This document shows, in pieces, positions 1-64,000 of a stretch of 64,000 nucleotides of DNA. Position 1 is the first letter of the stretch, and each line of letters opens with the position of its first letter. The notes beneath the pieces are model-generated. The model was given only the letters and a program-made list of their open reading frames with translations, had not been told where the DNA came from and made no database searches. The position numbers and the translations under genes are program-made. Source of the DNA: a virus (Duplodnaviria; Caudoviricetes); the IMG/VR virus record IMGVR_UViG_3300037183_000082, positions 1 to 64,000 of that record; one strand, given 5' to 3'.

Positions 1-138
1 CTGAGTTGGACCGCGGCTCGCCGGCCGCGTTCGCGTGCGCACTGAGCGTGCCCGGGTTGGTGGTGCGGCGAATCGCGCGGATCGAGGCGTCCACCTGTCC
101 GCGGTTTCGACTGGCTGTGCTCACGAGGGGCCCCCTGG

Positions 139-399
139 TTAGGGCGGGGTCCCGTTTCCCGAGCGCGCCGCCGCTACGATAGTATCAAGCAACGCGGCAA
201 CTCTCGGCGCCTTCATCGTGAGAAGACCTCGAAGGGTGTTTCCTGCGACTTTCGCCCCCGCACGCACAAGCTCAGCACATGCGCCAGTGTGCGCAGCGAA
301 CAGGGGCTTTCCGGCGGCACCGAACAGAATGTCTTTGCTCGGGTCGACTTCAAGCCCGCACACCTTGCAGTAGATGGGCCCGTGCGCGAGCGTGCTCAC
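139..399 (-). CDS. small hypothetical protein with CxxC
   Basis: ORF 139..471; GTG at 399 overlaps the TGA of the upstream gene (GTGA coupling); YCKVC motif. Confidence 0.55.
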   Translation of the reverse strand: MSTLAHGPIYCKVCGLEVDPSKDILFGAAGKPLFAAHTGACAELVRAGAKVAGNTLRGLLTMKAPRVAALLDTIVAAARSGNGTPP

Positions 400-590
400 T
401 TGTACCAGCTTTTCACGCCGATTTTCTGCTGCAGCGCGGCCTGTTTGGCGCGTGCGGCGCACGGCGAGCAATCAGTCTTGCTCTTTTTCTTGGTCGTACC
501 CTGGCTCGATTGCGCGACCTGGGCGCCCTTGTTCATGAGCGACTGCGCCGCCCCCGTCAGCAAATTTCCGAGAAGTCCCATCGGTGCCAC
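396..590 (-). CDS. small basic hypothetical protein
   Basis: ORF in the minus-strand operon, stop coupled to the next start. Confidence 0.6.
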   Translation of the reverse strand: MAPMGLLGNLLTGAAQSLMNKGAQVAQSSQGTTKKKSKTDCSPCAARAKQAALQQKIGVKSWYK

Positions 591-652
591 CTCCTGCTCA
601 GGCTAGCGTACACCAAGGGTGCTTTTGGCTGTGCTGCTATAGGGGTACACGG

Positions 653-1075
653 TCAGCGAGGCTTGCGCTTGAGCGCGAAGTAGAAGCTCGTACCCGACCA
701 CGCAAGAAACGCTGCGCCCACACCCCAGTGAACCGCGCGCCACTGATGCACGGTCTCGGCCGCAGACCACACCGCGCCCGCTGTGAGGCCGCCCGTGAGC
801 GCGCCCTTGCGGCTGCCCTGCGCCATGTACCCAATGAGCCCGCCGACCGCGAGCGCGCCCGCGTAGCCACCGAGCACGTAGGGCCAGTCGATGCGCCCAA
901 TCAGCTGAACCACGGTCTCCGCTGAGACCGAGCCGCCCCCGTTGCCAGGTGCGAGCGGGAGCCCAGGCGGAGGTGGCGCTGCAGGCGGGCTTGCATCTGC
1001 AAGGCGCGCGATGCCATGCCCCGTCGCATAGGCGGTAGGCATCGGTGCTCGTGCTGTGCGCGCGGCGCGGCTCAT
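653..1075 (-). CDS. membrane protein, putative virion membrane component
   Basis: Several Gly/Ala-rich hydrophobic segments ending LKRKPR; start chosen at the ATGA overlap with the 1072 stop. Confidence 0.65.
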   Translation of the reverse strand: MSRAARTARAPMPTAYATGHGIARLADASPPAAPPPPGLPLAPGNGGGSVSAETVVQLIGRIDWPYVLGGYAGALAVGGLIGYMAQGSRKGALTGGLTAGAVWSAAETVHQWRAVHWGVGAAFLAWSGTSFYFALKRKPR

Positions 1076-1449
1076 GCGAGCGATGCCGTCGGCATGTGAC
1101 TTTGGAAGTAGGAGATCAGAAGGCCCACGACGGCGTAGCCCTCGGTCGCCGCGCACCAGATCTCCTGATCAGGGCCGACGTCAACCACGATCTGTGCACC
1201 GGGCGGGTAGGGCGTGCCCTTGTAGATGCGGTTAGGACCCGCCGCGCGCGAGATGTTCGTGGCGGGATCCGGGAAGCGCGGGTCGGGGGTCATGATCGTG
1301 ACGATGCCTGGGCTCGGGGGCACGAGGATTTGCACGCGACGAAACGCACCCGGCGGAAGCCGCGCGGCATCCTGCTCGGCCGCGAGGATGCGCCGAAACT
1401 CCTGGGTCACGGTAACGCGGGGACTCTCCGAAGCTTTGCGCAACTGCAT
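1072..1449 (-). CDS. small beta-rich protein, possible penton/minor capsid protein
   Basis: Alternating hydrophobic strands (VQILV, QIVVDV, VVGLLISY) directly downstream of the capsid-like genes; function inferred. Confidence 0.5.
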   Translation of the reverse strand: MQLRKASESPRVTVTQEFRRILAAEQDAARLPPGAFRRVQILVPPSPGIVTIMTPDPRFPDPATNISRAAGPNRIYKGTPYPPGAQIVVDVGPDQEIWCAATEGYAVVGLLISYFQSHMPTASLA

Positions 1450-1459
1450 GGGACAGACC

Positions 1460-2419
1460 TCACTGGATCGCGATGTAACCGACGAGCGCAATGCCGACGT
1501 TCGTCAGCACCTCTGACGTGTAGGGCAAGGCACTCGCCGACACGAGGATTCCCTCGCCTGGCTCCCAGAGCAGCCCATTGCCCGGAAACTGGTGCACGAG
1601 ACCGCGGCCCGAGTAGGTGCCCCACAAGGAACCAAGGCACAGGTTCGGTTGACTCGGCGCCGAGACCACCCAGTCTGCGTTCGTGCCGTTACCGATCTGG
1701 CGCACGCCCATTTCGATGTTGCGCAGATCGCCGATGGCGGTCGTGTCGTCGACACCAGCCGCCGCGTTCACCGTGATGTCGGTGATCAAAACAGGCTCGG
1801 CGCCGTCGTTCTTGAAGTTCTCGGGCGGAATGGTGGTCTGCGCGAGCGTGCTGAGCAGCACCGTGCCTGAGAACAAGTACGGGCGCTTGCTCAGAAGGCC
1901 TACGCCCGTGATCGTAACGGCTGCGGGGATGGCGCCTGTTTCCGTGAGCACGAGCGCGCGCAGCGTCACGACCAGCGCATCGCGCACGCTGAGCACGAAT
2001 GGCCGCCAGGGGCGCAAGCTGGATGTGCCCGGGTTGATGACATCGCTCGACGCGTTGACCTGCGTGCCCCAGCACGGGATCGGAACGAAGGTCTCATTCA
2101 TGTAGAACTGGTCATGGAAACGTAGCTGCATCCCGACCTGCTGAATGGTGTCCTCGGCGGGGGTGAGCGCGCCGGTTTCGCGATCGAAGTCCGTGACACG
2201 CGTAGAGGTCACCATGTGCGTGATGCGCACCGGGAAGTCTTCGCCGTTCACGAACGTGTTGGCATCCGCGAACACCGGGATAGGGTTGCCCTCTGAGGTG
2301 TCGATCGAGAGCGCCTCGTAATACAGCCGCGGCTCCTCGATCACGCCCCGGGCGATGTTCTCGCTTGCGAGCTTGATCAGGTAGCTCTCGTATTCCTTGG
2401 TGTTCGGATTCAGATCCAT
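1460..2419 (-). CDS. beta-rich two-domain capsid-like protein (putative jelly-roll)
   Basis: 319 aa; two halves each ending in a hydrophobic strand plus Gly (AVTITGVG, VGIALVGY); in the capsid gene cluster. Confidence 0.55.
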   Translation of the reverse strand: MDLNPNTKEYESYLIKLASENIARGVIEEPRLYYEALSIDTSEGNPIPVFADANTFVNGEDFPVRITHMVTSTRVTDFDRETGALTPAEDTIQQVGMQLRFHDQFYMNETFVPIPCWGTQVNASSDVINPGTSSLRPWRPFVLSVRDALVVTLRALVLTETGAIPAAVTITGVGLLSKRPYLFSGTVLLSTLAQTTIPPENFKNDGAEPVLITDITVNAAAGVDDTTAIGDLRNIEMGVRQIGNGTNADWVVSAPSQPNLCLGSLWGTYSGRGLVHQFPGNGLLWEPGEGILVSASALPYTSEVLTNVGIALVGYIAIQ

Positions 2420-2423
2420 CGCC

Positions 2424-3584
2424 TTACCCCTTGATCACAGCGAAGCCGTTGAGACTGATCCCGAGCGTGAAGCGCTCAGCGAGCGTGCGATCGCCCCCCT
2501 CGAACGCGAGCCCCGGAATCTTGACCTGCATGTCGAACGTATCGCCTGGCCCGAGCGTCACCGCCTCGTCAAGCTCGTAGACGACGGCAGGCGTGATGCT
2601 GTCGAGCACAAGCGCGATGGGGGCCCCGGGGCGCCACCAATGCGCCCCACCACCGCCACCGTTCGTCACGCGCGCGCTGATACCCACGCTCTGACTCACC
2701 GGCGCCACACGACCCGGCACGATGGGGCCGCCTGCGAACGGGGTCGAGAGCCAGGCCTGGTCATACTCGACCTGATCGATCGCAACCGACATGCCGAGGA
2801 TCTTGGTCGAGCCGGAGCGCGTGGCCTCTTGCCTGTCGAATTCGGTCGCAGAGAACGTCGACTGGGGCGCCCAGAACGGCACCCCGTTAGGCGTGGTCGG
2901 GTTTTGGAGCTGCGGCGGCAAGGGCCAGGGCCAGCCGTCCTCGTTCTGCTGCGGGATGGCGTTGAACCCGCCCGCTGCGCGACTCACCTGCACCGGCATG
3001 GATTTGGTGCGCGCCGAGCCGGCAAAAAGACCGCCCGCTTCGAGGTAGGCCACTGTGGCCGGGAGCGAATCGATGCTCGCGTTGCCAAGCACGTTGATGC
3101 GACCGCCGCCGTCATCAAACGAGAAGTCCTGAATCGAGCTGAGCCGCGTCTCGATGCTGCCCGTGCGCGGCAAGTAGAGGGGCTTTTTGAAGTTGAGCCG
3201 ACACTGGCCGTAAAGAGAGCCCGCGCCACCCTTGGGTTGAGGCTCGGACGTCGGTTTCGGCCGCGCCGTCGCCGTCACGATGCTCTTGCGCGAGTAGTTC
3301 TGCCGCTGCGGCGCGTTCCACTGAAAGAGCGCCTGGCCGTTCAAGATCTCCGTGCCAGCTCCGTTCGGCACGTAGTTCGTGACACCCACCGGCGAAACCC
3401 GAAAGGGGTAGTTGATGGCCGCGATCGCCAGCCGCTCGAACACGATGGGGTAGGGCCCGGGATTGCGGAAGTGCTCGCGGCTCAGCACGAGATTCGAGAG
3501 CACCTCGCCCGCCTGCGGTGAAGCTCCACCCACCGCCCACAACGACCGCGGCTCGTACCAGATACCGCCTTCAGGTTCAGCCAT
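2424..3584 (-). CDS. beta-rich capsid-like protein (putative jelly-roll), probable paralog of 1460..2419
   Basis: C-terminal half resembles 1460..2419 (PI-LVLD/VYELDEAVTLGPGD-F; ends GISLNGFAVIKG). Confidence 0.55.
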   Translation of the reverse strand: MAEPEGGIWYEPRSLWAVGGASPQAGEVLSNLVLSREHFRNPGPYPIVFERLAIAAINYPFRVSPVGVTNYVPNGAGTEILNGQALFQWNAPQRQNYSRKSIVTATARPKPTSEPQPKGGAGSLYGQCRLNFKKPLYLPRTGSIETRLSSIQDFSFDDGGGRINVLGNASIDSLPATVAYLEAGGLFAGSARTKSMPVQVSRAAGGFNAIPQQNEDGWPWPLPPQLQNPTTPNGVPFWAPQSTFSATEFDRQEATRSGSTKILGMSVAIDQVEYDQAWLSTPFAGGPIVPGRVAPVSQSVGISARVTNGGGGGAHWWRPGAPIALVLDSITPAVVYELDEAVTLGPGDTFDMQVKIPGLAFEGGDRTLAERFTLGISLNGFAVIKG

Positions 3585-3674
3585 CGCTCGCTCTCCCCCC
3601 AAACACTCACGCCCTCAAGCATCCTAGCGGAAAGCCAGGACGCCCAAGGGCGTTCGTTCAACCAGCACCTGAAA

Positions 3675-4415
3675 TCAGGCGACTGCGCGACGCTTCAGGC
3701 CGTCCATGTAGACGCGAAGCCGCCAGCTCTGGTCGAGGCCAGTGATCTGGCCGCCCGGCGTCTTGAGCGCAACGTACGCAGCACGGTCGGCGTCGATCTT
3801 GATCGGCAGGTTCCAGCGGCGCTGGTTGTCCGGCCACACGGGACCACCCGTGCCGTAGTCGAGCGCGAGGTTCGAGATGTTCGGACCACCGCCCTGGGCG
3901 ATGCTCACGAGCAACCCGTCGCCCGAGCTGAACGCCACCGCACCGAGACCTTGGCCGTAGTAGGCAAGGGGTGCGGAAGCCATCGGCTTCGAGATGTTCG
4001 CGCCGACGAACAGCTCCATGAGCATGTCCTTCTGCAGGCGGCGCAGGTTCGTGCCCGTGAGGATGGGATCGACCGCGGTAATGTCGGTCGAGCCCGGCTC
4101 CCCAAAGCTCGGATCGCGCTCAAGCGCGAAGGGCTCGTAGGTGAGGTTGAAGCAGATAAAGCCCTCATCGTGGTTGATGCGACCACGCACCACCTGGTTG
4201 GTGTCCGAGACACCCGCCGTGACGGGCGCAAGCACGCCCATGACGGGGATGCGGTCGCCCACCACGTACTCGAACAGGCGCAGATCGCCGCCAGCGCCGT
4301 TGCCGGAGCTTGCGACGTTGCCCTGCCCGAGGCCCGTCGAGAACAGCGGCCAGTGCAGCCACTCCTCGACGTTGATTTCGGTGCCGTCCGTGAGTCGGAT
4401 TTTCTCGATTGCCAT
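3675..4415 (-). CDS. putative major capsid protein, single jelly-roll type, paralog 3
   Basis: N-term IEKIRLTDG-EINVEEW-HWPLFST and C-term RVYMDGLKRRAVA are shared with the two upstream genes. Confidence 0.65.
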   Translation of the reverse strand: MAIEKIRLTDGTEINVEEWLHWPLFSTGLGQGNVASSGNGAGGDLRLFEYVVGDRIPVMGVLAPVTAGVSDTNQVVRGRINHDEGFICFNLTYEPFALERDPSFGEPGSTDITAVDPILTGTNLRRLQKDMLMELFVGANISKPMASAPLAYYGQGLGAVAFSSGDGLLVSIAQGGGPNISNLALDYGTGGPVWPDNQRRWNLPIKIDADRAAYVALKTPGGQITGLDQSWRLRVYMDGLKRRAVA

Positions 4416-4424
4416 GGTTTCCCC

Positions 4425-5117
4425 TCACGCCACCGCACGACGGCGGAAACCGTCGAGGAAGAGACGGCACACGAGGCGCGCGTCCGTTTGCAGGTTGAGG
4501 CCCGCGACCTCGCCCTTGTTGAAGCTGAGCGCGACCTTGAAGGCCTCGCCGCCTGCGACGTAGAGCGGGCTCGCCAACGCGCGCACGCCCTCGGTGCTGG
4601 TCGAGCCGTTGTAGGCGACCGCCGTGCCCGTGGCGCCGTCCGACACGCGTGTCAGACCGCCCGAGTACACGTGCTGGACACCCGCGGCGCCCGGCCAGTA
4701 CGACAGCGGGCTCTGGGTGTAGTTCTTGACCGCCGCGATCGACAGCTCGATGAGCGTGTCGCGCTGCAGACGAAGCATGTCGGGCAGCGGGACCTCAGGC
4801 TGGTCCGGGTCGGGGAACGCGTTCGGGTCCAGGGCAAGGCCCTGCTTGAACACGTCGATCGCGAGGTAGTGAATCGCGATCTCCTCGTTCTCCGGGAGCT
4901 TCGAGCCCTCGCCCTGCAGGTTGGTGTCGATGGCGGTGGCCATGCGCGGCCCGACGCTGCCCGGCACCACGTCGCCTGACGTGTAGCTGAACGCGTTGAG
5001 GGTCGTGATAGGTCCCGCCGCGACCTCGACCGTGGACCAGAGAGGGACGGCAGACGTCCACTCGCCGGGAACCACGACCATGCCATTCGGTAGACGCATT
5101 TTGCGAATCTGTGCCAT
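4425..5117 (-). CDS. putative major capsid protein, single jelly-roll type, paralog 2
   Basis: N-term QIRKMRLPNG-VVVPGEW-SAVPLWST; C-term RLFLDGFRRRAVA. Confidence 0.65.
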   Translation of the reverse strand: MAQIRKMRLPNGMVVVPGEWTSAVPLWSTVEVAAGPITTLNAFSYTSGDVVPGSVGPRMATAIDTNLQGEGSKLPENEEIAIHYLAIDVFKQGLALDPNAFPDPDQPEVPLPDMLRLQRDTLIELSIAAVKNYTQSPLSYWPGAAGVQHVYSGGLTRVSDGATGTAVAYNGSTSTEGVRALASPLYVAGGEAFKVALSFNKGEVAGLNLQTDARLVCRLFLDGFRRRAVA

Positions 5118-5131
5118 GGGTTCGGGCTCCT

Positions 5132-5905
5132 TCAGCTCACAGGACGCTTGTAGAGGCCGTCCAGGTACACGCGCACGGTGGCCATGATGTTGTCGGGGCC
5201 GTTCGAGGCGCCCGTCACGACCGAGGGAGTCGCCTCCGTCTTGCCGATCCAGATGGGCTGGTTCGCGGCATTGCGGATGCGCAGCTTGAACTTTTCCTGG
5301 CCACCAATGTGGCTCGGAATGACGAGCGAGCGCACCGCCTCATCCGAGGGCAAGCCCTGGGAAGCCGGCGTGACACCCGCGCCCGTGGCCGTGGTGGTGA
5401 TGCCCGCCATCTGCCCGAAGCCCGGGTTGAAGTAGGCGAAACCCGCCTGACTGAAGATCTTCTGCGTGATCTCCAGCTCGATCAGCACCTTCGCGTTCAG
5501 CTCGGCCAACGCGGAGAGCGTCGGAGCGGGCATAAACGCGCGGCTGTTCTTGCCACCGAGGGTCGTGCCGCCCGAGACGCGCGTCGTGAAGTCGTTCGGG
5601 TCGAACGCGTACAGCTGCACGTCGGGCCTGATCGAGTAGACCAGGAATTCCTCAGTCGAGGAGAGCCCGCCCTGCGTCGCCACGTTCGTGTCGTTCGCAG
5701 TGTTCGTGCGCGGGGTGATGGCACCGAGCGCGGGGTTGGCGACTGACGGCACCGGGCGACCGATGGTCACCTGGAAGAGGTTGATCTCTTCGGCCGTGTA
5801 GCCGTTGCCCATGTCGCAGGATGCGAACAGGGGCTTGTCGGACCAGTCGGTAAGCGCGACGACAGCGCCGTCGGGCATCCGAATCTGAACGATCTGATTC
5901 AGCAT
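5132..5905 (-). CDS. putative major capsid protein, single jelly-roll type, paralog 1
   Basis: N-term QIVQIRMPDG-VVALTDW-DKPLFAS; C-term RVYLDGLYKRPVS. Confidence 0.65.
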   Translation of the reverse strand: MLNQIVQIRMPDGAVVALTDWSDKPLFASCDMGNGYTAEEINLFQVTIGRPVPSVANPALGAITPRTNTANDTNVATQGGLSSTEEFLVYSIRPDVQLYAFDPNDFTTRVSGGTTLGGKNSRAFMPAPTLSALAELNAKVLIELEITQKIFSQAGFAYFNPGFGQMAGITTTATGAGVTPASQGLPSDEAVRSLVIPSHIGGQEKFKLRIRNAANQPIWIGKTEATPSVVTGASNGPDNIMATVRVYLDGLYKRPVS

Positions 5906-5926
5906 GGGTGTTCAGCTCCTGTTCGA

Positions 5927-6607
5927 TCAGAACGAGGCCGGCCCGAAGGCCGACACGTCCATGCCTGCGCCCACGCCGCGGGACCGACCGAGGCCCTTGA
6001 CGTTGACGGTTTCGCCGCCCGAATAGGCGTTGTAGCCCTGGGCAGACTCGGGCTCCATCACGATGGCGCCGAGGCGGCGCGCACCGGCGGTGCCGTACTC
6101 GGGCAGGATGGCGCCGACGCCAGAGAAGCCCATCTTGCCGTCGAGCAGCATGTCGGCGAGCAGCACGCCGCCGACCACGCCAGCACCAGCGGCAGCGCCG
6201 TAGCCTGCGGGCTTGCCGGCGAGCATGCCAAGGGCCGCTGCGCCGAGACCGCCGACGACCACGCCGATGGCGGGCGCCCACTTGATCAGCATGGCCTGGG
6301 TGGGCGTCTGCGCGGATACGGCCGTTGCGGTCGTTGCGGCAGCGGCGGCAGCATCGGCGCCAAGGCCCATCTGCTGCCAATGCGCCGCAAGGCCCTTGGT
6401 GGTGGCCGCGTCCGTTTTCGGAGTCGCGAGCATCTTGACGGCCATCGTGGCGATCGCCGTCAGACCGCCACCGATCGCGGCAGGTAGGAAGGAGCCCGAG
6501 AACGAATTGGGCTGCTTCAACGAACCAAGGCCGCTCACGCGACGAGCAACGATCACGTTGCCTACGCCGCGATGTCCACGCCGCCCACGCTTTCTACGCT
6601 TTGCCAT
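5927..6607 (-). CDS. virion membrane/core protein with basic N-terminus
   Basis: MAKRRKRGRRG start, multiple Gly/Ala hydrophobic helices, xGLG motifs; GGAGG RBS upstream. Confidence 0.7.
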   Translation of the reverse strand: MAKRRKRGRRGHRGVGNVIVARRVSGLGSLKQPNSFSGSFLPAAIGGGLTAIATMAVKMLATPKTDAATTKGLAAHWQQMGLGADAAAAAATTATAVSAQTPTQAMLIKWAPAIGVVVGGLGAAALGMLAGKPAGYGAAAGAGVVGGVLLADMLLDGKMGFSGVGAILPEYGTAGARRLGAIVMEPESAQGYNAYSGGETVNVKGLGRSRGVGAGMDVSAFGPASF

Positions 6608-6673
6608 GCTGTCTTCCTCCGGGCGACGAAGCGCCGAGTTAGCGAAACCAGTGTACCGTTACTCTTCTGAGAC

Positions 6674-7111
6674 CTAGCGATTTTTTCGCTTGCGCGCGAA
6701 AACCGCCCACACACCGACGCCAAGGATGGCGACGAGCGCCCCCGCTGACGCCGCGATCGCCTGGTCCCAACGGCGCTTGTCCGTAAGGGCCCGCGACGCG
6801 TTTACCCTGAGCGCTTCGAGCTGGATAAGCAGCGCCTGCCGCTGATTGCCCCAGTCTGCATCGGCGGTGCTGCTCGACTTGGCTTCCATGGCGTCGATCG
6901 CCACGCCCATGCTGCTCAGCTGCGACTTGAGGGTGCCGGACGTGCCTGCACCTTCGTCAGACAGCAGATCGATCAGACCCTGCGCCTGCGCGTGCGCCGC
7001 CCAAAGGATCCCGACGTCAGTCTCACGCGAAGCGCCGACCGCAGCCGCGCCCAAACCGCTGAGCCCCATCATGGGGTAGCTGTACGTCAGGCCTGGAAAA
7101 TGGCGGCTCAC
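6674..7111 (-). CDS. tail-anchored membrane protein
   Basis: C-terminal TM followed by RKRKNR; LSGLG motif; GTGA-coupled start. Confidence 0.65.
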   Translation of the reverse strand: MSRHFPGLTYSYPMMGLSGLGAAAVGASRETDVGILWAAHAQAQGLIDLLSDEGAGTSGTLKSQLSSMGVAIDAMEAKSSSTADADWGNQRQALLIQLEALRVNASRALTDKRRWDQAIAASAGALVAILGVGVWAVFARKRKNR

Positions 7112-7848
7112 TTCTTCTTCCCCCAACGCCACCACGCGAAGCCCACCCCGAACACGCTGGCGCCGATCGCGACGTAGACCCAGGTGCTCAGACCCTTCGA
7201 GGTCGTACCTTCAACAGGTGCGACCTCGGTCGTGCTGAACGAGACATCCTGCGACGGGAGGATGTTCGTCCCGCCACCCTGACCTTGCGTCACAGCCTGC
7301 TGCGCGTCGGTGTTCACCGCAGGCGCGGGGCGCGACACCGGCGCAGGTGCCACAGGCTTTGAGGGCGTGGGCAGCGGTTTGGGCTGCGGGCGCGGTGCGG
7401 GTGCCGGCGCCTGCTGCACGAGCGGGATCGACAGCCGCTCGATGATCATCATGACGCCCGAAGCCCCGTCCGGGTTCGCGACATCGCAAGCATGCGTGTA
7501 GAACGCGCTCTGCGAAAAGCCGGTGTTGTCGACGAGGCAGAGCCACACCGCAAATGCGGTTTTCGGCCCGTACTTGCCATCGATCGTGAGCGGGCCGATC
7601 GCCACGCCCACGCTCTTGTAGAGCGACTTGAGCGTCGACACGCGCGTGTTCCACTGCGTCTGGAACGTGCTCACGGTCGTCGTTTTCACGAGCGTGTGCG
7701 GCTTTTTGCAGCCCGCCCCGCCCTCCATCGCGTCCAACATGCGCACAGCCATCGCACGCAGGTCAGTCAGCGCCTGGATCTGCGCGGCCGATGCCGACGG
7801 CATCGCGATGTAGGTCGAGGTGTCCTTCTGCTGGATCTGCTGCGCCAT
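7108..7848 (-). CDS. tail-anchored protein with peptidoglycan-binding-like motif
   Basis: LTIDGKYGPKT resembles the PG_binding_1 DGxYGPxT signature; Pro-rich linker; C-terminal TM plus GKKK. Confidence 0.6.
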   Translation of the reverse strand: MAQQIQQKDTSTYIAMPSASAAQIQALTDLRAMAVRMLDAMEGGAGCKKPHTLVKTTTVSTFQTQWNTRVSTLKSLYKSVGVAIGPLTIDGKYGPKTAFAVWLCLVDNTGFSQSAFYTHACDVANPDGASGVMMIIERLSIPLVQQAPAPAPRPQPKPLPTPSKPVAPAPVSRPAPAVNTDAQQAVTQGQGGGTNILPSQDVSFSTTEVAPVEGTTSKGLSTWVYVAIGASVFGVGFAWWRWGKKK

Positions 7849-7859
7849 CGCGATTTCCC

Positions 7860-8228
7860 CTAGAAGTAGAGCCGAGCCGCACGCGCGAGCGCGCTACCGA
7901 GCGATTCACTCACCATGCGCGAACCGGGGTTCGTCGGGTGGTTCATCGCGCTGTCGATGACCTGGTTGGCCGAGGGCACGCGGTAGAGCGGCGCTTGGTC
8001 GACGTCGACGATGTCGAGCGCGCCGAGCGGCATGAGCGGTGCGGTCGTCGGGTGGAGGCCGCCCGCAAGCAAGCGCGGCGTCTCGGCCATTTGCGTTGCC
8101 GCCCAGTGGCCATACTGCACCTCTCGTCCTGGGGGCACGATGTAGCCACTCGGCGTGTTGCCGCGACGCGCATCGAGCGCGATCTGCGAGCCGGGCTGCC
8201 CCTTCTGCGTGATGGTGAAACGACGCAT
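7860..8228 (-). CDS. hypothetical virion protein
   Basis: ORF in operon; start at MRRFTITQ after a GAGG RBS. Confidence 0.55.
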   Translation of the reverse strand: MRRFTITQKGQPGSQIALDARRGNTPSGYIVPPGREVQYGHWAATQMAETPRLLAGGLHPTTAPLMPLGALDIVDVDQAPLYRVPSANQVIDSAMNHPTNPGSRMVSESLGSALARAARLYF

Positions 8229-8232
8229 CGGA

Positions 8233-8757
8233 CTACCTCTTTTTTCTGAGCAGCAAGTAGCCGCCGCCCAAGACGAGCACGGCACCGCCCCCCAAAACCC
8301 AGGGATTCTTGTAGAACGGCGCAGGCGCCGTCGGATCGGTAGCGCCGAGCCCGCTCATGTTGAGGTGCGAGGTCGACAGCATTTGCTGGCTCGGAATGCG
8401 CCCGACGCGCAGGTGGCGTGTGGCCGAACCCGAGGGGCGCGCGTAGGCGATGGCGTGGCCGAGGCCGTTGAGTGCGAGCGTCTGGCTCAGCTCCGAAGCG
8501 TAGGCGTGATCGGCGGCAGCCCAGGAGTCACGTCGCACCATGGTGCGCACCGCGTCAGGACCTTCCGCGGTGTTGTCAGCGTGCAGCGTCGTGCGCGCCA
8601 CCTGGCCTGCACCACCCGGGGGCGTTCCCACTGCAGCGCGGGGCTCGAACGCCGGGCGACCACCCACGAACACCATCGACGAGTCCACGACTTTGCCGGG
8701 CATCGCGTTCGCGGTGCTCTGATACGGATTTGGCTTTGAGACCCGAATCGTCGACAT
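8233..8757 (-). CDS. tail-anchored membrane protein
   Basis: MSGLGATDP motif, C-terminal TM plus RKKR. Confidence 0.7.
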   Translation of the reverse strand: MSTIRVSKPNPYQSTANAMPGKVVDSSMVFVGGRPAFEPRAAVGTPPGGAGQVARTTLHADNTAEGPDAVRTMVRRDSWAAADHAYASELSQTLALNGLGHAIAYARPSGSATRHLRVGRIPSQQMLSTSHLNMSGLGATDPTAPAPFYKNPWVLGGGAVLVLGGGYLLLRKKR

Positions 8758-8787
8758 GCTGCCCCCTACTGGACCCGAACCATCGTA

Positions 8788-9648
8788 TCAGGCCCGCTTC
8801 GGTTTCCTGAAAAAGAACCACGACACGCCCAAAGCCCCAGCAAAAGCCCCTGCACCGATTGCGTACTTGGGCCAGCTCGTCGAGGTCGTGACTGCAGGCT
8901 TCGGCGCAGCCTTGGCCTTGGCCGCAGCCGCTGCGGCAGCCTGTGTGATGTGCAGATTCGCCGGAACGGCCATTGCAGGCGGCGCGGCGCTCGTCTTCGA
9001 TGTCGCCATCGCAGTGAGTGCACTCGACGCCGCAGCTTTCGTGATGGCCGTACCCGCCGACGCCGTAGTCGAGGTAGCGGGGCGTGAAGCACCAGGCGCC
9101 GCACCACAGCGCGACCCGCAAATCGCATGCTGCATAAGCGCCGCGAGGTGGTCGATCTCGCGATCGATCTGCCGAATGATCGCGTCCACAACCGTGTGCG
9201 TCAGCTCCGCGACGATCGTGCCCACAGCCATCGACACGATGCCGGCGTAGTTGACTCCACCGCCTTGGTTGAAAATGTGACTCGTGAGCTGGACGTTCGC
9301 TTGCACCGCAGCAACACAGCTCGCGCCTTTTTTGCTCACGCAGTGACCAGTCGCTGAGATCGACACGGCACCGTCTGCAAGCGAGCCAAGTGCCGTTTTC
9401 ACCATGGATTGCAACGTGGCGTTGAGCTTCGCTTTCATCACCTCGATAGGAAGCACCACCATGCTGCAGCAATCGAGATGCTGAGCTACGTCGATCGCAG
9501 CACTGAGTAGCGATGTGCCGGTGATCGCATACGCAGAAGCCTTGCCCGGGATCGCAAAGTAGAACGAATCGACGATGCCGCCGGATGCGGCAGCCGATGC
9601 CGACGCGGCGACCGAAGCCGGAACCAATCCGAGTACGTAGCGACTCAT
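8788..9648 (-). CDS. Ala-rich tail-anchored membrane protein
   Basis: ATGA-coupled start MSRYVLG; C-terminal TM plus RKPKRA. Confidence 0.65.
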   Translation of the reverse strand: MSRYVLGLVPASVAASASAAASGGIVDSFYFAIPGKASAYAITGTSLLSAAIDVAQHLDCCSMVVLPIEVMKAKLNATLQSMVKTALGSLADGAVSISATGHCVSKKGASCVAAVQANVQLTSHIFNQGGGVNYAGIVSMAVGTIVAELTHTVVDAIIRQIDREIDHLAALMQHAICGSRCGAAPGASRPATSTTASAGTAITKAAASSALTAMATSKTSAAPPAMAVPANLHITQAAAAAAAKAKAAPKPAVTTSTSWPKYAIGAGAFAGALGVSWFFFRKPKRA

Positions 9649-11591
9649 CGTCCGCGCTTTCTGAGGAGCAACCAAGCCCCCGTGGCGATCGATCCTGCCA
9701 CAGCTGTCCAGCCAACCCACGCCAAAGACTTGGTGGGCGCAGGCGCGGCCACCTTCTTTGCAACTGCAGGTGCCGCGGGCTTCGCCGCAGGCTTCACCAA
9801 ACGCTGGATCAAATTCGCAGCCGTCACATCGATCAGCATTTTCGGTTTCGGCGTCGCAGCCTTCACGGCACGCACGATGTTCTTGAACGCAGCGCCGTAG
9901 CGCGCGTACACCGTGTTCGTGCTTCCGTGCGTCGGCGATAGAAACGCCATGTCGGAAGTGAACTTGCCGCCCGGATCGGCAGGGATACCACCCGAGCGTA
10001 GGAACGCACCTGCAGGCATCTCGTAGAAGATTTCGAGCGGGTGTGCGGTGTGCTTCGCCGTGGCCTGGATGCTGTCGTAGGCGTTCTTGAGGTTGGCGGC
10101 GGCGGATGCGTAGTTCTCGTACACGAGATCGATGAGCGCGCCCAGCTCGCTCAGCGCAGGCGCCAACCCAACCGTCCAGGTTGCGAGCGTGTTCGACTTT
10201 TTGATCTTGTGGATCTCGTCATGGGCAAGCGGCATCATCATGTTGCCGGTGTCGGAGTTGGGGTGTCCTGCCGACATGAGATCGAGCCAGTCGGCCTGGA
10301 ACGCCTGCAGAAGCTCGACGTAGTCGATCGCCTGAAACCACGCCCCCCACGCGCGGTACTCGCCGCTCGACCATGACAGCGCGAACGCAAGGCTCGTCGC
10401 TGCAGCACGTTGCAGATCGGGCAGCGTCGGAATGAAGCGAAAGCCCGCCGGACAGCGGAAGCGGCCATCGCCATCTGGGTCAAACGGCGAGCCGTAGTTG
10501 AAAACACCTCGCGACGAGTCGACGACAGCCTTGTGGCCGGCTGTGCTGTCGCCGAGCGCATCAAAGCGATACGCGAACGAAAGGAACGACCACCGCGATG
10601 CCATGAACGCGAGGAACGCATTCGGGTTCGTGAGCGGCGGGTCTGCGCTGCCCGCAGCCTTGTAAAGCGCAAGCCGCGCGGCTGTCGCTACGGGATCCTC
10701 GATGAGCTTGGCGTTCTGAAAGATGGCATCGGCATCCGTGAACGAGCGCGCGATGATGCCGAGCGGCTGGTTGTAGAGCGCCTTGAAGCCCACACCCTTC
10801 GACCACGGGATGTGCACCGTCTGGTAGTCGAGACTGTCTTGCCACCATCGCGACAGGCGCACCTCGGTCGGCGCATCGTTGATGAGCGGAAGCGACAGAA
10901 ACATCGGCGCGGCCATGGTCCCGCACCCAAGCACGAGCGGCCCGATGTTTGAGCTGCGCCAGAGCGCCCCGCCGCTGTCCCACGAAGCTTGCCAGTAGCC
11001 CGCTGCAGACATCGCTTTCTTGTCGGCTGCAGCGCAAGTGCGCTTTGTCTTTGGGTAGTACCCCGAAGCACCAGAGAACGGCACTGAACCCATGGCCGTC
11101 CCGAGCTTGCCCTTTGCCGCCGACACCTTGCCCATCGCAGTGTAGAAGCGCTTCATCGAAGGGCTGTTCAGGTACGAGCCGGGCGGCAGTCGAACACCCT
11201 TGTTGAGCGTCTGCGCAACCCAGGGCGGCTGCCCAAAAAACGCGCGACCCCAGAGGTAGTCGCTCACGTTGAACGCGAACAAACCCTCGCCGATCGTCGC
11301 CATGAGCATCAACGCCCAGTACATGCGCTCGTCGCTCGGCGCCGTCGCTTTCGGCTCGTTCGCAAGCATCGCCTGCACAAGATCTTGTTGGGCCACGAAC
11401 CACGCGACCGGGTAGAGCGCCTTGGTGATGATCGCATCGCCGTTCGGCAGATCGGGGTCGGGGATGTTGTCGTCGGCGCGCAACCCTGTGCGCAGAACAC
11501 CGCTGACAGGCTTCGCGTTGCCGGGGATCGTCACCCAGTGCTTGGTGGTTTCAAGGTACGCCGGCCAGACGGCCTTGAACCACGCGTACAC
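9645..11591 (-). CDS. large tail-anchored virion protein
   Basis: 648 aa ORF; Pro/Ala/Lys linker, then C-terminal TM plus RKRGR. Confidence 0.75.
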   Translation of the reverse strand: MYAWFKAVWPAYLETTKHWVTIPGNAKPVSGVLRTGLRADDNIPDPDLPNGDAIITKALYPVAWFVAQQDLVQAMLANEPKATAPSDERMYWALMLMATIGEGLFAFNVSDYLWGRAFFGQPPWVAQTLNKGVRLPPGSYLNSPSMKRFYTAMGKVSAAKGKLGTAMGSVPFSGASGYYPKTKRTCAAADKKAMSAAGYWQASWDSGGALWRSSNIGPLVLGCGTMAAPMFLSLPLINDAPTEVRLSRWWQDSLDYQTVHIPWSKGVGFKALYNQPLGIIARSFTDADAIFQNAKLIEDPVATAARLALYKAAGSADPPLTNPNAFLAFMASRWSFLSFAYRFDALGDSTAGHKAVVDSSRGVFNYGSPFDPDGDGRFRCPAGFRFIPTLPDLQRAAATSLAFALSWSSGEYRAWGAWFQAIDYVELLQAFQADWLDLMSAGHPNSDTGNMMMPLAHDEIHKIKKSNTLATWTVGLAPALSELGALIDLVYENYASAAANLKNAYDSIQATAKHTAHPLEIFYEMPAGAFLRSGGIPADPGGKFTSDMAFLSPTHGSTNTVYARYGAAFKNIVRAVKAATPKPKMLIDVTAANLIQRLVKPAAKPAAPAVAKKVAAPAPTKSLAWVGWTAVAGSIATGAWLLLRKRGR

Positions 11592-11594
11592 GGG

Positions 11595-12113
11595 TCACTT
11601 CCCTGCAGGCTTGCCGTAGCCCTGCATCACGGCCACGCCGGTCGTGATCAGCGGGAACATGAAGCCGAGCGCGGCCCAACCGATGGTCCAGCCCGTCGAG
11701 CCCTTGTTGCGACGCGCGCCGTGGATACCACCTGCGATGGCCCCGAGCAGCGAATAGCCGAACGAGCGTGCCACGTAGAATTGCGTGATCGCCGAGTCCG
11801 GGACAGCTACACCAGCTTCAGGCGCGAGCGCACCGAGGCCTAGCCCGTAGAGCGCGTAGACCGGCGAACCTGCGCTCGACATATTGTTGCTCAGCGTCTT
11901 GTCCGTGGGGCGCAAGAGGTTCTGCGGGTAGCCCGGCGTGCTCGGGGGCATCGGCAAGCGATTGATGAGCCACGGCGGCTCGGGCGCGCCGTAGTCGTAG
12001 CGCGAGTCTGGTCCACCGTAGCCGGGGTATCCGCCCGCACCGTCGTAGCCCTGCTCGCGCGCGACCTGAGCCGAGTCGATCGCGCCAAGGGCCATCACCT
12101 GAATCGCTGGCAT
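11595..12113 (-). CDS. membrane protein with Gly/Tyr/Pro-rich N-terminus
   Basis: Two C-terminal hydrophobic helices; LYGLGLG motif. Confidence 0.7.
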   Translation of the reverse strand: MPAIQVMALGAIDSAQVAREQGYDGAGGYPGYGGPDSRYDYGAPEPPWLINRLPMPPSTPGYPQNLLRPTDKTLSNNMSSAGSPVYALYGLGLGALAPEAGVAVPDSAITQFYVARSFGYSLLGAIAGGIHGARRNKGSTGWTIGWAALGFMFPLITTGVAVMQGYGKPAGK

Positions 12114-12116
12114 GGT

Positions 12117-12329
12117 TCAGTACCTCCCAATGAGGCCCTGCGTGGGCGCGGTTTCGGGTGTCTCGGGTTTGGTGGAGTACGCAAACCACGCCCACAATGC
12201 CAAAAAGCCACCGCCGCCTACCGCCATACCGCGGTATGGGCGATCGTAGTCGATGAGCGTCCCCGCAATGGCGCACGCACTGGCAAGAAAAGCGTTGGCG
12301 ATCAGCTTTCCAGAGACTGGTTTAGCCAC
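12117..12329 (-). CDS. small two-TM membrane protein
   Basis: Two hydrophobic segments; tightly packed in the operon. Confidence 0.6.
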   Translation of the reverse strand: MAKPVSGKLIANAFLASACAIAGTLIDYDRPYRGMAVGGGGFLALWAWFAYSTKPETPETAPTQGLIGRY

Positions 12330-12330
12330 G

Positions 12331-12891
12331 TCAGTACCTCCGAATCCGATAGACGTCAGGAAAGCGCGGGGGTGCGCCGCGTGGCAGCAAGTAGGTCATC
12401 TGCGACTCGCCGACCGGATCGGCTGCGATGCCGCGCGCGATGGCCATGAGGTCGGTGTTCGACTGCACGTCGGGCCTGTCGAGCACCCCGCGGCTCGTTG
12501 GCACAGGGTTCATGTCGAGGTACGAGTCGACAGACGGGATGTCGTTGTAGGCGTCGGCCGCCTGATCGATGGGATTGAGCGACGCGACCGCGGGCCCGAG
12601 CCCGGCATCACGCAGTGAGGCCAGCATGCGTCGAGCCCCGTCGCGCGCTTCGATCACGTTCACAGCACCCATGCCGAGAACCTGGGTGTTGTAGCCCGCG
12701 GGCGGCGTGCGCCATTTGTTGAAGCCCATCTTCTGGGGCATGTAGTGGTCGGCTTCGACCCGGACGTCGGCGCCGGCCTGATCGTCCTGGATGCCCTGCT
12801 GCACGACCCAGGGCGCAGCCGGATAGGCCTGGTTGCGCAAGAGGTTGAACGGCAGGTTGCGAACCCTCTTTGGCGGCATGAAGGACGGCAT
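12331..12891 (-). CDS. hypothetical virion protein
   Basis: 186 aa ORF; TAGACT -10-like box 7 nt upstream of the ATG. Confidence 0.65.
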   Translation of the reverse strand: MPSFMPPKRVRNLPFNLLRNQAYPAAPWVVQQGIQDDQAGADVRVEADHYMPQKMGFNKWRTPPAGYNTQVLGMGAVNVIEARDGARRMLASLRDAGLGPAVASLNPIDQAADAYNDIPSVDSYLDMNPVPTSRGVLDRPDVQSNTDLMAIARGIAADPVGESQMTYLLPRGAPPRFPDVYRIRRY

Positions 12892-12896
12892 GGCGT

Positions 12897-13100
12897 TCAG
12901 TCTACCTTGTCAGGGGTGCTTTTCGGCCCGGACAGTGCACGCACCGCGCGCAGCTCCCAGGCGCGCGCAAGGCCCATGTCGCCGCCGCTCGCCCAATCGA
13001 GCGGATTTGCAGACAGAAGCACCGCGCGCAGCTGCCTGCAGTACGCGATGAGGTCGTTTCGCCCCATCGCGGTGTAATCAGGTGCGCCAGGGTCGTTCAT
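12897..13100 (-). CDS. small hypothetical protein
   Basis: Start overlaps the upstream stop (TGATG). Confidence 0.5.
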   Translation of the reverse strand: MNDPGAPDYTAMGRNDLIAYCRQLRAVLLSANPLDWASGGDMGLARAWELRAVRALSGPKSTPDKVD

Positions 13101-13318
13101 CACCTGCGCCCCCATGCAAGCCAGCCCGTGAGCAGCCCAAGCCCTGCGGCGAGCGTGGCCGAGCCCACGACCCAGGTGCGCGTCTTGCGCCGCTGGTCGA
13201 GGAACATCAGGTAGCCCTCGCTCGCGGTGCCCGTGAACGCGGCGTACTCCGCGCTCTCCTCAGGTGTGAGTTGGGAGGGTGCGAGCGTGCCGAGCGAGAC
13301 CTGTCGAACTTGTGCCAT
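13100..13318 (-). CDS. small tail-anchored membrane protein
   Basis: C-terminal TM plus GRR; GGAG RBS. Confidence 0.6.
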   Translation of the reverse strand: MAQVRQVSLGTLAPSQLTPEESAEYAAFTGTASEGYLMFLDQRRKTRTWVVGSATLAAGLGLLTGWLAWGRR

Positions 13319-13319
13319 C

Positions 13320-13988
13320 TCAACGCCTCCAAATCTGGATACCGAGGTAGAGCGCCATGAGCGCAATCGCACCGCCGCCCACGTAGTAGAGCGTCTTTTT
13401 GCTGGAATCGCTCAGGCTCTGCAGCCCCGCGGAAGCGCCATCGACAACGCCTTGCGTCACGGACGAGAACAGCCCTGCGATCGCGTCGCCGAACGTCGCG
13501 GGCGTGCCCATGGGGCGCGCGGTGACAGGCAACGGCTTCACCGCGCAGTGGCCGACCACGAACGCCTCCCACTGAAGCGCTCGCGCATGGAACGCCTGCG
13601 CCCGACTCACATCGTCCTTGAGCCACGTGAACCAAATCGAAGGCCCGGCGCTGTAGAACGTCACCCAAGAGGTGCGAAACGCGTACCACAGCGTGAGGTC
13701 GCTCGCCGGAAAGCACGGCTTGCGCATCACACCCCCGATCAAGGTGTTGAGCGCGAGCATGTAGCTGTGAATGTTGGCGTAGTACGTTTCGAGGTTGCCC
13801 GGGCTCGGGTAAAAAGTGACGTTCGTGTCCGCGCTCGGCAGCGTGTTCACCACAGGCGGCGCACCCCCAGGCATCGGCGGAGGTGGAACGGGGGGCGTCG
13901 CAGGCGTGACCCCCAAACTGCGGCGTGTCGTGATCATCGCTTCGCTTTGGCTCGGGCGCGTTTGGCTTTTGCGCTTGGGTATTGGCAA
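13320..13988 (-). CDS. tail-anchored membrane protein
   Basis: 222 aa; C-terminal TM plus RR. Confidence 0.7.
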   Translation of the reverse strand: MPIPKRKSQTRPSQSEAMITTRRSLGVTPATPPVPPPPMPGGAPPVVNTLPSADTNVTFYPSPGNLETYYANIHSYMLALNTLIGGVMRKPCFPASDLTLWYAFRTSWVTFYSAGPSIWFTWLKDDVSRAQAFHARALQWEAFVVGHCAVKPLPVTARPMGTPATFGDAIAGLFSSVTQGVVDGASAGLQSLSDSSKKTLYYVGGGAIALMALYLGIQIWRR

Positions 13989-14107
13989 AGCAACTTGAGC
14001 GTGCCGCCGTGACGACGCCGCCCTTTAACTGCTTGCGAGCGTGTCGCATATATGTGCGACCTTGAACCTGACGCCAACCACCACCAACATCGCTGGTTTG
14101 ACATGGC

Positions 14108-14512
14108 TCAACGCCTCTTGCGGAATAGAAGCCAGCCTGCGACGAGGCCGAGCACTGCACCGCCACCACCGAAATACCACTTCGTGTAGTCGACAGGTGC
14201 TGCGGGATCGGTCGCACCAAGGCGCCCGACCTCGTTGTGGTAGGGCAACAGGTTGTAGCCCGAGCCGAGACCACGCACCGGCGCAATGCTCTGTGCTGCA
14301 GGATGCAGCGTCGCCTGACACTGAAGCAGCGCACGGTGGTAGACCGTCGCAACATTCATTTCACTTGCAAGGCGTGCCCTACAAGTGGCCAAAGAATCTG
14401 CGCACGAAGTTGCACCGAGACCGCGCAGGCCGTGCAGCACGTCGTAGGAGGTGTAGATGTTGCCGATCTCGGAGCGTGGCGGCATGAGGGGGAAGGGACG
14501 CATGTTCAGCAC
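14108..14512 (-). CDS. tail-anchored membrane protein
   Basis: LRGLG, VRGLG and RLGATDP motifs; C-terminal TM plus RKRR. Confidence 0.7.
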   Translation of the reverse strand: MLNMRPFPLMPPRSEIGNIYTSYDVLHGLRGLGATSCADSLATCRARLASEMNVATVYHRALLQCQATLHPAAQSIAPVRGLGSGYNLLPYHNEVGRLGATDPAAPVDYTKWYFGGGGAVLGLVAGWLLFRKRR

Positions 14513-14515
14513 CTT

Positions 14516-15154
14516 TCAAACGAGCATGTAGTCGCGGAACTTCGCGATCTGGTCGAACTGCCAGCCGGGCACAGCGCCCGTGACGGTGATGTCGAGCGGG
14601 AGCCACCACACAGGGGCCGCCTTGGGCAGCCCTACGAGCGGATAGATGTGCACCCACTCGCCGGGATTTTCCTGCGTGGAGATCACGCGCGCTGCGATGT
14701 GGAAACCGAGCGCGCCGAGGAGCGCGGCGAACGCGATTGCAGCGTCGTCACAGTCCCCGCCGCCTGCCTGCAGCGTGGCCTTGAGCGTCGCAAAGGTGTC
14801 CACGTTCGTGATGTCGTAGACATACCTCACGTTCTCGACGAGGAAGTTCCAGATCTTGCCGATCTCGCACTCGTCATTGCGCGGCGGACAGGGCTGCATG
14901 CCGTTGTCCGGGGGATGGAAGTAGTCGCCCCACGCTTCGATGCGGGGCATGTCCATGCCGTTCACGCGCAGGAACGTCGTCTTGTCGGAGACGATCTTGA
15001 CGGCGAGCTGGCGCGACTCAGGGTCCCGCAAGGACTTCTGCACCTGCTGCTGGATGATCCCCACGTGCTCGTCGAGGTTTTTCGTCGCGTAGAAGCGCAC
15101 CGGCGTGCTGTTCACAGCGGCGGTAGCGGCAGACGCTTGGGCGGGACGGGCCAT
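14516..15154 (-). CDS. transglutaminase-like (papain-fold) cysteine protease/transferase
   Basis: Cys-His-Asp triad motifs GDCDD, WVHIY, PLDIT; VRYVYD upstream. Confidence 0.8.
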   Translation of the reverse strand: MARPAQASAATAAVNSTPVRFYATKNLDEHVGIIQQQVQKSLRDPESRQLAVKIVSDKTTFLRVNGMDMPRIEAWGDYFHPPDNGMQPCPPRNDECEIGKIWNFLVENVRYVYDITNVDTFATLKATLQAGGGDCDDAAIAFAALLGALGFHIAARVISTQENPGEWVHIYPLVGLPKAAPVWWLPLDITVTGAVPGWQFDQIAKFRDYMLV

Positions 15155-15161
15155 GCGAAAA

Positions 15162-15171
15162 ATCGTATCAC
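15162..15171 (-). promoter_or_regulatory. extended -10 promoter GTGATACGAT, leaderless
   Basis: TGnTAnnnT 7 nt upstream of the ATG at 15154; recurs at 41905, 53814, 54170 and 55644. Confidence 0.65.
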
Positions 15172-15239
15172 GGGCCCTTGGCGCCCCCGGCGGTTTCGTG
15201 TACCAAGGGGGCTCAGGTCGCGCGGCAACGTGCGGCCTT

Positions 15240-15281
15240 CCGCAAACGACGCGAAAGCGACGTAGGGGAGCGCCGACGGCC
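15240..15281 (+). repeat. copy 1 of a ~40 bp repeat CCGCAAACGAC..GCGACGTAGGGGAGCGCCGACG
   Basis: Direct copy at 16990-17028, inverted copy at 17222-17262. Confidence 0.85.
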
Positions 15282-15306
15282 TAGCCATCGACGCCACCTC
15301 TCTAAT

Positions 15307-16665
15307 TCAGTTGGGTCGTCTGCGCGCTTCGGAGTAGTCCGCGACCGCTTGGAGCTGGTCGACTACATGCTGCGGCGCAAACTCTTTGGCCCAGTAGCGC
15401 ATCGAAGGGCGCCCAGGCTTGCCGATGTTGTCCGCCATGCCGAAGATGAGCTGTCGATCTTCGAGCGTGGAGATCACCTCGGTCATCTCACGCTCGGTCG
15501 TGGCGACGCGCCCCGTGCGCGGCGCGTAGAGACCTGCGCGCTTCACACCCACAGCCCCGGCATGCCGAAGGGCACGCATCGCGCGTTCGAGCCGCAGGTC
15601 GGTCTCGCTGCCACCTATCGCAAGGCCTGCAAGACGGCTGACAACGTCGCACGATTCGAGCGCTAGGTTCGAGGCCGCTTGCGCGTCGGCTTCCGTGATC
15701 TTGAGGCTCCCGCGCGTGGTGGCGTAGAGCGCTGCGATCACGTGCGCTTTCCACTCGGCGCGCGCCATCACGGTGCGCTGGGCCAGCTCTGCCTCGTCGA
15801 ACTTCTGCCCAAGCGCTTCGGTGAAGTTGTCGAAGGCGAGGTTTGCGCTGTCCTCGACCGTGATCATGTTCGTGCCCCGACCGGCCCAGAGGTCGAGCGC
15901 GTTGAGCCACTGTCGCATTTCCATCACGAGCACCGCCCAGCGCTCGGGCGGGATGCGCAGAAAGCGCTTTCGGAGTGGCACGATGCTTTTCACCTCGGCG
16001 GCCTGCAAAAGCAGCATGCGCGCGAGAAAACCCGTGTTCGCCATGTCATTCGTGAAGGTGCGCTCCAACGCCTCGGCCACCGTCAAAAACACCCCCGTGA
16101 GCCGCGGAGAGCGCACCTCCTGCAGGTTCGAGCCTGCCTCGCTGCGCTGTCCCTTCATCGACTTCGTGTAGGTGCCGCCACTGAAGATCGTGTTGAAAAA
16201 CTGCGGCAGGGTGACGTTGTGGCGGTTGCTCGCAATACCGACGAGCACGCTCGAAAACTCGTCGGAATGCAGCACGCCCACGGTCTCGTCGCGGTTCTTG
16301 TCGTAGACCCGGCCCAGGTTCTCGATCATGCCGGCGACAGTGCCCTCTGCCGAGACGATCGCAGGGTGCGGATGGCCCGTCACTTCCTCGTAGAGCCCGA
16401 GCAGCTGTTGCCACGCAGTGCTCTTGCCTAGCCCACTTTGGGCAACGACCACAGACGCGATACTGAGCGCGCGGGGCTTCTCCCCGACGGCTTGCAAGTC
16501 GAGTCGATAGCCCCTCCGATTCAGCTCGTACAATGCAAGCGGAATCATCAGACCGATGTTGATGACCGCGTCCCCCCCGGGCGCGTACTCCTGCATGAGG
16601 TCAATGTAGGTGTGAATGAACCCTTCCTGTGGAATGCACAGGTGCAGGTTGTTCGGTAACTCCAT
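15307..16665 (-). CDS. DUF3987/YfjI-like P-loop NTPase, putative replicative helicase
   Basis: Walker A AQSGLGKST, GTVAG motif, Walker B VLHSDEF, FLARML motif, winged-helix-like C-terminus. Confidence 0.7.
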   Translation of the reverse strand: MELPNNLHLCIPQEGFIHTYIDLMQEYAPGGDAVINIGLMIPLALYELNRRGYRLDLQAVGEKPRALSIASVVVAQSGLGKSTAWQQLLGLYEEVTGHPHPAIVSAEGTVAGMIENLGRVYDKNRDETVGVLHSDEFSSVLVGIASNRHNVTLPQFFNTIFSGGTYTKSMKGQRSEAGSNLQEVRSPRLTGVFLTVAEALERTFTNDMANTGFLARMLLLQAAEVKSIVPLRKRFLRIPPERWAVLVMEMRQWLNALDLWAGRGTNMITVEDSANLAFDNFTEALGQKFDEAELAQRTVMARAEWKAHVIAALYATTRGSLKITEADAQAASNLALESCDVVSRLAGLAIGGSETDLRLERAMRALRHAGAVGVKRAGLYAPRTGRVATTEREMTEVISTLEDRQLIFGMADNIGKPGRPSMRYWAKEFAPQHVVDQLQAVADYSEARRRPN

Positions 16666-16989
16666 GATCGCACTGTCCTTTCACCGCTGCGATCATCCCC
16701 CCGGCCACGCCGCACGGACTCCAGTTGACGCAAATCGCCTCTATTGATAGGTTCCAGGCGTTGCACATACGTCGCTCCCCCCCGAGAGTTGTGCGTGCGA
16801 GTGGTGGCGGGATGCAGAGACCCCAGATTCTGAGCGGAATCTGGGGTCTCCTTTTGCGCAACCAATCAGTGGACCCTTGTAGCCTTTCGCCGCACGTCGG
16901 GGCAAGAGGCTGCCTGAGTCGCCGCATACCTTTGCAGGCAAGACCACTTGCGCAAGACTGCGGGCCCTCCGGGCCTTGCTTGTGGATCT

Positions 16990-17262
16990 CCGCAAACGAC
17001 CTTGCGACGTAGGGGAGCGCCGACGGCCCAGCACACCGAGCCCCGCTCTCTAGGGGGGCTCGACAGGCAAGGGAGCGCGAGACCCGACTCGCCAAGGGCT
17101 CGCCGTCGCGCTCCGCAAGGCCAAGGAAGGCCGTTCCAGCCAACATGGCTACCACCCTAGCGGTTTTCGCTCTCGGCCCTGGAAGGCCCCTTCTAGAGAG
17201 CGGGGCGGCCGTTGGCAGGTTCGTCGGCGCTCCCCTACGTCGCCTTTCAGCGTCGTTTGCGG
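16990..17262. repeat. nested inverted repeats (large imperfect palindrome)
   Basis: Outer arms 16990-17028 / 17222-17262; inner arms CCCCGCTCTCTAG 17041-17053 / CTAGAGAGCGGGG 17193-17205. Confidence 0.8.
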
Positions 17263-17323
17263 AGAAAAGTGACCAAAAAAGGCCGAAGGCCCCCGAAATC
17301 TGGCTCAGGTTAGGTCGATTCAG

Positions 17324-17558
17324 GGGTTTAGTTTATTGGGTCCCTACGTAATTACCAATACGTGCGCAAGTGCGCTTGCATGTACGGGCGATCGCGCCCC
17401 TTCGCGCACTCGTCAGAAGTAATGAAATAAAATAACTCAAAAAAACTTCTATGTCATGCGAGGCTTTGATACACACGTATCACACAAAGCGTGAAGTTCT
17501 TGCCACACCCGAGCACGAATTTGGATGTTTTGTAGGGACCCCCTAATAAACTAAACCC
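17324..17558. other. putative replication origin: AT-rich core between inverted repeats
   Basis: GGGTTTAGTTTATTGGGTCCCTAC (17324-17347) and its near-complement (17532-17558) flank AATGAAATAAAATAACTCAAAAAAACTT. Confidence 0.55.
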
Positions 17559-17619
17559 TAAAACTCGGCGAATCTTTTGCGTTGGCATGTACCGTGCAAG
17601 TAAGACGCCAGTAGCCAGC

Positions 17620-18033
17620 TCACTTGTGGTGTATCCGTTCTACAACGGCTAGCTTGCCAACTTGTCCCACTTGCAAAATGGCGTTGTCAGATTGTCGCAG
17701 CACGTTTGGCAGCTCCGCAGGTAGCGGTTTCATCCCCAAACGGTGTAGCTGGACCACGATCGCTGTGATGCGCCGCTGGTAGACGAGGGACGCCTCCTGC
17801 AGCTCCTCGGAGACCTCCGCCCAGGCCCACGCCCGTCCAAGGGCGAACGCGACCTGCAGAGGGCTCTTGCTGCCCCCTGCGGCCTCGTGCACCGCCCCCT
17901 CGAACATCCGAACCGCGAAGCCTGGGGAGAACGCCGGCACGACTGGCTCAGGTGGTGGGGGTGGCGCCGCAGCCCGAGCGCGGAGGGTGGGTGGCTTGCG
18001 CCGTGCGGCGGGCTTGCGGGTCTGTGTGCTCAT
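17620..18033 (-). CDS. hypothetical protein, possible regulator
   Basis: 137 aa ORF with a basic/Pro-rich N-terminus, divergent from the replication operon. Confidence 0.55.
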   Translation of the reverse strand: MSTQTRKPAARRKPPTLRARAAAPPPPPEPVVPAFSPGFAVRMFEGAVHEAAGGSKSPLQVAFALGRAWAWAEVSEELQEASLVYQRRITAIVVQLHRLGMKPLPAELPNVLRQSDNAILQVGQVGKLAVVERIHHK

Positions 18034-18545
18034 AGCAACACGGTGCCGTTTTGTTCTTGCCCAGACAAGACAGACCTGTCTAGATTCCGGTCTGCAACCT
18101 GACAGATCTGTCAGGTTAGGGTGGCTTTGATGGACGGAGGGTGTCTACCCGCCGCTGTAGCTCTGGCTCGACCAGAGCGTCCTAGCGGGCTGGGTGGTGC
18201 CTCCCTGCGAGGGGGTCGGGGTGGTGAAGCTCGTGGTGCGTGCGTCTCGTTCTGCTGACGCTGGAAGGGCCCACCCGCCTGGACGGTGCCAGTCGAATCT
18301 CGTGCGCACGTCCCGCGAGTGGAAGCGCCCCGATTTGGTGCTGCCTGCGAAAGCGGTCGCGGTGGGCACCTTCGGTCCATTTAGGCTGGTGTGCGGAAGC
18401 GTGCGGTTTGCGATCACGATGGAAACGATCGGGTATCGGTTCGGGGGGCGAACCGTGTCGGGCCTGCGTCGCAACGGCGAAGTGACGGCAATGGCTTGAA
18501 AGTGCGCTGAATCATGCCGACATTGGCATGTCTGAGGGGGCAAGT

Positions 18546-19046
18546 ATGACTGTGTGGATATGGGTGGGGGCGCTTGTGGGCTTACTCGCAGTATTTGGGC
18601 TCGCGGTCCGACTCGTGACGAAGCCGCGCTCGCTCGCGTTGCCGCCGCCAAAGACGCGCAGCTGCCAGAAGTGTGTGCACTGGGATCACGAAGAGGGACA
18701 GCGCGCACTGCGCAGAAATCCCGCGTTTTGGCAGGCCGCGCAGACGCTCTCTGCAAACAAGATGTCGCGCGGTGGTGTCGATGCTGAGGGTGTTCCGAAG
18801 CGCGGCCCTTCGCTCCCGCAAGTCGAGGATCGCTGGGAGTACATGGGTGCGTGTCTGAAGCGTGATGAGGTCCGCCATCGCACAGACACTTGCCCCAACT
18901 TTCGGTCGCCGCTCACCGCGAAGTTGTTCGGCACAAGCGACGCGATCGTGCCGCCGCCGAGTCCGCTTGCAGACGCGCTGGAGCCTAGCGAGCGCGAGGG
19001 CACGCAGTACGTCAGCACCGAGGACAAGCGCGGAGACGCGCCGTGA
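18546..19046 (+). CDS. N-terminal TM protein with Cys-rich domain
   Basis: TM helix, then CxxCxxW ... C ... C; GAGGGGG RBS. Confidence 0.65.
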   Translation: MTVWIWVGALVGLLAVFGLAVRLVTKPRSLALPPPKTRSCQKCVHWDHEEGQRALRRNPAFWQAAQTLSANKMSRGGVDAEGVPKRGPSLPQVEDRWEYMGACLKRDEVRHRTDTCPNFRSPLTAKLFGTSDAIVPPPSPLADALEPSEREGTQYVSTEDKRGDAP

Positions 19047-19531
19047 ACCCGCACAATCCCTGGACAGAATGGCGCAAAAACCCGCGTTTGCGTGCGATCG
19101 CGTCGGCTGCAATGGCCAAGGTCACAGCGAAGCTCGCCGGCACTGAGAAGTCGATCGAGCAGCTGCAAGCCGAGGACGCGAACACGCAGGTTGTGCGTGG
19201 TGGTGTTCCTGTCGTGTGGAGCGATCCGAGCGGTCGGCGCCTTCGCGGCAAGGGCGCATCGATCGTCACGCCCGACGGCAAACAGGTGTCGAACTTCGCT
19301 GTGCCGCCTAACGCGACGTGCGCCGAGTGTGCGCACTTCAACATCACAGAGGGTCGCAAAGAGATCGTTCGGCAGAAGTTCGCCGAGCGCCTTGTGCTCG
19401 AAGAAGAATGGGCGTTGCGCCACCTTGGGGGTTCGATCGACCACATGGGGCTGTGCGGGCGGGCGAATGGCGATCTCGCCACGCTCACGATGAGCCCCGC
19501 TTGTGACGGCTTCAAACCGCGGGGCAAGTGA
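19043..19531 (+). CDS. Cys-rich hypothetical protein, probable paralog of 18546..19046
   Basis: CAECAHF...GLC...CDGFKP mirrors CQKCVHW...GAC...CPNFRS. Confidence 0.65.
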   Translation: MNPHNPWTEWRKNPRLRAIASAAMAKVTAKLAGTEKSIEQLQAEDANTQVVRGGVPVVWSDPSGRRLRGKGASIVTPDGKQVSNFAVPPNATCAECAHFNITEGRKEIVRQKFAERLVLEEEWALRHLGGSIDHMGLCGRANGDLATLTMSPACDGFKPRGK

Positions 19532-19532
19532 G

Positions 19533-19769
19533 ATGGGCATCCTCGACGCCATGATCGATCTCAAGATCATCGCTGCTGCGACGACGTTTACGCGCCTTGT
19601 GCGCGAGCAGCTCGACCAGGCCGGCACCGACAAGACTGTGCGCGGGCAGATCGCCGTCGTCTTTGACAACGCCCTTGCGCGCTACGCCGAGGTCTCTGCC
19701 GATCAACCTACTGTCCAGCGGGTGATCCCGCGTATTCGCGTGGAGGTGCGCCGATGTCTGACAGCGTGA
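19533..19769 (+). CDS. hypothetical protein
   Basis: ORF in a coupled operon. Confidence 0.55.
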   Translation: MGILDAMIDLKIIAAATTFTRLVREQLDQAGTDKTVRGQIAVVFDNALARYAEVSADQPTVQRVIPRIRVEVRRCLTA

Positions 19770-20092
19770 TCGTTCCGAAACAACACCTTGTGCTCATCGA
19801 GCAGCTCGGGCTCCCAATCGCGCCCATCGTGTGCGACTTCGAGACGCGCGAGGAAGCTGAGGCTGCCGCGCGTGCGTGGGCGGATGCGGGTCGCGTCGAG
19901 CATCGCGGGCACGGCATGGCGCCGCGCTCCGAACCCATCCTGCAGCTCGTCGCGCTGAAAGCACCCTTTCGCGCGCTCGTCATGTCGCGCACCGAGCACG
20001 CGTCGCAGGTGCGTGAGCTGCAAATCAATCAAATGCGCGCACACCAAGCTGCGTCGCTTGGCAACGTCCCTCCGACCCCGATTCGCCGATGA
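19754..20092 (+). CDS. hypothetical protein
   Basis: ORF in a coupled operon; GGAGG RBS. Confidence 0.6.
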   Translation: MSDSVIVPKQHLVLIEQLGLPIAPIVCDFETREEAEAAARAWADAGRVEHRGHGMAPRSEPILQLVALKAPFRALVMSRTEHASQVRELQINQMRAHQAASLGNVPPTPIRR

Positions 20093-20436
20093 TCGCACTC
20101 ATTCAATGGGCGCTCGTGGTGCTCGGCGTGATCTACTTTGTCACCGAATCGGTGATCTTCGGGCCCGTGCGCGTGACCCTCACACGCGGCTCCGTTTTCC
20201 GTAGCACGCTGCTTTACTGCCCAGCCTGTATGGGCTTCTGGGTGGGCGTCGCGTCGGGCTTTTTGCAGCCGGCGCTCTGGCAAAACCCTGTGCAGAGCGG
20301 TCTCGCTGCGATGGCGCTCGGCCGCATTTGGGCGCTCTGCGGTGGTGGCGGCAACACGTTCGCGACCGAGCTGCACATGCTTCACATCGACACCGAGGAA
20401 ACCCATGACACGCAGAAAGAGGCGCAAGATGTCTGA
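20089..20436 (+). CDS. membrane protein with CxxC (DUF1360-like)
   Basis: TM helices and an LLYCPACMGFWVG motif. Confidence 0.65.
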   Translation: MIALIQWALVVLGVIYFVTESVIFGPVRVTLTRGSVFRSTLLYCPACMGFWVGVASGFLQPALWQNPVQSGLAAMALGRIWALCGGGGNTFATELHMLHIDTEETHDTQKEAQDV

Positions 20437-22195
20437 GCCACGTCCGAAGGTCGCAACGCACGAAGGTGTTCCGCACGCACAGATTCAGGACGCGCAGACC
20501 AAGTGGGAGCACGTCGTGGTTCGCATGCACCGCCGCGTTGCAGGCGGGAAGCTCGCCGCGCTCGGCAACAAGCAAATGACGCTCGGTGAACTGAGCGACA
20601 TCGAAAACTACGTCAGGGAGTGTGCGGGCGGCGGCATTTTTCGGATCGAACCGCGCAACCCGCAGGATCTGCTTTCGTACGCAGACCCGATCCCGCCCTT
20701 CACCATCGAGATTGATGGGCCGCCCAAGCCCTCCAACGCGTTCGAGCACACCGGCAGTCAGATGCCGTTCGCGGGGGGCATCGCGCGCATGTCGAACCCG
20801 AGCGGTATGCACATCCCGCCCGAAGCGCTCGCGCAGATCCCATCCTGGGTGCGACCCGAGCATCGCGCCGCGTGGCTTGCGGCATCAGACCCTGTCGGTG
20901 TCGCCGCCGCGAACGGTTTGCCGATGCCTGCGTATGACCCGCACATGCCGCGCGCGGCAGCCCCGGCCGCCGCGTTCTCCTCCGATCAGCTCGCCGTCAA
21001 ACAGCTCGACGAGCTGCGTGCCGAGGTCGCAGCCGACCGTGCTCGCGCTGCGCAACGCGAGAAGGCTCTCACCGAGGAGCTGGAGCGTTCGCGCAAGGAC
21101 ATCGAGAAGCACAAGGACGAGGAGCGCAGCCTCCGCGAGAAGGGCGAGCGTGAAGTCCTCAAGCTGCAGCTCGAATCGCTGCGCGCGGAGCTGCAGGTGA
21201 TTCGCGCGACACCACCGCCAGCTCCGCCCCCTGCGCGACCGGCGATTCCTGTGGAAGCGTGGATCGGCCTGGTCGGCGCGCTCGCACCCGTGCTCACAGC
21301 TGTCGTGACGAGCGGCTCGACGCGACAGGCATCCATGGCCGAGCAGCAGGCCAAGGTCGCCGAGCTGCAGATGGCAGGTCTGAGCACGGTGCTCGGTGCC
21401 GCCAACAACAAGAAATCCGACCTCTCAGGACTCGCCGAGACGCTGCTCAAAGTCGCGCCGCTCGCGGTCCCGCTGTTCACCGAGTTTTTCAAGAACAAGA
21501 GCCCCGCTGCGCAGGCCAACCTGTTCAGCACGCTCATGGAAAACAACCTGACGACGCTGAGCACGATGGGCAGCTTCCTGCAGAGCATGCTCGAAATGCA
21601 GGGCGGCGACCCGTGGTGGAGGCCGATGGTTGAAAACGGCATCCAAGGTGTCGTCGCTGCCGCGCAGCAATACTCAGAGATGGCCGTGAAGCAGAACGGC
21701 GGGACTGTCGCGAACGAGCAGGCCAAGCCACCCGCACGTCAGGCGAGCCCCGGCACGACTATGGCCACCATGATCGTAAACAACCCGCAGTTCCCAAAGG
21801 AGCTGAAAAACGGCGCGTGGGTCGAGGTCATCGCAGCGCTGCATGACAAGGCCCCGCCGCCCAACGTCGCCGAGTTTGTGACCGAGGAGCTGGTCGCCAT
21901 GCGCGACAAGAACGCGCTACCCGAGATCTTCGCGCAGGTGTTCGAGATGCCAGAGCAAGCTGTTGCGCAGCTCATCGCATTTCTACCCATCTACAAGGCC
22001 GATCGTCCCTACGCCGATGCTGTGATCCAAGCCATCGGCCAGGCCGTGCGCGCCACGACCGTGGTCGAAACGAAGGGTGAACCTGCCGGCGACGATGACG
22101 ACGGCGACGATGACGAGCCTGCAGCGCGCCCGCCGGCTGTGCCTTTCAACCTCAACGCAGCACGTGGCAATGCGCGTGTCCCGGTGCCGGCGTGA
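20429..22195 (+). CDS. large hypothetical protein with coiled coil
   Basis: 588 aa; central E/K/R coiled coil, amphipathic helices, acidic tail. Confidence 0.75.
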   Translation: MSEPRPKVATHEGVPHAQIQDAQTKWEHVVVRMHRRVAGGKLAALGNKQMTLGELSDIENYVRECAGGGIFRIEPRNPQDLLSYADPIPPFTIEIDGPPKPSNAFEHTGSQMPFAGGIARMSNPSGMHIPPEALAQIPSWVRPEHRAAWLAASDPVGVAAANGLPMPAYDPHMPRAAAPAAAFSSDQLAVKQLDELRAEVAADRARAAQREKALTEELERSRKDIEKHKDEERSLREKGEREVLKLQLESLRAELQVIRATPPPAPPPARPAIPVEAWIGLVGALAPVLTAVVTSGSTRQASMAEQQAKVAELQMAGLSTVLGAANNKKSDLSGLAETLLKVAPLAVPLFTEFFKNKSPAAQANLFSTLMENNLTTLSTMGSFLQSMLEMQGGDPWWRPMVENGIQGVVAAAQQYSEMAVKQNGGTVANEQAKPPARQASPGTTMATMIVNNPQFPKELKNGAWVEVIAALHDKAPPPNVAEFVTEELVAMRDKNALPEIFAQVFEMPEQAVAQLIAFLPIYKADRPYADAVIQAIGQAVRATTVVETKGEPAGDDDDGDDDEPAARPPAVPFNLNAARGNARVPVPA

Positions 22196-22476
22196 ACAGC
22201 AAAGAGCGCATTCTCGCTGCGCTACAGGCGTTGCCTGACGACTGGACAGGCACGCCAACGCCGCGGCGTTTCCTCGAAGCGCGCCTTGCGCTCGATGCGC
22301 TCTCGCCAGAGGAGTTGACTCGTGTCGCGCGTTTCATGCTCGCGAGTGTCTGTGCTGGTGCGCAGATGGCGCAAGGTGAAGGGGTGTCGGTTTCGATGGA
22401 TGCCGTGCTTGGGTTCGTGCTCACGGAATCCGCCGCGATGGAGCGCAACATGCTCCGACTCGTTCCTGATCTGTGA
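22192..22476 (+). CDS. hypothetical protein
   Basis: GTGA-coupled ORF. Confidence 0.55.
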   Translation: MNSKERILAALQALPDDWTGTPTPRRFLEARLALDALSPEELTRVARFMLASVCAGAQMAQGEGVSVSMDAVLGFVLTESAAMERNMLRLVPDL

Positions 22477-22650
22477 TCGCGCGCGTACTCGCGCCAACAT
22501 GCGATGCAACCAGCAATCTTACTGTTTGACTCAGAGTAACCACGCGATCGACTTACCTAGGTTTATGCAAAACACCTTGCGTGTGAAAGCGCATGGCGCT
22601 GCAGAAAACGTCTTGCACGACTGTGGTGTGACGAACTAGTTTCGGCCTCG

Positions 22651-22748
22651 TTCGACAGGTTTGATTCTGTCTGCACCCGGGGGGGCCGCAGACAGGAGAA
22701 AGCTGCAGCGGCCGGGGGGTCTGGCTGTTGCGCTGTAAGCCTGTCGAA
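22651..22748 (+). ncRNA. candidate three-way-junction structured RNA
   Basis: P1 TTCGACAGGTTT/AAGCCTGTCGAA, P2 CTGTCTGC/GCAGACAG, P3 GCAGCGGCC/GGCTGTTGC in an intergenic gap; strand inferred from G-U pairs. Confidence 0.5.
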
Positions 22749-22767
22749 TACCCAATAGGGGCTGTGA

Positions 22768-24435
22768 ATGACATCGCTGCGTTACCGTCTCGCGTCCAGC
22801 GCACGCTGGGCCTCGCTTATTTGGAGCGAGGAGCGGGGCCACTCCCAAGAGTTTCTTTTGGCGTGCGCAGCGGCACTTCCCATCCCCGGGGTGCGTGAGC
22901 ACCCAAAGGCGATCGATGTTCCCGTAACGGCTTTCATGCTGCCGGAAGTACATCGGTTGTTTGCGGCAGCTCGGGTCGACATCCCTACCCCACGTTCGGA
23001 TGTCGACCCGGGCAAGCTGTGGTCACCACAGCAAAAGCCCTTTGATCACCAAGTGGAAGGTGCGCGCTTCATCGTGAACGCGGGCTCTGCACTTGTCTGC
23101 GACGAAATGGGAGTCGGTAAGACTCGCACTGCGATTCAGGCTGCGCAGTCTGCTCGACTTAGCTGGGGCGGACCTGCTGTCATTGTTGCACCCAAGTTCA
23201 CCCGCGCGACTTGGTTGCGCGAGCTGCTCGCGACAGGCGCCATCGAAAACCCCACCCAGTTCTGCGCGCTCGAATCGCGCGACCTCGGAGATAGCTCGTT
23301 TCGCGCCGGCTGCCACTACTACTTCGTGCACTACGACGTCGTTTCGACGTGGTGGACACGCCTGCAGTCGTCTGAGCGCCCGACGGTGACCATCGTCGAT
23401 GAGGCGCACTGGATCAAGAACGGCCGGGCCAAGCGATCCAAGGGCGCAGATCTCGCAACTGCCGGCACTCACATGCGGATTTTGCTCACGGGCACGCCGC
23501 TCGTGAACAGCCCTGCAGACCTCTGGTACCCGCTTCAATGCGTCACAGGAGCATCCACTTGGGGCAGTCCGCTCGACTTCAGGGTTCGCTACAACGGTGC
23601 GATACGTACGTCGTATGGTCATAAGGACCTAGGGCCAACCTACACGAACGAGCTGCGTCTGCGCATGGCGCCTTGGTACCTGCGCCGCACGACTGAACAG
23701 GCCGGCCTGCAGCTCCCTGCGCTCACGCGCACCGCAGTCGAGTGTGAGATGTCGCGCGCGCTTGCTCGCGAGCACAGCGGCATTCTCGGCAAGGTCGATC
23801 CGGCAGCCATCGTCACCGCGATCTTGGAAAACCGGATGGGGACCGAGACGCTCAAGATGCTCAATCGGCTGCGCCAGATCACGTCCGCGGCCAAGCTCGG
23901 CGACACCGCCGAGTACGTGAGCAACATCCTCGACCAGGGCGACGCCGCGGTGGTGTTCGTCTGGCAGCCCGAAACCGCCCGCAAGCTTCGCGCGCGCATG
24001 GCCGAGCCTGACGCGCACGCTGAAATCACAGGTGACCAGGACCAAGGCACGCGCGACGCGTTGATCGCAGCGTTCCAGGCCGGCGCGGGGCCCGCCGCTC
24101 TGTTCTGCACCTACGGCACCGTGCGCGAGGGTGTGACGCTGCATCGCGCGCGCCATGTTGTGCACCACGACCTCGACTGGACAGCCGTCACCATCCAGCA
24201 GGCTGAAAAGCGCATTCACCGCATCGGCCAGAACCGCGCTTGCACAGCCACTTGGATGGTCGCGCGCAACTCGATGGACACCATTTTCGCGGAGGTTCTG
24301 CGCGCCAAGCTCGACGCCGCACAGCAGGTGTTCGGCGACGCGAACCCCTTCGAGGCATCTCTCGACACGATTTCGGTCGGCATGTCCCTGCAGGACAAGA
24401 TGCGCGCCGCGATCGAGGAATGGCGGGCGTGGTGA
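22768..24435 (+). CDS. SNF2-family (SF2) helicase
   Basis: DEMGVGKT (I), DEAH (II), LTGTP (III), REGVTL (V), QAEKRIHRIGQ (VI). Confidence 0.92.
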   Translation: MTSLRYRLASSARWASLIWSEERGHSQEFLLACAAALPIPGVREHPKAIDVPVTAFMLPEVHRLFAAARVDIPTPRSDVDPGKLWSPQQKPFDHQVEGARFIVNAGSALVCDEMGVGKTRTAIQAAQSARLSWGGPAVIVAPKFTRATWLRELLATGAIENPTQFCALESRDLGDSSFRAGCHYYFVHYDVVSTWWTRLQSSERPTVTIVDEAHWIKNGRAKRSKGADLATAGTHMRILLTGTPLVNSPADLWYPLQCVTGASTWGSPLDFRVRYNGAIRTSYGHKDLGPTYTNELRLRMAPWYLRRTTEQAGLQLPALTRTAVECEMSRALAREHSGILGKVDPAAIVTAILENRMGTETLKMLNRLRQITSAAKLGDTAEYVSNILDQGDAAVVFVWQPETARKLRARMAEPDAHAEITGDQDQGTRDALIAAFQAGAGPAALFCTYGTVREGVTLHRARHVVHHDLDWTAVTIQQAEKRIHRIGQNRACTATWMVARNSMDTIFAEVLRAKLDAAQQVFGDANPFEASLDTISVGMSLQDKMRAAIEEWRAW

Positions 24436-25451
24436 TCCTCGACATCCTATACGACCCGATGCCCGCTGCGAAGCGCCCGACCGAGCGGCGTGCGCTAGGC
24501 GAGGTCGGCATTCCGAACGAGGGGGCCTCGCCCACGGGCAGCTCGTTCTACAAGACGTTGCTCGCGTGCCCGCGGGAGTTTGCGCTCGCGCACGTCGAGG
24601 GCATCCGGCCTGTGATCGAGCGCGACGAGCTGTCGATCGGGATCATCTTCCACCACGCGCTCATGGTGTACTACCGCGCGATCTACGAGCACCAACAGCG
24701 GTGCAAACCGGCCACGCGCTGTCCTGTCGGCAATGAAAAGCTAGCGCCCGAGTGGCAGCACTTCTTCTGGGGCAACCAGCGCGAGGCTGGCCAGGCTGCG
24801 TTTGCGTCCGTGCTGCAGCTCGCAGCAGAGCCTGGCTACACGGAGATCTACGAGACCGTCGAGCGCTGCCTTGAAGCCTATTTCGAGACCTATTGGCGCA
24901 CCGACCGCTGGATTGTCGTCGCGGTCGAGGAGACGATCATTCGCAACGGGTTGCCGACGCCATGGAGCGCACGCCTCGATCTATTCATCCACGACATGAA
25001 AGACGACGGCCTGTGGATCTGCGAGCACAAGACCGCGAAGTTCATCAACGCCGACCTCATCGACAACTATGAGATGGACATTCAGATCCTCGGCCAAAAG
25101 TGGCTCGTGCAGCGTTGTGTTGATCTCACCGCGTACCCGCACTTCAAGGGCGTGCTCATCAACATCGTGAGCAAGGCGAAAACACCCAAGCTCGTGCGCA
25201 CCCAGGTAAGCCCGAGCCCCGCGCACCTGCGCGAGTTCGAGAACACGCTCGCGAGCCTTCCCGTGCAGCGCAAGGTCTATGAGCGCCTCGGTTGGCCGAA
25301 GTTCCTCGGCCACTGCTCGGGCTACGCGCGCGGCTACTCGCGGTGTCAATTCTATTCGCTTTGCCATGACTACCCGGAAGTCACGCCCGCGCAGTGGCGC
25401 GGCTTCGATTTGCCGGAGGAGTTTGAACGTAAGGAGGTTGCTGTGCCCTAG
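24432..25451 (+). CDS. PD-(D/E)XK nuclease, Cas4/RecB-like
   Basis: AVEE..ARLDL..CEHKT catalytic motifs, QILG motif, N-terminal Cys (CPRE) plus C-terminal C-x9-C-x5-C. Confidence 0.8.
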   Translation: MILDILYDPMPAAKRPTERRALGEVGIPNEGASPTGSSFYKTLLACPREFALAHVEGIRPVIERDELSIGIIFHHALMVYYRAIYEHQQRCKPATRCPVGNEKLAPEWQHFFWGNQREAGQAAFASVLQLAAEPGYTEIYETVERCLEAYFETYWRTDRWIVVAVEETIIRNGLPTPWSARLDLFIHDMKDDGLWICEHKTAKFINADLIDNYEMDIQILGQKWLVQRCVDLTAYPHFKGVLINIVSKAKTPKLVRTQVSPSPAHLREFENTLASLPVQRKVYERLGWPKFLGHCSGYARGYSRCQFYSLCHDYPEVTPAQWRGFDLPEEFERKEVAVP

Positions 25452-25501
25452 TGCTTTGTACGGCACGGTTTTGCGCCGCACGGTACTGCACCGTCAGGTA
25501 G
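25452..25501 (+). repeat. period-5 NGY-NN tract 1 (10 units), candidate guide RNA
   Basis: tgctt tgtac ggcac ggttt tgcgc cgcac ggtac tgcac cgtca ggtag; 10 of 10 fit NGY. Confidence 0.85.
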
Positions 25502-25529
25502 AAAGATGGATTCAAAAAGTTTCTGCCGC

Positions 25530-25635
25530 GGTTCTGTCAATCGTGGTTCGGTAGCGTGGGGTTCTGTGGAGTTAGTTTATGCAGCGTGATGTCTCCTAGC
25601 GTCATGTTTGGCTCGGTTCGGCTCTAGTTCGGTTC
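25530..25635 (+). repeat. period-5 NGY-NN tract 2 (21 units, one 1-nt slip), candidate guide RNA
   Basis: ggttc tgtca atcgt ggttc ggtag cgtgg ggttc tgtgg agtta gttta tgcag cgtga tgtct cctag cgtca tgttt ggctc ggttc ggctc (t) agttc ggttc; 18 of 21 NGY, 21 of 21 Y at position 3. Confidence 0.85.
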
Positions 25636-25663
25636 GACAAGACGAAGAAAAGGGTGGTTTTCA

Positions 25664-26332
25664 ATGCAAAGAACAAGAATCAGTTTCGAGGGTGTGAGTC
25701 CGCTTCTACAGAATCGGATGTCAGAGGAACAGCTCATGGCGCTCTTTACGAAAGAGCCGAGCACGCGGCGCAAGTTCGAGGCGCCCAAGGACATTCGCGA
25801 GACGGCGCGAAGCAAAGTACACATGACCGAGGCAGGACTGCCCTACGTTCCGGCAGAGATGTTCATGTCGTGCTGCATCATCGCAGGTCGCTTTATCAAA
25901 CTCGACGGCAAGCGGCAGATGTCGACAGCTAACTCGACGCTCCTGCCCGGCTTTCTCTCAGTCGAAGAGACGTTCTTCTACCTCGTGGACCCGCGACAGG
26001 GCGGCCCGGCCGAGTGGGCAACAGCTACGCAAACAGCCCCGGCGCAGCCAAAACACCCAGCTGAGTGGGAATCCGACATTCGACGTGGTGTGAGCAACAA
26101 CGCAGGTGGAAGCGCCGTTGCCATCGTACGCCCCCGCTTTGATCGCTGGGGTTTCACGGTGACGTGCATGCTCGACACCGATCAGCTCAGTGAAGCAACT
26201 TTCCGCGAGCTGTTCGATATTGCTGGCTCGCGCGTCGGGATCGGCGACTTCCGTCCGATGCGCAAAGGCATTTACGGTCGTTTCAAGGTCACAGGCTGGC
26301 AGCGCATGGACGAGCTGAAGTCCGCATCATGA
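25664..26332 (+). CDS. stand-alone RAMP / Cas7-like RNA-binding protein
   Basis: RAMP-like motifs: first strand ISFEGVSPLLQN, PYVPAE, thumb-like ..VAIVRPRF, C-terminal Gly-rich loop GSRVGIGDFRPMRKGIYGRFKV. Confidence 0.75.
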   Translation: MQRTRISFEGVSPLLQNRMSEEQLMALFTKEPSTRRKFEAPKDIRETARSKVHMTEAGLPYVPAEMFMSCCIIAGRFIKLDGKRQMSTANSTLLPGFLSVEETFFYLVDPRQGGPAEWATATQTAPAQPKHPAEWESDIRRGVSNNAGGSAVAIVRPRFDRWGFTVTCMLDTDQLSEATFRELFDIAGSRVGIGDFRPMRKGIYGRFKVTGWQRMDELKSAS

Positions 26333-27069
26333 GCAGCTTGCTCGCCAAATGTCTGAACGCGCAGACGATCAACACCGATGGGCAACTGCCCTGGCTGCAC
26401 TTCTTCGTGTATGGCGAGGGCGGAAGTGGGAAAACCACACTCTGCGCGACCTTTCCGCGTCCGCTGCTCCTCGTGCCGAAGATTGAAAACTCGGTCACGA
26501 CGCTTGCAGGACAGGACGTGCCCTACCTCTTTACGGATGGCCGGAACGCGACCCTTCGCAATGGCTGCGGCGGCCTTGAAACCATCGTGGCGATGCTTGA
26601 GAACGAGTACACCGCGAACCCTCAGGCCTTCCCGTTCGATACGATCTGTCTGGAGTCGTTCTCGCACTACATCGAGATCTTCCAAGAGGAGCTGACGCAG
26701 GGCAACAAGACGGCCATGGACCAGCGCGGCTGGGGGTTGCTCGCCACCCACGTCCGCAACATCCAGGCCCGGCTGCGCGCGCTCGAAGTGCACGTGGTGT
26801 TCACGGCGCTCGCCAAGCTTGAAACCGACGCTGCCGGCCACACGCATGGCGGCCCGATGCTCCCGGGCAAGACGGCGGCGATGCTTCCGACCGCGTGTGA
26901 CGTCGTTGCGTACTGCGAGGCCGGCACAGGCAAGGTGCCCATCTACAAGACGCACTTTCGCCGGCACAACCACTTCTTTGCGCGCACGCGCTTCAAGAGC
27001 CTGCCGGCTGCCATCGAAAACTGCACTTTCGAGAAGATGCGTCCATTCCTGGACGGATCTGCTCAGTAA
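26329..27069 (+). CDS. AAA_24 / Sak4-like recombination ATPase
   Basis: VYGEGGSGKTT Walker A, TICLESFS Walker B, WG motif, HVVFTA. Confidence 0.85.
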   Translation: MSSLLAKCLNAQTINTDGQLPWLHFFVYGEGGSGKTTLCATFPRPLLLVPKIENSVTTLAGQDVPYLFTDGRNATLRNGCGGLETIVAMLENEYTANPQAFPFDTICLESFSHYIEIFQEELTQGNKTAMDQRGWGLLATHVRNIQARLRALEVHVVFTALAKLETDAAGHTHGGPMLPGKTAAMLPTACDVVAYCEAGTGKVPIYKTHFRRHNHFFARTRFKSLPAAIENCTFEKMRPFLDGSAQ

Positions 27070-27083
27070 ATAGGGGGAAACAA

Positions 27084-27659
27084 ATGCCAGAGATTGAATT
27101 CAACGCAACGCAAGGAACCGTGTTCACGCCGCTGCCCAAGGGCTCCTACACGGCGCTGATCGAAAACATCGAGTTCAGCAAGACCAAGGAAAAGAACAAC
27201 CCTCAGATGTGTCTCATCATGCGGGTGTCGGGTGGTGAGTACGACGGTCGCGAAGTTCGCGACTGGATGGTCACCGGCGGCGAGAACGCGCACAAGTCGG
27301 GCTGGCGCATCGCGAACCTGCTCGAAGCAACCATCCCAGGCGAGTACGACGAGATCGAGACCGGGGAGCTGAACGAGAAGGGCAAGCCCCTTTACCGCTA
27401 CAAGTTCAACACGGACCACCTGATCGGGGTCTCGGTGAGCTTCAAGGCGACCATCGAGGAAGACAACAAGGGCGAGGACCGCAACCAGTTCCGCTACATC
27501 GCCAAGACTGGCGCCACGGAGGCTGCCAAGGCTTCCGACGCCCAGACCCAGGCCGGCTTGCCCGCTGCGGTTGCGCAAACGCAGCCCGCACAAGCCGCGC
27601 CCGCCACACAGGCTGCGGCGCCTGCCACTTCGGGCCGTCGCGCTCGGCTGTCGGCCTAA
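27084..27659 (+). CDS. single-stranded DNA-binding protein (DUF669-like)
   Basis: PLPKGSYTALIENIE..K...PQM motif; low-complexity tail; follows the Sak4-like gene. Confidence 0.75.
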   Translation: MPEIEFNATQGTVFTPLPKGSYTALIENIEFSKTKEKNNPQMCLIMRVSGGEYDGREVRDWMVTGGENAHKSGWRIANLLEATIPGEYDEIETGELNEKGKPLYRYKFNTDHLIGVSVSFKATIEEDNKGEDRNQFRYIAKTGATEAAKASDAQTQAGLPAAVAQTQPAQAAPATQAAAPATSGRRARLSA

Positions 27660-27670
27660 GGAAACACCCC

Positions 27671-28132
27671 ATGTCGAACCCCGAAGACGAGCCCGAGATG
27701 GACCTCACACCCGAGCAACAAGCCGCCTACGATCAAGGCGTCTTGGTGATTCGGCAAATCGCCGAGGCCATTTTGCCGTTTGCGCCCGAGATGACCGAAG
27801 CGCAGCTCAGCGGGCTCGCGATCGGGGCGCTCGAAGAACAGCAAAAGGTCATGCACGAGATCTTTCCAACGCTGTTCGGCGAGCAGGCGCACCACTACCC
27901 ATCGATCCAGGTGTTGATCAAGGGCCCGAACGGCATGGAAGGCGCTGTCACCGCGCCCAAACGCCTGGAAGGTGTCGAGGATCCGCAGCCTGGCCTGCAG
28001 TGGGCATTCATGCAGGCGCTTCTGCTCTCACCGAGTGTGCGCGCCATCCTGCGCGTCTGGGGCTTCACGTACTCGTTTGCCCAGGTGCAGGCGGACGTGT
28101 CGAAGCCGACCGGCATCATCGTCAAGCACTGA
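27671..28132 (+). CDS. hypothetical protein
   Basis: 153 aa ORF with an AAGGA RBS. Confidence 0.65.
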   Translation: MSNPEDEPEMDLTPEQQAAYDQGVLVIRQIAEAILPFAPEMTEAQLSGLAIGALEEQQKVMHEIFPTLFGEQAHHYPSIQVLIKGPNGMEGAVTAPKRLEGVEDPQPGLQWAFMQALLLSPSVRAILRVWGFTYSFAQVQADVSKPTGIIVKH

Positions 28133-28192
28133 GACCGCGTCGAGTCGGGGCCTCGCACAAGCGCCCCAAGTTTTTTTTCTCGGGGGAATCCA

Positions 28193-28411
28193 ATGTCTCA
28201 CACCTGCCATGCGCGCGGCTGCGTTCGGTCGTGCCTGCCTGAGTTTCTCATGTGCGGTAAGCACTGGCGCATGGTGCCCAAACAGCTGAAAGACGCTGTC
28301 TGGAAGCACTACCGCCCCGGGCAGGAGATCGACAAGGATCCGACACCTGAGTATTTGAAAGTCGCGCAAGACGCGATTGCTTGGGTTGCAGACGTCGAGG
28401 TCGGCGCGTGA
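28193..28411 (+). CDS. small Cys/His protein common in phages
   Basis: CHARGC...LMCGKHWRMVP. Confidence 0.7.
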   Translation: MSHTCHARGCVRSCLPEFLMCGKHWRMVPKQLKDAVWKHYRPGQEIDKDPTPEYLKVAQDAIAWVADVEVGA

Positions 28412-28589
28412 GATCGATATGGCTATTGCCCGGGGTGGCGCGCGTGTTCAAGACGAAGCGTGCGGCTTTGGCTTTCAAGCTTGCGTGGAAGATCCGCGGC
28501 GAGCCGTCCCAATATCTACGTGCTCCGCGATTTATCAAGGATCCGCCCGCGCGCGTCGTGCGCCCGAAATATAGAAAGCCGGCGCCGGT

Positions 28590-29111
28590 ATGAGCAACGA
28601 GCACATGCACGGCACCAACGACACGTGGTGCACGCCAGAGCCGATCTGGGGCCCGCTCGTCGAGCACCTAGGGCCGATCTCACTCGATCCCATGACGAAT
28701 CCGCGCAGCAAGGTGCCTGCGAACGAGCGCTGGACTGACTGGGACGGCAACGTTGCACGGTTCGGGCTGATCAAGCGCAACGCCTACGAGCATTCGTGGG
28801 ATAGCTACCCGTTCGTGTTCGTAAACGGGCCGTGGTCTGTGATGGCGCCATGGTGCAAGCAAGCCGCCGAGCGCGTGCATTTCAACCACACGGTGCTCCT
28901 TGTGCCTGTGCGCCCGACGGGCGGCGCTTGGCAGAAGTGGATCTTTCCGAACTTCGCGGTGCTCTGGCTCAACTTCCGCATCCAGTTCGACGGCGCCAAG
29001 GATCCTATCCCAGGCCACTGCGCGCTCTGCTACCGCGGCGATTCGCTGCGAGTATTCAAGCGGGCTTTCAGGGGCAAAGGCACGATCACCTGCCAAAGCG
29101 AGATGCTCTGA
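28590..29111 (+). CDS. phage DNA N6-adenine methyltransferase (Dam-like)
   Basis: DTWCTP, LDP, VFVNGPWS (NPPY-like), VLLVP-R, RIQF. Confidence 0.75.
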   Translation: MSNEHMHGTNDTWCTPEPIWGPLVEHLGPISLDPMTNPRSKVPANERWTDWDGNVARFGLIKRNAYEHSWDSYPFVFVNGPWSVMAPWCKQAAERVHFNHTVLLVPVRPTGGAWQKWIFPNFAVLWLNFRIQFDGAKDPIPGHCALCYRGDSLRVFKRAFRGKGTITCQSEML

Positions 29112-29590
29112 TGTCGCACTTCAACGGACCGGACTACAACGCGCAGCTCGACGACGGGCGGCTGTCTGCGCAGCACGAGCGCGTCAAAGCGCTCATGCTC
29201 GACGGGGTTTGGCGCACGCTCGGCGAGATCGCCGCCGTGACGGGCGACCCGGAAGCCTCGATCTCGGCCCAGCTTCGCCACCTACGAAAGCGCCGGTTCG
29301 GCGCCTATGTCGTGCTGCTCCAAGCGCGCGGCGAGCGCGAGCACGGTTTGTGGGAGTACCAGGTGCTCCCGCCCACCGACGCCTCGATGCGTGCGGCGGA
29401 GGTCGCCGACATCGCAGACACCGCAGCGCGCGCGCTGTCCGTGAAAGAGCTGGAAGCCTCGCTGTTCATGCTGGAGGCGATCTATCCCATCGTGTGTATC
29501 GAACACCACGCGCACAAAGTCATCCTGGAGCGTCTTTTCTACTATCTCGAAGCGCGGTTCGAGCGCCGCACCCAGGTGAAAGCAGCATGA
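29111..29590 (+). CDS. HTH-domain protein
   Basis: WRTLGEIAAVTGDPEASISAQLRHLRK. Confidence 0.7.
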   Translation: MSHFNGPDYNAQLDDGRLSAQHERVKALMLDGVWRTLGEIAAVTGDPEASISAQLRHLRKRRFGAYVVLLQARGEREHGLWEYQVLPPTDASMRAAEVADIADTAARALSVKELEASLFMLEAIYPIVCIEHHAHKVILERLFYYLEARFERRTQVKAA

Positions 29591-29988
29591 CACCCGTCCA
29601 ACTTGAGAGCCCTTACGCAGGCCACGTCCATCGCAACAAGGCCTACCTACAGCTCTGCATCCGCGATTGCTTTGAGCGCGGCGAGGCGCCATTCGCGTCG
29701 CACCAGCTCTATGTGGATGCGCTCGACGACGACATCGCGATCGAGCGAAAGCAGGGCATCGAAGCGGGCTTGATCTGGGGCAAGTTCGCCGAACGTACGG
29801 TGGTCTACACAGACTTCGGGATTTCGAGTGGCATGAAGCACGGAATCCTTGCGGCCGAGAAGCTTCGACGCCCGTGCATTTTTCGCACGCTGAAAGACTT
29901 CGACCGCGTCACGTTCTACACGGCGACTGACGAGCTGCAAGAGACAGACTGGCACGAGCTGCTCACACGCTGCCGGAGCGTGCGATGA
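29587..29988 (+). CDS. phage protein with ESPY motif (nucleoside deoxyribosyltransferase-like fold)
   Basis: LESPYAG..GEAPFASH..VVYTDFGISSGM. Confidence 0.7.
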   Translation: MTPVQLESPYAGHVHRNKAYLQLCIRDCFERGEAPFASHQLYVDALDDDIAIERKQGIEAGLIWGKFAERTVVYTDFGISSGMKHGILAAEKLRRPCIFRTLKDFDRVTFYTATDELQETDWHELLTRCRSVR

Positions 29989-32900
29989 GCCCGAACCGCC
30001 CGACGCGTTTTCCGATCTACACCGAGGCGCACGCCAACTGCAGCAAGTGCGAGCTGCAACCAGCCTGCGAGGACGGCAAGGTCGTACAGGCCTACCAGCC
30101 GGCCAGCGACGCGCCTTTCAACGGTATCATGATCGTGGGCGAGGGTCCCGGGCATCACGAGGTCATCCAGGGCCGCCCGTTCGTGGGACCTTCCGGGCGC
30201 TTGCTCCGTGCGATTCTCAAGTCGCTCGGGGCTGATCTCGACGCTTGCTACATCACCAACGCAACGTTGTGCCGACCGCCTATCACGGCATCGGATGACA
30301 AACGCTCGTTCATGCAGAAGTTCCCCCGCGCGGTGCACAGCTGCCTGCCGCGCCTGGAGCTTGAGATCACTGCTGTCCGCCCGCGCGTGATCCTCGCGCT
30401 CGGGGCACAAGCCCTGGCTGCGCTCACGGGCTACGAGGAGCACTACACGAAGCTTCTGCCCGCGCCGCCGTGCGAGACGTGTAAGGGCGGCCATGTGCTG
30501 AAAGACGGTGGGGAGACGCCGCGCAGGGTGGTCGGCGTGCAGTGCTCCAAAGGTGAGTGCAAGCACCGCATTCTCTTGCCGCCCCAGTTCGAGGGAAAGA
30601 AGGTCAAAGGGCTCGATCTGCCCGATATCCTGCCCACGGATTGCCCCAAGTGCGGCGCGACCTTGCAGCGGCTCACGGTGCGACAGATCCCGTGCCCGAC
30701 CTGCGGCGGCCTCAAGCGCGTCGAGACGCCACTTGTGAACTTTCGGTGGGACTACCAGCTCGGCGAGGTCGCAGGGGCTGTCATCGATGCGAGCAAGCAC
30801 GGGTGGGAGACGTGTGGCGTGCGGTACGTGATCGCGACCTACCACCCCTCGTTCTTGCTTCGACCTCCGCCCAGCTCAGGCACGGGCGAGGACAAGGCCA
30901 TGGGCGGCCAGTACGCGGCGCCTTGCGTTCAGAAGCACATGAAAAAGTCGCTGCGTCTACTCACCGAGGACGCGGACTGGTCCACAGGTTTTGAGGTCAC
31001 AGACGAGTCGGACCACACAGACGCTGCGGCGCACTTGCTCGACTACATCTACGGCGACCCGGCAGTCACCGAGTTCACATGCGATATCGAGAGCGAGGGC
31101 TGGGGCTCCGAATACGTCTGCCAGGTGTGCGAGACGAAGTCTGGGATCATCCGCACCGCACCACCGACCGAGCTGTCCGCCGAGCTGCACCATTGCGAGA
31201 CGTGCACAACCGCCGCGAACGCAGTTTTGCGGGCGGAGAACAAGGAAGAAACGGGCCCGCTGTTCACGCAGCACGTGCCGATCGTAAAAGAGCTGGACGC
31301 CCGCAAGATCGCCGAGGTGTCGAAGATCAAGATCCTGGGGTTCGCGAGCCGTAAGCGTGGCTATTCGTTGGTCACAGACACGCGCACGCTCGACCCTGAC
31401 AATACAAGCGACCCGCTCTATCAGGCCATCGTCAAGGTGCTCACCGACACGACCTTGCGCATCTGCTTTCACCACGGCAACTACGACGTGCCGGCGCTGT
31501 ACAAGCTCTGGGGCATTGAGGTCAAGAACTACACAGACGACACGCTGATCCTGCACCACGATCTGTACCCGGACGAAAAGCACTCGCTGTCGCACGTCGC
31601 ATTCGAGTTTACCGATGTCCACGCGTGGAAGCCGCCCAAGAAACTTCACAACCGACTCGCGCACGAGTCGTTCGAGGAAGAGTGCGCGTACAACGCACGC
31701 GACACGATGCTCACGGACGACTCGCTCCAACAGATGAAGCTCAAGCTTGCCCCGAAGCACCTCGATAAGGTCTACGCCATCGACATGCAGCTGCAGCAGC
31801 AGGCTGTTGAGATGTGGCGCAACGGGATGTACGTCGACAAAGACAACGCCATCCGCATCGGCCAGGAGGCAGTCGACCGCGAGCTACGCCTGCAAGCCGA
31901 AATGCGCAAGCTGCTCAAGTGGGACAACTTCAACCCGCGTTCTGCCACGCAGCTGGCTGAGGCGCTGTTCGATCGCTTTGGCTACACGCCCTCGAAGATG
32001 ACTGAGGGTGGCGCGCGCTCGACCGCGAAAGAGGTCGTGCTGCGGCTCACAGACAGCCCCTTTAAGCGCCTCGTGCTCGACCACAAGGATGCCGTGGCCA
32101 CGCTGGCTAACTTCTTCGAGGTGGTAGACAACCGCGCCTACCCGGGGCGCAGCCTGCGCATCTGGAACGACCAGCGCATCCGCGCGACGTGGAAAGCGTA
32201 CGGCGCACGCACGGGGCGTTTCTCGTCCAATCCCAACTTTCAAAACTGGAAGGCGTGGCTCAAGGCACTCGTGACCTGCGCGCCAGGCCGCAAGATCGTG
32301 GGTGCCGATTACGACCAGCTGGAGCTGCGCATTCTTGCTGCCCTGAGCGGTGATCCTGTGCTCATGGAAAAGTGTCTGAACGCCGACGAGAACGACAAGC
32401 TCAACCCGGACAAGGACCCGCACAGCTACGTGGCGTTTTTCGCGTTCGGCAAGCTGTTCACGGATCTAGACAAGAACGACCCGGCGCACGACAAAAAGAA
32501 CGAGCGCTGCAAGTGCCAGAAGTGCGAGCGCAAGGCCCTGCGCGATATCTGCAAGCGTGTGATCTACGGCATGAACTACGGCGCGGGCGACGAGACCGTG
32601 CTCGAAGCCATCTATTCAGGCGGGTACAACGGCCCGCCCATCTCGCTCGACATGATCGGCCGCGTCCGCAAGGCCATCTACACCGCGTTCAGTGGGATCA
32701 AGGCCTACCAGGAAAAGCTCTACACCGACGCCGTCAAGAACAAGGCGATCTTTTCGCCGCTGCTCGGCCGCCGTCGGATCTTCCCGCTCGGCGATGTGCC
32801 GTTCACCGAGATCCTCAACTTCCCAATCCAGTGTCTTACCGGCGCGACGCGCGTTCTCACTGATCGCGGCTACCAGACGCTCGAAAGTCTCAACGCGCTC

Positions 32901-34259
32901 ACGCAAGCACATACGGGCAGCGAACAGGTGCAAGCACGGGTGCTCTCGAAGGGCGCGGAGCAAGTTTGGCGTGTGACGCTAGACAACGGGCAGCAAATCG
33001 AAACGAACGAGGGTCACTATTTGCTCGGCACGAACGGCTGGCTCGCGACGGGTGAGCTGCAGCCTGACACACTGATCGCGCAACCACTTGCACGAGAGCA
33101 GCCAACGCGCCGTGACATGACGGCAGGTTTCGGGCGGGACCCGGACACGTTCTACTGGCTCGGCTACTACGTCGGCAACGGTTCTTGGGATACCGACGAT
33201 GCGATCAAATTCGCGTTCGGTTCGCGTGTGAAGCGGCAACACCATAGTGAATACGCCACCAAGTTCCTGGAGTGGGCGCGCTTGCACGAGCTTGCACCGC
33301 AAAAGCCGCAGATCGAGCTAAACCTTACTTGCGTGACGTTGCAGAACCACGCGGCGCGCGAACTGTTCACAAGTCTCGGCGTTATGCCCGGGGCTGGCGC
33401 GCATCAAAAGCGGCTTCCGGAAGCTGCGTGGGCGGGCTCGATTGCGGAGCGCAAAGCCTTCTTGGTCGGGCTGCTCGATGCCGACGGTTCGCTTGCGACA
33501 GACCCGCCCAACATCACGTTGTGCAACCGCGCTTTGCTTCAGGACGTGCAGCTCCTACTGCGGACGGTCGGGATTCCGAGCCGCCTGTACGGGCCCTATG
33601 TCGCGGATCGTGCGGGTCACCTGGCGTGGCGTCTCACGATTCCAGGGACGCTGCTCACACGACTCGGGTACGGGCAAGCGCAGCGTGTGCGGTACCCGAA
33701 TGACGTGTCACTGGATCCGACCTCTATTGCGGAGTTTCTGGATACGTTCCCCAAGAATCCGTTCAGTTTTTCGACACAGCAAAGCATGTACATGCTCTGG
33801 CGGCGGATCTCAGAGGGTGGTTTCACGAACCCCCACACGCTTTTACGCATGTGGGAGGCGCTCGACGCAACACCGACCCAACCGATTTACGCTTTCCATG
33901 CGGTGCGCAGCGTCGAGCGTTTGGATCGCGCGGCGCCGATGTTCACGCTTCACGTTGACCACCCACTCCATCGTTACGACAGCGCTGGCGTGATCAGCAA
34001 AAACTCAGGCGGCGCAGACATCATGAACCAGCGCAATCTTATCTTCGGTGGCGAGGTGCGCAGCATCGATCCCACTGCGATGTACATCGCCCAGGTGCAC
34101 GACGCCGTCTACTACGAAGTCGACGAGCAGCGCGCGCCCCAGGTCGCAGACCGTATGACCGAGGTCCTCACCTGGGATACCGCGATGTACGAAGGCGGCC
34201 CCGTGATGCACTTCAGTGCGCAGGCGTCCATTGGCGACACCTGGAAGGCGGCAGCATGA
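29985..34259 (+). CDS. family A DNA polymerase with N-terminal uracil-DNA glycosylase domain, 3'-5' exonuclease and an intein
   Basis: UDG-4 motifs GEGPG/PFVGPSG/YHPS; exonuclease DIESE, DDT; polymerase RTGRFSS, DYDQLELR, KRVIYGMNYG, NFPIQ-SGGAD, QVHD. Confidence 0.93.
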   Translation: MSPNRPTRFPIYTEAHANCSKCELQPACEDGKVVQAYQPASDAPFNGIMIVGEGPGHHEVIQGRPFVGPSGRLLRAILKSLGADLDACYITNATLCRPPITASDDKRSFMQKFPRAVHSCLPRLELEITAVRPRVILALGAQALAALTGYEEHYTKLLPAPPCETCKGGHVLKDGGETPRRVVGVQCSKGECKHRILLPPQFEGKKVKGLDLPDILPTDCPKCGATLQRLTVRQIPCPTCGGLKRVETPLVNFRWDYQLGEVAGAVIDASKHGWETCGVRYVIATYHPSFLLRPPPSSGTGEDKAMGGQYAAPCVQKHMKKSLRLLTEDADWSTGFEVTDESDHTDAAAHLLDYIYGDPAVTEFTCDIESEGWGSEYVCQVCETKSGIIRTAPPTELSAELHHCETCTTAANAVLRAENKEETGPLFTQHVPIVKELDARKIAEVSKIKILGFASRKRGYSLVTDTRTLDPDNTSDPLYQAIVKVLTDTTLRICFHHGNYDVPALYKLWGIEVKNYTDDTLILHHDLYPDEKHSLSHVAFEFTDVHAWKPPKKLHNRLAHESFEEECAYNARDTMLTDDSLQQMKLKLAPKHLDKVYAIDMQLQQQAVEMWRNGMYVDKDNAIRIGQEAVDRELRLQAEMRKLLKWDNFNPRSATQLAEALFDRFGYTPSKMTEGGARSTAKEVVLRLTDSPFKRLVLDHKDAVATLANFFEVVDNRAYPGRSLRIWNDQRIRATWKAYGARTGRFSSNPNFQNWKAWLKALVTCAPGRKIVGADYDQLELRILAALSGDPVLMEKCLNADENDKLNPDKDPHSYVAFFAFGKLFTDLDKNDPAHDKKNERCKCQKCERKALRDICKRVIYGMNYGAGDETVLEAIYSGGYNGPPISLDMIGRVRKAIYTAFSGIKAYQEKLYTDAVKNKAIFSPLLGRRRIFPLGDVPFTEILNFPIQCLTGATRVLTDRGYQTLESLNALTQAHTGSEQVQARVLSKGAEQVWRVTLDNGQQIETNEGHYLLGTNGWLATGELQPDTLIAQPLAREQPTRRDMTAGFGRDPDTFYWLGYYVGNGSWDTDDAIKFAFGSRVKRQHHSEYATKFLEWARLHELAPQKPQIELNLTCVTLQNHAARELFTSLGVMPGAGAHQKRLPEAAWAGSIAERKAFLVGLLDADGSLATDPPNITLCNRALLQDVQLLLRTVGIPSRLYGPYVADRAGHLAWRLTIPGTLLTRLGYGQAQRVRYPNDVSLDPTSIAEFLDTFPKNPFSFSTQQSMYMLWRRISEGGFTNPHTLLRMWEALDATPTQPIYAFHAVRSVERLDRAAPMFTLHVDHPLHRYDSAGVISKNSGGADIMNQRNLIFGGEVRSIDPTAMYIAQVHDAVYYEVDEQRAPQVADRMTEVLTWDTAMYEGGPVMHFSAQASIGDTWKAAA
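32832..34004 (+). mobile_element. intein (391 aa) with LAGLIDADG homing endonuclease
   Basis: Starts CLTGATRV, has block B IETNEGH, LGYYVGNG and GLLDADG motifs, ends SKN before Ser; removal restores NFPIQ-SGGAD. Confidence 0.9.
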
Positions 34260-34654
34260 AAGGCGCATGCCGCGGTTGTGGTTGCCAAGTGAGCCACCCT
34301 GACGATGTGATCTGTGCGGCTTGTGAGGGTCGCCGGCTCGCCTCCAAAGCTCAGATCGATGCGCTCATGCGCAAGGACACGGACGATGAAAACAAGAAAG
34401 ATCGAGTGCAAGAACGCGCAGGCGCGGAAGAAGTATCAGGTCGTGGTCGAGTACAAGAGACGATCCTCGTCGGCCACACCGGACAGTACCTCACCCGAGA
34501 CAAAGGGCCCTTCGCCGCAGTCGTCATCTGCGTTCATGAGGACGGATCCTTCGACCTCCAAGTGACTCTGCCGTCGCGCAAGCAAAACCGGCACTTCTTC
34601 TACGCCGAGCGGGTGCGCACGACCGGCGAGTTCCACCACTTCAGGAGGGTTTGA
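34256..34654 (+). CDS. hypothetical protein
   Basis: ATGA-coupled ORF with Cys-rich N-terminus. Confidence 0.5.
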   Translation: MKGACRGCGCQVSHPDDVICAACEGRRLASKAQIDALMRKDTDDENKKDRVQERAGAEEVSGRGRVQETILVGHTGQYLTRDKGPFAAVVICVHEDGSFDLQVTLPSRKQNRHFFYAERVRTTGEFHHFRRV

Positions 34655-34884
34655 TCATGAGTCACTACATCGTTTCACTACCAGTCGTCGGGCGCATTGA
34701 AGCTGTCATCGAGGCGGAGAACGCAGACGAAGCTCGCGCCGCAGCATGGGCGTTGTTCGAGGCGGACGGCGAGGACGGCTTCGAGGAAGTCGAGGTCAAA
34801 GCCCAGGCGATGCTCGGCGCCACGGTCACGATTGCAGACGTCGGGGTCGAGTTGACCGAGATCGACGAGGGCGACGATGACTGA
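34651..34884 (+). CDS. small acidic hypothetical protein
   Basis: GGAGG RBS, coupled ORF. Confidence 0.6.
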   Translation: MIMSHYIVSLPVVGRIEAVIEAENADEARAAAWALFEADGEDGFEEVEVKAQAMLGATVTIADVGVELTEIDEGDDD

Positions 34885-35212
34885 CACCTGCCAGGAGTGC
34901 GGTGCGGCCGTGCCCGCCGGGCTTGCGGTATGCGAGGCCTGTTTCCGGGGTCGGGGCCTGTACCGCATCGATGAGCACGGCGAGGGTAAGCCGCCGTGGG
35001 ATGTGCAGCGCAAGGCCCAAATAAAGCAGCCCCCCGGCGACCAAACCGAGGGGCTCAAGGACAGACATCCCACTGAAGCGATGCCAACGGAGCCTACCAA
35101 AGCTCTGCTGTCGCCGCAATGGCGCCAAGAGGTTATCGGACTTCTGCGCGCGCAACAGCTCGAAATCACACTCTTGATCGCAAAGCTCGAAGGGATGGAC
35201 GCCCATGTTTGA
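34877..35212 (+). CDS. zinc-ribbon hypothetical protein
   Basis: CQEC...CEAC. Confidence 0.55.
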   Translation: MTDTCQECGAAVPAGLAVCEACFRGRGLYRIDEHGEGKPPWDVQRKAQIKQPPGDQTEGLKDRHPTEAMPTEPTKALLSPQWRQEVIGLLRAQQLEITLLIAKLEGMDAHV

Positions 35213-36638
35213 AGACGAAGAAACGGACGAGCTGCAGCTCGACGACCCGGAGCCTGTTGAAAGCCCTGCCAATCTGGCGTTTTCGCCGAAACAGAAGGCC
35301 GCGCTCGATGTGCTCTTGAACACCCGAGACAACGTGCTTCTCACGGGCGTCGCAGGCTGCGGTAAGAGCACCATCATCCGCGAGTTTTTGCGGCAGATGG
35401 CTTTGCGCAAGGCGGAGACAGGCACGGGGCGCCTGCCCGTGGTGTGTGCACCGACCGGCATCGCGGCCCTCAACGTGGGCGGCACGACGATCCACAAGCT
35501 GTTCGGGCTCGGCATCGACTTCGACGTGACGCGGCCCAAGCTCAGCAATCGCGCGCTCGGGATCCTCGGCTACATCGACACGATCATCATCGACGAGATC
35601 TCGATGGTCCGCTCGGATCTGTTTCACATGATGGACATCGCGCTCAAGCGCGCGAACAGCAACACGCGCCCGTTCGGCGGAACGCGGATCATCATGGTGG
35701 GCGACCCGTACCAGCTGCCGCCCGTCGTAAAGCGGCAAGAGGCGCAGTTTCTAGAGACGAACTACGGCACCGCGGCGGGCTGGTGTTTTCTCTCGCCGCA
35801 ATTCGAGACGCTCAACCCTCGGGTGTTCTACCTGCAGGACTCGTTTCGACAGGCCGATACAACGTTCGTTGACCTGCTCAACCGCGTGCGAGACAAGGAC
35901 CTGAGCGCGGTCTCTGCGCTGAACGCCATCGCGCGCAGCCACGAGCTTGCGCCTGAGACGGTGCCCTGGCTGTGCTCCTACAAGGCGGACATGGACGTCC
36001 GCAACTACAAGATGCTGCGCGCGCTTGACGAGCAAATCGGCACCATCCGGCCGGATCTGGAAGGCGACACTAGCTCGGCGCCGAAAGAGATTCTCGAACC
36101 CGTCGAGCTGGCCATCGGCGCGCGCGTCATGATTACCAAGAACGCACAGGGTTGGGAGGGTGCGCCGCCGGAGTACGTGAACGGCTCGCTCGGCTGGGTC
36201 GAGGACTTTTCGGCGACCGCCTACGTCTGGAAGAAAGACGATGACGGTAACTGGGCGAAGTCGCCCAAAGACGCCATCGGTGTGCGGCTCGACAGCGGCG
36301 TGGTAGTGAACGTGCCTGCGTTCGAGTACGAGCTGACGAAGCTGGAGCCGAACAGCAAGACGGCTGAGCTTGAAAAGGTTCGCGTCGGCGCTGTGCGGCA
36401 GTACCCGTTGACGCTGGCCTGGGCCATCACCATCCACAAAGCCCAAGGCATGGGCTTCGATGCCGCAGTCGTGAACCTCGGCGAGCGCGGCGCCTTCGCA
36501 CACGGGCAGGCCTACGTCGCGCTGAGCCGACTCAAGAGCGCGCAGGGCCTGTACTTGCGCCACCCGCTCATGAAGCGCGACCTTCAATGCGACGCGAACG
36601 TGCCGAAGTTCCTGGCCCCTTACGCGGTAGGTGCGTGA
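35205..36638 (+). CDS. Pif1/RecD-like SF1B helicase
   Basis: TGVAGCGKS, APTGIAA, DEISM, GDPYQLPPV, FRQ, LAWAITIHKAQG, GQAYVALSR. Confidence 0.92.
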   Translation: MFEDEETDELQLDDPEPVESPANLAFSPKQKAALDVLLNTRDNVLLTGVAGCGKSTIIREFLRQMALRKAETGTGRLPVVCAPTGIAALNVGGTTIHKLFGLGIDFDVTRPKLSNRALGILGYIDTIIIDEISMVRSDLFHMMDIALKRANSNTRPFGGTRIIMVGDPYQLPPVVKRQEAQFLETNYGTAAGWCFLSPQFETLNPRVFYLQDSFRQADTTFVDLLNRVRDKDLSAVSALNAIARSHELAPETVPWLCSYKADMDVRNYKMLRALDEQIGTIRPDLEGDTSSAPKEILEPVELAIGARVMITKNAQGWEGAPPEYVNGSLGWVEDFSATAYVWKKDDDGNWAKSPKDAIGVRLDSGVVVNVPAFEYELTKLEPNSKTAELEKVRVGAVRQYPLTLAWAITIHKAQGMGFDAAVVNLGERGAFAHGQAYVALSRLKSAQGLYLRHPLMKRDLQCDANVPKFLAPYAVGA

Positions 36639-36853
36639 TGGCAAAGTTCGATATCACGGCGCACGTGACGATCTCGATCTACAAGACGGTCGAGGCCAAG
36701 AACGAAAAGCAAGCGCGCACCAAAGCGCTGGAGCTGGAGTTGCCGAACCTGTGCCACCAGTGTGCGGGGGCAGGCGAAGGCGATCCTGATGTCTGGGAGC
36801 TGACTGGCGAGCTGGACGGCGAACCGCAGATCCAGAAAATTGAGGCGATGTGA
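36638..36853 (+). CDS. small hypothetical protein
   Basis: TGATG-coupled ORF. Confidence 0.55.
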   Translation: MAKFDITAHVTISIYKTVEAKNEKQARTKALELELPNLCHQCAGAGEGDPDVWELTGELDGEPQIQKIEAM

Positions 36854-37032
36854 TGCCGCCCACAACGCACTGCGCTTGCGGCGTCGAGCTGCCGACGCAC
36901 ATCGCCAAGCACGTGCCGACGCGCGTTCGCTACGAGCACACGTGTTCGTGCAGGCGGCGCTGGAAGTACGTCGATGCCGTCTGGGTACAGAAGATCGGCG
37001 AAGGCGGCCTGTTTCATGGCAACCGCGCATGA
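36853..37032 (+). CDS. small zinc-binding hypothetical protein
   Basis: CACG...CSC; coupled ORF. Confidence 0.5.
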   Translation: MPPTTHCACGVELPTHIAKHVPTRVRYEHTCSCRRRWKYVDAVWVQKIGEGGLFHGNRA

Positions 37033-37526
37033 GTGACAAGTTGCGCGTTCGGCCGTGGACGGTGAAGCGTGAGCAAGCGCTCGCGTTTGTAGGTCAAGTT
37101 CACCGTCGCCGACCTCGCGTGCAAGGCGCGATGTGGTGCGTGTCTGTTCGATGCGGATCGGAGATTGTTGGTGTTGCACTCGTGGGCTGGCCAGCCATGG
37201 CGTGGACGGACGGTGAGATCGACACACTCTGCGTTCTGCGCGTTGCCGTCAAAGAGGGCTTCAAGAACGCGTGCTCGAAGCTCTACGGGTCGTGCTGGCG
37301 TGCCGCACGGGCGATGGGCGCAGAGAGTATGGTCACGTACACAGACCTCGACGAGCCGGGGACGTCGTTACGCGCCGCTGGCTGGGTTGAGGATGGCACG
37401 ACCGCGGGTGGTGAATGGACCAGGCCATCGCGTCGAAGGAAGGGCGCCGTAAACGCCGATCCGAAGCGCCGTTGGTGGGCGCCCGGGAGCGCGCGCATTC
37501 CGGCGCGTGTTGGGAGCAAAGCATGA
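37029..37526 (+). CDS. XF1762/Mom-like GNAT-fold protein, putative DNA modification
   Basis: FVGQVHRR, VGVALVGWP, NACSKLYG..WRAARAMG, VTYT..EPGTSLRAAGW. Confidence 0.75.
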   Translation: MSDKLRVRPWTVKREQALAFVGQVHRRRPRVQGAMWCVSVRCGSEIVGVALVGWPAMAWTDGEIDTLCVLRVAVKEGFKNACSKLYGSCWRAARAMGAESMVTYTDLDEPGTSLRAAGWVEDGTTAGGEWTRPSRRRKGAVNADPKRRWWAPGSARIPARVGSKA

Positions 37527-38059
37527 CTGCGCGAAAGCCCGTGCCCCTTCCGCCGCCGAGCGCGCACCACCCTGATGCGTGGTTGAAGCTCGCCGAGGCT
37601 GCGCCTTACTTGCGCATGACGCCCGGCGAGCTGCGCAAGAACGTGGCGAAGGGTCTGATCAAACCAGATGGTGTGGGATCACACAGCACGTGGCTTTTCA
37701 AGGTCCGAACGCTTGACCAGTTTGTGACAGACCGTCTGAAGCGCTACACCGACTCTATCCAGGAGTCGGACAGTGCGAATCAAAACGACCAAAACCCGGT
37801 TCTCGGGCGTGTACAGCGCGGACGAGCGGCCAGGGTTCTACCGAGTGTGGGGACAGACCGAGGACAAGAAAACGGGCCTGAAGCTGACGCTCGACAAGAT
37901 CATCGAAGCGCGGAGCCCGCTCGACGCGAACCGGCAGCGGACAGAGCTGCTCGCAAAGCTCGACGTGCGGGAGCAAGAGAAGACACGAAAGCGCCTGTCC
38001 GATTACGTGGAATCGTGGCTGCGTACCAAGCTGCCAAAGGTAAAGGCGTCGACCGCTAG
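37523..38059 (+). CDS. excisionase-like HTH protein
   Basis: WLKLAEAAPYLRMTPGELRK..G; sits just upstream of the integrase; the C-terminal tail overlaps int in another frame. Confidence 0.6.
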   Translation: MTARKPVPLPPPSAHHPDAWLKLAEAAPYLRMTPGELRKNVAKGLIKPDGVGSHSTWLFKVRTLDQFVTDRLKRYTDSIQESDSANQNDQNPVLGRVQRGRAARVLPSVGTDRGQENGPEADARQDHRSAEPARREPAADRAARKARRAGAREDTKAPVRLRGIVAAYQAAKGKGVDR

Positions 38060-39032
38060 CCTCTACGCGACCGTGATCGACGAGCACATCCTTCCCGTGC
38101 TCGGCGACTTCTACCTCGACGCCATCACGCGAGACGACGTGCTCGACTGGCGCGACGCGATGAGCGCAAAGCAGCTCCTCGACCCGGTGGGCCGTCCTGT
38201 GTTCAACGTAGATGGCACGCCGCGCCTTCCGCAGCCCGTCACCGTGAACGGGCGCTACCGCGTGCTCAAGACGTTGCTGCTCGATGCTGTGGTCGATGAG
38301 AAGCTCGACCGCGACCCGACCTCGCGCGTGTCCGCCATTCGCGAGAACACCGCGACGGGCGAGGACACGGACGAGGGCGGCGGCAAGAGCATCACCGCGG
38401 CCGAGCTTGCCTCGCTGCTCACCCAAGCCCAGGCCGCGACGCCGGGGTGGTACCCGTTCTTTTTCGTGCTCGCGTTCACGGGCTTGCGCTTCGGCGAGAT
38501 CACGGCGCTCAAGTGGCGCGACCTCGACGAGGACGCCGGCAAGCTCTGGGTCCGGCGCGCGCAGTGGAAGGGCATCGTCGACACGGTCAAGAACAACAAG
38601 CCGCGCACGGTGCCCCTCATGCCCGAGCTGCTCGCCGTGTTCGAGCAGCACCGGGCGGCCCAGCATGCCGCGATGACCAAGCGCCTGAAGCGACAGCGCG
38701 TGCCCGACCTCGCGTCTGCCAACCCCGGGGACTGGATCTTCCCCTCGCGGCAGCCGGGCAAGCTCCTGCACAGCACAGCTCCCAGGAAGCCCCTCGCGCT
38801 CGCTACCTCAAAGGCGGGCGTCGAGCCAGGATTTACAATTCATGGCTTCCGCCACACCTTCAACAACCTGGTCCGCCAGGTCGCCGAGCTGAACGGCCAG
38901 ACCATCGTGCTGCAGGCCATGACGGGCCATTCGAGCGACCAGATGACCGAGCACTACAGCCAGGTGGGCATCGAGGAAAAGCGCCGTGCGGTGGGCGGCC
39001 TTCTGCGCCTGGTCCAGGGCGGCGCTCCGTAA
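37773..39032 (+). CDS. int: tyrosine integrase
   Basis: TGLRFGE (R), HGFRHT (HxxR), GHSS, TEHY (Y); AGGAG RBS before GTG. Confidence 0.93.
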   Translation: MRIKTTKTRFSGVYSADERPGFYRVWGQTEDKKTGLKLTLDKIIEARSPLDANRQRTELLAKLDVREQEKTRKRLSDYVESWLRTKLPKVKASTASLYATVIDEHILPVLGDFYLDAITRDDVLDWRDAMSAKQLLDPVGRPVFNVDGTPRLPQPVTVNGRYRVLKTLLLDAVVDEKLDRDPTSRVSAIRENTATGEDTDEGGGKSITAAELASLLTQAQAATPGWYPFFFVLAFTGLRFGEITALKWRDLDEDAGKLWVRRAQWKGIVDTVKNNKPRTVPLMPELLAVFEQHRAAQHAAMTKRLKRQRVPDLASANPGDWIFPSRQPGKLLHSTAPRKPLALATSKAGVEPGFTIHGFRHTFNNLVRQVAELNGQTIVLQAMTGHSSDQMTEHYSQVGIEEKRRAVGGLLRLVQGGAP

Positions 39033-39083
39033 AGTTTGGAACGGGTTTGGAACTTGGTGCTTTCGGGGGCTCGGCTGAAAAGC

Positions 39084-39110
39084 AAAAACCCCGCTTTTGA
39101 CGGGGTTTTT
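39084..39110. terminator. bidirectional intrinsic terminator
   Basis: AAAAACCCCG-CTTTTGA-CGGGGTTTTT between int and the tRNA fragment. Confidence 0.85.
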
Positions 39111-39155
39111 TGGTCGGGGTGACGGGATTTGAACCCATGACATCTAGCTCCCAAA
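39111..39155 (-). other. attP core: 3' half of tRNA-Pro(TGG)
   Basis: Reverse complement TTTGGGA-GCTAG-ATGTC-ATGGGTTCAAATCCCGT-CACCCCG-A-CCA; no D arm or 5' anticodon stem. Confidence 0.85.
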
Positions 39156-39304
39156 TACTCCCGACGGCCCCAGAACCATTGCGAGTTTTCGAGCTAACTC
39201 CCGGGAATTTCGCGGTTCTGCTGGCCCAGTCTGCGCCGTGCTGTCCCAGGCTGTTCCAAGCGTTTCCGGTCAGAAGTTTGGAACTTTTTTGGAACGTCCA
39301 AGGG

Positions 39305-39496
39305 TCACGGCCTGTCGCCAGTGAGGTCGGGTTGGTACCGTGAGACGCCGCTCTTTGCGACCACGCCGACACGCCGCTTGAGGCCCATCTTCCGGGTGAG
39401 GAATCGAACGCGCACCGTCCTGTCGTTGACCGAGTCGAGGATCTCCACGGGGATCGCATTCACGCCTCGGTAAATCCAACCTTTGACCATTGTCAT
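39305..39496 (-). CDS. small basic hypothetical protein
   Basis: Coupled minus-strand operon. Confidence 0.5.
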   Translation of the reverse strand: MTMVKGWIYRGVNAIPVEILDSVNDRTVRVRFLTRKMGLKRRVGVVAKSGVSRYQPDLTGDRP

Positions 39497-39687
39497 TGCA
39501 CCTTTCTGTTGCGTTCCTGCTCGGCGACGATGTGCTGGCTACGTCCTGTGTCCTTGGCGATCTGCTCCCAGGTCGCGCAGCGGTCCTTGCACAGCCAGAT
39601 GCGGCGCATGCCGTACTCGTCGCAGCTTTCGATCAGCTCGCCGATGGAGGCCCCGCACTTGTCGCAGCGCTTGGTGGTGCGCGTCAT
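39493..39687 (-). CDS. small zinc-finger protein
   Basis: CDKC...CKDRC. Confidence 0.55.
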   Translation of the reverse strand: MTRTTKRCDKCGASIGELIESCDEYGMRRIWLCKDRCATWEQIAKDTGRSQHIVAEQERNRKVQ

Positions 39688-39890
39688 CGAGACAGCGATA
39701 GCGCAGGTCGCTGCGTCTTGGGAAGGGCAATGCCGCACCAAGGGCAGTACGCGATCAAGCGTTTCGTGCCGCCCATCTCCACCTGCCACGCCCAGTTGCC
39801 GGCGAAAGCTGTGACACGCAGGTGCGTGGTTGCACCGGGGCAGCACGTGTGGGGGGCGGGCTTCGCAAGCGGGTTGGCGCGGGTCCTCAT
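39684..39890 (-). CDS. small Cys-containing hypothetical protein
   Basis: ATGA-coupled at both ends. Confidence 0.5.
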   Translation of the reverse strand: MRTRANPLAKPAPHTCCPGATTHLRVTAFAGNWAWQVEMGGTKRLIAYCPWCGIALPKTQRPALSLSR

Positions 39891-40099
39891 GCGTTGCCTG
39901 TGTGGCAGACGTTGAAAACGCTGGTTGGCGTCACGACCGCAGTGGTACCCGGGCTGAGGGTCTCGCCCAGCCTGTGTTTGTGCTCGGTCCATGCGTGCGT
40001 GATGCTCGGCATGCCTTTCATGTCCGCGAGCGCGACCAGCTCCTCGTAGGAGATGACGCGGCCCGCTTCGCACGAAACCTCTTTGCCGTTGATGCGCAC
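39887..40099 (-). CDS. ubiquitin-like (multiubiquitin-family) single-domain protein
   Basis: VRINGKE..ISYEELVALA..LSPG..VV...VFNV..TGNA matches the Multi_ubiq pattern by eye. Confidence 0.6.
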   Translation of the reverse strand: MRINGKEVSCEAGRVISYEELVALADMKGMPSITHAWTEHKHRLGETLSPGTTAVVTPTSVFNVCHTGNA

Positions 40100-40104
40100 T
40101 GGCT

Positions 40105-40236
40105 CGGGCCCCTCGCCCCCATTAGACCGAGGGCACCTGGCAGCCGGGCGCACCGTCGGGGGTGGGGGAAGGGATTCCCGCCGACCACTTGGTGTTGCAA
40201 ACAAAAGCCTAGGCCCGAAGGGCCCGGCCCGTCAAG
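40105..40236 (-). repeat. copy A of the promoter plus conserved leader element
   Basis: TTGACG-18 nt containing GGCCCTTCGGGCC-TAGGCT, then CAAC...CCCCCACCCCCGAC...GGTCTA...GGGGCCC. Confidence 0.75.
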
Positions 40237-40266
40237 GCTGCCCAGGTCTCGTGTTACTATTGGAGG

Positions 40267-40536
40267 ATGTCGAACCCGCGCACGTTGAACTTTCGGATCG
40301 ATGACGAGCTGTACCAACAGCTGTCGGATGCCGTTGCCGAGCACGGGGGCTCGCAGTCGCTCGTGGCACGGCAGCTCTTGCGGGCGGCGCTGAACACACC
40401 CAAGACGCGCGCTGTCGCAGCCGAGCTTACCTTTGCGACGGTCGCCGCACAGAAGCGCGCGCTCAACCGCGTCACCGAGATCGTGCAAGCGTACTTGCCC
40501 AAGCTGATCGCCGAGGAAACTTCTGGAATGGGTTAG
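40267..40536 (+). CDS. ribbon-helix-helix transcription regulator
   Basis: TLNFRIDDELYQQL....G.SQSLVARQLL; TGT-TACTAT promoter and GGAGG RBS. Confidence 0.75.
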   Translation: MSNPRTLNFRIDDELYQQLSDAVAEHGGSQSLVARQLLRAALNTPKTRAVAAELTFATVAAQKRALNRVTEIVQAYLPKLIAEETSGMG

Positions 40537-40537
40537 G

Positions 40538-40897
40538 ATGGATCGTATGTCCCAGGCCGCCGTCCAGAGCCCGCCCCGCACTTTGCGCGTCAGCCCGAGC
40601 ACGACTCTCGTGCCCGCCGCCGGTGCGCCGCGGATGGTCTCTCGGAGCCCGGGACAACCCCTTCCTGCGCCGGCTTCCTTCAAAGGGATGCCGAGCGCTC
40701 CGTACCAGCTCGTGCAGGGCGTTCCCGGATCGTGGCGCGGCATTGTGCAAGCAACGTTGCTGCGCGGTGTGCTGATCGGGGGCGGCCTTTACATCGCGGG
40801 CGTGCGTTCGCCGACGCAACTCGGGCTCGGGGCGCTGGCGGCGAGCGGCACCCTCTCACTCCTTCAGGTGGCAAGTCATGCAGCAAGGGCTCGGTAA
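40538..40897 (+). CDS. membrane protein
   Basis: LLRGVLIGGGLYIAGVRSPTQL-LGALAAS; paralogous segment in the next gene. Confidence 0.6.
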   Translation: MDRMSQAAVQSPPRTLRVSPSTTLVPAAGAPRMVSRSPGQPLPAPASFKGMPSAPYQLVQGVPGSWRGIVQATLLRGVLIGGGLYIAGVRSPTQLGLGALAASGTLSLLQVASHAARAR

Positions 40898-41291
40898 CGT
40901 CGTTCCGCTCGGTGCAGATGCTGCCGCGAACATCCCGGAGGGCTCGCCGCCGACGAGTTACGCCGCCTACGCGGTTGTGACGGGCGAGCGTGGTGCGTTG
41001 TTACGCTTCGCCGGCTTCACGCTTCTGCGCAGCCTGATCATCGCGCCCGGCGTGGCGCTCGCGGGCGTGCGCGGACGGCAGCTCGTGTGGGGCAGTCTCG
41101 CGGCGTCGGGCGTGATCAGCGCAGCTGCGCTCGGGTATGCCTACGCGAGTCGGAAGATGGCTCAGCCCAGCTCGGCGGACGTGTTGCAGCCGCTTCCGAA
41201 TCCGCCGCCGCCCACGCCTGTCGACACGACTGGTGAGACGGTGTCGCAGCAACCTGCGGCCTCGACTCCGGGCGTCCAGGGCGCTTGGTAG
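40878..41291 (+). CDS. membrane protein, paralog of 40538..40897
   Basis: LLRSLIIAPGVALAGVRGRQL-WGSLAAS. Confidence 0.6.
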   Translation: MQQGLGNVVPLGADAAANIPEGSPPTSYAAYAVVTGERGALLRFAGFTLLRSLIIAPGVALAGVRGRQLVWGSLAASGVISAAALGYAYASRKMAQPSSADVLQPLPNPPPPTPVDTTGETVSQQPAASTPGVQGAW

Positions 41292-41292
41292 C

Positions 41293-41526
41293 GTGGAGCA
41301 CCTGCTCGACCAGCTGGCGTCGACAGGGCCGCTCGGGGTCGTGGCAGTCCTTGCGATCTGGACCTGTGGGCAGCTCTACCGGCAGCTGATCGCGTGCCAA
41401 GAAAAGCGCGTCACCGATATCGAGCGCGTCGTGACTGTGGTGCACACTCTCACCGAGGGTTTGAATCAGAACACCGAGGTGATGCGTGACACGCTCAAAG
41501 AGCTGCGGGACCGCAGCCGGGGGTAG
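41293..41526 (+). CDS. holin-like small membrane protein
   Basis: Single TM (GPLGVVAVLAIW) followed by a coiled-coil tail. Confidence 0.55.
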   Translation: MEHLLDQLASTGPLGVVAVLAIWTCGQLYRQLIACQEKRVTDIERVVTVVHTLTEGLNQNTEVMRDTLKELRDRSRG

Positions 41527-41528
41527 TC

Positions 41529-41741
41529 ATGACCGAGCGCCCACCGCCGCCGCCCGAGAAGGAAAAGACGTCGCTGTGGCCGCTGCGCTTGCGCAAGGGC
41601 AGCTCGACGCACCCCGCTGTCGAAGCCGAGGCCAAGCTGGAGGAAGCGCTCGCGGCGCTCAAAGCGGCCAAGGACGAAAACGATGCGATGTACCGCGAGT
41701 TTTTCAGCGACGATGACGACTCCGGGGAGGGCACCGCATGA
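41529..41741 (+). CDS. small hypothetical protein
   Basis: Coupled ORF. Confidence 0.5.
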   Translation: MTERPPPPPEKEKTSLWPLRLRKGSSTHPAVEAEAKLEEALAALKAAKDENDAMYREFFSDDDDSGEGTA

Positions 41742-41908
41742 GCACGCTCGCGTTCGTGCGTCTCGTGCTGCCGGCGCTGTTCAGTCTCGCGGAAGATCTG
41801 TTCGCGCTCACCGAGGGTGACGCCACCGCAGCTGTGCTGGAGATCGAGGACTACCGAGCGCAGATCGCCACGCGTGTCGCGGCTCGAAGGAAGCCTCCAC
41901 CCCCGTGA
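41738..41908 (+). CDS. small hypothetical protein (56 aa, not in the ORF track)
   Basis: ATGA-coupled with a GGAGG RBS: MSTLAFVRLVLPALFSLAEDL... Confidence 0.5.
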   Translation: MSTLAFVRLVLPALFSLAEDLFALTEGDATAAVLEIEDYRAQIATRVAARRKPPPP

Positions 41909-41920
41909 TACGATTTTTCC

Positions 41921-42436
41921 ATGGCCAACATCGACCCCAAAACCGTCTCCGACGCCGCCATCGAGACGTGGCGCCAAACCGCTCCCGGTGGCCCGGGGTA
42001 TGACTCGGCGCGCAAGTGCTACTGCTGGGGCTTCCGGCCCGCGTACAAGGCCCAGCCGATTCAGATCATCGGTCTCGGCGCGCTTGGTGGCGACAAGTGG
42101 GGCTTTCTCGCCACGCAATGGTCGATCTGTCCTGACAACACAGGGGCGTGCGCGTGCGCAGCGCCGCCACCCCCACCCAAGTGCCCGACCTGCCCCAAGT
42201 GCCCCAAGTGCGCAGCGCCGCAGCCCGCGGTGCACTGCAAGACGTGCCCGGTCTGCGCAGCGCCGCAGCCTCCGCCGGCCCAGGCTGCGCCGCCCATGCT
42301 CGCACCCACGCCAGTCGCAGCGCCCCCCTCGAAGTGGGGCGTCACCATCGGTTGGCTCGTCGGCGCCGCGGTGGTTGGTGGCGGCGGGTACTTCATGTAC
42401 AAAAAGGGCGCCTTCGGGAAAGGCAAGCGGCGATGA
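41921..42436 (+). CDS. Cys/Pro-rich tail-anchored virion protein
   Basis: IIGLG motif, CPxCPxC repeats, C-terminal TM plus basic tail; leaderless promoter. Confidence 0.7.
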   Translation: MANIDPKTVSDAAIETWRQTAPGGPGYDSARKCYCWGFRPAYKAQPIQIIGLGALGGDKWGFLATQWSICPDNTGACACAAPPPPPKCPTCPKCPKCAAPQPAVHCKTCPVCAAPQPPPAQAAPPMLAPTPVAAPPSKWGVTIGWLVGAAVVGGGGYFMYKKGAFGKGKRR

Positions 42437-42651
42437 AACGCAAAAAACTCTGCCCTCACGGGGTGTCGAAGAAGACGGGTCGCTGTCTCAAACACAAGCG
42501 ACGCGCGCCGGTGAAGCGTACACCTGTGCGACGCAGCTCGGGCTCGGGCTCGGGCTCGGGCTCGTTCATGACAACAGATCCAGATGTGATCGCGGCGTTG
42601 CAGAGCGCGGGCTGCAGCTACAATCGTGTCACGGGCATGTGGAAGTGCTGA
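42433..42651 (+). CDS. small basic Cys-containing protein
   Basis: CPHGVSKKTGRCLKH, nearly identical to a motif in 54635..54883. Confidence 0.6.
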   Translation: MKRKKLCPHGVSKKTGRCLKHKRRAPVKRTPVRRSSGSGSGSGSFMTTDPDVIAALQSAGCSYNRVTGMWKC

Positions 42652-42830
42652 AAACACGCGACAAGCGCACAGGGCAGTACGCGCACAACAAGATGGAAGT
42701 GCTCTGCGTGTGTGGCCATCCGCTCGCGGTTCATGCAGCCGAAGTGGTCGGCGGCGCGCGCCCATGTTTCTCGGGCGATTTCACGGAAGAGGGGCACTGC
42801 GAGTGCGAGCGCTTCCGAAAGAAGCGCTGA
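42645..42830 (+). CDS. small Cys/His protein
   Basis: CVCGH...H...C...CECERF. Confidence 0.5.
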   Translation: MLKTRDKRTGQYAHNKMEVLCVCGHPLAVHAAEVVGGARPCFSGDFTEEGHCECERFRKKR

Positions 42831-43385
42831 TCACTTCGAGGGCTTGGCGTTCGGGATTCGCGTCTGGTGCAGCTTGAGCTTGGTCTCGTGCACGGCGCCG
42901 ACACCGAACAGCCGGTTGGGCGTGCCGCCCCGGCGCACAGTCCGTGCGACCCACCAAAAGCCGACGCCGATCGCGATCGTTCCTAGCCCCAGCAGACCCC
43001 AGAGCCACTTGCTTGACGTGCTCGTGTTCTCCCAGGTCGTGCCGAGACCTCGGAGCCCCGAGAACTTCTGGCCGTTGATTGAGCCGTAGTCGCCGGTGAG
43101 TGCGAAGACCCCCCGGCGCCAGGTCTGGAGCTGTTTGGCCAGGCCCTGCAGCGCAAAGGGGTTCGACTCGGCGGCCTCGATGTTCAGGTCGAGCTGGGCG
43201 CCCATGTTCTGCAGGCGCTGTTTGCCTGCAGCTTGCTCGTCACTCGTCGGGACGAACGCGGCCAGGCGCTGCAAGCCATCCGTAAAGGCTGCGCGCAGGG
43301 TGGCTGCGTCGTTGGGCAGAAGCTCGTTTGGCGCTGCCGCAGACGCGGGGAAGGTCTCGCTCGTGTTGCTGCGGTAGTCCGGCAT
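42831..43385 (-). CDS. membrane-anchored virion protein
   Basis: LRGLG motif, then TM plus basic tail. Confidence 0.65.
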   Translation of the reverse strand: MPDYRSNTSETFPASAAAPNELLPNDAATLRAAFTDGLQRLAAFVPTSDEQAAGKQRLQNMGAQLDLNIEAAESNPFALQGLAKQLQTWRRGVFALTGDYGSINGQKFSGLRGLGTTWENTSTSSKWLWGLLGLGTIAIGVGFWWVARTVRRGGTPNRLFGVGAVHETKLKLHQTRIPNAKPSK

Positions 43386-43398
43386 GCCACCCAGTCTA

Positions 43399-43941
43399 CT
43401 ACGCGACCAGGCGGTTTCGCTCGGCGATGGTCGAGCCCCGAAATGCTTGCTCTAGGCGCACGGGAACAGCCTGGGCGTGGGCCCAATCGTCCTTGTTCGA
43501 GAAGGTGTGCCCGGAGGTGAGCCCCTCCGCTTCGACCGCAGCGATGAGGTCGCGCTTGAATGCAGCGCTCGCGTTCCAAAGGAGCTTGCGATCGACGATA
43601 TCGACGGCGCCGCCGTACTCGTGCATGGAGTCGGAAACACCCGTACCGACCTGCACGAGGTGCGCCACACGCACAGGGCTGCGATACGCCTCGAACACGA
43701 CTGCGTCATGCCCTCGCGCGCGCATGTACTGCATGACGCGTTCGATCTTGTCTGCGAACGCGGGCAAGACACCTGACGGATCGCGGTAGATGCGATCGCC
43801 CCACTGATCGAGGCCGGGCGGCCGACCCCACGTCCAACGCGGTCCAGCTGCTTTGCGCCATAGCCACGTAGCAAGGGTCACAACCCCCACCATCCCTGCG
43901 ATTGACCCGGCCCACAGCCAGCCGCTACGACGCGTCACCAT
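43399..43941 (-). CDS. M15-family peptidase endolysin with N-terminal TM
   Basis: EAYRS, SMHEYGGAVDI, DWAH Zn-peptidase motifs. Confidence 0.8.
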   Translation of the reverse strand: MVTRRSGWLWAGSIAGMVGVVTLATWLWRKAAGPRWTWGRPPGLDQWGDRIYRDPSGVLPAFADKIERVMQYMRARGHDAVVFEAYRSPVRVAHLVQVGTGVSDSMHEYGGAVDIVDRKLLWNASAAFKRDLIAAVEAEGLTSGHTFSNKDDWAHAQAVPVRLEQAFRGSTIAERNRLVA

Positions 43942-44674
43942 GCTCCGAGGATACATGGCCGTCAGTGGTATTCTGATGTCAATGGTGAGTCAGGCCGCCG
44001 TCGACTTTCAGCCCGCGCAGATCACGACTGCGGACGGTGCGACAGCCTATGCGCTCACGCCCGCGGATGTCTTGCTCGCAGCGCGCGCGGTCTCCTACGA
44101 GTCTAAAAAGGCGACCGATCCGGCAAAAGTCCTCTGGACGCTCACGCAGCGCTGGGTGCGCTGGCAGTGCATCGGCAAGCCCATGAGCTTCAAGGCTTCG
44201 ACCGAGGGCTTTTCGCAGCCGATCAATCCTGCGTGGCGCGCAGGCGGCGCGAAATGCCAGCAGTACCCGGCCGACTGCAGCGCGGCGGCGCTCGCACGAC
44301 GTGAGGCTGCCGCCGTAGCGACCTGGGACGATCTGCTCGCGCGCGACGATGCTGAGGGTCTCAACGCGGTCGCAGCGACCCGTCTTTGGGCGCAAGCACG
44401 CTTGCCGAACCCTGTGCCAACAGTGACCAACTTCGCCGTGGCCTCGGTCGCCGCCAATTACCTTTCTGCGAATCCGGCGAGCCGACTCTACGAGAAGGAC
44501 GAAGACGGGCACTGGTACATCATCGACCCGCCTGCGACGCGCTGGCCGCTCAATTTTGTGACGATGGTGTCGCCGACAGGCGCGCGCGCAGGCCCCCTCG
44601 AAGGTCCTCGCACGATGCTGCGGCACGCGGCCGATTCGTTCTGGGACGCGTTCAGTTTTCGATCCTATTGGTAA
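43940..44674 (+). CDS. SleB-like cell wall hydrolase (tentative)
   Basis: LLAARAVSYES..VLWTLTQRW..FSQPIN resembles the Hydrolase_2 catalytic Glu region; start uncertain. Confidence 0.5.
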   Translation: MLRGYMAVSGILMSMVSQAAVDFQPAQITTADGATAYALTPADVLLAARAVSYESKKATDPAKVLWTLTQRWVRWQCIGKPMSFKASTEGFSQPINPAWRAGGAKCQQYPADCSAAALARREAAAVATWDDLLARDDAEGLNAVAATRLWAQARLPNPVPTVTNFAVASVAANYLSANPASRLYEKDEDGHWYIIDPPATRWPLNFVTMVSPTGARAGPLEGPRTMLRHAADSFWDAFSFRSYW

Positions 44675-44687
44675 AGGGGCCTGACGA

Positions 44688-45347
44688 ATGAAAAAGCTCA
44701 CGGCAAAGCAGAAGCTTGCGCTCAAGCGTGTAGGGTGGGGCGCCTTCGCCGTCGGCACCGTCATGGCGGCGCGCGAGCTGTACCTCGCGCTCGGCCCGTG
44801 GCGGGATCAGCGTCGCGCGACCTTCGAGCAGGCCGCCGCACGTGCTTCCGCAACGCACAAGCAACTGATCGTGCTCGGGGACCCCGAGGGCACGCTCAGC
44901 TCTCGCATTCTGGGCCGATCGTGGCAGTGCGGCGCCATCTGCATCGACCCCAAGGGCTGCAGCCAGTGCGGCGGCCCGAGCGAGCATTCGATTCAGGGCC
45001 AGCCGCTCGATGTTTTGCGCACGATGGGCACAGGGAGCGCGGTCATCTACGACTCGGGTTTGTTCGCCAAGGCGGACGATCCCCAGGCACTCGCTGCCGA
45101 GATGGTGCGCGTGTCTGGCGGCGACATCTACATGTTCGACGTCAACAGGTTCTCGCTCACCTCCGTGTTCGAGCCCGGCCGACGCCGCATCATGCAGGCT
45201 TTGCCGCCGACCGATCCGCAGATCGCCTGGAAGCCCTTGTGGTGGCAGAAAGACCCGGGCGCCCACAGCGAGGCGCTGAAAGGTCTCGGAAGGGGCACCC
45301 GCGGTGCGCAGGGTCTCGGCACGGTGATCTGGGAATACTACGAGTAA
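44688..45347 (+). CDS. hypothetical membrane-anchored protein
   Basis: N-terminal hydrophobic helix, Cys cluster, two xGLG motifs near the C-terminus. Confidence 0.65.
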   Translation: MKKLTAKQKLALKRVGWGAFAVGTVMAARELYLALGPWRDQRRATFEQAAARASATHKQLIVLGDPEGTLSSRILGRSWQCGAICIDPKGCSQCGGPSEHSIQGQPLDVLRTMGTGSAVIYDSGLFAKADDPQALAAEMVRVSGGDIYMFDVNRFSLTSVFEPGRRRIMQALPPTDPQIAWKPLWWQKDPGAHSEALKGLGRGTRGAQGLGTVIWEYYE

Positions 45348-45366
45348 CTCCCCGATCCCGCAGGGA

Positions 45367-46122
45367 TCAGCCTCCGCCGAACGCGTGCTCGGTCGCCAGC
45401 GGGTAGGCGTACTGCACATCGTACATTGCGCGCCCGAGCGGATCGGCGCCGCCGAGCGCCAAGGTGTACTGCGAGGTTGCGGTGCCCTCGTCGAACAGCG
45501 CACCGTCGAACTCGCGCGTCAAGCTCTGCGCTGTCCAGCAGTGCGATGTCAGTCCCGCGACGGCGTTGTGGATGTCCATCATGGAAGCTGTTTGTGCGAG
45601 CGCCTGTGCGTTCGAGATCGCGGCGTAGTCGAGCGTGATCGCGACGATTGCACCAGTAAACGGATCGTGACCACCCGCGTAGCCACAAAGCAAGGGCAGG
45701 GGGCTCGGCACGAACGGATCGCCCCCGCTGATCACGGAGATCAATGTGCCGTTGCAGAATGAGGCGTAGTTGCCCGAACCGTCGTAGGTGAAATGCAAGA
45801 TCAGGGGGTGGTTCGCGATGCCTGAGGCGTTGCAGTCGATACCGAGCTGCGCGCCGCCCGTACCTGTGCCCCAGGTCATGATGTACGAGGTGATCCTGCG
45901 ATCGACGACGTTCTTGGTGAGCTGAAAGCCGGCGTCGACACCGGGATCGTTGCCGAAGATCCACTCGTCGTCGTCGGTGAGGTCGGTGCCGATCGGGAGG
46001 ATGAAGGCCATGAGCGTCATCGCACCATTGCCGGGTACCGAACCTGAGCCTGCGGGGCCCTGCAGGAAGGCGCCAGATGCGAATTCCCCGAGCGTGATGA
46101 ACTGCGTTTGTTGGGTCTGCAT
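45367..46122 (-). CDS. LamG/concanavalin A-like lectin protein, paralog 3
   Basis: MTLMAFI, HFTYDG...FCNG motifs; shared C-terminal DVQYA. Confidence 0.7.
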   Translation of the reverse strand: MQTQQTQFITLGEFASGAFLQGPAGSGSVPGNGAMTLMAFILPIGTDLTDDDEWIFGNDPGVDAGFQLTKNVVDRRITSYIMTWGTGTGGAQLGIDCNASGIANHPLILHFTYDGSGNYASFCNGTLISVISGGDPFVPSPLPLLCGYAGGHDPFTGAIVAITLDYAAISNAQALAQTASMMDIHNAVAGLTSHCWTAQSLTREFDGALFDEGTATSQYTLALGGADPLGRAMYDVQYAYPLATEHAFGGG

Positions 46123-46135
46123 GTTCGGGGTCCTT

Positions 46136-46894
46136 TCAGGTGATGTTGACGTAACGAGGGCTCGAATACGCCACGTCTGAGACGTAACGAATCGTGGGTA
46201 GTCCTGCGTTCGCGGTGAGGGTGATGGGCGATCCTGCGCCCGAGTCGGTGAGCGCGAGCGGGATGCCGCGCGTGGCGTTGTCGGCCGTCGACCACGCATG
46301 GTCGAAGAACCCTGCACCCGTAAACTGGTGCGCAGACATGCACGCGAGCGCGTGCTGCTCGACCTCGCTTGAGGAAAGTACAGCGTTGTTGAGCGCTGCA
46401 CCGAGGATGGCTGTGTTGATGGTGGCTGCAGGGCCTGCGATGCCGCCCCCGAGCAAAATTGGCGATGCGCCCGCCGGGACGAACGGGTGCGCGAGCGTGA
46501 ACGACACCGCAAGTCCGCCGTTCACAAAAGCCGCAAGGTTTGTACCCATCGTCAGCACGAACGTGAGCACGACGGGGCGGCCCGCCACGGTGCCGGCTTC
46601 GAGTGAGACGTCGAAAAGTTCGGCTGGGTGGGTGCCCTCACCCAACTGAATGGCGAAGTCGACATACCCATCGGCGACGCCGCTGCGCGCAACGAAAAGC
46701 CCGTCCGTTTGATCGTTGGTGATCGCTGCGAACAGAATCTCTGAAGTGGCGTTCGGTTGCGCTGCGACGCTTTGCAGCATAAGCGAAAGGCTGAAATCGC
46801 CGACGATGGCGCCCGCGCCAGCCGGGCCGGCGTAGCAGTCAGCGGTGCTCTGCCAGCCTGCGAGGCCGACGGTTTGCGTTTGCTTGGTCGACAT
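46136..46894 (-). CDS. LamG/concanavalin A-like lectin protein, paralog 2
   Basis: FSLSLML, VVLTF..AFVNG, AVLSSSEV; C-terminal DVAYSSP. Confidence 0.7.
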   Translation of the reverse strand: MSTKQTQTVGLAGWQSTADCYAGPAGAGAIVGDFSLSLMLQSVAAQPNATSEILFAAITNDQTDGLFVARSGVADGYVDFAIQLGEGTHPAELFDVSLEAGTVAGRPVVLTFVLTMGTNLAAFVNGGLAVSFTLAHPFVPAGASPILLGGGIAGPAATINTAILGAALNNAVLSSSEVEQHALACMSAHQFTGAGFFDHAWSTADNATRGIPLALTDSGAGSPITLTANAGLPTIRYVSDVAYSSPRYVNIT

Positions 46895-46896
46895 GA

Positions 46897-47628
46897 TCAG
46901 CCCCCCTCGACGAGCACGGGGCTCGCGAATTGCACGTCTGCGATGAAACGTTCGGCGCCGCCGAGGCCCACGCGCAACATCGGTACGTTGCCCACCTGGC
47001 TCAGATCTTTGAGGATCGCCGGGTTGTCGCGCGCACCGTCTTGTTGGAACGACCAGAGGTGATCGTAGTTACCCGGGATGATGTCGTGTGCTGCCATCGA
47101 TTGGCACACCTCGCTCTCGACGTCTTCCTGGGTGAGTGCAATGGATGCGAGCGCCGCGGACAGAATCACGGTGCTGCCGTTGGTGGGGGCGCCGATGCTG
47201 GCGCCGAGGCGCGCAATGGTCCCGGCAACGGGCGGGTTGGCGAGCGACAGGGAGCCGCATGGAGTCCCGTTGGCGTAGCCACTGAGCGCGCTTTCACCGT
47301 CGTAGACGAAGTGCAGAAACAGCCCCGCGCCGACGACGCTGTTGCCGTAGAGGTTCATGGTGAAGGCCTCGACCGCACCCCCCTCGCCCACCTGACACTC
47401 GAATGCGGCTGCGTTGGTTGCCATCCGCGCGACGCGAATGCCGTCATTGCCGGTGAGCGTCGAGAAGATCGTCTCAGTGGTCTCCGAATCGGAGACCAGC
47501 CGGATGCAGCGCACGAATAGTGCGAGCGTCCAGGCGGCACTCCCAGGGCCTACGGGTGCCGCGGTTGCGTAGTGGTTGGCCTCGTCCGTAGAGCAGACCC
47601 CGATGAGTTTCGTCTGAGCAACTGACAT
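46897..47628 (-). CDS. LamG/concanavalin A-like lectin protein, paralog 1
   Basis: WTLALFV, HFVYDG..GYANG, ALTQEDV; C-terminal DVQFASP. Confidence 0.7.
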   Translation of the reverse strand: MSVAQTKLIGVCSTDEANHYATAAPVGPGSAAWTLALFVRCIRLVSDSETTETIFSTLTGNDGIRVARMATNAAAFECQVGEGGAVEAFTMNLYGNSVVGAGLFLHFVYDGESALSGYANGTPCGSLSLANPPVAGTIARLGASIGAPTNGSTVILSAALASIALTQEDVESEVCQSMAAHDIIPGNYDHLWSFQQDGARDNPAILKDLSQVGNVPMLRVGLGGAERFIADVQFASPVLVEGG

Positions 47629-47718
47629 TCGCACCCTCCTCCAAAGCGCCGATCCTACCTCAACTTGCCGCTTTACAGCCCGAGCCCGCGGCCGTACACA
47701 CGCGACTGGGGGTGCGGT

Positions 47719-47982
47719 TTGGCGAAACGCAAGCGCGATGCGGACGAGGACGATGATAAAGCGGCAGGCGCGCCCGACCGCTGCGATGCTTGCGGCGGGC
47801 TCATGCGCCGGTGTGGGGGCTGGGAGCAAGCGCTCGCAGTGTGCGTGTGCTCGAAGCAATCGAGCTTCAAGCACGGGCCGCAACCAGTCCGGGGTGACGA
47901 CTTCTCCGATGTGCTCACCCACGGCGGGCACCTCGCGCACCCGGGCAGCTTCGGTGCCTTTGCCGGCGCGCGCTCACGCTAG
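47719..47982 (+). CDS. small zinc-finger hypothetical protein
   Basis: CDAC...CVC; TTG start. Confidence 0.45.
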   Translation: MAKRKRDADEDDDKAAGAPDRCDACGGLMRRCGGWEQALAVCVCSKQSSFKHGPQPVRGDDFSDVLTHGGHLAHPGSFGAFAGARSR

Positions 47983-48179
47983 GGCGGCGGTTCGGGCTCC
48001 TCTTTCGACGGCGGATCGGTGTCGCGGCCCTGGCCGTGCTTGATCCCCGCGTCGAAGGCCTTGGCGATGGCGGCGCGCACGATGTACTGCGCCTTTTGCG
48101 AGATCGGCAGCCCTTCGAGCGCATCCAGCTCGCGCACGGCACCCTCGATCAGGCGTCGCAGCACGGAAATGGCGCGCAT
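47979..48179 (-). CDS. small hypothetical protein
   Basis: Amphipathic helical ORF. Confidence 0.45.
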   Translation of the reverse strand: MRAISVLRRLIEGAVRELDALEGLPISQKAQYIVRAAIAKAFDAGIKHGQGRDTDPPSKEEPEPPP

Positions 48180-48215
48180 GGTTCGTGTGTGGGGTGACAT
48201 CCGGGGACCATCGTA

Positions 48216-48348
48216 CTTGACCGGCAGGCCCTTCGGGCCTTACGGTTTTCTGACAACCGCGGTGGCTTCTGGACTCCCCGTCCCTGGTGCCCCACCCCCG
48301 GACCCGCACGGTGACCCCGCGTGGGCCCTGGGTCTAGACAGGGGGCCC
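48216..48348 (+). repeat. copy B of the promoter plus conserved leader element
   Basis: TTGACC-18 nt containing GGCCCTTCGGGCC-TACGGT, then CAAC...CCCCACCCCCGGAC...GGTCTA...GGGGCCC. Confidence 0.75.
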
Positions 48349-48951
48349 GCTCCTAGGCCATCGTCGCCACCACGGTGCTGCACGAGGCCTTCAACCTGTT
48401 CTGGTGCGTGGTGGGCTGGCTGCTCCCCTGTATCGCGGTGCTCTGGCTCGTCCTGCGCCCAGCCATCGACGCTGCCCTCAAGCCTGGGCAGTACGTTTAC
48501 GGCGGCGGGTGTGCGCAAACCCCGTTCGATTCACCCCGACACGCCTTGCCAAGTGTGTCGCAACACCACCCGCGCGTGCGCCACCTAACATCTGGTGTCG
48601 TTGCGCACATCCTACGTGGGATCGGCGGGACGCGAGGGATTGGACCTCGGACAGTCCGCAACCTTAGGCTAATTTGGCCAGTGCCCCGGGCGCGTTCACG
48701 TGCGTTCCGGGGTTTTTAGTGTCCAGTGAGTCCCGAGAGAATTTGCGAAAAGCGATAGGGCTCCGTGGGGTTTTCCCGATCGCGGCATATAGGAGCTGTG
48801 GCAGCCTAGAACGTGCCGCAAGGCTTCTTGCTTTGAACTGGGCCCGCGGAGAATCGGCAAGGGAGCGGGGTTTTCCGCGGGCCTGGGGCTCTTTCCGATC
48901 TTGCGCAGGTGCGTGTCCTACAATAGTGTCACGCCCGATTGGGGGAACGAC

Positions 48952-49155
48952 ATGGACGATCGGGTCCAGGAGTTGTGTCGTGTGATTCACGACATGACGA
49001 ATGCTTTTGCACGCCTAAATTTGGCCGCAGAGGTCGCGGTGAGTCGCATGCCCGGGGTGGACACCACCTCGCTCGTGCGGGAACGGCACGCGGCTCAGCG
49101 CGCCTTCATCGCAGCCTTTGACCGCGCAGCGACGGTTGTGTCGTGCCCGCCATGA
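48952..49155 (+). CDS. small hypothetical protein
   Basis: GGGGGA RBS; ATGA-coupled to the next gene. Confidence 0.55.
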   Translation: MDDRVQELCRVIHDMTNAFARLNLAAEVAVSRMPGVDTTSLVRERHAAQRAFIAAFDRAATVVSCPP

Positions 49156-49730
49156 ACACGGCGAGCGCGGACCTGTTCGCGGTTCCGCTCCACTCGGCGC
49201 GCTTCAAGGGGTTCGAGCAGCAAGCACCTGCGCTGCTCTCGGACATCGCGCTCGTTGCAGGACAGCCGAGCCCTGTGCACGCGAGCAACCAGCACGCCTG
49301 GCACTCCGACCGCGAGTTTCACCTGCGCAATGGCATGGCCTACAGCTGGCTGCGCAGCTCGATTCTGGCTTTCGCGCGAGCTGCAATGCCCAAGGGACCT
49401 CCGTTCCGCATCACCGAGTGCTGGGCCATCTCGACACCCTTTGGTGGGTTCATGACCCCCCACACGCATTTCCCCTCGCCCTTGTCGGGCGTGCTCTACC
49501 TAGCCGCCGAGCGTGCGACGACACCCGACGTCGCAGACCGAGCGGGCAAGCTGGAGCTGTTCAACCCCGTCACCATGCCCGAGATGTTTGGGGCGCCGAC
49601 GAGCGTGGTGATCGCACCGATCGATGGCGTCGCCCTGCTGTTCCCGGGCTGCCTGAGCCACATGGTGCACCCGAACCGCACTGACGAGGCCCGCGTCTCG
49701 ATCTCTTTCAACCTGGGGTTTGCTGCGTGA
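49152..49730 (+). CDS. 2OG-Fe(II) oxygenase (TIGR02466-like)
   Basis: PHTH..SGVLY, LLFPG-L-HMV-PN, RVSISFN. Confidence 0.85.
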   Translation: MNTASADLFAVPLHSARFKGFEQQAPALLSDIALVAGQPSPVHASNQHAWHSDREFHLRNGMAYSWLRSSILAFARAAMPKGPPFRITECWAISTPFGGFMTPHTHFPSPLSGVLYLAAERATTPDVADRAGKLELFNPVTMPEMFGAPTSVVIAPIDGVALLFPGCLSHMVHPNRTDEARVSISFNLGFAA

Positions 49731-49963
49731 TCTGGACCGACAAATGCAAAGAACACGTGTTGTACTTCGGCAATCGCGAGATCGTTGTGCATCGGCATAT
49801 CGACTTCCCCGCCGACAAGTGGCTCCTGACTTGTCGGGACATTCGGCTCGTGCAGTACCCGCTGGCTTGCAAGGATCTGGACGCTGCAAAGCACGAGGCT
49901 GTGAGCGCGGTGCGCACACGCTTGCGGGAAGCGTTACATGACCTCGACGAGGCCTGCGCATGA
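49727..49963 (+). CDS. hypothetical protein
   Basis: GTGA-coupled ORF. Confidence 0.55.
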   Translation: MIWTDKCKEHVLYFGNREIVVHRHIDFPADKWLLTCRDIRLVQYPLACKDLDAAKHEAVSAVRTRLREALHDLDEACA

Positions 49964-50268
49964 TGAACACCTTTTGCACCTGCAAGTGGTGGCAGTATTT
50001 GCCGTTCTTTACGCCCTGTGCGTGCTGTCTCGACAGGATCGCGCGCTACGTGCCGCCGCCCGAACCTACACCGCGGATCGATGATCCCGAGCGTGAGTTG
50101 CTCGACGACCTTGCAACGATCGCTGTGGGTGTCGTGGTCGGCAAGGCAGTCAGCTCGCTGTTTGATGACAATGGCAGCGGCTCGACTGAGGGTGATTCCA
50201 GCTCGCCGCCTGACATCGAGGGTGGTGGTGGTGGTTTTGGTGGCGGCGGCGCTAGCGGGGAGTGGTGA
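49960..50268 (+). CDS. hypothetical protein with GGGGGFGGGGASGEW tail
   Basis: C-terminal GGFGGGGASGxW as in TPM/DUF477-associated tails. Confidence 0.6.
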   Translation: MMNTFCTCKWWQYLPFFTPCACCLDRIARYVPPPEPTPRIDDPERELLDDLATIAVGVVVGKAVSSLFDDNGSGSTEGDSSSPPDIEGGGGGFGGGGASGEW

Positions 50269-50648
50269 TGCCACGCGTTCCTGTTCAGTGGACCGCTGCA
50301 AGGGACTGCGAAAGGTGCCTTGGGGCAGGTTATTACGAGTCGAGCGGTTTTAGTCTCGACCTGTGCCACTGCCTGCAAGCAGTGCGGTATATTTGTCCGC
50401 CGCCGCTGTCTGAAGTACCGCTGTCTGAAGCACCCACAAAGCATCTGGGGGCACACCTTCGCTACGATGAGCCCGACGAAACAGGCTCGCTCCTCGTGAG
50501 CACGCAAGAGCTCGCCCCTGCGCGCTTGTTTCAGGTGCCGGGCAGCCTCGATGAAGCGCTGGCCCTGCTCGACGCGTGCACGCGGCACCTGCGCGAGGCT
50601 CAGCGCGAGCTGCAGCGCGCCTTCGTGGCGCTCGGGAGGCGGACATGA
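50268..50648 (+). CDS. zinc-ribbon hypothetical protein
   Basis: CERC-G-G...CHC. Confidence 0.55.
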   Translation: MPRVPVQWTAARDCERCLGAGYYESSGFSLDLCHCLQAVRYICPPPLSEVPLSEAPTKHLGAHLRYDEPDETGSLLVSTQELAPARLFQVPGSLDEALALLDACTRHLREAQRELQRAFVALGRRT

Positions 50649-50755
50649 CTTTGCCGATCGGCCAACCACCCCCGACCCCTGATTGGGTCGCGTGGCTCGG
50701 CTGGGCTTTGATAGCCTTGTCGGTGGCATCTTTTCTGTGGGGGAAGCGCACGTGA
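50645..50755 (+). CDS. 36 aa single-TM peptide (not in the ORF track)
   Basis: GGAGG RBS; coupled at both ends; WVAWLGWALIALSVASFLWGKRT. Confidence 0.55.
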   Translation: MTLPIGQPPPTPDWVAWLGWALIALSVASFLWGKRT

Positions 50756-51171
50756 ACTACAACCAACAGAAGCGCGCTGTCGTCGAAGCTTTGTTGCCCC
50801 TGTGCCCTTTCCTTGCGGTGGATGGGACGCATCCTGGCATGCTCCTACCGCCCGACCTGCACGTCGCGGACCTGGTGCTGCGTATCGGTTCGACCCCAAC
50901 CGTGATCGACGTTCCTCAGCTCATTTTCACCGACGAGGCTTGGACTGGGGTGATCAGCCAGCACGGGCGCTTGTCGACGATCATCGTGCCCTGGACGGCA
51001 GTCAGCAGGCTCTGGATCGGGCCGCCCTTCGAGGGCCCTGTGGTGCTTTGGCCTGATGCAGCCCAGGTCCCACTGCCCCCCAAACCTCCCAAGCTCGGCC
51101 TCGTGCATTCCGTGCGTGAGCCACTTGAGCCGCCGGCACCTCTTGAGCCATTTCCCGGCAAGAGCGCGTGA
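50752..51171 (+). CDS. SspB-like (ClpXP adaptor) protein, myxobacterial type
   Basis: VDG-HPG-LLP..L.LRI..P.L..TD...ISxxG...IVPW-AV pattern; Pro-rich tail. Confidence 0.65.
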   Translation: MNYNQQKRAVVEALLPLCPFLAVDGTHPGMLLPPDLHVADLVLRIGSTPTVIDVPQLIFTDEAWTGVISQHGRLSTIIVPWTAVSRLWIGPPFEGPVVLWPDAAQVPLPPKPPKLGLVHSVREPLEPPAPLEPFPGKSA

Positions 51172-51172
51172 C

Positions 51173-51607
51173 GTGGCCAACCAGTACACGACGCCTGTGC
51201 CTGTCGCCGAGCGCTTCGCGGCGTTCACGAAGCGGTGTGAGGTCACAGGCTGTCTGATCTGGACAGGGGCCACGCGGAAGGCATCGCGAGCGCGGCGCTA
51301 CCGCGGAGGTCACACGCTGCCGCACGGGCGCTTCAACCTGCATGGCAAAGCACGCTCGGCTCACCGCGTTTCGTACATGCTCTATCACGGCTTTTCCGAC
51401 TGCACGATTGCCGACTTCGGCTTGCTTGAGCACGGGTGCGACAACCCGCGCTGCGTCGAACCGACGCACCTTTTCGAGAGCGATCACAGCGCGAACCTGC
51501 AGAGTGCTTACGACCGGGGCCGGCGCAAGCCAGCACCTGAGGTTGCGCTCGCAGAGCTGTTTGACTTCTTCGACTCGAATCCGATGTACGCGACTGCTGC
51601 CGAGTGA
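51173..51607 (+). CDS. HNH endonuclease
   Basis: GCLIWTG, AHRVSY, H-CDNPRCVEPTHL, HSAN. Confidence 0.85.
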   Translation: MANQYTTPVPVAERFAAFTKRCEVTGCLIWTGATRKASRARRYRGGHTLPHGRFNLHGKARSAHRVSYMLYHGFSDCTIADFGLLEHGCDNPRCVEPTHLFESDHSANLQSAYDRGRRKPAPEVALAELFDFFDSNPMYATAAE

Positions 51608-51622
51608 AAGGACAGACCGACC

Positions 51623-51820
51623 ATGAGCATCACGAAGAACCGCGCCATTGCGCGCGGCCATCTGGAAGTCGACGCGCTGAGTGACATCTTGCGTGCGCTC
51701 GAAAAGCTCACCAAGAAAGAGCAGGCGCGTGTGATCGCTTACGCTGCGGATAAGCAGTTTGGGTGGCAACTCTGGTCGGACGCTGCCACCGTGCGGGAAG
51801 AAGAGTTAGAACCACGATGA
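51623..51820 (+). CDS. small hypothetical protein
   Basis: GAAAGGACAG RBS motif. Confidence 0.6.
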   Translation: MSITKNRAIARGHLEVDALSDILRALEKLTKKEQARVIAYAADKQFGWQLWSDAATVREEELEPR

Positions 51821-52134
51821 CCGCAGAGCCGCTCAAGATTCTGCAGCCGGACGACCTCGTTGAGGTCCCGCCAGGACGGCGCTTGTTCCTGGACATCACC
51901 CCGGGCCAGCGTCTCGCCATGACCACAAAAGACGGCGTGCTGCTCAACATCGAAGTGAGCATGCGCTTCAACGAAGTCGGCGGCGAGCGCCGGGAGTTCT
52001 GGCGCGGTGAGACGCCCTCGGGGCAGGTCGTGTATTTCGAGCTGCGCCACGTGCAGGACATCGCTCCCACGCGCTCGACCTCGGGGCTGTTCAAAGCCCT
52101 GCGCGACCTGTTTCGGGGTCCCAGTGAGCGATGA
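51817..52134 (+). CDS. hypothetical protein
   Basis: Coupled ORF. Confidence 0.55.
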   Translation: MTAEPLKILQPDDLVEVPPGRRLFLDITPGQRLAMTTKDGVLLNIEVSMRFNEVGGERREFWRGETPSGQVVYFELRHVQDIAPTRSTSGLFKALRDLFRGPSER

Positions 52135-52339
52135 GGCGACGCCTGCGCAACCTTGCGAGGCCTGGGTCGCGCTCGGCCCAATGCGCATCCAGTGTGCTGG
52201 GCTCAAGGATCACGAGGGCCCGCACAGCGTGACGTTTCGCGGCATCTCGGACACCGACCACAAGCGCATCGATGGACAGATTGTTTGGACGCTCGTGCCC
52301 TACCTGCGCGCGCTCCCGAAAGTAAAGGACGGACCATGA
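52124..52339 (+). CDS. small hypothetical protein
   Basis: C..C-G..-H-GPH motif; coupled ORF. Confidence 0.5.
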   Translation: MSDEATPAQPCEAWVALGPMRIQCAGLKDHEGPHSVTFRGISDTDHKRIDGQIVWTLVPYLRALPKVKDGP

Positions 52340-52551
52340 CTTTTCTCGAAAAACTAAGCCTCACCTGGGCCTGGCTCTGTGGCGATCGCAACCTACGCCA
52401 GCTGCTCGACGAGGCGCTCTCGGCACTTGAGGATGCGGAACGCGTCATTGAAGCGGCCAAGGCCTACTGCGAGGCGCCGGGCGGCGAGGACACCGAAGAA
52501 CTTGGGGCACTTGCCACGGCCGTGGGCGCGTACCTGCAGAAACACCGATGA
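52336..52551 (+). CDS. small hypothetical protein
   Basis: AAAGGA RBS; ATGA-coupled. Confidence 0.55.
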   Translation: MTFLEKLSLTWAWLCGDRNLRQLLDEALSALEDAERVIEAAKAYCEAPGGEDTEELGALATAVGAYLQKHR

Positions 52552-52760
52552 AAGCGTGCTGCTGGAAGCTCGAAAACCGCCAGTACGAGACGCTGCCGGA
52601 TGGCACGCTCGTGGTGCGCGAGAGTCGCAAAAAGCTCCTCTACCACTGGCGCTGCGCGGGCTGCGAGGCGGTCTACTCGACCGAGCAACGCCCGAAGGAC
52701 GGCGCCTACACACCCTTGGTGCAGGCACAGCGCAGGCTCGCCACGCGCGTACGTCCCTGA
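52548..52760 (+). CDS. small zinc-ribbon protein
   Basis: CC...WRCAGC. Confidence 0.5.
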   Translation: MKACCWKLENRQYETLPDGTLVVRESRKKLLYHWRCAGCEAVYSTEQRPKDGAYTPLVQAQRRLATRVRP

Positions 52761-52880
52761 AAGGGGGCTGTCCCACTATAGGGTGACGTGGCTCGGCTTT
52801 TGCACACATACGCGCACGCGCAATACGCGCGCCTCCTGGGCGAGACACAACGCCCCGAACGTGAGCTTGAGGTACGCACA

Positions 52881-53108
52881 ATGGGACAGATCAGCACCGA
52901 CCACCAAAATCCACTGAACAAGTTCTTAGTGGGACAGAACGCTGACGGGACGCAGGTCGCGATCTTGAAGCCGCCAAAGCTCCTTCGACCTGCAGACGCG
53001 CTTCTGCTCGCGGCGTGGCTTGTCGACGCAGCCGACCCGAGCCCCGACCTCGGCTCGTTCAAGTCGATGTTGTACAGCGTGCAGGGGCGCGTCCGGCGAA
53101 GCGGCTAA
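52881..53108 (+). CDS. small hypothetical protein
   Basis: GAGG RBS; NKFLVG..ILKPP..ALLLAAWLV. Confidence 0.5.
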   Translation: MGQISTDHQNPLNKFLVGQNADGTQVAILKPPKLLRPADALLLAAWLVDAADPSPDLGSFKSMLYSVQGRVRRSG

Positions 53109-53806
53109 CCGCGGCGCGTCGTGCGCGAGGCTGCGAACAGCTTGCCGGGTTTCTTCCATTCGGGGTAGCCATCGGCGAATTGTTGTGAGACCTCGCCGTT
53201 GACCATGGTGATCACGTAGCCCCCTGCGTCCATGGTGAAGGGGGCTTTCAGCTTGCCCATGTAGTCGAAGCGCGCGCCGTGGGGTGGCTGCGCGTCGAAC
53301 CAGGACGGGAGCAGGAAGTTCGACACGTGCACGGGGTGCGCGTTGAGCGCGGGCGTGATGGCATAGCCGTCGTTCTCGACCGCATCGCCCAGCTCCATGG
53401 CGTACATGGTGCCGTCGGCGGCCTGGCCCCAGTAGTTGATCGTGGGGTCGCCCCACATTTCGAGCACCTCATGCGAGAGGCACGCAGCGATGCCATTCAG
53501 GCCCAGGATGGTGCCGCCGTTGTCGAGGATCGTCTTGGCGAACACCCGGGCGTAGGGCTGCCCCGTCGGCGTCTCATCGTGGTAGCCGAGTGCGCCGGCC
53601 TGGTCGGCATCGTCGAACATGAACACTTGCCAGGCACCGGGGATCGTGTGCCTGGAGTCGGCGCAGAAGGTCACCGAGGCCGGCAGGCGATTCCACGCCG
53701 GGGCTGCGTGCTTCGCGACTTGCACCGAGCACGCGTTGCACATCGCCGCGAGCAGATCTTCATGCCCAGCGAGCGCCTTCGACTTGTTCGACACCTGGAT
53801 TTGCAT
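53105..53806 (-). CDS. zincin-like metallopeptidase
   Basis: GALGYHD, SHEVLEMWGDP (HExxE), ELGDAVE, VSNFLLPSWF; leaderless promoter. Confidence 0.7.
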   Translation of the reverse strand: MQIQVSNKSKALAGHEDLLAAMCNACSVQVAKHAAPAWNRLPASVTFCADSRHTIPGAWQVFMFDDADQAGALGYHDETPTGQPYARVFAKTILDNGGTILGLNGIAACLSHEVLEMWGDPTINYWGQAADGTMYAMELGDAVENDGYAITPALNAHPVHVSNFLLPSWFDAQPPHGARFDYMGKLKAPFTMDAGGYVITMVNGEVSQQFADGYPEWKKPGKLFAASRTTRRG

Positions 53807-53832
53807 GGCGTCGAGCGTATCACGGCACCCGC

Positions 53833-54162
53833 TCAGGCCTGCGCGCAGGCGTCGAGGATCGAGATGCGCGTCGAGAGTGCCGTGGCCTTGTCCGCATCCG
53901 ACATCGTTGCGATTGCAGCGTCGCTCGGGTAGCCCTGGGCGCTGAGACACGCACTGAAGCGCTGCGCTGTCTTCTGCTGCGCAGCGTTGCGCCACAGCAC
54001 GAACGCGAGCGCTGCGACGAGCCCGCCACCGAGGCCGACAGCGGTCCCCACCAAGTGGTTCTTGCGCTTGCCGATCGTGAGCCCCGCGAGGCCACCCCCG
54101 GCGACGAGCATGGTGGGCACGAGGTAGGGGACGATGGGGCTCGGCATGTTCGTGGTGACCAT
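53833..54162 (-). CDS. two-TM membrane protein
   Basis: Hydrophobic hairpin around KRKNH; leaderless promoter at 54170. Confidence 0.65.
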   Translation of the reverse strand: MVTTNMPSPIVPYLVPTMLVAGGGLAGLTIGKRKNHLVGTAVGLGGGLVAALAFVLWRNAAQQKTAQRFSACLSAQGYPSDAAIATMSDADKATALSTRISILDACAQA

Positions 54163-54504
54163 GCCCAAGAGCGTATCACGAGGGTCGTTTATGCCGACCT
54201 TTGGCGGTTTATCGAGGGCCCCAAAGACGCACGGCCCGAGCTTTCGCCCGAGCCGATTGTACAAAGCCTTCTCGCCTGCTGCAGACAGGTTTCTCGGCTT
54301 GGGGCGAAAGTGGCAACTTCGGTTGCAGGTGGCAAGTCGAAAAGCGCGCCGTTTGAATTCTCATCCGGGTGCGCGCGCCCCCAAAACGCGCTGGCAACGG
54401 GCTCGGTAGCTGGCCTAAGAGCTTGCACTGCGCACCCTCGCGGGTGGCTCTGGGTCTTTCAGGGGTACTCGGCTGCCAGCGCCTACTACAACCCCTTGTT
54501 CGGT

Positions 54505-54638
54505 GGGCCCCTTGCCTGCCCCTCAGCATAAACCAACGGCCGGGCCGCGCGTGGCGGACCGTCCGGGGGTGGGGTGCCATTGCTGACGCCGCCTTCTTGT
54601 TGAACAACCAAATAGGCCCGAAGGGCCCCTCTGGTCAA
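54505..54638 (-). repeat. copy C of the promoter plus conserved leader element
   Basis: TTGACC-18 nt containing GGCCCTTCGGGCC-TATTTG, then CAAC...CCCCACCCCCGGAC...GGTTTA...GGGGCCC. Confidence 0.75.
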
Positions 54639-54883
54639 GCGCTACAGCGACGTCGCGGAATCGACTTGCTCGAAACGAGCCTGTCGTTGCGCCAGCACTG
54701 TTTGTGACAGTACGTCCTGCCACCCGCTTTGATCTTCACCGGCTCGCAATGCAGCTTCGCCCGAGCCCGCTTGCGCGCGAGACGCCCGAGGCCACGCAAG
54801 CCCGACCGAGGGTGCTTGAGGCACTTCCCAGTCGTCTTGCTCACGCCACGTTTGCAGACACGCTTTTTCACAGCGTCTTGCAT
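54635..54883 (-). CDS. small basic Cys-rich protein
   Basis: CKRGVSKTTGKCLKH, LRGLG, further paired Cys. Confidence 0.65.
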   Translation of the reverse strand: MQDAVKKRVCKRGVSKTTGKCLKHPRSGLRGLGRLARKRARAKLHCEPVKIKAGGRTYCHKQCWRNDRLVSSKSIPRRRCSA

Positions 54884-55221
54884 CCACTGGCGGCGGTGTT
54901 GCGCGTGATCTTGCCGCTGCGACCGCGGCAGATCTCACGACAACGGCGGTTGCCGTAGTGGCTCATCACCACTTTCTTGCAACCCGAGCCGTTGGTGCGC
55001 GAGATGGTGCGTCGCTTGGGGGCTGCGCGCTTGATGCAGCGGCGACTGCCCGAGGCGCGCTTGACGCAACGCCCCTTGCGGGCTCCCTTGGAATGGCTCA
55101 CGACCGGGCCACGCTTGCCGCCGCTCTTGCAGCGCACGAACTTGCCCTTTTTCGGGCCCCGCTCGTACTTGCACAGCTTGCCGCCCACGCGGACAAGGCC
55201 GAGCCCTTTCAGGCTCGCCAT
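54868..55221 (-). CDS. highly basic Cys-rich protein, putative DNA-condensing core protein
   Basis: MASLKGLG, then K/R-rich repeats with paired Cys; GAGG RBS. Confidence 0.7.
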   Translation of the reverse strand: MASLKGLGLVRVGGKLCKYERGPKKGKFVRCKSGGKRGPVVSHSKGARKGRCVKRASGSRRCIKRAAPKRRTISRTNGSGCKKVVMSHYGNRRCREICRGRSGKITRNTAASGCKTL

Positions 55222-55225
55222 GTCC

Positions 55226-55321
55226 TCACCGCCCCTTGCGGCGAGACTTGCGCGACTTGCGCTTGGTGCCCGAGCACTTGGTGAAGCGCCCCTTGGCGGT
55301 ACGGCAGATTCGTCGAGCCAT
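55226..55321 (-). CDS. 31 aa protamine-like peptide (not in the ORF track)
   Basis: MARRICRTAKGRFTKCSGTKRKSRKSRRKGR with a GGGAGGA RBS. Confidence 0.65.
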   Translation of the reverse strand: MARRICRTAKGRFTKCSGTKRKSRKSRRKGR

Positions 55322-55414
55322 GTTGTCCTCCCTGTTCTTGTCGGTGGGGCCCACCGACATTCGGAGGGCTTGCTCGACAGGATATCACGGTGCGTGCGGA
55401 ATCCGCGCGCACGG

Positions 55415-55636
55415 TTAGCGGCGGGGAATTCCCGCAAAGATCAGGTTGTCGGAGCGCTCGCCCGCGTGCCCGAGCCCCACGACCTTCGGGCCGTTGCACC
55501 CGCAGTCGCCGAGCCCTGCTGTCGTGGCAGCTGGCGCGAGTGCGCGTGAACGCATGTAGGCGGCCCAGCCTACCCAGGCTGCGCCGCCGATTCCGAGCAC
55601 CGTCAAAGCGCCCTTCAGGTTGGAGTTTTTCGCCAT
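55415..55636 (-). CDS. small membrane protein
   Basis: N-terminal TM, TAGLG and VVGLG motifs; leaderless promoter. Confidence 0.65.
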   Translation of the reverse strand: MAKNSNLKGALTVLGIGGAAWVGWAAYMRSRALAPAATTAGLGDCGCNGPKVVGLGHAGERSDNLIFAGIPRR

Positions 55637-55690
55637 GCGTAGGAGCGTATCACAGGCCTTTGCGGGCCCGGGCGCGCACCAACCTGTCCT

Positions 55691-56020
55691 TTACACGCCT
55701 TCCCAGAAATCGCCTAGGTTCCACACGTCTTGTACAGCGCTCTTGATCGACGCGATCAGATCGTGTTCCGGCGCGGGGTGCGTCACGAGACCGTTTGCAC
55801 GCTCGCGCCCGTACACAAAAACGCGCGTATCGCTACGTTCAGCAAGCTCACACTGCACTGTGACGCCGGGATAGAGCCCTGAGAGGTACTCGACAACATG
55901 GCGACAGAAGTTCGCTTGATCGTTGTCACTCCATTCACAGCCAGCGTCGGATGACGATTCGACCCGGATCGATCCGAGATTGTTGATAGCGGGCATGGTC
56001 TGTCCTATCTGCACGCCCAT
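55691..56020 (-). CDS. hypothetical protein
   Basis: 109 aa ORF in the minus-strand early cluster. Confidence 0.5.
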   Translation of the reverse strand: MGVQIGQTMPAINNLGSIRVESSSDAGCEWSDNDQANFCRHVVEYLSGLYPGVTVQCELAERSDTRVFVYGRERANGLVTHPAPEHDLIASIKSAVQDVWNLGDFWEGV

Positions 56021-56255
56021 GACGTGCGTTTTTGGCGCCGATCCAAGATCGGCGCGTCACTTCATACACGGCTGAACCTATCGAGAATGCCGCCCTTTAC
56101 AGCGACCTCTTGACTCGCTCTAACGTAAGCAGTCTCATAAAGGTTGTGCTTCCGGGCAGCATCTACGCGGTACGATCCAGCCCACACGCCCGCCGAATCG
56201 TAAAGGGTGACGATTCCGCGAACTTTCGAGACTGTCTCAAGCTTCGCAGTGAACC

Positions 56256-56477
56256 TCACAGCGCGCTCGCTATCGGACGCACTTGGTGCGCGACAAAGCG
56301 AACCTCGCACCCGTCGAATGTACCGCCCACGTGCCGCACGATCGCGCAACCTGTAACAGGCGCCCACCGCACGAACGTGTAGCCAGTGGACCACGCCAAC
56401 AGGGCGGGCGACGCGGCGACGACATGGCCGACCTGCACGGGCTCACCTTCCCGGTACGATACCGTGATGCTTTTCAT
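56256..56477 (-). CDS. small hypothetical protein
   Basis: GAAAGGACAG RBS motif. Confidence 0.55.
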   Translation of the reverse strand: MKSITVSYREGEPVQVGHVVAASPALLAWSTGYTFVRWAPVTGCAIVRHVGGTFDGCEVRFVAHQVRPIASAL

Positions 56478-56531
56478 GGTCTGCTGTCCTTTCACTACAA
56501 GAGACGATCGGCGTGGTGGCGATCTGACACT

Positions 56532-56735
56532 TCAGGTGCGCGAGTAGCGGATCGTCAAACCAGCCTTTAGCCTTTCGATTTCAGCGCGTGTCAGTTTCCT
56601 GCAAGGGACACTCTGCTTTCTTGCCGCGCCATGTGATGCGCAGTAGCTGTAGCCCTTGTTGTCGATGTGAGTCACGGTGCAGGTGCAAGCCGTTGTCATA
56701 TCGCACTGAAGCGCACCTGTTTTTTCATTGAACAT
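56532..56735 (-). CDS. small Cys/His protein
   Basis: GAAAGGACAG RBS; C...C...YC-SH. Confidence 0.6.
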   Translation of the reverse strand: MFNEKTGALQCDMTTACTCTVTHIDNKGYSYCASHGAARKQSVPCRKLTRAEIERLKAGLTIRYSRT

Positions 56736-56755
56736 GGTCGTGCTGTCCTTTCGAG

Positions 56756-56947
56756 CTAGCGCACCTTTACAACGGTGATCTGATACTCGGATCCGTCGCT
56801 CCCGTAGCGCACGACGATCCCGTCGTCTTCCGTGAGCAAGTTCGCTTCTGCGAACGTCCGAACGTGCACAGTCTGATCACCGTTCGGCAGTAGCTCTAGA
56901 TCGACTAGCGCGTGGGCGAGCCGTTGCGCCATCTCGTAGTCGGTCAC
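56756..56947 (-). CDS. small hypothetical protein
   Basis: GTGA-coupled ORF. Confidence 0.55.
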   Translation of the reverse strand: MTDYEMAQRLAHALVDLELLPNGDQTVHVRTFAEANLLTEDDGIVVRYGSDGSEYQITVVKVR

Positions 56948-57207
56948 GGTCCGTACCCCTCTCCCTCATAGGCGCCTGTAGCGCTTGCCGTGATCTCGTG
57001 GCGATCCGCGTCGTAAGCGCGGCGGGCGTCGCCGATCCTTTCGAGCGCCTGATCCCAGGTGAGCGTCCCTTCGACGTCGCGCGCGCGCCTGATGTGGCGC
57101 AGCTCATCCTGAAATTCCGCCGCGCGGGCGGCCAGCGTGGTTTGTAGGTGGTTAGGCACGGTGACCTGCCTTTCGTGCGATTTCGCGGTCAAGGCGCCTA
57201 CTTTCAT
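56944..57207 (-). CDS. small hypothetical protein
   Basis: ORF in the cluster. Confidence 0.45.
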   Translation of the reverse strand: MKVGALTAKSHERQVTVPNHLQTTLAARAAEFQDELRHIRRARDVEGTLTWDQALERIGDARRAYDADRHEITASATGAYEGEGYGP

Positions 57208-57370
57208 CGGCGCACAGCTCGCTTTGTCCGGCGTAGGCCTGTTGGGCTTGCCGACACACGCGCCCGTCGGGCCGATCGTGGTCGCGCATAAAGCCGGCGT
57301 AGTCTGTAGACCACGTGCGAGCCTTGCAGTGCGGACACTGGATCCGCGTGTCGACGTTCAGGCGTGCCAT
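57152..57370 (-). CDS. small zinc-finger protein
   Basis: CPHC...H..PDGRVC; AAAGGA RBS. Confidence 0.5.
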   Translation of the reverse strand: MARLNVDTRIQCPHCKARTWSTDYAGFMRDHDRPDGRVCRQAQQAYAGQSELCADESRRLDREIARKAGHRA

Positions 57371-57375
57371 GGCGA

Positions 57376-57744
57376 TCACCCGATCCTTTCGATCTTGCGT
57401 TCAGCGTCGGTGCCGTTGGCGACCAGCGACAGCACGTAGGCTCCCGCGTCGAACAAGAAAGCGTGTTCAGCAATCGGTTCGTTGCCCGAACGTCGTGCGA
57501 TCGAAAGGATCCCGATCGCGACGCCCATTTGACGCTCCGCACGGGCAAGCGTGATCAGTCGATCGCGAAAGGTGGCCGCGTCTAGGCAAGCGCGGTAGGC
57601 GCTAGCAGCCGTGGAAAGCGCTTCAAGATACTGGAACCACGCCGGTTCAAGCGAGCGTTCAAAGGTTTCGTTCTCGTAGACTTCTGCAATTTCGTTCAGC
57701 CTACGGATCAGATCGTGCGTCGACATGCTTGCAACGGAAGTCAT
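57376..57744 (-). CDS. hypothetical protein
   Basis: GAAAGGACAG RBS motif. Confidence 0.6.
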   Translation of the reverse strand: MTSVASMSTHDLIRRLNEIAEVYENETFERSLEPAWFQYLEALSTAASAYRACLDAATFRDRLITLARAERQMGVAIGILSIARRSGNEPIAEHAFLFDAGAYVLSLVANGTDAERKIERIG

Positions 57745-57795
57745 GGTCCTACTGTCCTTTCGTGTCCAGATTGACGGGCAAGCTTGCCCGGGTAT

Positions 57796-58164
57796 TCAGT
57801 CGATTTTCGCGGATTCCGCCGCGCGCTTTGCGTTGTTACGCTCGAAAGTTGCGGTGTACTCCGCAGCGCGAACCCACGACGCAGCTTTCAGGAAGGCGAC
57901 AAAAGCAGACTCGCCCATAGGAGCCATTTGCGGAAAGTCGCTGCAGCGGGGAATGCGGACACAAACACGAAACTTGCGTTTCTCTTCTGAGATCACGTGC
58001 GTCGCTTCGTTCAGATCGCGCGCGATCACGTCGGACCAATAACCGTGAACTTGACTCGGGAGCACGCGCAAGTCCGCTTCGGAGAGGTACAGACGTGATG
58101 CAGACGCGTCAACCTTGGCTTGCCGGACGTACTCTAGAGCCGCTTCAATCGTTTCGAGCTTCAT
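57796..58164 (-). CDS. hypothetical protein
   Basis: GGGAG RBS before MKLETIE. Confidence 0.55.
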   Translation of the reverse strand: MKLETIEAALEYVRQAKVDASASRLYLSEADLRVLPSQVHGYWSDVIARDLNEATHVISEEKRKFRVCVRIPRCSDFPQMAPMGESAFVAFLKAASWVRAAEYTATFERNNAKRAAESAKID

Positions 58165-58213
58165 TGTCCGTACTCCCTGTGTTCTGTCCAGATTGACGCT
58201 AGAGTCTGTTCGG

Positions 58214-58417
58214 CTATTCAGCCTGCAAGGCGAGATCATCGATCGCGATCTTGCGCCAATCGCCGATCTGCCGGTCCCACACAGTGACGCTAGGCGCGAA
58301 TCCAAGCTCGACAAGCTCGATTGCGTACGCGTAGGCACGCGTTGCCGTGAAAAACTCGCGTCTATCGGCCTCATGCGTAGGATTCTCGACTTTGATTTCA
58401 GCTGTGCAAAATGACAC
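58214..58417 (-). CDS. small hypothetical protein
   Basis: First gene of the leftward early cluster. Confidence 0.5.
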   Translation of the reverse strand: MSFCTAEIKVENPTHEADRREFFTATRAYAYAIELVELGFAPSVTVWDRQIGDWRKIAIDDLALQAE

Positions 58418-58630
58418 GGCGCGCTCCTAGTTTGGGCCCGGTTCTACCCGGGTTTCATGTCAGACTTTGCCGTGTCCAGATTTATTCAAATCTTGTTGTG
58501 TTACTATGGTAACACAAAAGAACTTGGCTAGGATTGAATAACTGTCCAGACTGGCCCGTCTATCTTGCCGTAACGAGAACCTGGCACGGTCCTGAAACCG
58601 TGGCCACACGGAAGCAAGGCAAGCTGAACC
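58418..58630. promoter_or_regulatory. AT-rich divergent control region
   Basis: Local AT rise, gene orientation switch, two TGTCCAGAYT boxes (58473, 58543). Confidence 0.6.
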
Positions 58631-58861
58631 ATGGACATTCCGGTCATACCCGTAGCATCCACGGCAGTACGGATCCGAGTCACGGATCAGGGTCAGTACC
58701 TGGCCGTGATTCCGTGGACGTGGACCGACGATTACGGTTCACCCCTGGCCGGCGTAGTGGACGCGATCCGCGATGCCCTTCGGATCCGTGACGTGCGTTG
58801 CCCGTGTCTCACGGTTTACGACTCGGCAGATAGCCGAGTCTTTGATCTCACCTTCGGTTGA
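58631..58861 (+). CDS. small hypothetical protein
   Basis: First gene of the rightward early cluster. Confidence 0.5.
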   Translation: MDIPVIPVASTAVRIRVTDQGQYLAVIPWTWTDDYGSPLAGVVDAIRDALRIRDVRCPCLTVYDSADSRVFDLTFG

Positions 58862-58876
58862 AAGGACAGAACGACC

Positions 58877-59239
58877 ATGGCTCCCAGAAAGTCTGCACTG
58901 ACACAACGGCTTGAAACCGAGCTAGCTACCGCGAAGCACGAGCTTGCCGCGGCCCATGAATGGTTCACGTTGACGCAACGCGCGGCCCCTCCGATCTATC
59001 TGGCCATCACGCTGGACTGGACTGGAACGGGTGACGATACGCGCACAATCCTTGTGACGGTCCTGGGGCCCGAACGTATGTGCGGTGGAGTCGCGATCGT
59101 GACTGACGCAAGCCCGGACTATCCTCGGTTTCTTGGCGGATTGATCGTGGACTGGCAACGGTCGCCCTACTGGGAGTTACGGGAAGCTGCGGTCAAGCTG
59201 CAACGGATTCAAACCGACGCAGTAAGCAAGGTCGGGTGA
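58877..59239 (+). CDS. hypothetical protein
   Basis: GAAAGGACAG RBS motif. Confidence 0.65.
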   Translation: MAPRKSALTQRLETELATAKHELAAAHEWFTLTQRAAPPIYLAITLDWTGTGDDTRTILVTVLGPERMCGGVAIVTDASPDYPRFLGGLIVDWQRSPYWELREAAVKLQRIQTDAVSKVG

Positions 59240-59590
59240 AGCTGTGGGCCCGACCTTCGATCCTACCGTCGCGATCTTCCGCTTGGCCGTCAAGCTCTCG
59301 GTTGGCGCAGTGATCCAGCTTCCCGACAGCACGGGCCAAGTTTTCAGCGTGGGCCCATACCTCACGGCATGCGGAGACTGGTCTACCCGGTTTGCTGCGT
59401 TCGTTGGGCCTGAGATCTGGCCTATCGCCGATGCCTGCGACGGGGCCCGGCTTGCCGCCCAGCTGGCTTGCCCGGTCGCCTTGCAGGCCTGGCTGAACGA
59501 GCATGCGGCCTGAACTTTCTTTGTCCAGACTTAGAATAGAGTCTGGCCAGTATCGTCTCAAGTAGCGAACCTGAACACGGAGCTAGGGCC

Positions 59591-59827
59591 ATGGAGTACG
59601 TCGCACGCAAGAATCAACACGGGCAGACCTGCATCATTCAGGCACACACGGCAGATCTCCCCCACGTTTCAGTGAGTTTCTACGATGGTGGGATCTACAT
59701 GGGCGGGGAATGCGCGGTGCTTCCCGGCGAGACGAACGAACAGGCAGCACTGCGCGCGTTTGGGCGCCGGATCGCTAACAAGTGGCTCGACACGTTGACC
59801 GTCACCCCGATCGTTTGGCGCAGCTAG
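59591..59827 (+). CDS. small hypothetical protein
   Basis: ORF downstream of a TGTCCAGACT box. Confidence 0.5.
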   Translation: MEYVARKNQHGQTCIIQAHTADLPHVSVSFYDGGIYMGGECAVLPGETNEQAALRAFGRRIANKWLDTLTVTPIVWRS

Positions 59828-59921
59828 TTCGCTTGATCCTCCGCCCTGCAAGCGAGCCTGCAAGGTTCGCGCGGTAGGTACGCACGATCACACGGTACGA
59901 AACGAAAGGACAGAAACGACC

Positions 59922-60497
59922 ATGGCACTGATTGAAGCGCTTGCGCGGGCCGTAGCTCGCGAGTTGTCTGCGGGCGACACGGAAACGTGGGTTGCGACCT
60001 GTCAGGCCGACCCGGAACGGGCCCGCATTCAGCGTGGCATGTCGACTTTCGCGGTACGCCTGTACCGTGAATGGGGCAGCAAGGGCCGTTTCACGGTCTG
60101 CGCAGACTTGCCGAGCAAGGGCCCCACGGGTAGCTCACTTTCCGTGCTCCGCTACAACGAAAAGCTTGCGGAGATCACGGTAGCAGATACGCGCACGCCG
60201 ACGGCCATCGCAAACGAGATCCGGCGTCGCTTGCTCCCGACGGCACTTGTTCAGCACGATCAAGCCGTAGCGATTGTGCGCAACGCATGGGAGTACGCGG
60301 AAACCACGGATCGCGTGGCGCGCAAGCTTGCCAAGTTCGGCCACACGGGAAGCAATCCCGACGCGATCCACGTGACGGACGGGCCCACTGTGCATGTGCA
60401 AGGCAACTCGGTTCGGTTTGAAACCTTCTACGTGCCTGCAGACCTGGCAGAGAAACTCTTGACCGTGCTCGCAGCGGAGACTCGGAAGGCGAGCTAG
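59922..60497 (+). CDS. hypothetical protein
   Basis: GAAAGGACAG RBS motif; 191 aa. Confidence 0.7.
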   Translation: MALIEALARAVARELSAGDTETWVATCQADPERARIQRGMSTFAVRLYREWGSKGRFTVCADLPSKGPTGSSLSVLRYNEKLAEITVADTRTPTAIANEIRRRLLPTALVQHDQAVAIVRNAWEYAETTDRVARKLAKFGHTGSNPDAIHVTDGPTVHVQGNSVRFETFYVPADLAEKLLTVLAAETRKAS

Positions 60498-60580
60498 GTC
60501 TACCGCCCGCCCCTGCCCGTGAGCCGCAAGGCTCGCGCTACAGCTGCGAACGGTTCACCCGTTGAAAGGACAGATCGACC

Positions 60581-61117
60581 ATGGCCCCGAAGCGAACCAA
60601 AAAAGCCAAGTCGGACACGCGCGCGCAGCTCCATGCGGCTCGGGTCGCGTTGCGGGAAGCGCGCAACGCCCATGCGCGGGACACCACGCGACGCACCTAC
60701 GATGGCGCGACCTTGCGCGACGATATCGAGCTTGCGCGCGCGGCTGTAACGGACGCCACGAACGAGATCAAGACTGTGATCGATGGCTACCAGGCCTTGA
60801 TCGCGCGCTACGCGAGCGCGCTAGATCTGTTCGGCACGGGTGAGCACTGCGAGCACCTGCTAGGTGTGGCGGCAGAAGCGCGGGGCCTTGCGGACTCGGC
60901 AGAGAATCGCTTGACTGAGTTGTCAGAAGCAATCGAAGCGCACGAAAGCGAGCTAGACGACACTCACAATCTGATCGCAAGTGAGCTTGACGCCGCGATC
61001 GCCCTTGCGCGTGCAGTCCAGGCACCCCAGCTGCGCCCTAGCACGTGGGAGACCCTTGAAGATCAGGCCTATCGCGTCGAGAACGAGCTGCGCGATCTGA
61101 CAGTCGGGGTGTTGTGA
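60581..61117 (+). CDS. coiled-coil hypothetical protein
   Basis: GAAAGGACAG RBS motif; heptad-rich. Confidence 0.7.
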   Translation: MAPKRTKKAKSDTRAQLHAARVALREARNAHARDTTRRTYDGATLRDDIELARAAVTDATNEIKTVIDGYQALIARYASALDLFGTGEHCEHLLGVAAEARGLADSAENRLTELSEAIEAHESELDDTHNLIASELDAAIALARAVQAPQLRPSTWETLEDQAYRVENELRDLTVGVL

Positions 61118-61407
61118 TGGCAAGCGAGCGCGATCCAGGCACGAAAACGACCGTGCCCTTCCATATCTGGAAACATAACGTGCAGATCGCAGCGATCGCG
61201 CAAGGTGCTCCCGGCGAGCTTGTGATGCAGCTCGGCGACGAGATCACTGCGTGCGGGCAGCCGCGCCTGGCCCTTTGGTACAACACAGGGGAGCCGATCT
61301 GGATGGCTGCGCAATCGCTTGCGTTTCTCGCGAAGGGCCACGCGTTGCACGCGCGCGCCGAAAGCGATCTGAACTTCCGCCGCATGCTGGGGCGCAAAAA
61401 GTTTTGA
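61114..61407 (+). CDS. hypothetical protein
   Basis: GTGA-coupled ORF. Confidence 0.55.
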   Translation: MMASERDPGTKTTVPFHIWKHNVQIAAIAQGAPGELVMQLGDEITACGQPRLALWYNTGEPIWMAAQSLAFLAKGHALHARAESDLNFRRMLGRKKF

Positions 61408-61487
61408 ATCTTCGTCAAGATTGCACGTCAGTCTTGACAACGAACAAACAACGGGGCTACACCAAGGGAGCCCAAAAGGACACGACC

Positions 61488-62648
61488 ATGCCCGCCGCGC
61501 CCATTCAAGCTACCGTCACACGCAGCGCCACGACCAAAGCGACCACGCTCAATGCGGCCAGTCGGCAGTTTGCGAACCGTCCCGCAGACGAGCGTTACGC
61601 GACGCTCGACGCCCTGTTGACGGCGACGCGACGACACGCGCGGGTGGCTGTGAGCAAGCCGATCAAGCTCAACCAGTGCGCGGCGGTTGTAGACCACGAT
61701 GGCGCGCTGGCCGTGCGCGGGCCCCAGGGCGGAATCGTCCAGCCGAACCATTGGGCGTTCGGACAGATCTGCGGCTTGACCGCAACGCCAGCCCACTACC
61801 TCCGCACGCTCCCGACGCTTCTAGCCGCCGAGTGCCTGAACAACGGCTTGAAAGCCGACGATGGCACCGATCGCCACATGCTGATCGACGTCGAGCACCG
61901 CACCTTGCGCGCGGTCAACGGCAAGGCCTACCGCCGGATCTGGAATTACGAAGTCGTCGAGCAGCTCGTACAGCTGCGCGAGCGCTGCCCGTCGTGGCAG
62001 TTTCCCGAACCGTTCCGCACCGTGGGCGGCAAGGCTGCAAACGCGTGGGGCCCGGCCGATGGGAAGCAGGTCCCGGTCGCTTTCGCCTCAGATCGCGACA
62101 TGTTCGCCTTCCTCGTCGACTATGAACACCCGATCGAGGTCAACGGCACGCCCCTCGCCCGCGGCTTTTTTGCCGAAAACTCCGAAGTTGGTGACGCTTC
62201 TTTCAAGTTGACCACGTTCCTTTTTGACTTCGTGTGCTCCAACATTCTCGTGTGGGGTGCTCGCAACGTGTGTGAGATCGCGATCCGCCACACGGGCCGC
62301 GCGCGTGACCGCGTGCTTGCAGCCGACAGCGACGTGATCGAGCACCTGCGCGCCTACGCAGCCACGCCGGCCAGCGTGCAACAGGCGCAGATCCAGAAAG
62401 CGCAAACGCTCGTGCTGGGCGACGATCGCAACGATGTGATCGGCAAGCTCTTTGCCAAGCTCGACGTCTCGCGCACCAGCCTGGAAGCTGCGTACACGGT
62501 AGCCGAGCAAACGCCGCGCTACGGCGACCCCAGCACCGCGTGGGCCATGGCAAACGGGCTTACCGAGGTCTCGCAACAGGCGCCGCACGCAGACGAGCGG
62601 ATCAAGCTCGACCGCGCGGCGGGGGAGATCCTGGACTTCGCTTTCTGA
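61488..62648 (+). CDS. DUF932-family protein
   Basis: SDRDMFAFL, RGFFAENSEVG..F.L..FLF..VC-N, IRHTG, TAW..ANGLT. Confidence 0.8.
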   Translation: MPAAPIQATVTRSATTKATTLNAASRQFANRPADERYATLDALLTATRRHARVAVSKPIKLNQCAAVVDHDGALAVRGPQGGIVQPNHWAFGQICGLTATPAHYLRTLPTLLAAECLNNGLKADDGTDRHMLIDVEHRTLRAVNGKAYRRIWNYEVVEQLVQLRERCPSWQFPEPFRTVGGKAANAWGPADGKQVPVAFASDRDMFAFLVDYEHPIEVNGTPLARGFFAENSEVGDASFKLTTFLFDFVCSNILVWGARNVCEIAIRHTGRARDRVLAADSDVIEHLRAYAATPASVQQAQIQKAQTLVLGDDRNDVIGKLFAKLDVSRTSLEAAYTVAEQTPRYGDPSTAWAMANGLTEVSQQAPHADERIKLDRAAGEILDFAF

Positions 62649-62739
62649 AAGGGTGCGCGGCTTTCCGCGTTGCCGCGTGCTGGGGGTGAGAGGCCCGGCA
62701 CGCGGCAGATCGGAAGGGACGAAAGGACAGACCAAGACC

Positions 62740-63099
62740 ATGGCACCGAGAAAAAAGAAGGCTGTACCCGAGGTCTCTACAACCACCGCACACTGGCTTG
62801 AGCAAGCACGCGCGATCGCGAATGTGGCGCACATTCTCGGGGAGGTCCCGGACCTATTCCGTGACGAGCCAAGTGGTCCACGCGGAATTGGTTGGAGCGA
62901 CTGGGGCATCAAAATCACCTTCGATAGGGACGGCGCAGCCTTGCGCATCCTGTTCGACGAACCGCCCGAGTCCACGACCACGCTCGCGGTGCTGGGCTAC
63001 GCCGCAAAGCAGCAGATCGCTGTCGTGATCTTCAACAGCAACGGGCGCACCGAGATCACAACAACCGACGGGCCTACGCCCGATCGGAGCGCGAACTAG
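62740..63099 (+). CDS. hypothetical protein
   Basis: GAAAGGACAG RBS before MAPRKKK. Confidence 0.6.
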   Translation: MAPRKKKAVPEVSTTTAHWLEQARAIANVAHILGEVPDLFRDEPSGPRGIGWSDWGIKITFDRDGAALRILFDEPPESTTTLAVLGYAAKQQIAVVIFNSNGRTEITTTDGPTPDRSAN

Positions 63100-63127
63100 A
63101 CCGAATGACTGACAGGGGGACACGACC

Positions 63128-63358
63128 ATGGGGGTTTTTGAAGGCTTCACCCGCGATGAGCTGGCCGAAGCGGTAGTCGACTTGCTTGCGCTCGCAGCGG
63201 TAGCGCGTAGGCGTGCAGGGCTCACGGAAAAAGAAATCAGAGCACTCAGCCCGACGATCGCAGTGCGCGCCAACGATCTGGAGCGCACCGAGTGCCCACA
63301 CTGCGTGGGCGCAGCGGAAATTCTGCGCGCGCCGGTCAAGGAAGGGTTCGACGCATGA
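63128..63358 (+). CDS. small hypothetical protein
   Basis: GGGGGA RBS; CPHC. Confidence 0.55.
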   Translation: MGVFEGFTRDELAEAVVDLLALAAVARRRAGLTEKEIRALSPTIAVRANDLERTECPHCVGAAEILRAPVKEGFDA

Positions 63359-63591
63359 CACCGATCCTAACGCTGTATCTGTGCGTGGCGGCTGTCTGGC
63401 GCCATCGGCTCATGCTGCGCCACAGCAAGCTGAGTCACACGGTTGTGGCGTCGCAGCGGGAGGGCTCCTATCGCTTCTCGACCATGGCGCACCGTGAACG
63501 CAGCGCCATCGCACGCACGATCGCGATCGTCGACTTGAGTTTGTTCGCCGCTGCGGTGCTCGCAATTTGGCGTCTCGGGACGGGGCTATGA
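63355..63591 (+). CDS. small two-TM membrane protein
   Basis: ATGA-coupled; hydrophobic ends. Confidence 0.5.
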   Translation: MTPILTLYLCVAAVWRHRLMLRHSKLSHTVVASQREGSYRFSTMAHRERSAIARTIAIVDLSLFAAAVLAIWRLGTGL

Positions 63592-63950
63592 TCGATCCCG
63601 CGCTCACCTTCGACTCGACCGATCTGGCCGTTCAGGCCCGGGAGCGCCTGTTGCGGCTCGGCGTGGCCTACACCGTGCGCGGCAATCTGATCCGCTACTG
63701 GTTGATCGGACCTTCCGCAATGGCGACCGAGCAGCTCGGAAAGACGTGGAGCGCGCGCTTGCATCGGCCGTTCACGCACTTGGCTGTCGGCCACATCCGG
63801 GAGACCGCGGCCCGGCAAGTGGCCGTCACGTTTCACTTTCTGCACCTCCCACGCGATGCAGGCTTGTCCCGCCAGTGGGCGATCTTGCCGATTCGACACG
63901 AGGATCTGAATCCGAAAGACTTCGCGAAAGTCTTACCACTCAGGAGCTAA
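63588..63950 (+). CDS. hypothetical protein
   Basis: ATGA-coupled ORF. Confidence 0.55.
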   Translation: MIDPALTFDSTDLAVQARERLLRLGVAYTVRGNLIRYWLIGPSAMATEQLGKTWSARLHRPFTHLAVGHIRETAARQVAVTFHFLHLPRDAGLSRQWAILPIRHEDLNPKDFAKVLPLRS

Positions 63951-64000
63951 CCCCCCATGACAAAAACACTCGACAAGGCGGATATCCGCCGCTGGATGGC

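Follow-up and report, generated by a model that had tools for sequence, protein, structure and literature searches.

A probably tailless, lipid-containing virus of bacteria with an 80.6-kb genome and a late operon of jelly-roll capsid-type genes

Genome sizes of the tailless, lipid-containing dsDNA viruses known from bacteria and archaea lie at about 10–45 kb, and nearly all of these viruses encode an FtsK/HerA-type packaging ATPase; to our knowledge, every prokaryotic dsDNA virus with a jelly-roll capsid and lipids keeps the lipids inside the shell. In Singelaviria/Helvetiavirae (Sphaerolipoviridae, Simuloviridae and Matsushitaviridae, with SH1, HHIV-2, HCIV-1 and P23-77), the shell is built from at least two single jelly-roll proteins encoded by adjacent genes, one with an extra upper domain; in the double jelly-roll (DJR) viruses of Varidnaviria (PRD1/Tectiviridae, PM2/Corticoviridae, STIV and the giant-virus major capsid proteins), a tailless icosahedral shell with vertex spikes encloses an internal membrane. 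We know of no packaging ATPase in SPV1 (Portogloboviridae). Viruses with vertical single jelly rolls are now classified in a realm of their own, Singelaviria (PMC12714852). Here we describe a locus that we read, with somewhat better than even confidence, as the late operon of a complete 80.6-kb dsDNA virus, one of a non-tailed lineage of bacterial viruses, widespread and so far undescribed, with a jelly-roll shell and an internal membrane.

Genome, relatives and replication module

The window analyzed (64,000 nucleotides) comprises bases 1–64000 of an 80,634-bp complete virus record. The 80.6-kb genome is complete: the contig has a 127-bp terminal repeat and a circular assembly, and the IMG/VR entry, which viral classifiers accept, is marked DTR with a CheckV value of 100%. 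The record is filed under Duplodnaviria; Caudoviricetes. Metagenomic homolog clusters number at least 193 for g007, at least 135 for g004, and at least 57 for g005, and many relatives lie on 76–89 kb contigs with a GC content of 57–69% and a fixed gene order. The automatic taxonomy of the related Atlas clusters is Uroviricota, and weak language-model leads are directed toward the PM2 P2 domains. A literature search for any paper describing the lineage found none; these are probably widespread and undescribed non-tailed bacterial viruses.

Pfam and PHROGs searches delineate a divergent early/replication module on the plus strand (18615–39032), which encodes g030 (588 aa, conserved), a SNF2 helicase, a PD-(D/E)XK nuclease, AAA_24 and DUF669 proteins, PolA (fused to UDG and a 3′-5′ exonuclease, with a LAGLIDADG insert), a PIF1 helicase, and a tyrosine integrase, in the same order as in the relative L013. 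With its PolA, SNF2, PIF1, DUF3987 helicase, AAA_24, and PD-(D/E)XK components, this module is of a type typical of tailed phages. The family A polymerase, the two or three helicases, and the integrase listed in the initial annotation are all present, the helicase-type proteins numbering three (SNF2, PIF1, and DUF3987), and there is a second integrase at 63957–64835; a DUF932 gene is also found in the genome. The two integrase genes are the sole basis of the suggestion, made in the same annotation, that the virus is temperate, which it may be; an integrated copy was found neither in 401 Planctomycetota genomes nor in the species-representative genome collection. One relative labeled “provirus” was considered as an integrated copy and proved to be a genome fragment. 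The peptidoglycan amidase suggests a bacterial-type host, possibly a planctomycete, as weak hints of Planctomycetota would have it.

Late operon and its jelly-roll proteins

The late operon is encoded on the minus strand. Its first gene, g023 (14516–15154), is predicted to specify a transglutaminase-like (papain-fold) Cys-His-Asp enzyme (Pfam Transglut_core, E 1.1e-6, 29.3 bits, above cut-off), of which Cys122, His156, and Asp175 are invariant in five sequences at 42–57% identity; it may act as a protease in virion maturation or as a cell-wall peptidase. A promoter-like box, GTGATACGAT, is located at 15162–15171, 7 nt before the g023 ATG at 15154, and the window contains five copies of it, where 0.12 would be expected.

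The following 14 small to medium genes (g009–g022, 5927–14512, minus strand) form a block in which 11 have transmembrane (TM) segments. Over the wider interval between 653 and 14512 (g002–g022), a hydrophobic-segment scan gives 12 genes with TM segments, and in nine of these, a C-terminal TM segment is followed by a K/R tail, constituting a tail anchor (g010, g011, g013, g014, g015, g020, g021, and g022 in the block, and g002). The divergent relatives L005, L007, L009, L010, and L011 show the same architecture in genes at syntenic positions, and the early claim of more than 10 membrane-anchored proteins thus holds. The largest protein of the block, the tail-anchored g015 (9645–11591, minus strand; 648 aa), evolves fast, with syntenic counterparts of 546–910 aa that are likewise tail-anchored. 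Pfam and PHROG families gave no match for the block, g015 included; the motif G[LM]G is enriched about 4-fold in it and is also enriched in five of six relatives. The TM proteins of the block are presumed to be virion membrane proteins, and their sequences are consistent with an internal lipid membrane, which would lie inside the shell.

Downstream lie three genes for single jelly-roll paralogs, g008 (5132–5905; 257 aa), g007 (4425–5117; 230 aa), and g006 (3675–4415; 246 aa), all on the minus strand; in alignment A1, identity to g007 is 31% for g008, across its whole length, and 30% for g006. Structures were modeled for two candidates, g007 and g004. The AF2 model of g007, the main major-capsid-protein candidate, is a single jelly roll (pLDDT 84.5, pTM 0.81). 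Its best VIA-align match is the SPV1 major capsid protein (6oj0; 145 of 178 residues, 3.4 Å, 10% identity), with a Z-score of 8.5 that is middling in view of the typical best chance score of 7–8 in the VIA-align calibration, and it is followed by HHIV-2 (Z 7.0), P23-77 VP17 (6.8), SH1 (6.8), and HCIV-1 (6.7), the identity in the alignments to SH1, HCIV-1, and P23-77 VP17 being 16–17%. Of the six top PDB matches, five come from the major capsid proteins of icosahedral dsDNA viruses with an internal membrane; the cement protein of the tailed phage KHP40, Pam1, and the fiber of phage 7-7-1 appear lower in the lists. Among the late (virion) proteins, g007 is the most conserved (38–62% identity to relatives, compared with 36–44% for g008 and 38–50% for g006), as expected for a major capsid protein. 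Sequence comparisons gave no such links: hhalign against the P23-77 capsid proteins VP16 and VP17 returned 3% or less, the PM2 P2_N and P2_C profiles did not match the capsid-like proteins, and PDB profile searches with these proteins revealed no link to a known capsid family.

The second capsid-protein candidate, g004 (1460–2419, minus strand; 319 aa), which may contribute shell plus projection or tower, is modeled with higher scores (AF2; pLDDT 94.6, pTM 0.91) as an N-terminal helix followed by a jelly roll made from N- and C-terminal segments, with a second β-sandwich inserted at about residues 122–252. Its best Foldseek match is birnavirus VP2 (E 1e-7, probability 1.0), yet with a TM-score of 0.2; by VIA-align, the top matches (best Z 5.7) are HHIV-2 and the second of the two jelly rolls in DJR capsid proteins of giant viruses, and all of its top structural matches are virus capsid proteins. 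The adjoining g005 (2424–3584, minus strand; 386 aa) is distantly paralogous to g004 and is predicted to share its plan of a jelly roll plus an inserted domain, with a further insertion of about 70 aa (hhalign of alignment A3 against A2: probability 98.3%, E 1.2e-14, 278 columns, full length). An operon of β-rich capsid-like genes had been proposed from the sequence, and the models support this, g007 and g004 folding confidently as jelly rolls with g006, g008, and g005 as their paralogs; the predicted folds agree for the two proteins modeled, with best matches to capsid proteins of internal-membrane viruses. The jelly-roll proteins would form the capsid, with barrels that may stand vertically as in SPV1 and the sphaerolipoviruses.

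Three small late genes (g001–g003, 396–1449, minus strand) precede the contig junction, coding for a conserved protein of 125 aa (g003), a tail-anchored protein of 129 aa with two TM segments (g002), and a Lys-rich protein of 61 aa (g001). The operon continues across the junction into g124–g120 (contig 71990–80631), which include Gly/Ala-rich fiber-like proteins (g120–g122); the N-terminal ∼140 aa of g122 resembles proteins in tail-fiber clusters of tailed phages. The order matches in L011 and continues there into genes of 213 aa and 376 aa and then fiber genes. An endolysin-type amidase is encoded at contig 70598–71287, and g062 is an M15-like peptidase.

In the scheme that we propose, a promoter of its own at about 15171 would drive the late operon, with g023 as its first product, followed by the dozen mostly tail-anchored membrane proteins (g009–g022 and g002), which would define the region of host membrane destined to form the lipid layer of the virion. 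The three single jelly-roll paralogs, g008, g007, and g006, and the two with a projecting domain, g005 and g004, would assemble into an icosahedral shell with its vertices, the fiber or spike proteins g120–g122 encoded beyond the junction would serve host recognition, and lysis would involve the amidase and g062. The genome would be enclosed without the help of a known motor, whether it is co-assembled or condensed, as has been proposed for SPV1, or handled by an enzyme not recognized here.

Packaging genes and alternative readings

No gene of Caudoviricetes is more readily detected than that for the large terminase subunit. Terminase, portal, HK97 capsid, and tail families gave no hmmscan match among all ORFs of at least 300 aa (Pfam) or among the operon and about 40 other ORFs (PHROGs), the PHROG head, portal, and tail families included, and a tape-measure-like or tail-tube-like gene was not found, in agreement with the initial annotation of the 64-kb window. 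Searches of the entire 80.6-kb contig in all six frames, with positive controls recovered, likewise gave no match at E ≤ 1 for TerL_ATPase (PF03354), Terminase_6N (PF03237), Terminase_3 (PF04466), or GpA_ATPase (PF05876), nor for Phage_capsid (PF05065) or Phage_portal (PF04860), which shows that the hallmark genes are not hidden in the 16.6 kb beyond the window, where they might have overturned the reading. Seven related records, two of them complete, gave no match to Terminase_6N, TerL_ATPase, or Phage_capsid. Two features of Caudoviricetes, the large terminase subunit and the HK97-fold capsid with its portal, are thus absent as judged by sequence profiles.

None of the FtsK/HerA/A32 ATPase profiles (PF01580, PF04665, and PF01935) matched any of the six frames of the complete genome at E ≤ 1. 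Such an ATPase had been noted as missing from the window, correctly, and was expected in the rest of the contig, where it is absent as well. Only three proteins in the genome have Walker A motifs, all of replication/recombination type, and none is encoded within the late operon. The gene adjoining the operon, g024 (15307–16665, minus strand), encodes a DUF3987-type P-loop ATPase of the primase-helicase C-terminal type (PHROG “DNA primase”, 2.5e-13; Pfam DUF3987, 3.6e-6). It was considered as a packaging ATPase and assigned to the replication module instead, since in L013, L006, and L007 its homologs are encoded on the strand of that module and a separate promoter box lies between g024 and g023. 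By these profile searches, the genome possesses neither the FtsK/HerA ATPase encoded with the capsid genes in Singelaviria/Helvetiavirae nor the A32/FtsK-type packaging ATPase of Varidnaviria/Bamfordvirae; a defining hallmark of the morphogenesis modules of both is therefore missing, and the enclosure of 80 kb of DNA is left without known precedent in bacteria.

The lack of tailed-phage head, tail, and packaging genes, together with five jelly-roll capsid-type proteins and a dozen membrane proteins, indicates a virus that is probably tailless and lipid-containing, and that probably exceeds every known virus of this type two- to four-fold in size. It is unlikely, in our estimate, that the virus is non-tailed with a jelly-roll capsid and its membrane proteins belong to an outer envelope or act, unpackaged, at the host membrane (assembly sites, superinfection exclusion, or egress). 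The tail-anchor topology suits an inner and an outer bilayer alike, and a role as spike or fusion protein at the surface of an envelope would fit the large, fast-evolving, tail-anchored g015; however, the membrane genes belong to the late operon and immediately precede the capsid-type genes, an arrangement matched by the layout of P23-77. Membrane-protein genes are arranged likewise beside the capsid genes in PRD1 and PM2-type viruses.

Jelly-roll and β-sandwich folds also occur in cement, baseplate, and fiber proteins of tailed phages, and beta-sandwich accessory proteins of phages are among the weaker structural matches here. An extremely divergent member of Caudoviricetes, whose HK97, portal, and terminase proteins escape the profiles and whose g004–g008 are decoration, baseplate, or receptor-binding proteins, would also account for the tailed-phage-type replication module, the Uroviricota labels of the Atlas clusters, and the g122 N-terminal domain shared with proteins in tail-fiber clusters, and the fold evidence covers g004 and g007 but not g015 or g030. 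We nevertheless regard it as quite improbable: four terminase families are absent here at E ≤ 1 and two from the seven related records, with controls recovered; the only three P-loop proteins are of replication/recombination type; g030 has no Walker A motif and lies within the replication module; g015 is membrane tail-anchored, unlike a portal; genes resembling those for a tape measure or tail tube are missing; and so dense a block of membrane proteins is atypical of a tailed-phage head or tail module. A non-viral mobile element, plasmid-like or of another type, with the operon specifying cell-surface or secreted β-sandwich and membrane proteins of an adhesion or secretion apparatus, would fit the lack of a recognizable packaging enzyme, the two integrases and DUF932, and the many membrane proteins. 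It is very improbable, given that g004 and g007 structurally match virus capsid proteins best; that the genome encodes an endolysin-type amidase, an M15 peptidase, and fiber-like proteins, with phage-type promoters and modules; that none of the scans returned conjugation or partition genes; that the relatives fall within a tight 76–89 kb with fixed gene order; and that viral classifiers accept the genome.

Comparison with known virus groups

The core of the earlier proposal, a much larger lineage of tailless viruses with jelly-roll capsids, is sustained, while its ATPase hallmark and its placement in Varidnaviria are not. The capsid-like proteins have no sequence-level relation to sphaerolipovirus or PM2 capsid proteins, and Singelaviria is now a separate realm, so “Varidnaviria” is not a safe label. 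The chances seem to us evenly balanced that this is a new bacterial lineage at the rank of family to class or above, with ∼80-kb genomes, a membrane-containing icosahedral shell of five jelly-roll paralogs structurally nearest to SPV1/Singelaviria without shared sequence, neither terminase nor FtsK/A32, an encapsidation mechanism new to bacterial viruses, and a tailed-phage-type replication module, misfiled as Uroviricota. With neither a terminase nor an FtsK/A32 ATPase, the lineage would use an encapsidation mechanism not yet known in bacterial viruses.

If this is correct, the size limit of the tailless lipid-containing architecture is stretched two- to four-fold, bacteria have a counterpart to the single jelly-roll shell of SPV1 and the sphaerolipoviruses, and the mechanism that encloses 80 kb of DNA when no known motor is encoded becomes a concrete, testable question. 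Jelly-roll morphogenesis combined with PolA/SNF2/PIF1 replication of the tailed-phage type would clearly exemplify the exchange of modules between realms of viruses. Automated pipelines, guided by the replication genes, place such genomes with the tailed phages, and non-tailed viruses are consequently under-counted in viromes.

The DJR viruses of Varidnaviria also have many small membrane proteins in their late operon, and single barrels of the PRD1 P3, STIV, PBCV-1, and EhV-201 capsid proteins match g004 or g007 weakly (Z 4–5.7; for g004, a single barrel aligned with Z ≤ 5.7). They differ in having two sequential barrels, in contrast to the one jelly roll with an inserted sandwich predicted for g004, in the P2_N/P2_C domains, to which there is no match, and in the A32/FtsK ATPase; the genome described here is five to eight times larger than that of PRD1 or PM2. 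Birnavirus VP2 (IBDV and IPNV) resembles g004 in its helix, jelly-roll shell domain, and inserted β-sandwich projection, but the TM-score is just 0.2 and the VIA-align Z-score about 4, and birnaviruses are animal dsRNA viruses with tangential barrels; the resemblance is one of domain plan and is not evidence of kinship.

Members of Singelaviria likewise have small membrane proteins encoded in the capsid operon, and their matches to g007, at Z 6.7–7.0, are middling; P23-77 has a bacterial host and carries amidase and lysozyme genes. In contrast, their genomes are 17–31 kb, they have two capsid proteins rather than five jelly-roll paralogs, and an FtsK/HerA-type ATPase gene (ORF13 in P23-77) adjoins the capsid genes. 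SPV1, the top match of g007, is tailless and membrane-containing, with a single jelly-roll capsid and circular dsDNA; the two are alike in that no packaging ATPase is known there and none was found here. SPV1 differs in its archaeal hyperthermophile host and its genome of ∼20 kb, a quarter of the size found here, and there is no sequence similarity; the virus described here has three plus two jelly-roll paralogs, a PolA-based replication module, and fiber genes.

Late operon and jelly-roll proteins

The contig is 80,634 bp long, the window being its bases 1–64000, and its first 127 bases are repeated at its end; in IMG/VR it is recorded as a virus that has direct terminal repeats and a CheckV completeness of 100%. 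The G+C content is 64%, 124 genes were called using a codon-position model, no tRNA was found, and no Rfam RNA family was detected within the window. The late operon starts with g023 (14516–15154, minus strand) and extends to g001 (396–581, minus strand), the last operon gene before the junction of the contig ends, beyond which it continues as g124–g120 (contig 71990–80631); in L011, an 89-kb relative, the same genes form a single unbroken row. A promoter-like box, GTGATACGAT, is located 7 nt upstream of the g023 ATG (15162–15171), consistent with an extended -10 element that would drive leaderless mRNAs. The box GTGATACG[A/C]T is present in five copies in the window (15162–15171, 41905–41914, 53814–53823, 54170–54179, and 55644–55653), against 0.12 expected. 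The ~2 kb separating the divergently oriented late and early modules (16666–18614) have a lower GC content (0.61) and are essentially devoid of credible ORFs, the sole one (137 aa, 17620–18033) having no PHROG match; this region has no Rfam match and could contain an origin, a regulatory region, or RNAs.

Among the late proteins, g006, g007, and g008 are paralogs with 30–31% identity. The best-conserved late protein is g007 (38–62% identity in relatives). Its metagenomic homologs form at least 193 clusters, many of them located on contigs of 76–89 kb, and its AF2 model (pLDDT 84.5, pTM 0.81) shows a single jelly roll plus one helix. Foldseek returned nothing below E 1e-3 for this model, with SPV1 ranked second, and exhaustive structural alignment ranked the SPV1 capsid protein first. 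When the Foldseek candidates were re-scored, the leading entries were SPV1 (Z 8.5, 145 of 178 residues at 3.4 Å), HHIV-2 (Z 7.0), Satellite panicum mosaic virus (Z 6.9), P23-77 VP17 (Z 6.8, 17% identity), SH1 (Z 6.8, 16% identity), and HCIV-1 (Z 6.7, 16% identity); of these six, five are the major capsid proteins of tailless dsDNA viruses with an internal membrane, which are built from single jelly rolls. Since these Z values are middling by the calibration of the tool, the evidence lies in the coherence of the list and in no single score.

The second candidate examined, g004 (135 homolog clusters; model pLDDT 94.6, pTM 0.91), comprises one jelly roll formed by residues 25–121 and 253–319, with residues 122–252 as an inserted β-sandwich, as delimited by structural-match ranges. 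Its top Foldseek matches are birnavirus VP2 proteins (E 1e-7 but TM 0.2), which have the same shell-plus-projection plan, followed by CRESS-virus capsids, and VIA-align reached Z values of at most 5.7, its matches being HHIV-2 and individual barrels in capsid proteins of giant viruses. The adjacent g005 is a distant paralog of g004 over its full length (hhalign 98.3%, E 1.2e-14). The beta-rich, capsid-like genes proposed in the initial annotation are thus supported by structure prediction for the two proteins folded, g004 and g007, both of which were modeled as monomers and adopt jelly rolls. Comparison by hhalign of the g006/g007/g008 alignment (A1) with those of the g004 (A2) and g005 (A3) families revealed no sequence relation between the two jelly-roll families, nor did either show a sequence relation to P23-77 VP16/VP17, the PM2 P2 domains, or any PDB sequence; PDB sequence and profile searches employing A1, A2, A3, A4, g024, and g030 gave chance-level matches only. 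The Atlas pointed to PM2 coat domains P2_N and P2_C (scores 0.77–0.80), but six-frame family searches did not support this, and the lead was dropped. From the folds and the paralogy, the module therefore specifies five proteins of jelly-roll type; they fall into two families and have no close relative of solved structure.

The membrane block and g023

Transmembrane (TM) segments are present in 12 proteins encoded between 653 and 14512, in line with the more than 10 membrane-anchored proteins noted initially. Nine of the 12 consist of an ectodomain, a single C-terminal Gly/Ala-rich TM helix, and a short K/R tail, a tail-anchor plan that is repeated at syntenic positions in relatives sharing little or no sequence there. 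Two otherwise dissimilar proteins, g013 (8233–8757) and g022 (14108–14512), have a C-terminal module in common (LGATDPxAP, an aromatic residue, a Gly run, the TM helix, and a K/R tail), which suggests that this anchor cassette may have been duplicated or exchanged.

The motif G-[LM]-G, mostly as x-G-L-G-[A/S], is enriched ~4-fold in the proteins g009–g022 (5927–14512), with 14 occurrences observed and 3.6 expected (0 of 2000 shuffles reached 14); the remaining proteins of the genome show no such excess. The enrichment recurs in the syntenic block of five of six divergent relatives (L005, L006, L007, L009, and L010) and was never seen in the jelly-roll block of the relatives examined. The first operon gene, g023, encodes a transglutaminase-like papain-fold enzyme (Pfam, 1.1e-6) with a Cys122-His156-Asp175 triad that is invariant at 42–57% identity, and g023 is therefore among the best-conserved late genes. 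By analogy with adenovirus-type maturation, it is a reasonable hypothesis that G-[LM]-G is a candidate processing site, possibly cut by g023; alternatively, g023 may act in cell-wall digestion.

Packaging, replication, and tailed-phage genes

A packaging ATPase is a defining feature of the morphogenesis modules of Varidnaviria and Singelaviria. The initial annotation expected an FtsK/HerA-type enzyme outside the window, but none is present in the complete genome: six-frame searches of the whole genome for FtsK_SpoIIIE, Pox_A32, and DUF87 gave no match, and in this feature the genome departs from both realms. SPV1, the best structural match, is likewise not known to have a packaging ATPase, and in this respect the two agree. 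The genome encodes just three Walker A proteins: g024 (DUF3987), g035 (AAA_24), and g046 (PIF1). g024 adjoins the late operon, and we considered it as a packaging ATPase. Its sequence matches primase-helicases over their helicase half, a promoter box separates it from g023, and its homologs in the relatives L013, L006, and L007 lie on the replication-module strand, upstream of the g030 homolog and of SNF2, PD-(D/E)XK, AAA_24, PolA, and PIF1 genes; family match, promoter box, and strand rule against a packaging role and place g024 in replication.

The replication genes comprise a UDG-exonuclease-PolA fusion with a LAGLIDADG insert, SNF2, PIF1, PD-(D/E)XK, AAA_24, DUF669, and a tyrosine integrase (37773–39032). 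Another tyrosine recombinase (292 aa, Phage_integrase E 1.6e-14) at 63957–64835 (957–1835 of L012, a contig part that spans the window end) overruns the window end. In g042 (29985–34259, 1424 aa) a uracil-DNA-glycosylase domain, a 3'-5' exonuclease, and a family A polymerase are fused, and the LAGLIDADG domain at residues 1156–1217 resembles an intein or a homing-endonuclease insertion; in L013 the homolog has only 833 aa. Between the DUF3987 helicase and SNF2 lies g030 (20429–22195), a Pro-rich protein of 588 aa without a P-loop. Its family (204 representative homologs of 520–840 aa) showed no Pfam family in any of 44 scanned members, one chance-level PHROG match, and no significant PDB match; it is a widespread, conserved component of the replication module. 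Of the ORFs large enough for a terminase, g030 was the last without an explanation; as it has no Walker A motif and is conserved inside that module, it was rejected as a hidden terminase or portal.

PHROGs and Pfam scans of the operon proteins, all ORFs of at least 300 aa, and ~40 further ORFs detected no head, portal, terminase, tail, or tape-measure family. Six-frame searches of the complete genome, positive on control genomes, gave no match at E≤1 to four terminase families, Phage_portal, or Phage_capsid; Terminase_6N, TerL_ATPase, and Phage_capsid had no match in seven virus records of relatives (two complete), and g007 and g004, searched by tblastn in 50,697 phage genomes, gave nothing informative. 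By the family scans, six-frame searches, replication genes, and TM-protein counts, the initial description of a late operon accompanied by a family A polymerase, helicases, and an integrase (to which a second is now added), without terminase, portal, HK97, or tail genes, is confirmed and extends from the window to the entire genome.

We consider it probable that this is a tailless, membrane-containing virus with a jelly-roll capsid, of a new, widespread ~80-kb lineage known here from gene content and monomer models. A virus with the same capsid type whose membrane proteins are not internal is unlikely. An ultra-divergent tailed phage, set against the searches for tailed-phage families, appears quite unlikely; only one feature leans that way, namely the N-terminal ~140 aa of g122 (12913–15069 of L001, the contig part beyond the window; contig 76913–79069), which show 27–29% identity with hypothetical proteins from 39 records of tailed phages (31 from Erwinia, mostly jumbo phages, with others from Pseudomonas, Dickeya, and Salmonella phage Sen-NF), encoded in a tail-fibre gene cluster where examined. 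Related Atlas clusters are auto-labelled Uroviricota. The proteins g120–g122 beyond the junction have Gly/Ala/Thr-rich repeats and globular ends, and g121 and g122 have a C-terminal domain in common; we read them as putative vertex fibres of the favored tailless virus. A non-viral element is highly improbable.

Host, lifestyle, and comparison with known systems

An Amidase_2 endolysin (contig 70598–71287) and g062, an M15-like peptidase (43399–43893), point to a host with peptidoglycan. g062 is likely a cell-wall peptidase: it is 46% identical to an L013 gene with a weak Peptidase_M15_4 match (PHROGs gives a weak 'ferredoxin' label), and L013 contains both a g023 counterpart and this M15 gene, the latter corresponding to g062. 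A pattern scan of 185,579 species genomes yielded nothing beyond a 4.2-kb contig from a Phycisphaerae MAG and a match to Mesorhizobium at chance level. When 401 Planctomycetota genomes were searched by profile, the same contig alone was recovered, with no integrated copy; a separate search on the Phycisphaerae MAG added nothing. The only named records with relatives are this contig and a Planctomycetota MAG protein. G402, the 63,930-bp record behind L004 (57% GC, with a tRNA-Gln; relatives have G+C contents of 57–69%), aligns collinearly with this genome, beginning at the g025 homolog and ending within the g008 homolog, and lacks flanking host sequence; it is therefore a genome fragment, and its 'provirus' label looks like a classifier artefact. 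With few named relatives, no integrated copy, and G402 a fragment, both the host and the 'temperate' lifestyle of the initial annotation are therefore inferred.

We found no description of this lineage in the literature; Phage-ZRK32 of a planctomycete (21.9 kb; PMC10945688) and a study of a tailless Methylomirabilis phage (PMC5099504) are unrelated or unlinked to it. Sphaerolipovirus-type viruses are now placed in the realm Singelaviria (PMC12714852). This genome has no sequence homology with SPV1 or Singelaviria, lacks a packaging ATPase, is 2.5–4 times larger than theirs, encodes five paralogs instead of two, and combines a bacterial host with a tailed-phage-type replication module; on these sequences, membership in the SPV1 group or Singelaviria is not demonstrable. 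In the way it works, the system nevertheless comes closest to SPV1 and to sphaerolipovirus-type viruses, with which it shares several single jelly-roll capsid-type proteins encoded side by side, an upper domain on one of the capsid types, and a set of small membrane proteins from within that operon.

Follow-up and report, generated by a model that had tools for sequence, protein, structure and literature searches.

The 64-kb stretch of DNA analysed here (the window) is the first part of an IMG/VR phage record of 80,634 bp, which is rated complete, carries 127-bp direct terminal repeats and has a GC content of 63.5%. Within it, a PD-(D/E)XK nuclease ORF stops at 25451, a tract of tandem pentamers begins at the next base, and a second such tract follows ahead of a 222-aa ORF homologous to Vipr, the RAMP protein of Escherichia phage SUSP1. 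The pentamers have the form xGY-NN, in which the second base is G, the third a pyrimidine and the last two vary. The features of the locus are:

22768-24435, + strand: SNF2 helicase, just upstream of the nuclease and on one strand with nuclease and vipr
25452..25501, + strand: candidate vrRNA 1 tract, ten perfect xGY-NN pentamers (tract score 10)
25502..25529, + strand: linker, 28 nt, A/T-rich, separating the tracts and moving the pentamer phase by 3
25530..25624, + strand: candidate vrRNA 2 tract, 19 pentamers, 16/19 of them xGY-NN (tract score 11.5)
25625..25663, + strand: decayed pentamers, then purine-rich AAGGGTGG, assigned from the sequence and from the layout in close relatives
25664..26332, + strand: vipr, 222 aa, single-RRM RAMP (Cas7-like), assigned from homology to SUSP1 Vipr and from a Cas7 fold

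VIPR (Viral Interference Programmable Repeat) is described in three 2026 preprints (bioRxiv 10.64898/2026.04.26.720920, 10.64898/2026.04.26.720927 and 10.64898/2026.10.15.759431); the original prediction had named this phage system, which exists and works as had been proposed. According to these preprints, Vipr branches before the CRISPR RAMPs, vrRNAs have a tail after 9–16 GGY-NN units, dsDNA is read by the NN pairs with a one-base skip per unit, and the complex silences transcription, its targets being satellites, prophages and rival VIPR systems. Structurally, each repeat is occupied by one Vipr protomer, which holds G, G and Y in a flipped-out state; the target base that is skipped lies in a thumb-bundle pocket (10.64898/2026.04.26.720927). 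Seven VIPR types and six vap genes have been described, implying one type without vap (2026 VIPR preprints). VIPR is of wider interest as a ~20-kDa protein and a repeat RNA that together read DNA by a gapped code, and as the proposed ancestor of the CRISPR RAMPs.

Repeat tracts and their genomic setting

The gap between the nuclease ORF and the 222-aa ORF spans 212 nt (25452–25663), its borders falling where the original prediction had put them (nuclease stop at 25451, ORF from 25664). Autocorrelation of the bases in this gap peaks at 0.31–0.42 at lags of 5, 10, 15, 20, 25 and 30, against ~0.2–0.3 at other lags, and its period-5 score of 0.110 (−0.0003 ± 0.014 in 2000 shuffles, z 7.6) ranks first among all 212-nt windows of the 64 kb. 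When a simple run score was applied to both strands of 100 shuffles of the 80.6-kb genome, the maxima averaged 6.4 (95th percentile 7.5, highest 8.0), compared with 10 and 11.5 for the real tracts. Pentamers with a G-pyrimidine pair at positions 2 and 3 were thus borne out; their number was not, recounting having given 29 scored units, 11 of them GGY, in place of 31 and 12. A 5-nt period is not compatible with a coding sequence. The gap is also T-rich and C-poor relative to the phage genome.

VIPR repeats, taken as at least four tandem 5-nt units with a conserved trinucleotide and hypervariable NN that flank vipr on its own strand, number 10 + 19 at this locus, all of them upstream and on the + strand. 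Tract 1 has the NN series TT AC AC TT GC AC AC AC CA AG. Tract 2, the phase of which is 3 nt off that of tract 1, departs from the consensus at units 3, 10 and 14, and given these three breaks part of it may have decayed; it may also comprise two guides, units 1–10 (ending TA TA) and units 11–19 (ending TC TC TC). xGT accounts for 18/26 fitting units, which makes the strand of the tracts unambiguous and the same as that of the gene. The first base of the units is most often G (0.42), next T and then C, with A rare. Beyond tract 2, the purine-rich AAGGGTGG is likely to be the ribosome-binding site of vipr, lying 6 nt 5′ of its ATG.

The 212-nt gap yielded no predicted sigma-70-type promoter or terminator, no Rfam match and no hammerhead or other ribozyme (hammerheads were also absent from 18 related loci), and it folded no better than its shuffles (z −0.9). 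The linker shares these negatives for promoter, terminator and Rfam; it could serve vrRNA 1 as its 3′ tail, contain the start signals of vrRNA 2, or both. A common invariant 3′ tail was not found, in that the flanks of tracts 1 and 2 lack significant similarity in a comparison of two copies only; in relatives, the 3′ tails of the tracts are locus-specific.

The neighbours of vipr (a Sak4-like ATPase, a DUF669 SSB-like protein, a UDG-PolA fusion, the SNF2 helicase and the PD-(D/E)XK nuclease) make up an ordinary phage replication/recombination module. A downstream array is impossible in the window, since the stop codon of vipr lies within the overlapping Sak4-like gene. The original prediction had also described the locus as devoid of Cas3, Cas5, Cas6, Cas8 and Cas10 and of a CRISPR array. 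This stands for the array, none having been found by Tandem Repeats Finder and a direct-repeat search, and for Cas1, Pfam RAMPs and Cas3-HD, the three families searched, which had no match across the whole 80.6-kb genome. In contrast to class 1 CRISPR-Cas, then, the locus was found with no array and no Cas6, Cas5, large subunit or adaptation genes, within the scope of those three family searches. The phage genome contains no tRNAs.

The same phage was recovered from two further public samples at 99.9–100% identity. SRR11594338 and IMG 3300037226 are samples in which it occurs. A near-identical relative with different NN pairs was sought in order to show guide hypervariability, and only these same-phage contigs (99.9–100%) carry the protein.

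The Vipr protein and its RNA-contact residues

A single-sequence phmmer search of the PDB with the 222-aa protein had one match, the SUSP1 Vipr protein 36pp_D (E 4.5e-4). With a 35-sequence profile, the match to 36pp_D improved to E 2.2e-7, residues 4–192 being aligned against 4–190 of 202. The AlphaFold model of the protein (pLDDT 89.3, pTM 0.86) had Cas7-type RAMPs as all of its top structural matches in Foldseek, with E values down to 3e-6. The RAMP/Cas7-like identity proposed from the sequence is therefore supported by both homology and fold, and the C-terminal Gly-rich loop GIGDFRPxxKGxYGRF reads as had been claimed (G192–F207, G-I-G-D-F-R-P-M-R-K-G-I-Y-G-R-F). Resemblance to the Cas7-family RAMPs themselves (Csm3 of type III-A, Cmr4, type VII Cas7) is low, with identities of 10–18% and no Pfam RAMPs match, and Vipr differs from Cas7 RAMPs in having a step of 5 nt rather than 6, with three guide bases flipped per step rather than one.

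Family databases were of little help: Pfam and NCBIfam hold no family for the 222-aa ORF, PHROGs returned only PHROG 4652, of unknown function, and tblastn of Vipr against INPHARED phages gave no match. The closest homolog in a cellular genome is in a Planctomycetaceae MAG (48% identity), and further cellular homologs occur in Patescibacteria and Gammaproteobacteria MAGs.

In SUSP1 Vipr, R138 and W178 hold the second guanine, E71, M72 and R179 hold the pyrimidine, and H17 contacts the first guanine (bioRxiv 10.64898/2026.04.26.720927). In the profile alignment, R138 corresponds to R156 of the present protein, D177/W178/R179 to D195/F196/R197, and E71/M72 to E65/M66. The change from W178 to F196 retains an aromatic residue, and H17, the reader of the first G, is replaced by N17. 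The 35-homolog alignment shows no variation at R156, D195, F196 and R197 and at least 90% conservation at N17, and each of these five residues is kept in 68–74 of 74 loci (73 relatives and the window). The protein also carries an insertion of ~20 aa at ~113–133, ahead of the thumb hairpin (~ residues 136–159), which is missing in 34/34 aligned homologs.

The gene callers of two public assemblies begin vipr at Met25, giving a protein of 198 aa from which the first beta-strand has been cut off. As that strand is conserved (G10, P13, L15 and N17; pLDDT 96), the true start is 25664 and not Met25.

Homologous loci and the targeting code of relatives

Eighty IMG/VR loci with Vipr relatives (28–50% identity) were fetched, of which 73 had usable flanks and were analysed. 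Across these 73 loci the period-5 signal is confined to ~500 nt upstream and ~600 nt downstream of vipr, where it rises up to ~20-fold, and xGY-NN units on the same strand number 4161 in the flanking zones versus 179 elsewhere. The original prediction had proposed looking for a 5-nt period in the DNA upstream of homologs; + strand xGY-NN tracts were present in the vipr flanking zones of 69/73 loci. In close relatives, the upstream tract stops ~20–35 nt 5′ of the vipr start codon, and most of them also have downstream arrays.

The family-wide unit has G at position 2 (0.97), C or T at position 3 (0.99) and near-uniform composition at positions 4 and 5. Position 1 is much looser (G 0.57, T 0.22, C 0.11, A 0.10), and the share of G at this position ranges from 0.03 to 1.0 between loci (74 loci). 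The family tolerates a fully degenerate first repeat base, then, with its contact residues unchanged. The replacement of H17 by N17 was considered as an explanation for the degeneracy of position 1 and rejected, because N17 is near-constant in the 74 loci while the position-1 G share varies over the whole of that range.

The genes around vipr change from locus to locus. In the 73 homolog loci no neighbouring gene is conserved, accessory vap genes included, and vipr occurs there without a fixed association with the SNF2 helicase, the nuclease, the Sak4-like ATPase or the DUF669 protein. The unit is accordingly vipr plus its repeats, inserted at this locus into the replication/recombination module.

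Evidence on how such guides read DNA came from relatives. All tracts of the vipr loci were decoded, and 2.9 Mb of DNA was scanned on both strands for perfect matches to eight consecutive NN units. There were 2 such matches with no skipped base between pairs, 29 with one and 0 with two; the 29 one-skip matches represent 10 independent events, compared with ~1.4 expected by chance. The clearest case involves three loci, here L005, L002 and L003. For a 17-unit guide downstream of vipr in L005, 14 units in a row (28/28 bases) agree with L002 and L003, in frame and with the wobble position as the base skipped. The codons under the guide encode E-D-N-P-C-V-V-I-P-T-A-G-G-K, the Walker A region of a ResIII/DEAD helicase. 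Two terminal GGCAA units of the guide are unpaired, and the helicase ortholog of L005 itself differs at the matched site. The Vipr proteins of L002 and L003 are 50% identical to that of the window and the L005 protein 48%, and since a guide from one of these loci hits the helicase of the others, the clade of the present Vipr is, on the strength of sequence matches, one that uses the published 1-nt-skip code. Several relatives have vipr genes that are matched by a guide from another locus, L061, and vipr genes have been reported as targets for other clades as well (2026 VIPR preprints). Close relatives of this phage thus direct guides against the Walker A codons of a rival phage's helicase as well as against the vipr genes of rivals. 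The proposal that xGY serves as scaffold and NN pairs read a target non-contiguously finds support both in the published VIPR mechanism and in this one-skip match.

For the guides of the phage itself, the NN-pair search envisaged at the outset found no target in IMG/VR, in metagenome contigs or in the phage's own genome. The full 10-unit pattern of tract 1 had 0 exact matches in IMG/VR and 0 in metagenome contigs, and units 1–9 of tract 2 also had 0 exact matches. Seeds of eight units (tract 1 units 2–9; tract 2 units 4–11 and 12–19) matched 35, 14 and 13 loci, respectively, which is near chance, and none could be extended; nor could any of 19 loci matched by a 9-unit seed in metagenomes. The 35 loci matched by the tract 1 seed form 14 groups that are unrelated to one another; the matches are in mixed frames and mostly in Thr- or Gly-rich low-complexity stretches. 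Because the large collections were searched by exact patterns only, diverged targets would be invisible there and the null result is a weak one. A mismatch-tolerant local search of 83 vipr loci and the phage genome gave at best 15–16/20 bases, whichever skip rule was used, and the best self-match in the phage genome (15/20 bases) was equalled under wrong skip rules. vrRNAs do not self-target according to the 2026 VIPR preprints, and the window agrees with this.

A probable phage-borne VIPR system

Taken together, these data make it highly probable that the locus is a phage-borne VIPR system in which two vrRNA genes precede a vipr gene. VIPR itself being already known from the 2026 preprints, this is a further instance and not a new kind of system. 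Direct support comes from the homology of the protein to Vipr, its Cas7 fold, the conservation of its RNA-contact residues, the reality of the tracts, their linkage to the gene throughout the family and the code read in a relative; from these we infer that the tracts are expressed and bound by Vipr at this locus, and that they have targets.

Type II VIPR, known from Escherichia phage SUSP1 and a Pseudomonas fulva prophage, is the nearest described system. It has the same ~200-aa single-RRM RAMP, with homology over the full length, and the residues that hold G2 and Y3 in it are conserved here. Its pentamer guides likewise lie beside the gene on the same strand, one of them upstream; it too is phage-encoded and has neither a CRISPR array nor cas genes; and its 1-nt-skip, wobble-skipping code is common to the relatives of the present locus. 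The differences are nonetheless several. Sequence identity to SUSP1 Vipr is low, the ~20-aa insertion before the thumb is found here only, and H17 has given way to N17. The first repeat base is degenerate (11/29 GGY), guides lie upstream only, with no downstream array, no vap1-like conserved partner was found among the 73 homolog loci, and the conserved pseudoknot in which SUSP1 vrRNAs end was not detected here. Alternative repeat consensuses (NNNGG, YNNNG and NNNNG), for loci without strict YNNGG repeats, and frequent internal degeneracy are, however, given in the methods of 10.64898/2026.04.26.720920, and in the register of that paper xGY-NN becomes Y-NN-x-G, that is YNNNG, which matches the unit of the window. 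With GGY in only 11/29 units and YNNNG fitting, membership in the type II/SUSP1 subtype is made less probable, while membership in VIPR overall is not.

If the system works as in SUSP1, the tracts would be transcribed on the + strand, and Vipr protomers would assemble along the RNA, one per pentamer, into a helical filament. Each protomer would sequester G-Y (positions 2 and 3), the first base being only weakly constrained here, and would leave the two variable bases of each unit exposed. The joined NN pairs would then read dsDNA as NNx NNx, skipping one target base, usually the wobble position of a codon, and the bound filament would block transcription of a gene carried by a phage, satellite or prophage that competes within the same host.

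A different reading accepts the Vipr homolog as real and takes the tracts for a 5′ leader that regulates the vipr mRNA in cis, bound by Vipr to autoregulate its own translation, or for a decaying guide remnant. Some features of tract 2 suit it: the tract comes as close as 39 nt to the start codon, its decayed end shares sequence with the likely ribosome-binding site, and 3/19 of its units are off consensus. The searches that found no target for either tract, and the lack of a predicted separate promoter or terminator, point the same way. Close relatives, however, combine the same layout, an upstream tract abutting the start codon, with downstream arrays, and guides from these downstream arrays match foreign genes. 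Tract 1, a perfect run of 10 units with diverse NN pairs, is unlike decay, and the published SUSP1 system has one vrRNA upstream of its genes that is expressed and bound (2026 VIPR preprints). We consider a leader or remnant improbable on these grounds.

It is very unlikely that the phage carries a destructive form of VIPR, in which the SNF2 helicase (22768–24435) and the PD-(D/E)XK nuclease would be recruited as effectors, as proposed for types III–V. The arrangement at the locus is suggestive, with SNF2, nuclease and tract 1 in succession on one strand and the nuclease ending one base before the tract, and accessory genes of some published VIPR types are predicted nucleases or helicases. Yet the published nuclease-linked types show their enrichment in cellular defence islands rather than phages, and SNF2 is found near vipr in 0/73 homolog loci and a PD-(D/E)XK nuclease in 1/73, 1.7 kb downstream and in another order. 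Neither gene was retained as a vap partner, since neither is conserved with vipr; they belong, like the other neighbours, to the ordinary replication/recombination module. That the periodicity marks an element acting as DNA and having nothing to do with the ORF (such as iterons or a replication origin), or is a product of chance composition, has next to no probability: the tracts do lie in a replication gene cluster, in a gap of skewed composition, but in relatives they follow vipr into unrelated neighbourhoods (69/73 loci), are absent elsewhere there and always occupy the strand of the gene, and chance is ruled out by the shuffles.

As a VIPR system, the locus adds an independent instance from a high-GC 80-kb phage, and indicates that VIPR can exist as a bare cassette of vipr and guides inside a replication module. 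There is a small chance that its clade anchors the repeats by G-Y alone, freeing the first base as a third informative position. Such a base, if informative, might be a lineage-specific address by which co-infecting VIPR systems avoid loading one another's guides; another possibility is a part in target reading, which would give a code of three bases per unit instead of two.

Annotation is affected in two ways. The strict GG[C/T]NN caller used in 10.64898/2026.10.15.759431 would probably miss the tracts of this locus, as strict GGY callers in general would miss guides of this kind, and automatic gene callers truncate vipr at Met25.

Inter-phage matches of vipr-associated guides

Loci encoding homologs of the window's vipr protein carry guides (vrRNAs), tracts of xGY-NN pentamers whose NN pairs read a target with one base skipped between pairs (NNx). 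One such guide, from the locus L005, was matched to the helicase gene of a related phage:

L005:4706-4790, guide (vrRNA)
L002:5191-5232 / L003:3088-3129, target within the ResIII/DEAD helicase gene

All 28/28 bases matched, representing 14 NN units in an unbroken run; the reading frame was kept, with the wobble base as the skipped base, and the codons matched were those of the Walker A region. Two GGCAA units at the end of the guide were unpaired with this target. The helicase site is thereby a clear natural target, between phages, of the VIPR vrRNA of the uncultured L005 phage.

A guide at another locus, itself adjoining a vipr gene, gave a perfect NNx match of 8 units within the vipr genes of its relatives:

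L061:4576-4635, guide
Vipr genes of L055, L059, L063, L065, L066 and L067, minus strand, matches to this guide

Among the vipr loci analysed, perfect 8-unit matches numbered 29 when one base was skipped, compared with 2 when none was skipped and 0 when two were skipped.

A guide match in the polymerase-fusion ORF

Another L005 guide (tract at L005:4575) matched the window at 33378-33400 over 8 units running, in frame, the wobble base again being the one passed over. The match ends at 8 units (21/42 bases overall), and it is probably due to chance, since it lacks extension and both sequences are GC-rich. It falls within an ORF of 1424 aa (29985-34259) that combines a family-4 uracil-DNA glycosylase domain with a DNA polymerase I domain; similarity of its C-terminal part (residues ~945-1222) to intein-containing proteins and to replicative helicases suggests an intein or an additional fused domain.

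The vipr gene and its neighbourhood

Public gene calls start vipr at an internal Met25 (25736, rather than 25664), giving a protein of 198 aa and removing the conserved first beta-strand, which bears N17; in the characterised homolog SUSP1 Vipr, the residue equivalent to N17 contacts a base.

At a distant vipr locus, the region immediately upstream of vipr (L015:3552-3752) matched two Rfam families of regulatory RNAs, of the type involved in P1/P7 phage immunity: C4 antisense RNA at 71 bits and isrK at 53 bits. One vipr subclade has a conserved ORF beyond the downstream guides, which could be a clade-specific accessory gene; the window has no such ORF:

L018, L020, L022-L024 and L026-L029, plus strand, ~360 nt downstream of vipr, ORF of ~590 aa

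Other periodic pentamers in the window

A run of nine xGY-NN pentamers (4937-4981, minus strand), whose score of 9 exceeds the highest value in shuffles (8.0), falls within ORF 4425-5117, likewise on the minus strand. It may simply reflect the base composition of GC-rich coding DNA, or possibly be an orphan guide. The second-highest period-5 autocorrelation score in the window (0.079, ~53880-54150) can be traced to a brief stretch of xGC-GC-like pentamers (~53955-53995) that scored 4.5 when counted by hand, below the tract caller's threshold; this periodicity probably reflects a repetitive GC-rich coding motif.

Follow-up and report, generated by a model that had tools for sequence, protein, structure and literature searches.

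The virus record analyzed here is an 80.6-kb genome with direct terminal repeats and a G+C content of 64%, and the window, that is, the whole stretch of DNA that was analyzed, comprises its first 64 kb. In this window, genes for an SNF2 helicase (22768-24435) and a PD-(D/E)XK nuclease are followed by a gap of 212 bp, a gene encoding a protein of 222 amino acids, and a gene for a Sak4-like AAA_24 ATPase, after which come, in this order, genes for a DUF669 SSB-like protein, a Dam methylase, a DUF7768 protein, and a UDG-PolA fusion with a LAGLIDADG insert. The gap sits inside a replication-recombination module and is periodic in tract 1, which directly follows the nuclease gene, and beyond that tract as well (Table 1). 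The boundaries of the nuclease gene were taken from the gene call on an identical Logan contig. In the UDG-PolA fusion (29985-34259, 1424 aa), the LAGLIDADG domain occupies residues 1156-1217, which suggests an intein or a homing-endonuclease insertion in the polymerase.

Table 1. Features of the locus in coordinates of the window; the names vipr and vrRNA are those of the VIPR systems discussed in the text.
Feature	Positions	Strand	Basis or content
PD-(D/E)XK (Cas4-like) nuclease gene	24429-25451	+	Pfam PF12705, E 1.8e-8; phrog_1218 exonuclease
Tract 1, predicted repeat region of vrRNA 1	25452-25501	+	10/10 perfect NGY-NN pentamers
Linker, putative 3' tail of vrRNA 1	25502-25529	+	AAAGATGGATTCAAAAAG TTTCTGCCGC
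Tract 2, predicted second vrRNA repeat region	25530-25574	+	8/9 NGY-NN units
Tract 3, candidate third vrRNA or 3' half of one long vrRNA	25580-25624	+	8/9 NGY-NN units
Last tail or leader	25625-25663	+	Shine-Dalgarno-like AAGGGTGG at 25650-25657, 6 nt before the vipr ATG
vipr gene, 222-aa single-domain RAMP (Cas7/Csm3-like)	25664-26332	+	Model, Foldseek, profile matches
Sak4-like AAA_24 ATPase gene	26329-27069	+	PF13479, E 8.8e-22; phrog_124

Tract 1 reads TGCTT TGTAC GGCAC GGTTT TGCGC CGCAC GGTAC TGCAC CGTCA GGTAG, with the NN string TT AC AC TT GC AC AC AC CA AG. The original prediction had described it as ten perfect NGY-NN units beginning at the nuclease stop codon, with a chance of 0.15-0.17 per unit and below about 1e-7 per position for ten in a row. 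On re-reading, all ten units follow the N-G-Y-N-N pattern and, the nuclease TAG occupying 25449-25451, the tract begins exactly at the next base. The measured frequency of NGYNN units in the window is 0.177, which corresponds to ~3e-8 per position for a run of ten, in agreement with that estimate. When the complete 80,634-bp genome was simulated 200 times with a first-order Markov model and both strands were scanned, runs of at least 10 units occurred 0.005 times per simulated genome. The motif was chosen after looking at the sequence, yet homologous genes in dozens of unrelated contigs are preceded by it as well (see below), which removes the concern about post hoc selection. The description of the tract as something other than a simple tandem repeat stands insofar as Tandem Repeats Finder reported no tandem repeat within it; the accompanying statement that no unit recurs is only nearly true, given an imperfect 15-nt duplication (25455-25469 compared with 25470-25484, 80% identical), which is the sole internal repeat. 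The first G of the GGY triplet is present in 4 of the 10 units (G1 = 40%). Short ORFs overlap the tract, and no conserved peptide reading was seen over it.

Elsewhere in the window, nine consecutive NGYNN units were found at 4937-4981 on the minus strand, which is the sense strand of a 230-aa CDS (4425-5117). No tail-like sequence comes after this run. Runs of at least 9 units arise 0.045 times per simulated genome, and this one is probably due to chance.

The A-rich linker that had been reported after tract 1 is present as described (AAAGATGGATTCAAAAAG). The last unit of tract 1 together with the AAA that follows can pair with TTTCTGCC to form an 8-bp stem with a 15-nt loop; this candidate tail hairpin, in which GGUAGAAA pairs with UUUCUGCC, has a free energy of -8.7 kcal/mol, a weak result (z -1.6, with 19 of 200 shuffles as good). 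Tract 2 (GGTTC TGTCA atcgt GGTTC GGTAG CGTGG GGTTC TGTGG AGTTA) and tract 3 share one phase that is offset by 3 from that of tract 1. Over 25530-25624, 16 of the 19 units conform to the pattern and 3 are broken; the chance of at least 16 of 19 is ~5e-10 per position by a binomial estimate at 0.177 per unit. No significant fold was detected for the 212-bp gap as a whole (z -0.9) or for its parts, and searches for tRNA, tmRNA, and Rfam families produced no match. A scan of 25200-25900 for sigma-70-like promoters found none, and co-transcription with the upstream genes is therefore assumed. The terminator scan yielded a single terminator-like hairpin, located at 25387-25402 inside the nuclease gene. 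In an independent Logan contig from a near-identical relative, the gap is identical.

The 222-aa protein, whose gene starts 162 bases downstream of tract 1, belongs to phrog_4652 and contains no Pfam domain, nor does any of its more than 200 homologues. The AlphaFold2 model, built from a 35-sequence alignment (pLDDT 88.9, pTM 0.86), retrieved mostly Cas7-family RAMPs, namely Csm3, type VII Cas7, and Cmr4, among the top 60 Foldseek hits in the PDB (E ~1e-5, probability 1.0), and an independent aligner, VIA-align, gave Z 10.9 to Csm3 over residues 1-222. As modeled, the protein has the fold of a Cas7/Csm3-type RAMP with an RRM core, a glycine-rich loop, and a thumb; the C-terminal G-loop reads G-I-G-D-F-R-P. 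The companion claim that a stand-alone RAMP/Cas7-like gene lies at this locus is correct at the level of the fold, according to the model, Foldseek, and VIA-align. As to the gene boundaries, the public gene call P0001 (198 aa, start 25736) begins 24 codons too far downstream: the alignment with homologues extends to the ATG at 25664, and the Shine-Dalgarno-like AAGGGTGG lies just before this codon.

A plain tblastn search of GenBank phages with the 222-aa protein found no match. A profile of the family matched the genome of Escherichia phage SUSP1 (KT454805.2, 28495-29064, minus strand, E 4.2e-9), and the match falls within the annotated CDS ALH47069.1 (28474-29061), which is vipr. The hhalign comparison with SUSP1 Vipr gave a probability of 97% and an E value of 8.5e-11 over 178 columns, at ~22% identity, and the only PDB sequence match of the profile is 36pp_D, "SUSP1 Vipr protein" (E 2.7e-7).

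VIPR is a CRISPR-like RNA-guided DNA silencer of viruses that was first described in 2026 (bioRxiv 10.64898/2026.04.26.720920, 10.64898/2026.04.26.720927, 10.64898/2026.10.15.759431). In the first of these, the systems are described as consisting of Vipr, a RAMP of ~20 kDa, and of vrRNAs made up of 9-16 YNNGG (GGY/NN) pentamers with a 3' tail, and as being found mostly in phages and proviruses; the NN pairs determine which double-stranded DNA is targeted, one base being skipped before each pair, (xNN)n, and binding represses transcription of competing mobile elements (bioRxiv 10.64898/2026.04.26.720920). The same preprint distinguishes seven types (I-VII), with NNNGG, YNNNG, and NNNNG as alternative scaffolds and GGY in the characterized systems, describes working systems in which internal degeneracy is frequent and YNNNG variants occur, notes stand-alone vipr genes, and treats an accessory vap gene beside vipr as typical but not universal (bioRxiv 10.64898/2026.04.26.720920). 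A VIPR system is expected to carry an invariable, structured 3' tail behind its repeats and to express its vrRNA as an RNA of ~100 nt that co-purifies with Vipr. The preprint further reports that SUSP1 has, upstream of vipr, a vrRNA that is a working guide (bioRxiv 10.64898/2026.04.26.720920). The companion structural preprint describes the gapped R-loop geometry and one protomer per repeat, with G1 contacted by H17/D177, G2 by R138/W178, and Y3 by E71/M72/R179 (bioRxiv 10.64898/2026.04.26.720927), and the third preprint is concerned with phage-satellite conflict (bioRxiv 10.64898/2026.10.15.759431).

The SUSP1 residues H17, E71, M72, R138, D177, W178, and R179 correspond, in both hhalign and MAFFT alignments, to N17, E65, M66, R156, D195, F196, and R197 of the 222-aa protein, so that six of the seven GGY-contact residues are identical or conservatively replaced. 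The exception is H17, which reads G1 in SUSP1 and is N here, as in most of the clade. Among 82 family members, R-D-F-R is nearly invariant; across the 82 loci, the residue at the H17 position showed no link to G1 usage, which ranges from 3% to 100% in loci with N17. The thumb region of the protein (residues ~107-150) carries an insertion of ~15-17 residues that is missing from all 34 aligned homologues, and its thumb loop has the sequence VSNNAGGS in place of the RNPN-GGE shared by at least 90% of the family; the model has a pLDDT of 68-75 there.

The run-finder that we used here, when applied to SUSP1, recovered tracts of 11-14 units, one of them upstream and three downstream, as the paper reports. 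Under the definition of vrRNA genes as tandem pentamers of at least 4 units beside vipr, the tracts of our locus lie on the vipr strand, 0-212 nt upstream of the gene. The locus shares with the type II VIPR of SUSP1 a small single-RRM RAMP with a G-loop (GDxRP) and a thumb arginine; sense-strand tracts of ~10 pentamers beside the gene, with G-Y fixed and NN hypervariable; and the setting of a virus-borne system with no CRISPR array, no other cas genes, and no self-target. It differs from SUSP1 in several respects. The first G is relaxed (NGY, which fits the YNNNG class of the preprint), together with the replacement of H17 by N; the tail is short and A/T-rich, without a demonstrable SUSP1-like pseudoknot; and the gene belongs to a replication-recombination operon of a 64% G+C, 80.6-kb virus. 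All tracts are located upstream, in the one 212-bp gap, and the downstream array is absent: the ATPase start overlaps the vipr stop (ATGA), leaving no room for the downstream vrRNA array that is seen in most relatives.

The closest structural matches, the Cas7 proteins of class 1 CRISPR systems (Csm3, Cmr4, and type VII Cas7; Foldseek E 1e-5, VIA Z 8-11), share the RRM core, the G-rich loop, and the thumb, and likewise polymerize along a guide RNA with periodic base flipping. However, Cas7 covers 6 nt per subunit with one base flipped, its guides come from spacer-repeat arrays, and its partners are Cas5, Cas6, Cas10, and Cas11, whereas our locus has a period of 5 with three constant bases per unit and lacks both an array and other cas genes. 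Specifically, no 16-mer occurs at least three times at a spacing of 40-100 nt in the 80.6-kb genome, and no cas domains were detected among ten neighboring genes.

We retrieved 81 related loci from viruses and MAGs (28-50% protein identity) with 70 distinct upstream regions. When 250 bases upstream of the gene were scanned on the sense strand, perfect NGYNN runs of at least 6, 8, and 10 units were found in 43, 37, and 27 of these 70 regions, respectively; the longest reach 37 units inside the 250-nt windows and 86 units when followed through whole loci. The pairing of tract and gene spans genomes from 28% to 78% G+C, with low-G+C genomes using TGTNN and high-G+C genomes using GGCNN, and in the low-G+C loci, the pattern is strongly specific to the sense strand of the gene. 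Further tracts are located just downstream of the gene in most of the related loci. The original prediction asked whether NN varies among relatives while NGY is conserved, and the family tracts do not refute it: when 198 tracts of 74 related loci are compared, the entropies of positions 4 and 5 are 1.93 and 1.97 bits, that is, NN is nearly random, with G2 and Y3 fixed and position 1 being G in 57% and T in 22% of the units, in a comparison that spans divergent loci, the sole near-identical contig having an identical gap. Tracts of this clade usually end with NGYAA, followed by GGG or GGAT, often by a T run, and sometimes by a hairpin, although no conserved structured tail could be demonstrated. 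Behind the upstream tract of the nearest relatives come GGG or GGAT and a T-rich stretch, and vipr starts within ~25-35 nt.

The relatives come in part from MAGs assigned to Planctomycetaceae, several Patescibacteria lineages, and Gammaproteobacteria. Seven Vipr relatives with 31-38% identity (L128, L130, L131, L133-L135, and L137) are on contigs of up to 857 kb from Patescibacteria/CPR MAGs, so that CPR genomes or their surroundings commonly harbor this clade of Vipr. Some of the tracts are far longer than the 9-16 pentamers of a vrRNA: in-phase, uninterrupted runs of 43-86 pentamers occur in L063 (2003-2432 and 3098-3387), L082 (3066-3380), and L072 (1856-2070), and may represent the "staggered" overlapping arrays of the preprint. 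In L010 (3160-3570) and L012 (2080-2540), successive tracts are separated by copies of a conserved spacer with a hairpin in it, such as CTCCGCGAGCCGAAAGGCTCGC in the case of L010; these spacers may be processing elements or hammerhead-type ribozymes, which the preprint reports between vrRNAs in some types. The N-terminal ~150 residues of the predicted protein P0028, rich in G, W, A, and R, are a spurious translation of two upstream pentamer tracts, an example of gene callers reading vrRNA genes as protein.

None of the neighboring gene families is conserved within 2.5 kb of vipr in the 81 related loci, so the RAMP gene and the tracts behave as a self-contained cassette. A nuclease gene is found next to vipr in 1 of the 81 loci (L010), and the nuclease of our locus probably belongs to the replication module of the virus rather than being a dedicated VIPR accessory gene; its neighbors in general (nuclease, SNF2, Sak4-like ATPase) look like such a module. 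No vap-type DNA-binding partner was recognized beside vipr in the window. It is conceivable, if quite unlikely, that Vipr-vrRNA might recruit the Cas4-like nuclease and the Sak4-like annealing ATPase to a DNA site specified by the gapped code, resulting in RNA-guided cutting or recombination and not only a transcription block. Such a reading is based on tract 1 abutting the nuclease stop codon and on the overlap of the vipr stop with the start of the ATPase gene; because the neighbors are not conserved in relatives, a functional coupling with the recombination operon is a low-probability speculation.

With a one-base skip, tract 1 decodes to TTxACxACxTTxGCxACxACxACxCAxAG; if the skipped base were the third codon position, this would read [F/L]TT[F/L]ATTT[H/Q][S/R], and the other strand L[C/W]VVVA[K/N]VV[K/N]. 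The gapped-pattern search with the NN string, put forward with the original prediction, did not turn up a target: nothing above chance emerged from the genome itself, 89 loci, IMG/VR, GTDB genomes, or JGI metagenomes, the scans of the collections being limited to exact matches, where the preprint's criterion is 80%, so that these negatives are weak. In the virus's own genome, there was no match at up to 3 mismatches, the best being 15 of 20 under every skip rule. Guides A, B, and C (tracts 1, 2, and 3) had no exact match in IMG/VR, and the tract 1 guide had none in JGI metagenomes. In 596 Gb of GTDB genomes, the tract 1 guide had two exact matches, one in an Asgard MAG and one in a Bacteroidales MAG, with ~1 expected by chance; these MAGs are implausible hosts for a 64% G+C virus, and the two matches are at chance level. 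The central eight units of guide A matched 35 times in IMG/VR, which is about the chance expectation given a rough guess of the collection size, and the best extension of these matches, 18 of 20, does not exceed the chance expectation for the flanking units. One conserved sequence, ATACCACCTTGGCTACAACTACGCA, recurs in about half of the 35 loci (among L091-L123), in IMG/VR phage contigs of 38-45% G+C, and matches the central eight units of guide A exactly and neither flank; it lies outside long in-phase ORFs in the two loci that were checked, and we treat the match as chance.

What is observed at these loci is how the repeats are built, which fold and homologues the protein has, and that tract and gene remain paired across the family, and on the strength of these observations we consider it very probable that the 212-bp gap encodes two or three vrRNAs and the 222-aa gene their Vipr protein. 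The claim of a guide-like RNA, with NGY as the scaffold, NN as the information, and a RAMP as the partner, is supported by the RAMP fold, the homology to SUSP1 Vipr, and the vrRNA-like architecture.

We weighed this assignment against readings in which the tracts do not guide anything. The first of these is an RNA leader: Vipr would bind the tracts in its own mRNA and autoregulate vipr and the downstream recombination genes through occlusion of the ribosome-binding site at 25650-25657, with no targeting role for NN. The tracts do occupy the 5' leader and, as is the case for the nearest relatives, ~25-40 nt separate the last of them from the start codon; the target search found none, and the window virus has no downstream array. 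We nevertheless regard this reading as improbable: the upstream vrRNA of SUSP1 is a working guide, and most relatives carry downstream arrays, where control of vipr translation is impossible. Feedback and guide function are, furthermore, not exclusive.

A known precedent for such a regulatory track is the trp RNA-binding attenuation protein (TRAP), whose sites consist of (G/U)AG triplets with spacers of 2-3 nt. TRAP shares with our locus the periodic triplet plus 2-nt spacer and the binding of one protein subunit per repeat. It differs in its architecture, which is an 11-mer ring with an unrelated fold, in its function as a regulator of attenuation, in having spacers that carry no information, and in a number of repeats fixed near 11. 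A TRAP-like autoregulatory RNA track was kept as a minor rival only, since the fold and the literature pointed to VIPR.

Somewhat less credit still goes to decay, in which the cassette would be degenerating and the tracts would be remnants of vrRNA genes that are no longer used. The relaxed consensus (G1 in 40% of the units), the 3 of 19 broken units in tracts 2 and 3, the departure of the thumb loop from nearly invariant family residues, and the fruitless target search speak for this reading, but tract 1 is perfect in 10 of 10 units, the vipr frame is intact, the thumb arginine and the G-loop residues are kept, and the sequence is unchanged in an independent sample. The degeneracy and YNNNG variants that the preprint reports in working systems also speak against decay.

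Least probable of all, in our estimate, is that the gap holds an element acting at the level of DNA, such as iterons, an operator, or an origin with a period of 5 bp or 15 bp, or that it contains a pattern due to chance or a gene for a small peptide: the imperfect 15-bp direct repeat in tract 1, the location in a replication module, and the overlapping short ORFs could be read in this manner, but the simulation and the presence of the motif at dozens of loci exclude chance, low-G+C relatives have it with a strong preference for the sense strand of the gene, unit numbers from 8 to 86 and random NN do not fit an operator, an iteron, or a conserved peptide, and the replication-gene neighbors are not conserved while the RAMP gene always is. 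The reading of the 15-bp repeats as DNA iterons or an operator was dropped on the basis of this family comparison. A G-quadruplex (GGNNN) was rejected because GG is present in 4 of 10 units only and low-G+C relatives use TGT.

Under the VIPR assignment, transcription and processing, filament assembly, skip-one reading, and silencing can be pictured by analogy with the preprints. As in SUSP1, the gap would be transcribed, here on the plus strand and probably within the replication-operon transcript, and the transcript would be cut into RNAs of roughly 60-100 nt. Vipr protomers would polymerize along each RNA, one per pentamer, with every G-Y, along with the base before it wherever that base is G, flipped into pockets formed by the thumb R156, the G-loop D195-F196-R197, and the helix-1 E65/M66, leaving the ten NN dinucleotides of tract 1 exposed. 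With every third base skipped, these dinucleotides would recognize 29 bp of double-stranded DNA that match TTxACxACxTTxGCxACxACxACxCAxAG on one strand or the other, and the gapped R-loop formed in this way would prevent a competing mobile element from being transcribed.

How VIPR works, which code it uses, and what biological role it has are already described in the preprints, and the locus is most likely a further, somewhat divergent example of these systems. It adds a divergent high-G+C case, with a protein ~22% identical to that of SUSP1, and, together with its relatives, indicates that a pentamer tract plus a lone RAMP gene travels as a cassette across very different genomes, from 28% to 78% G+C. 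For the biology of VIPR, the useful features are the relaxed N-G-Y scaffold, found together with asparagine at the position that reads G1, and a clade that has no conserved accessory gene.
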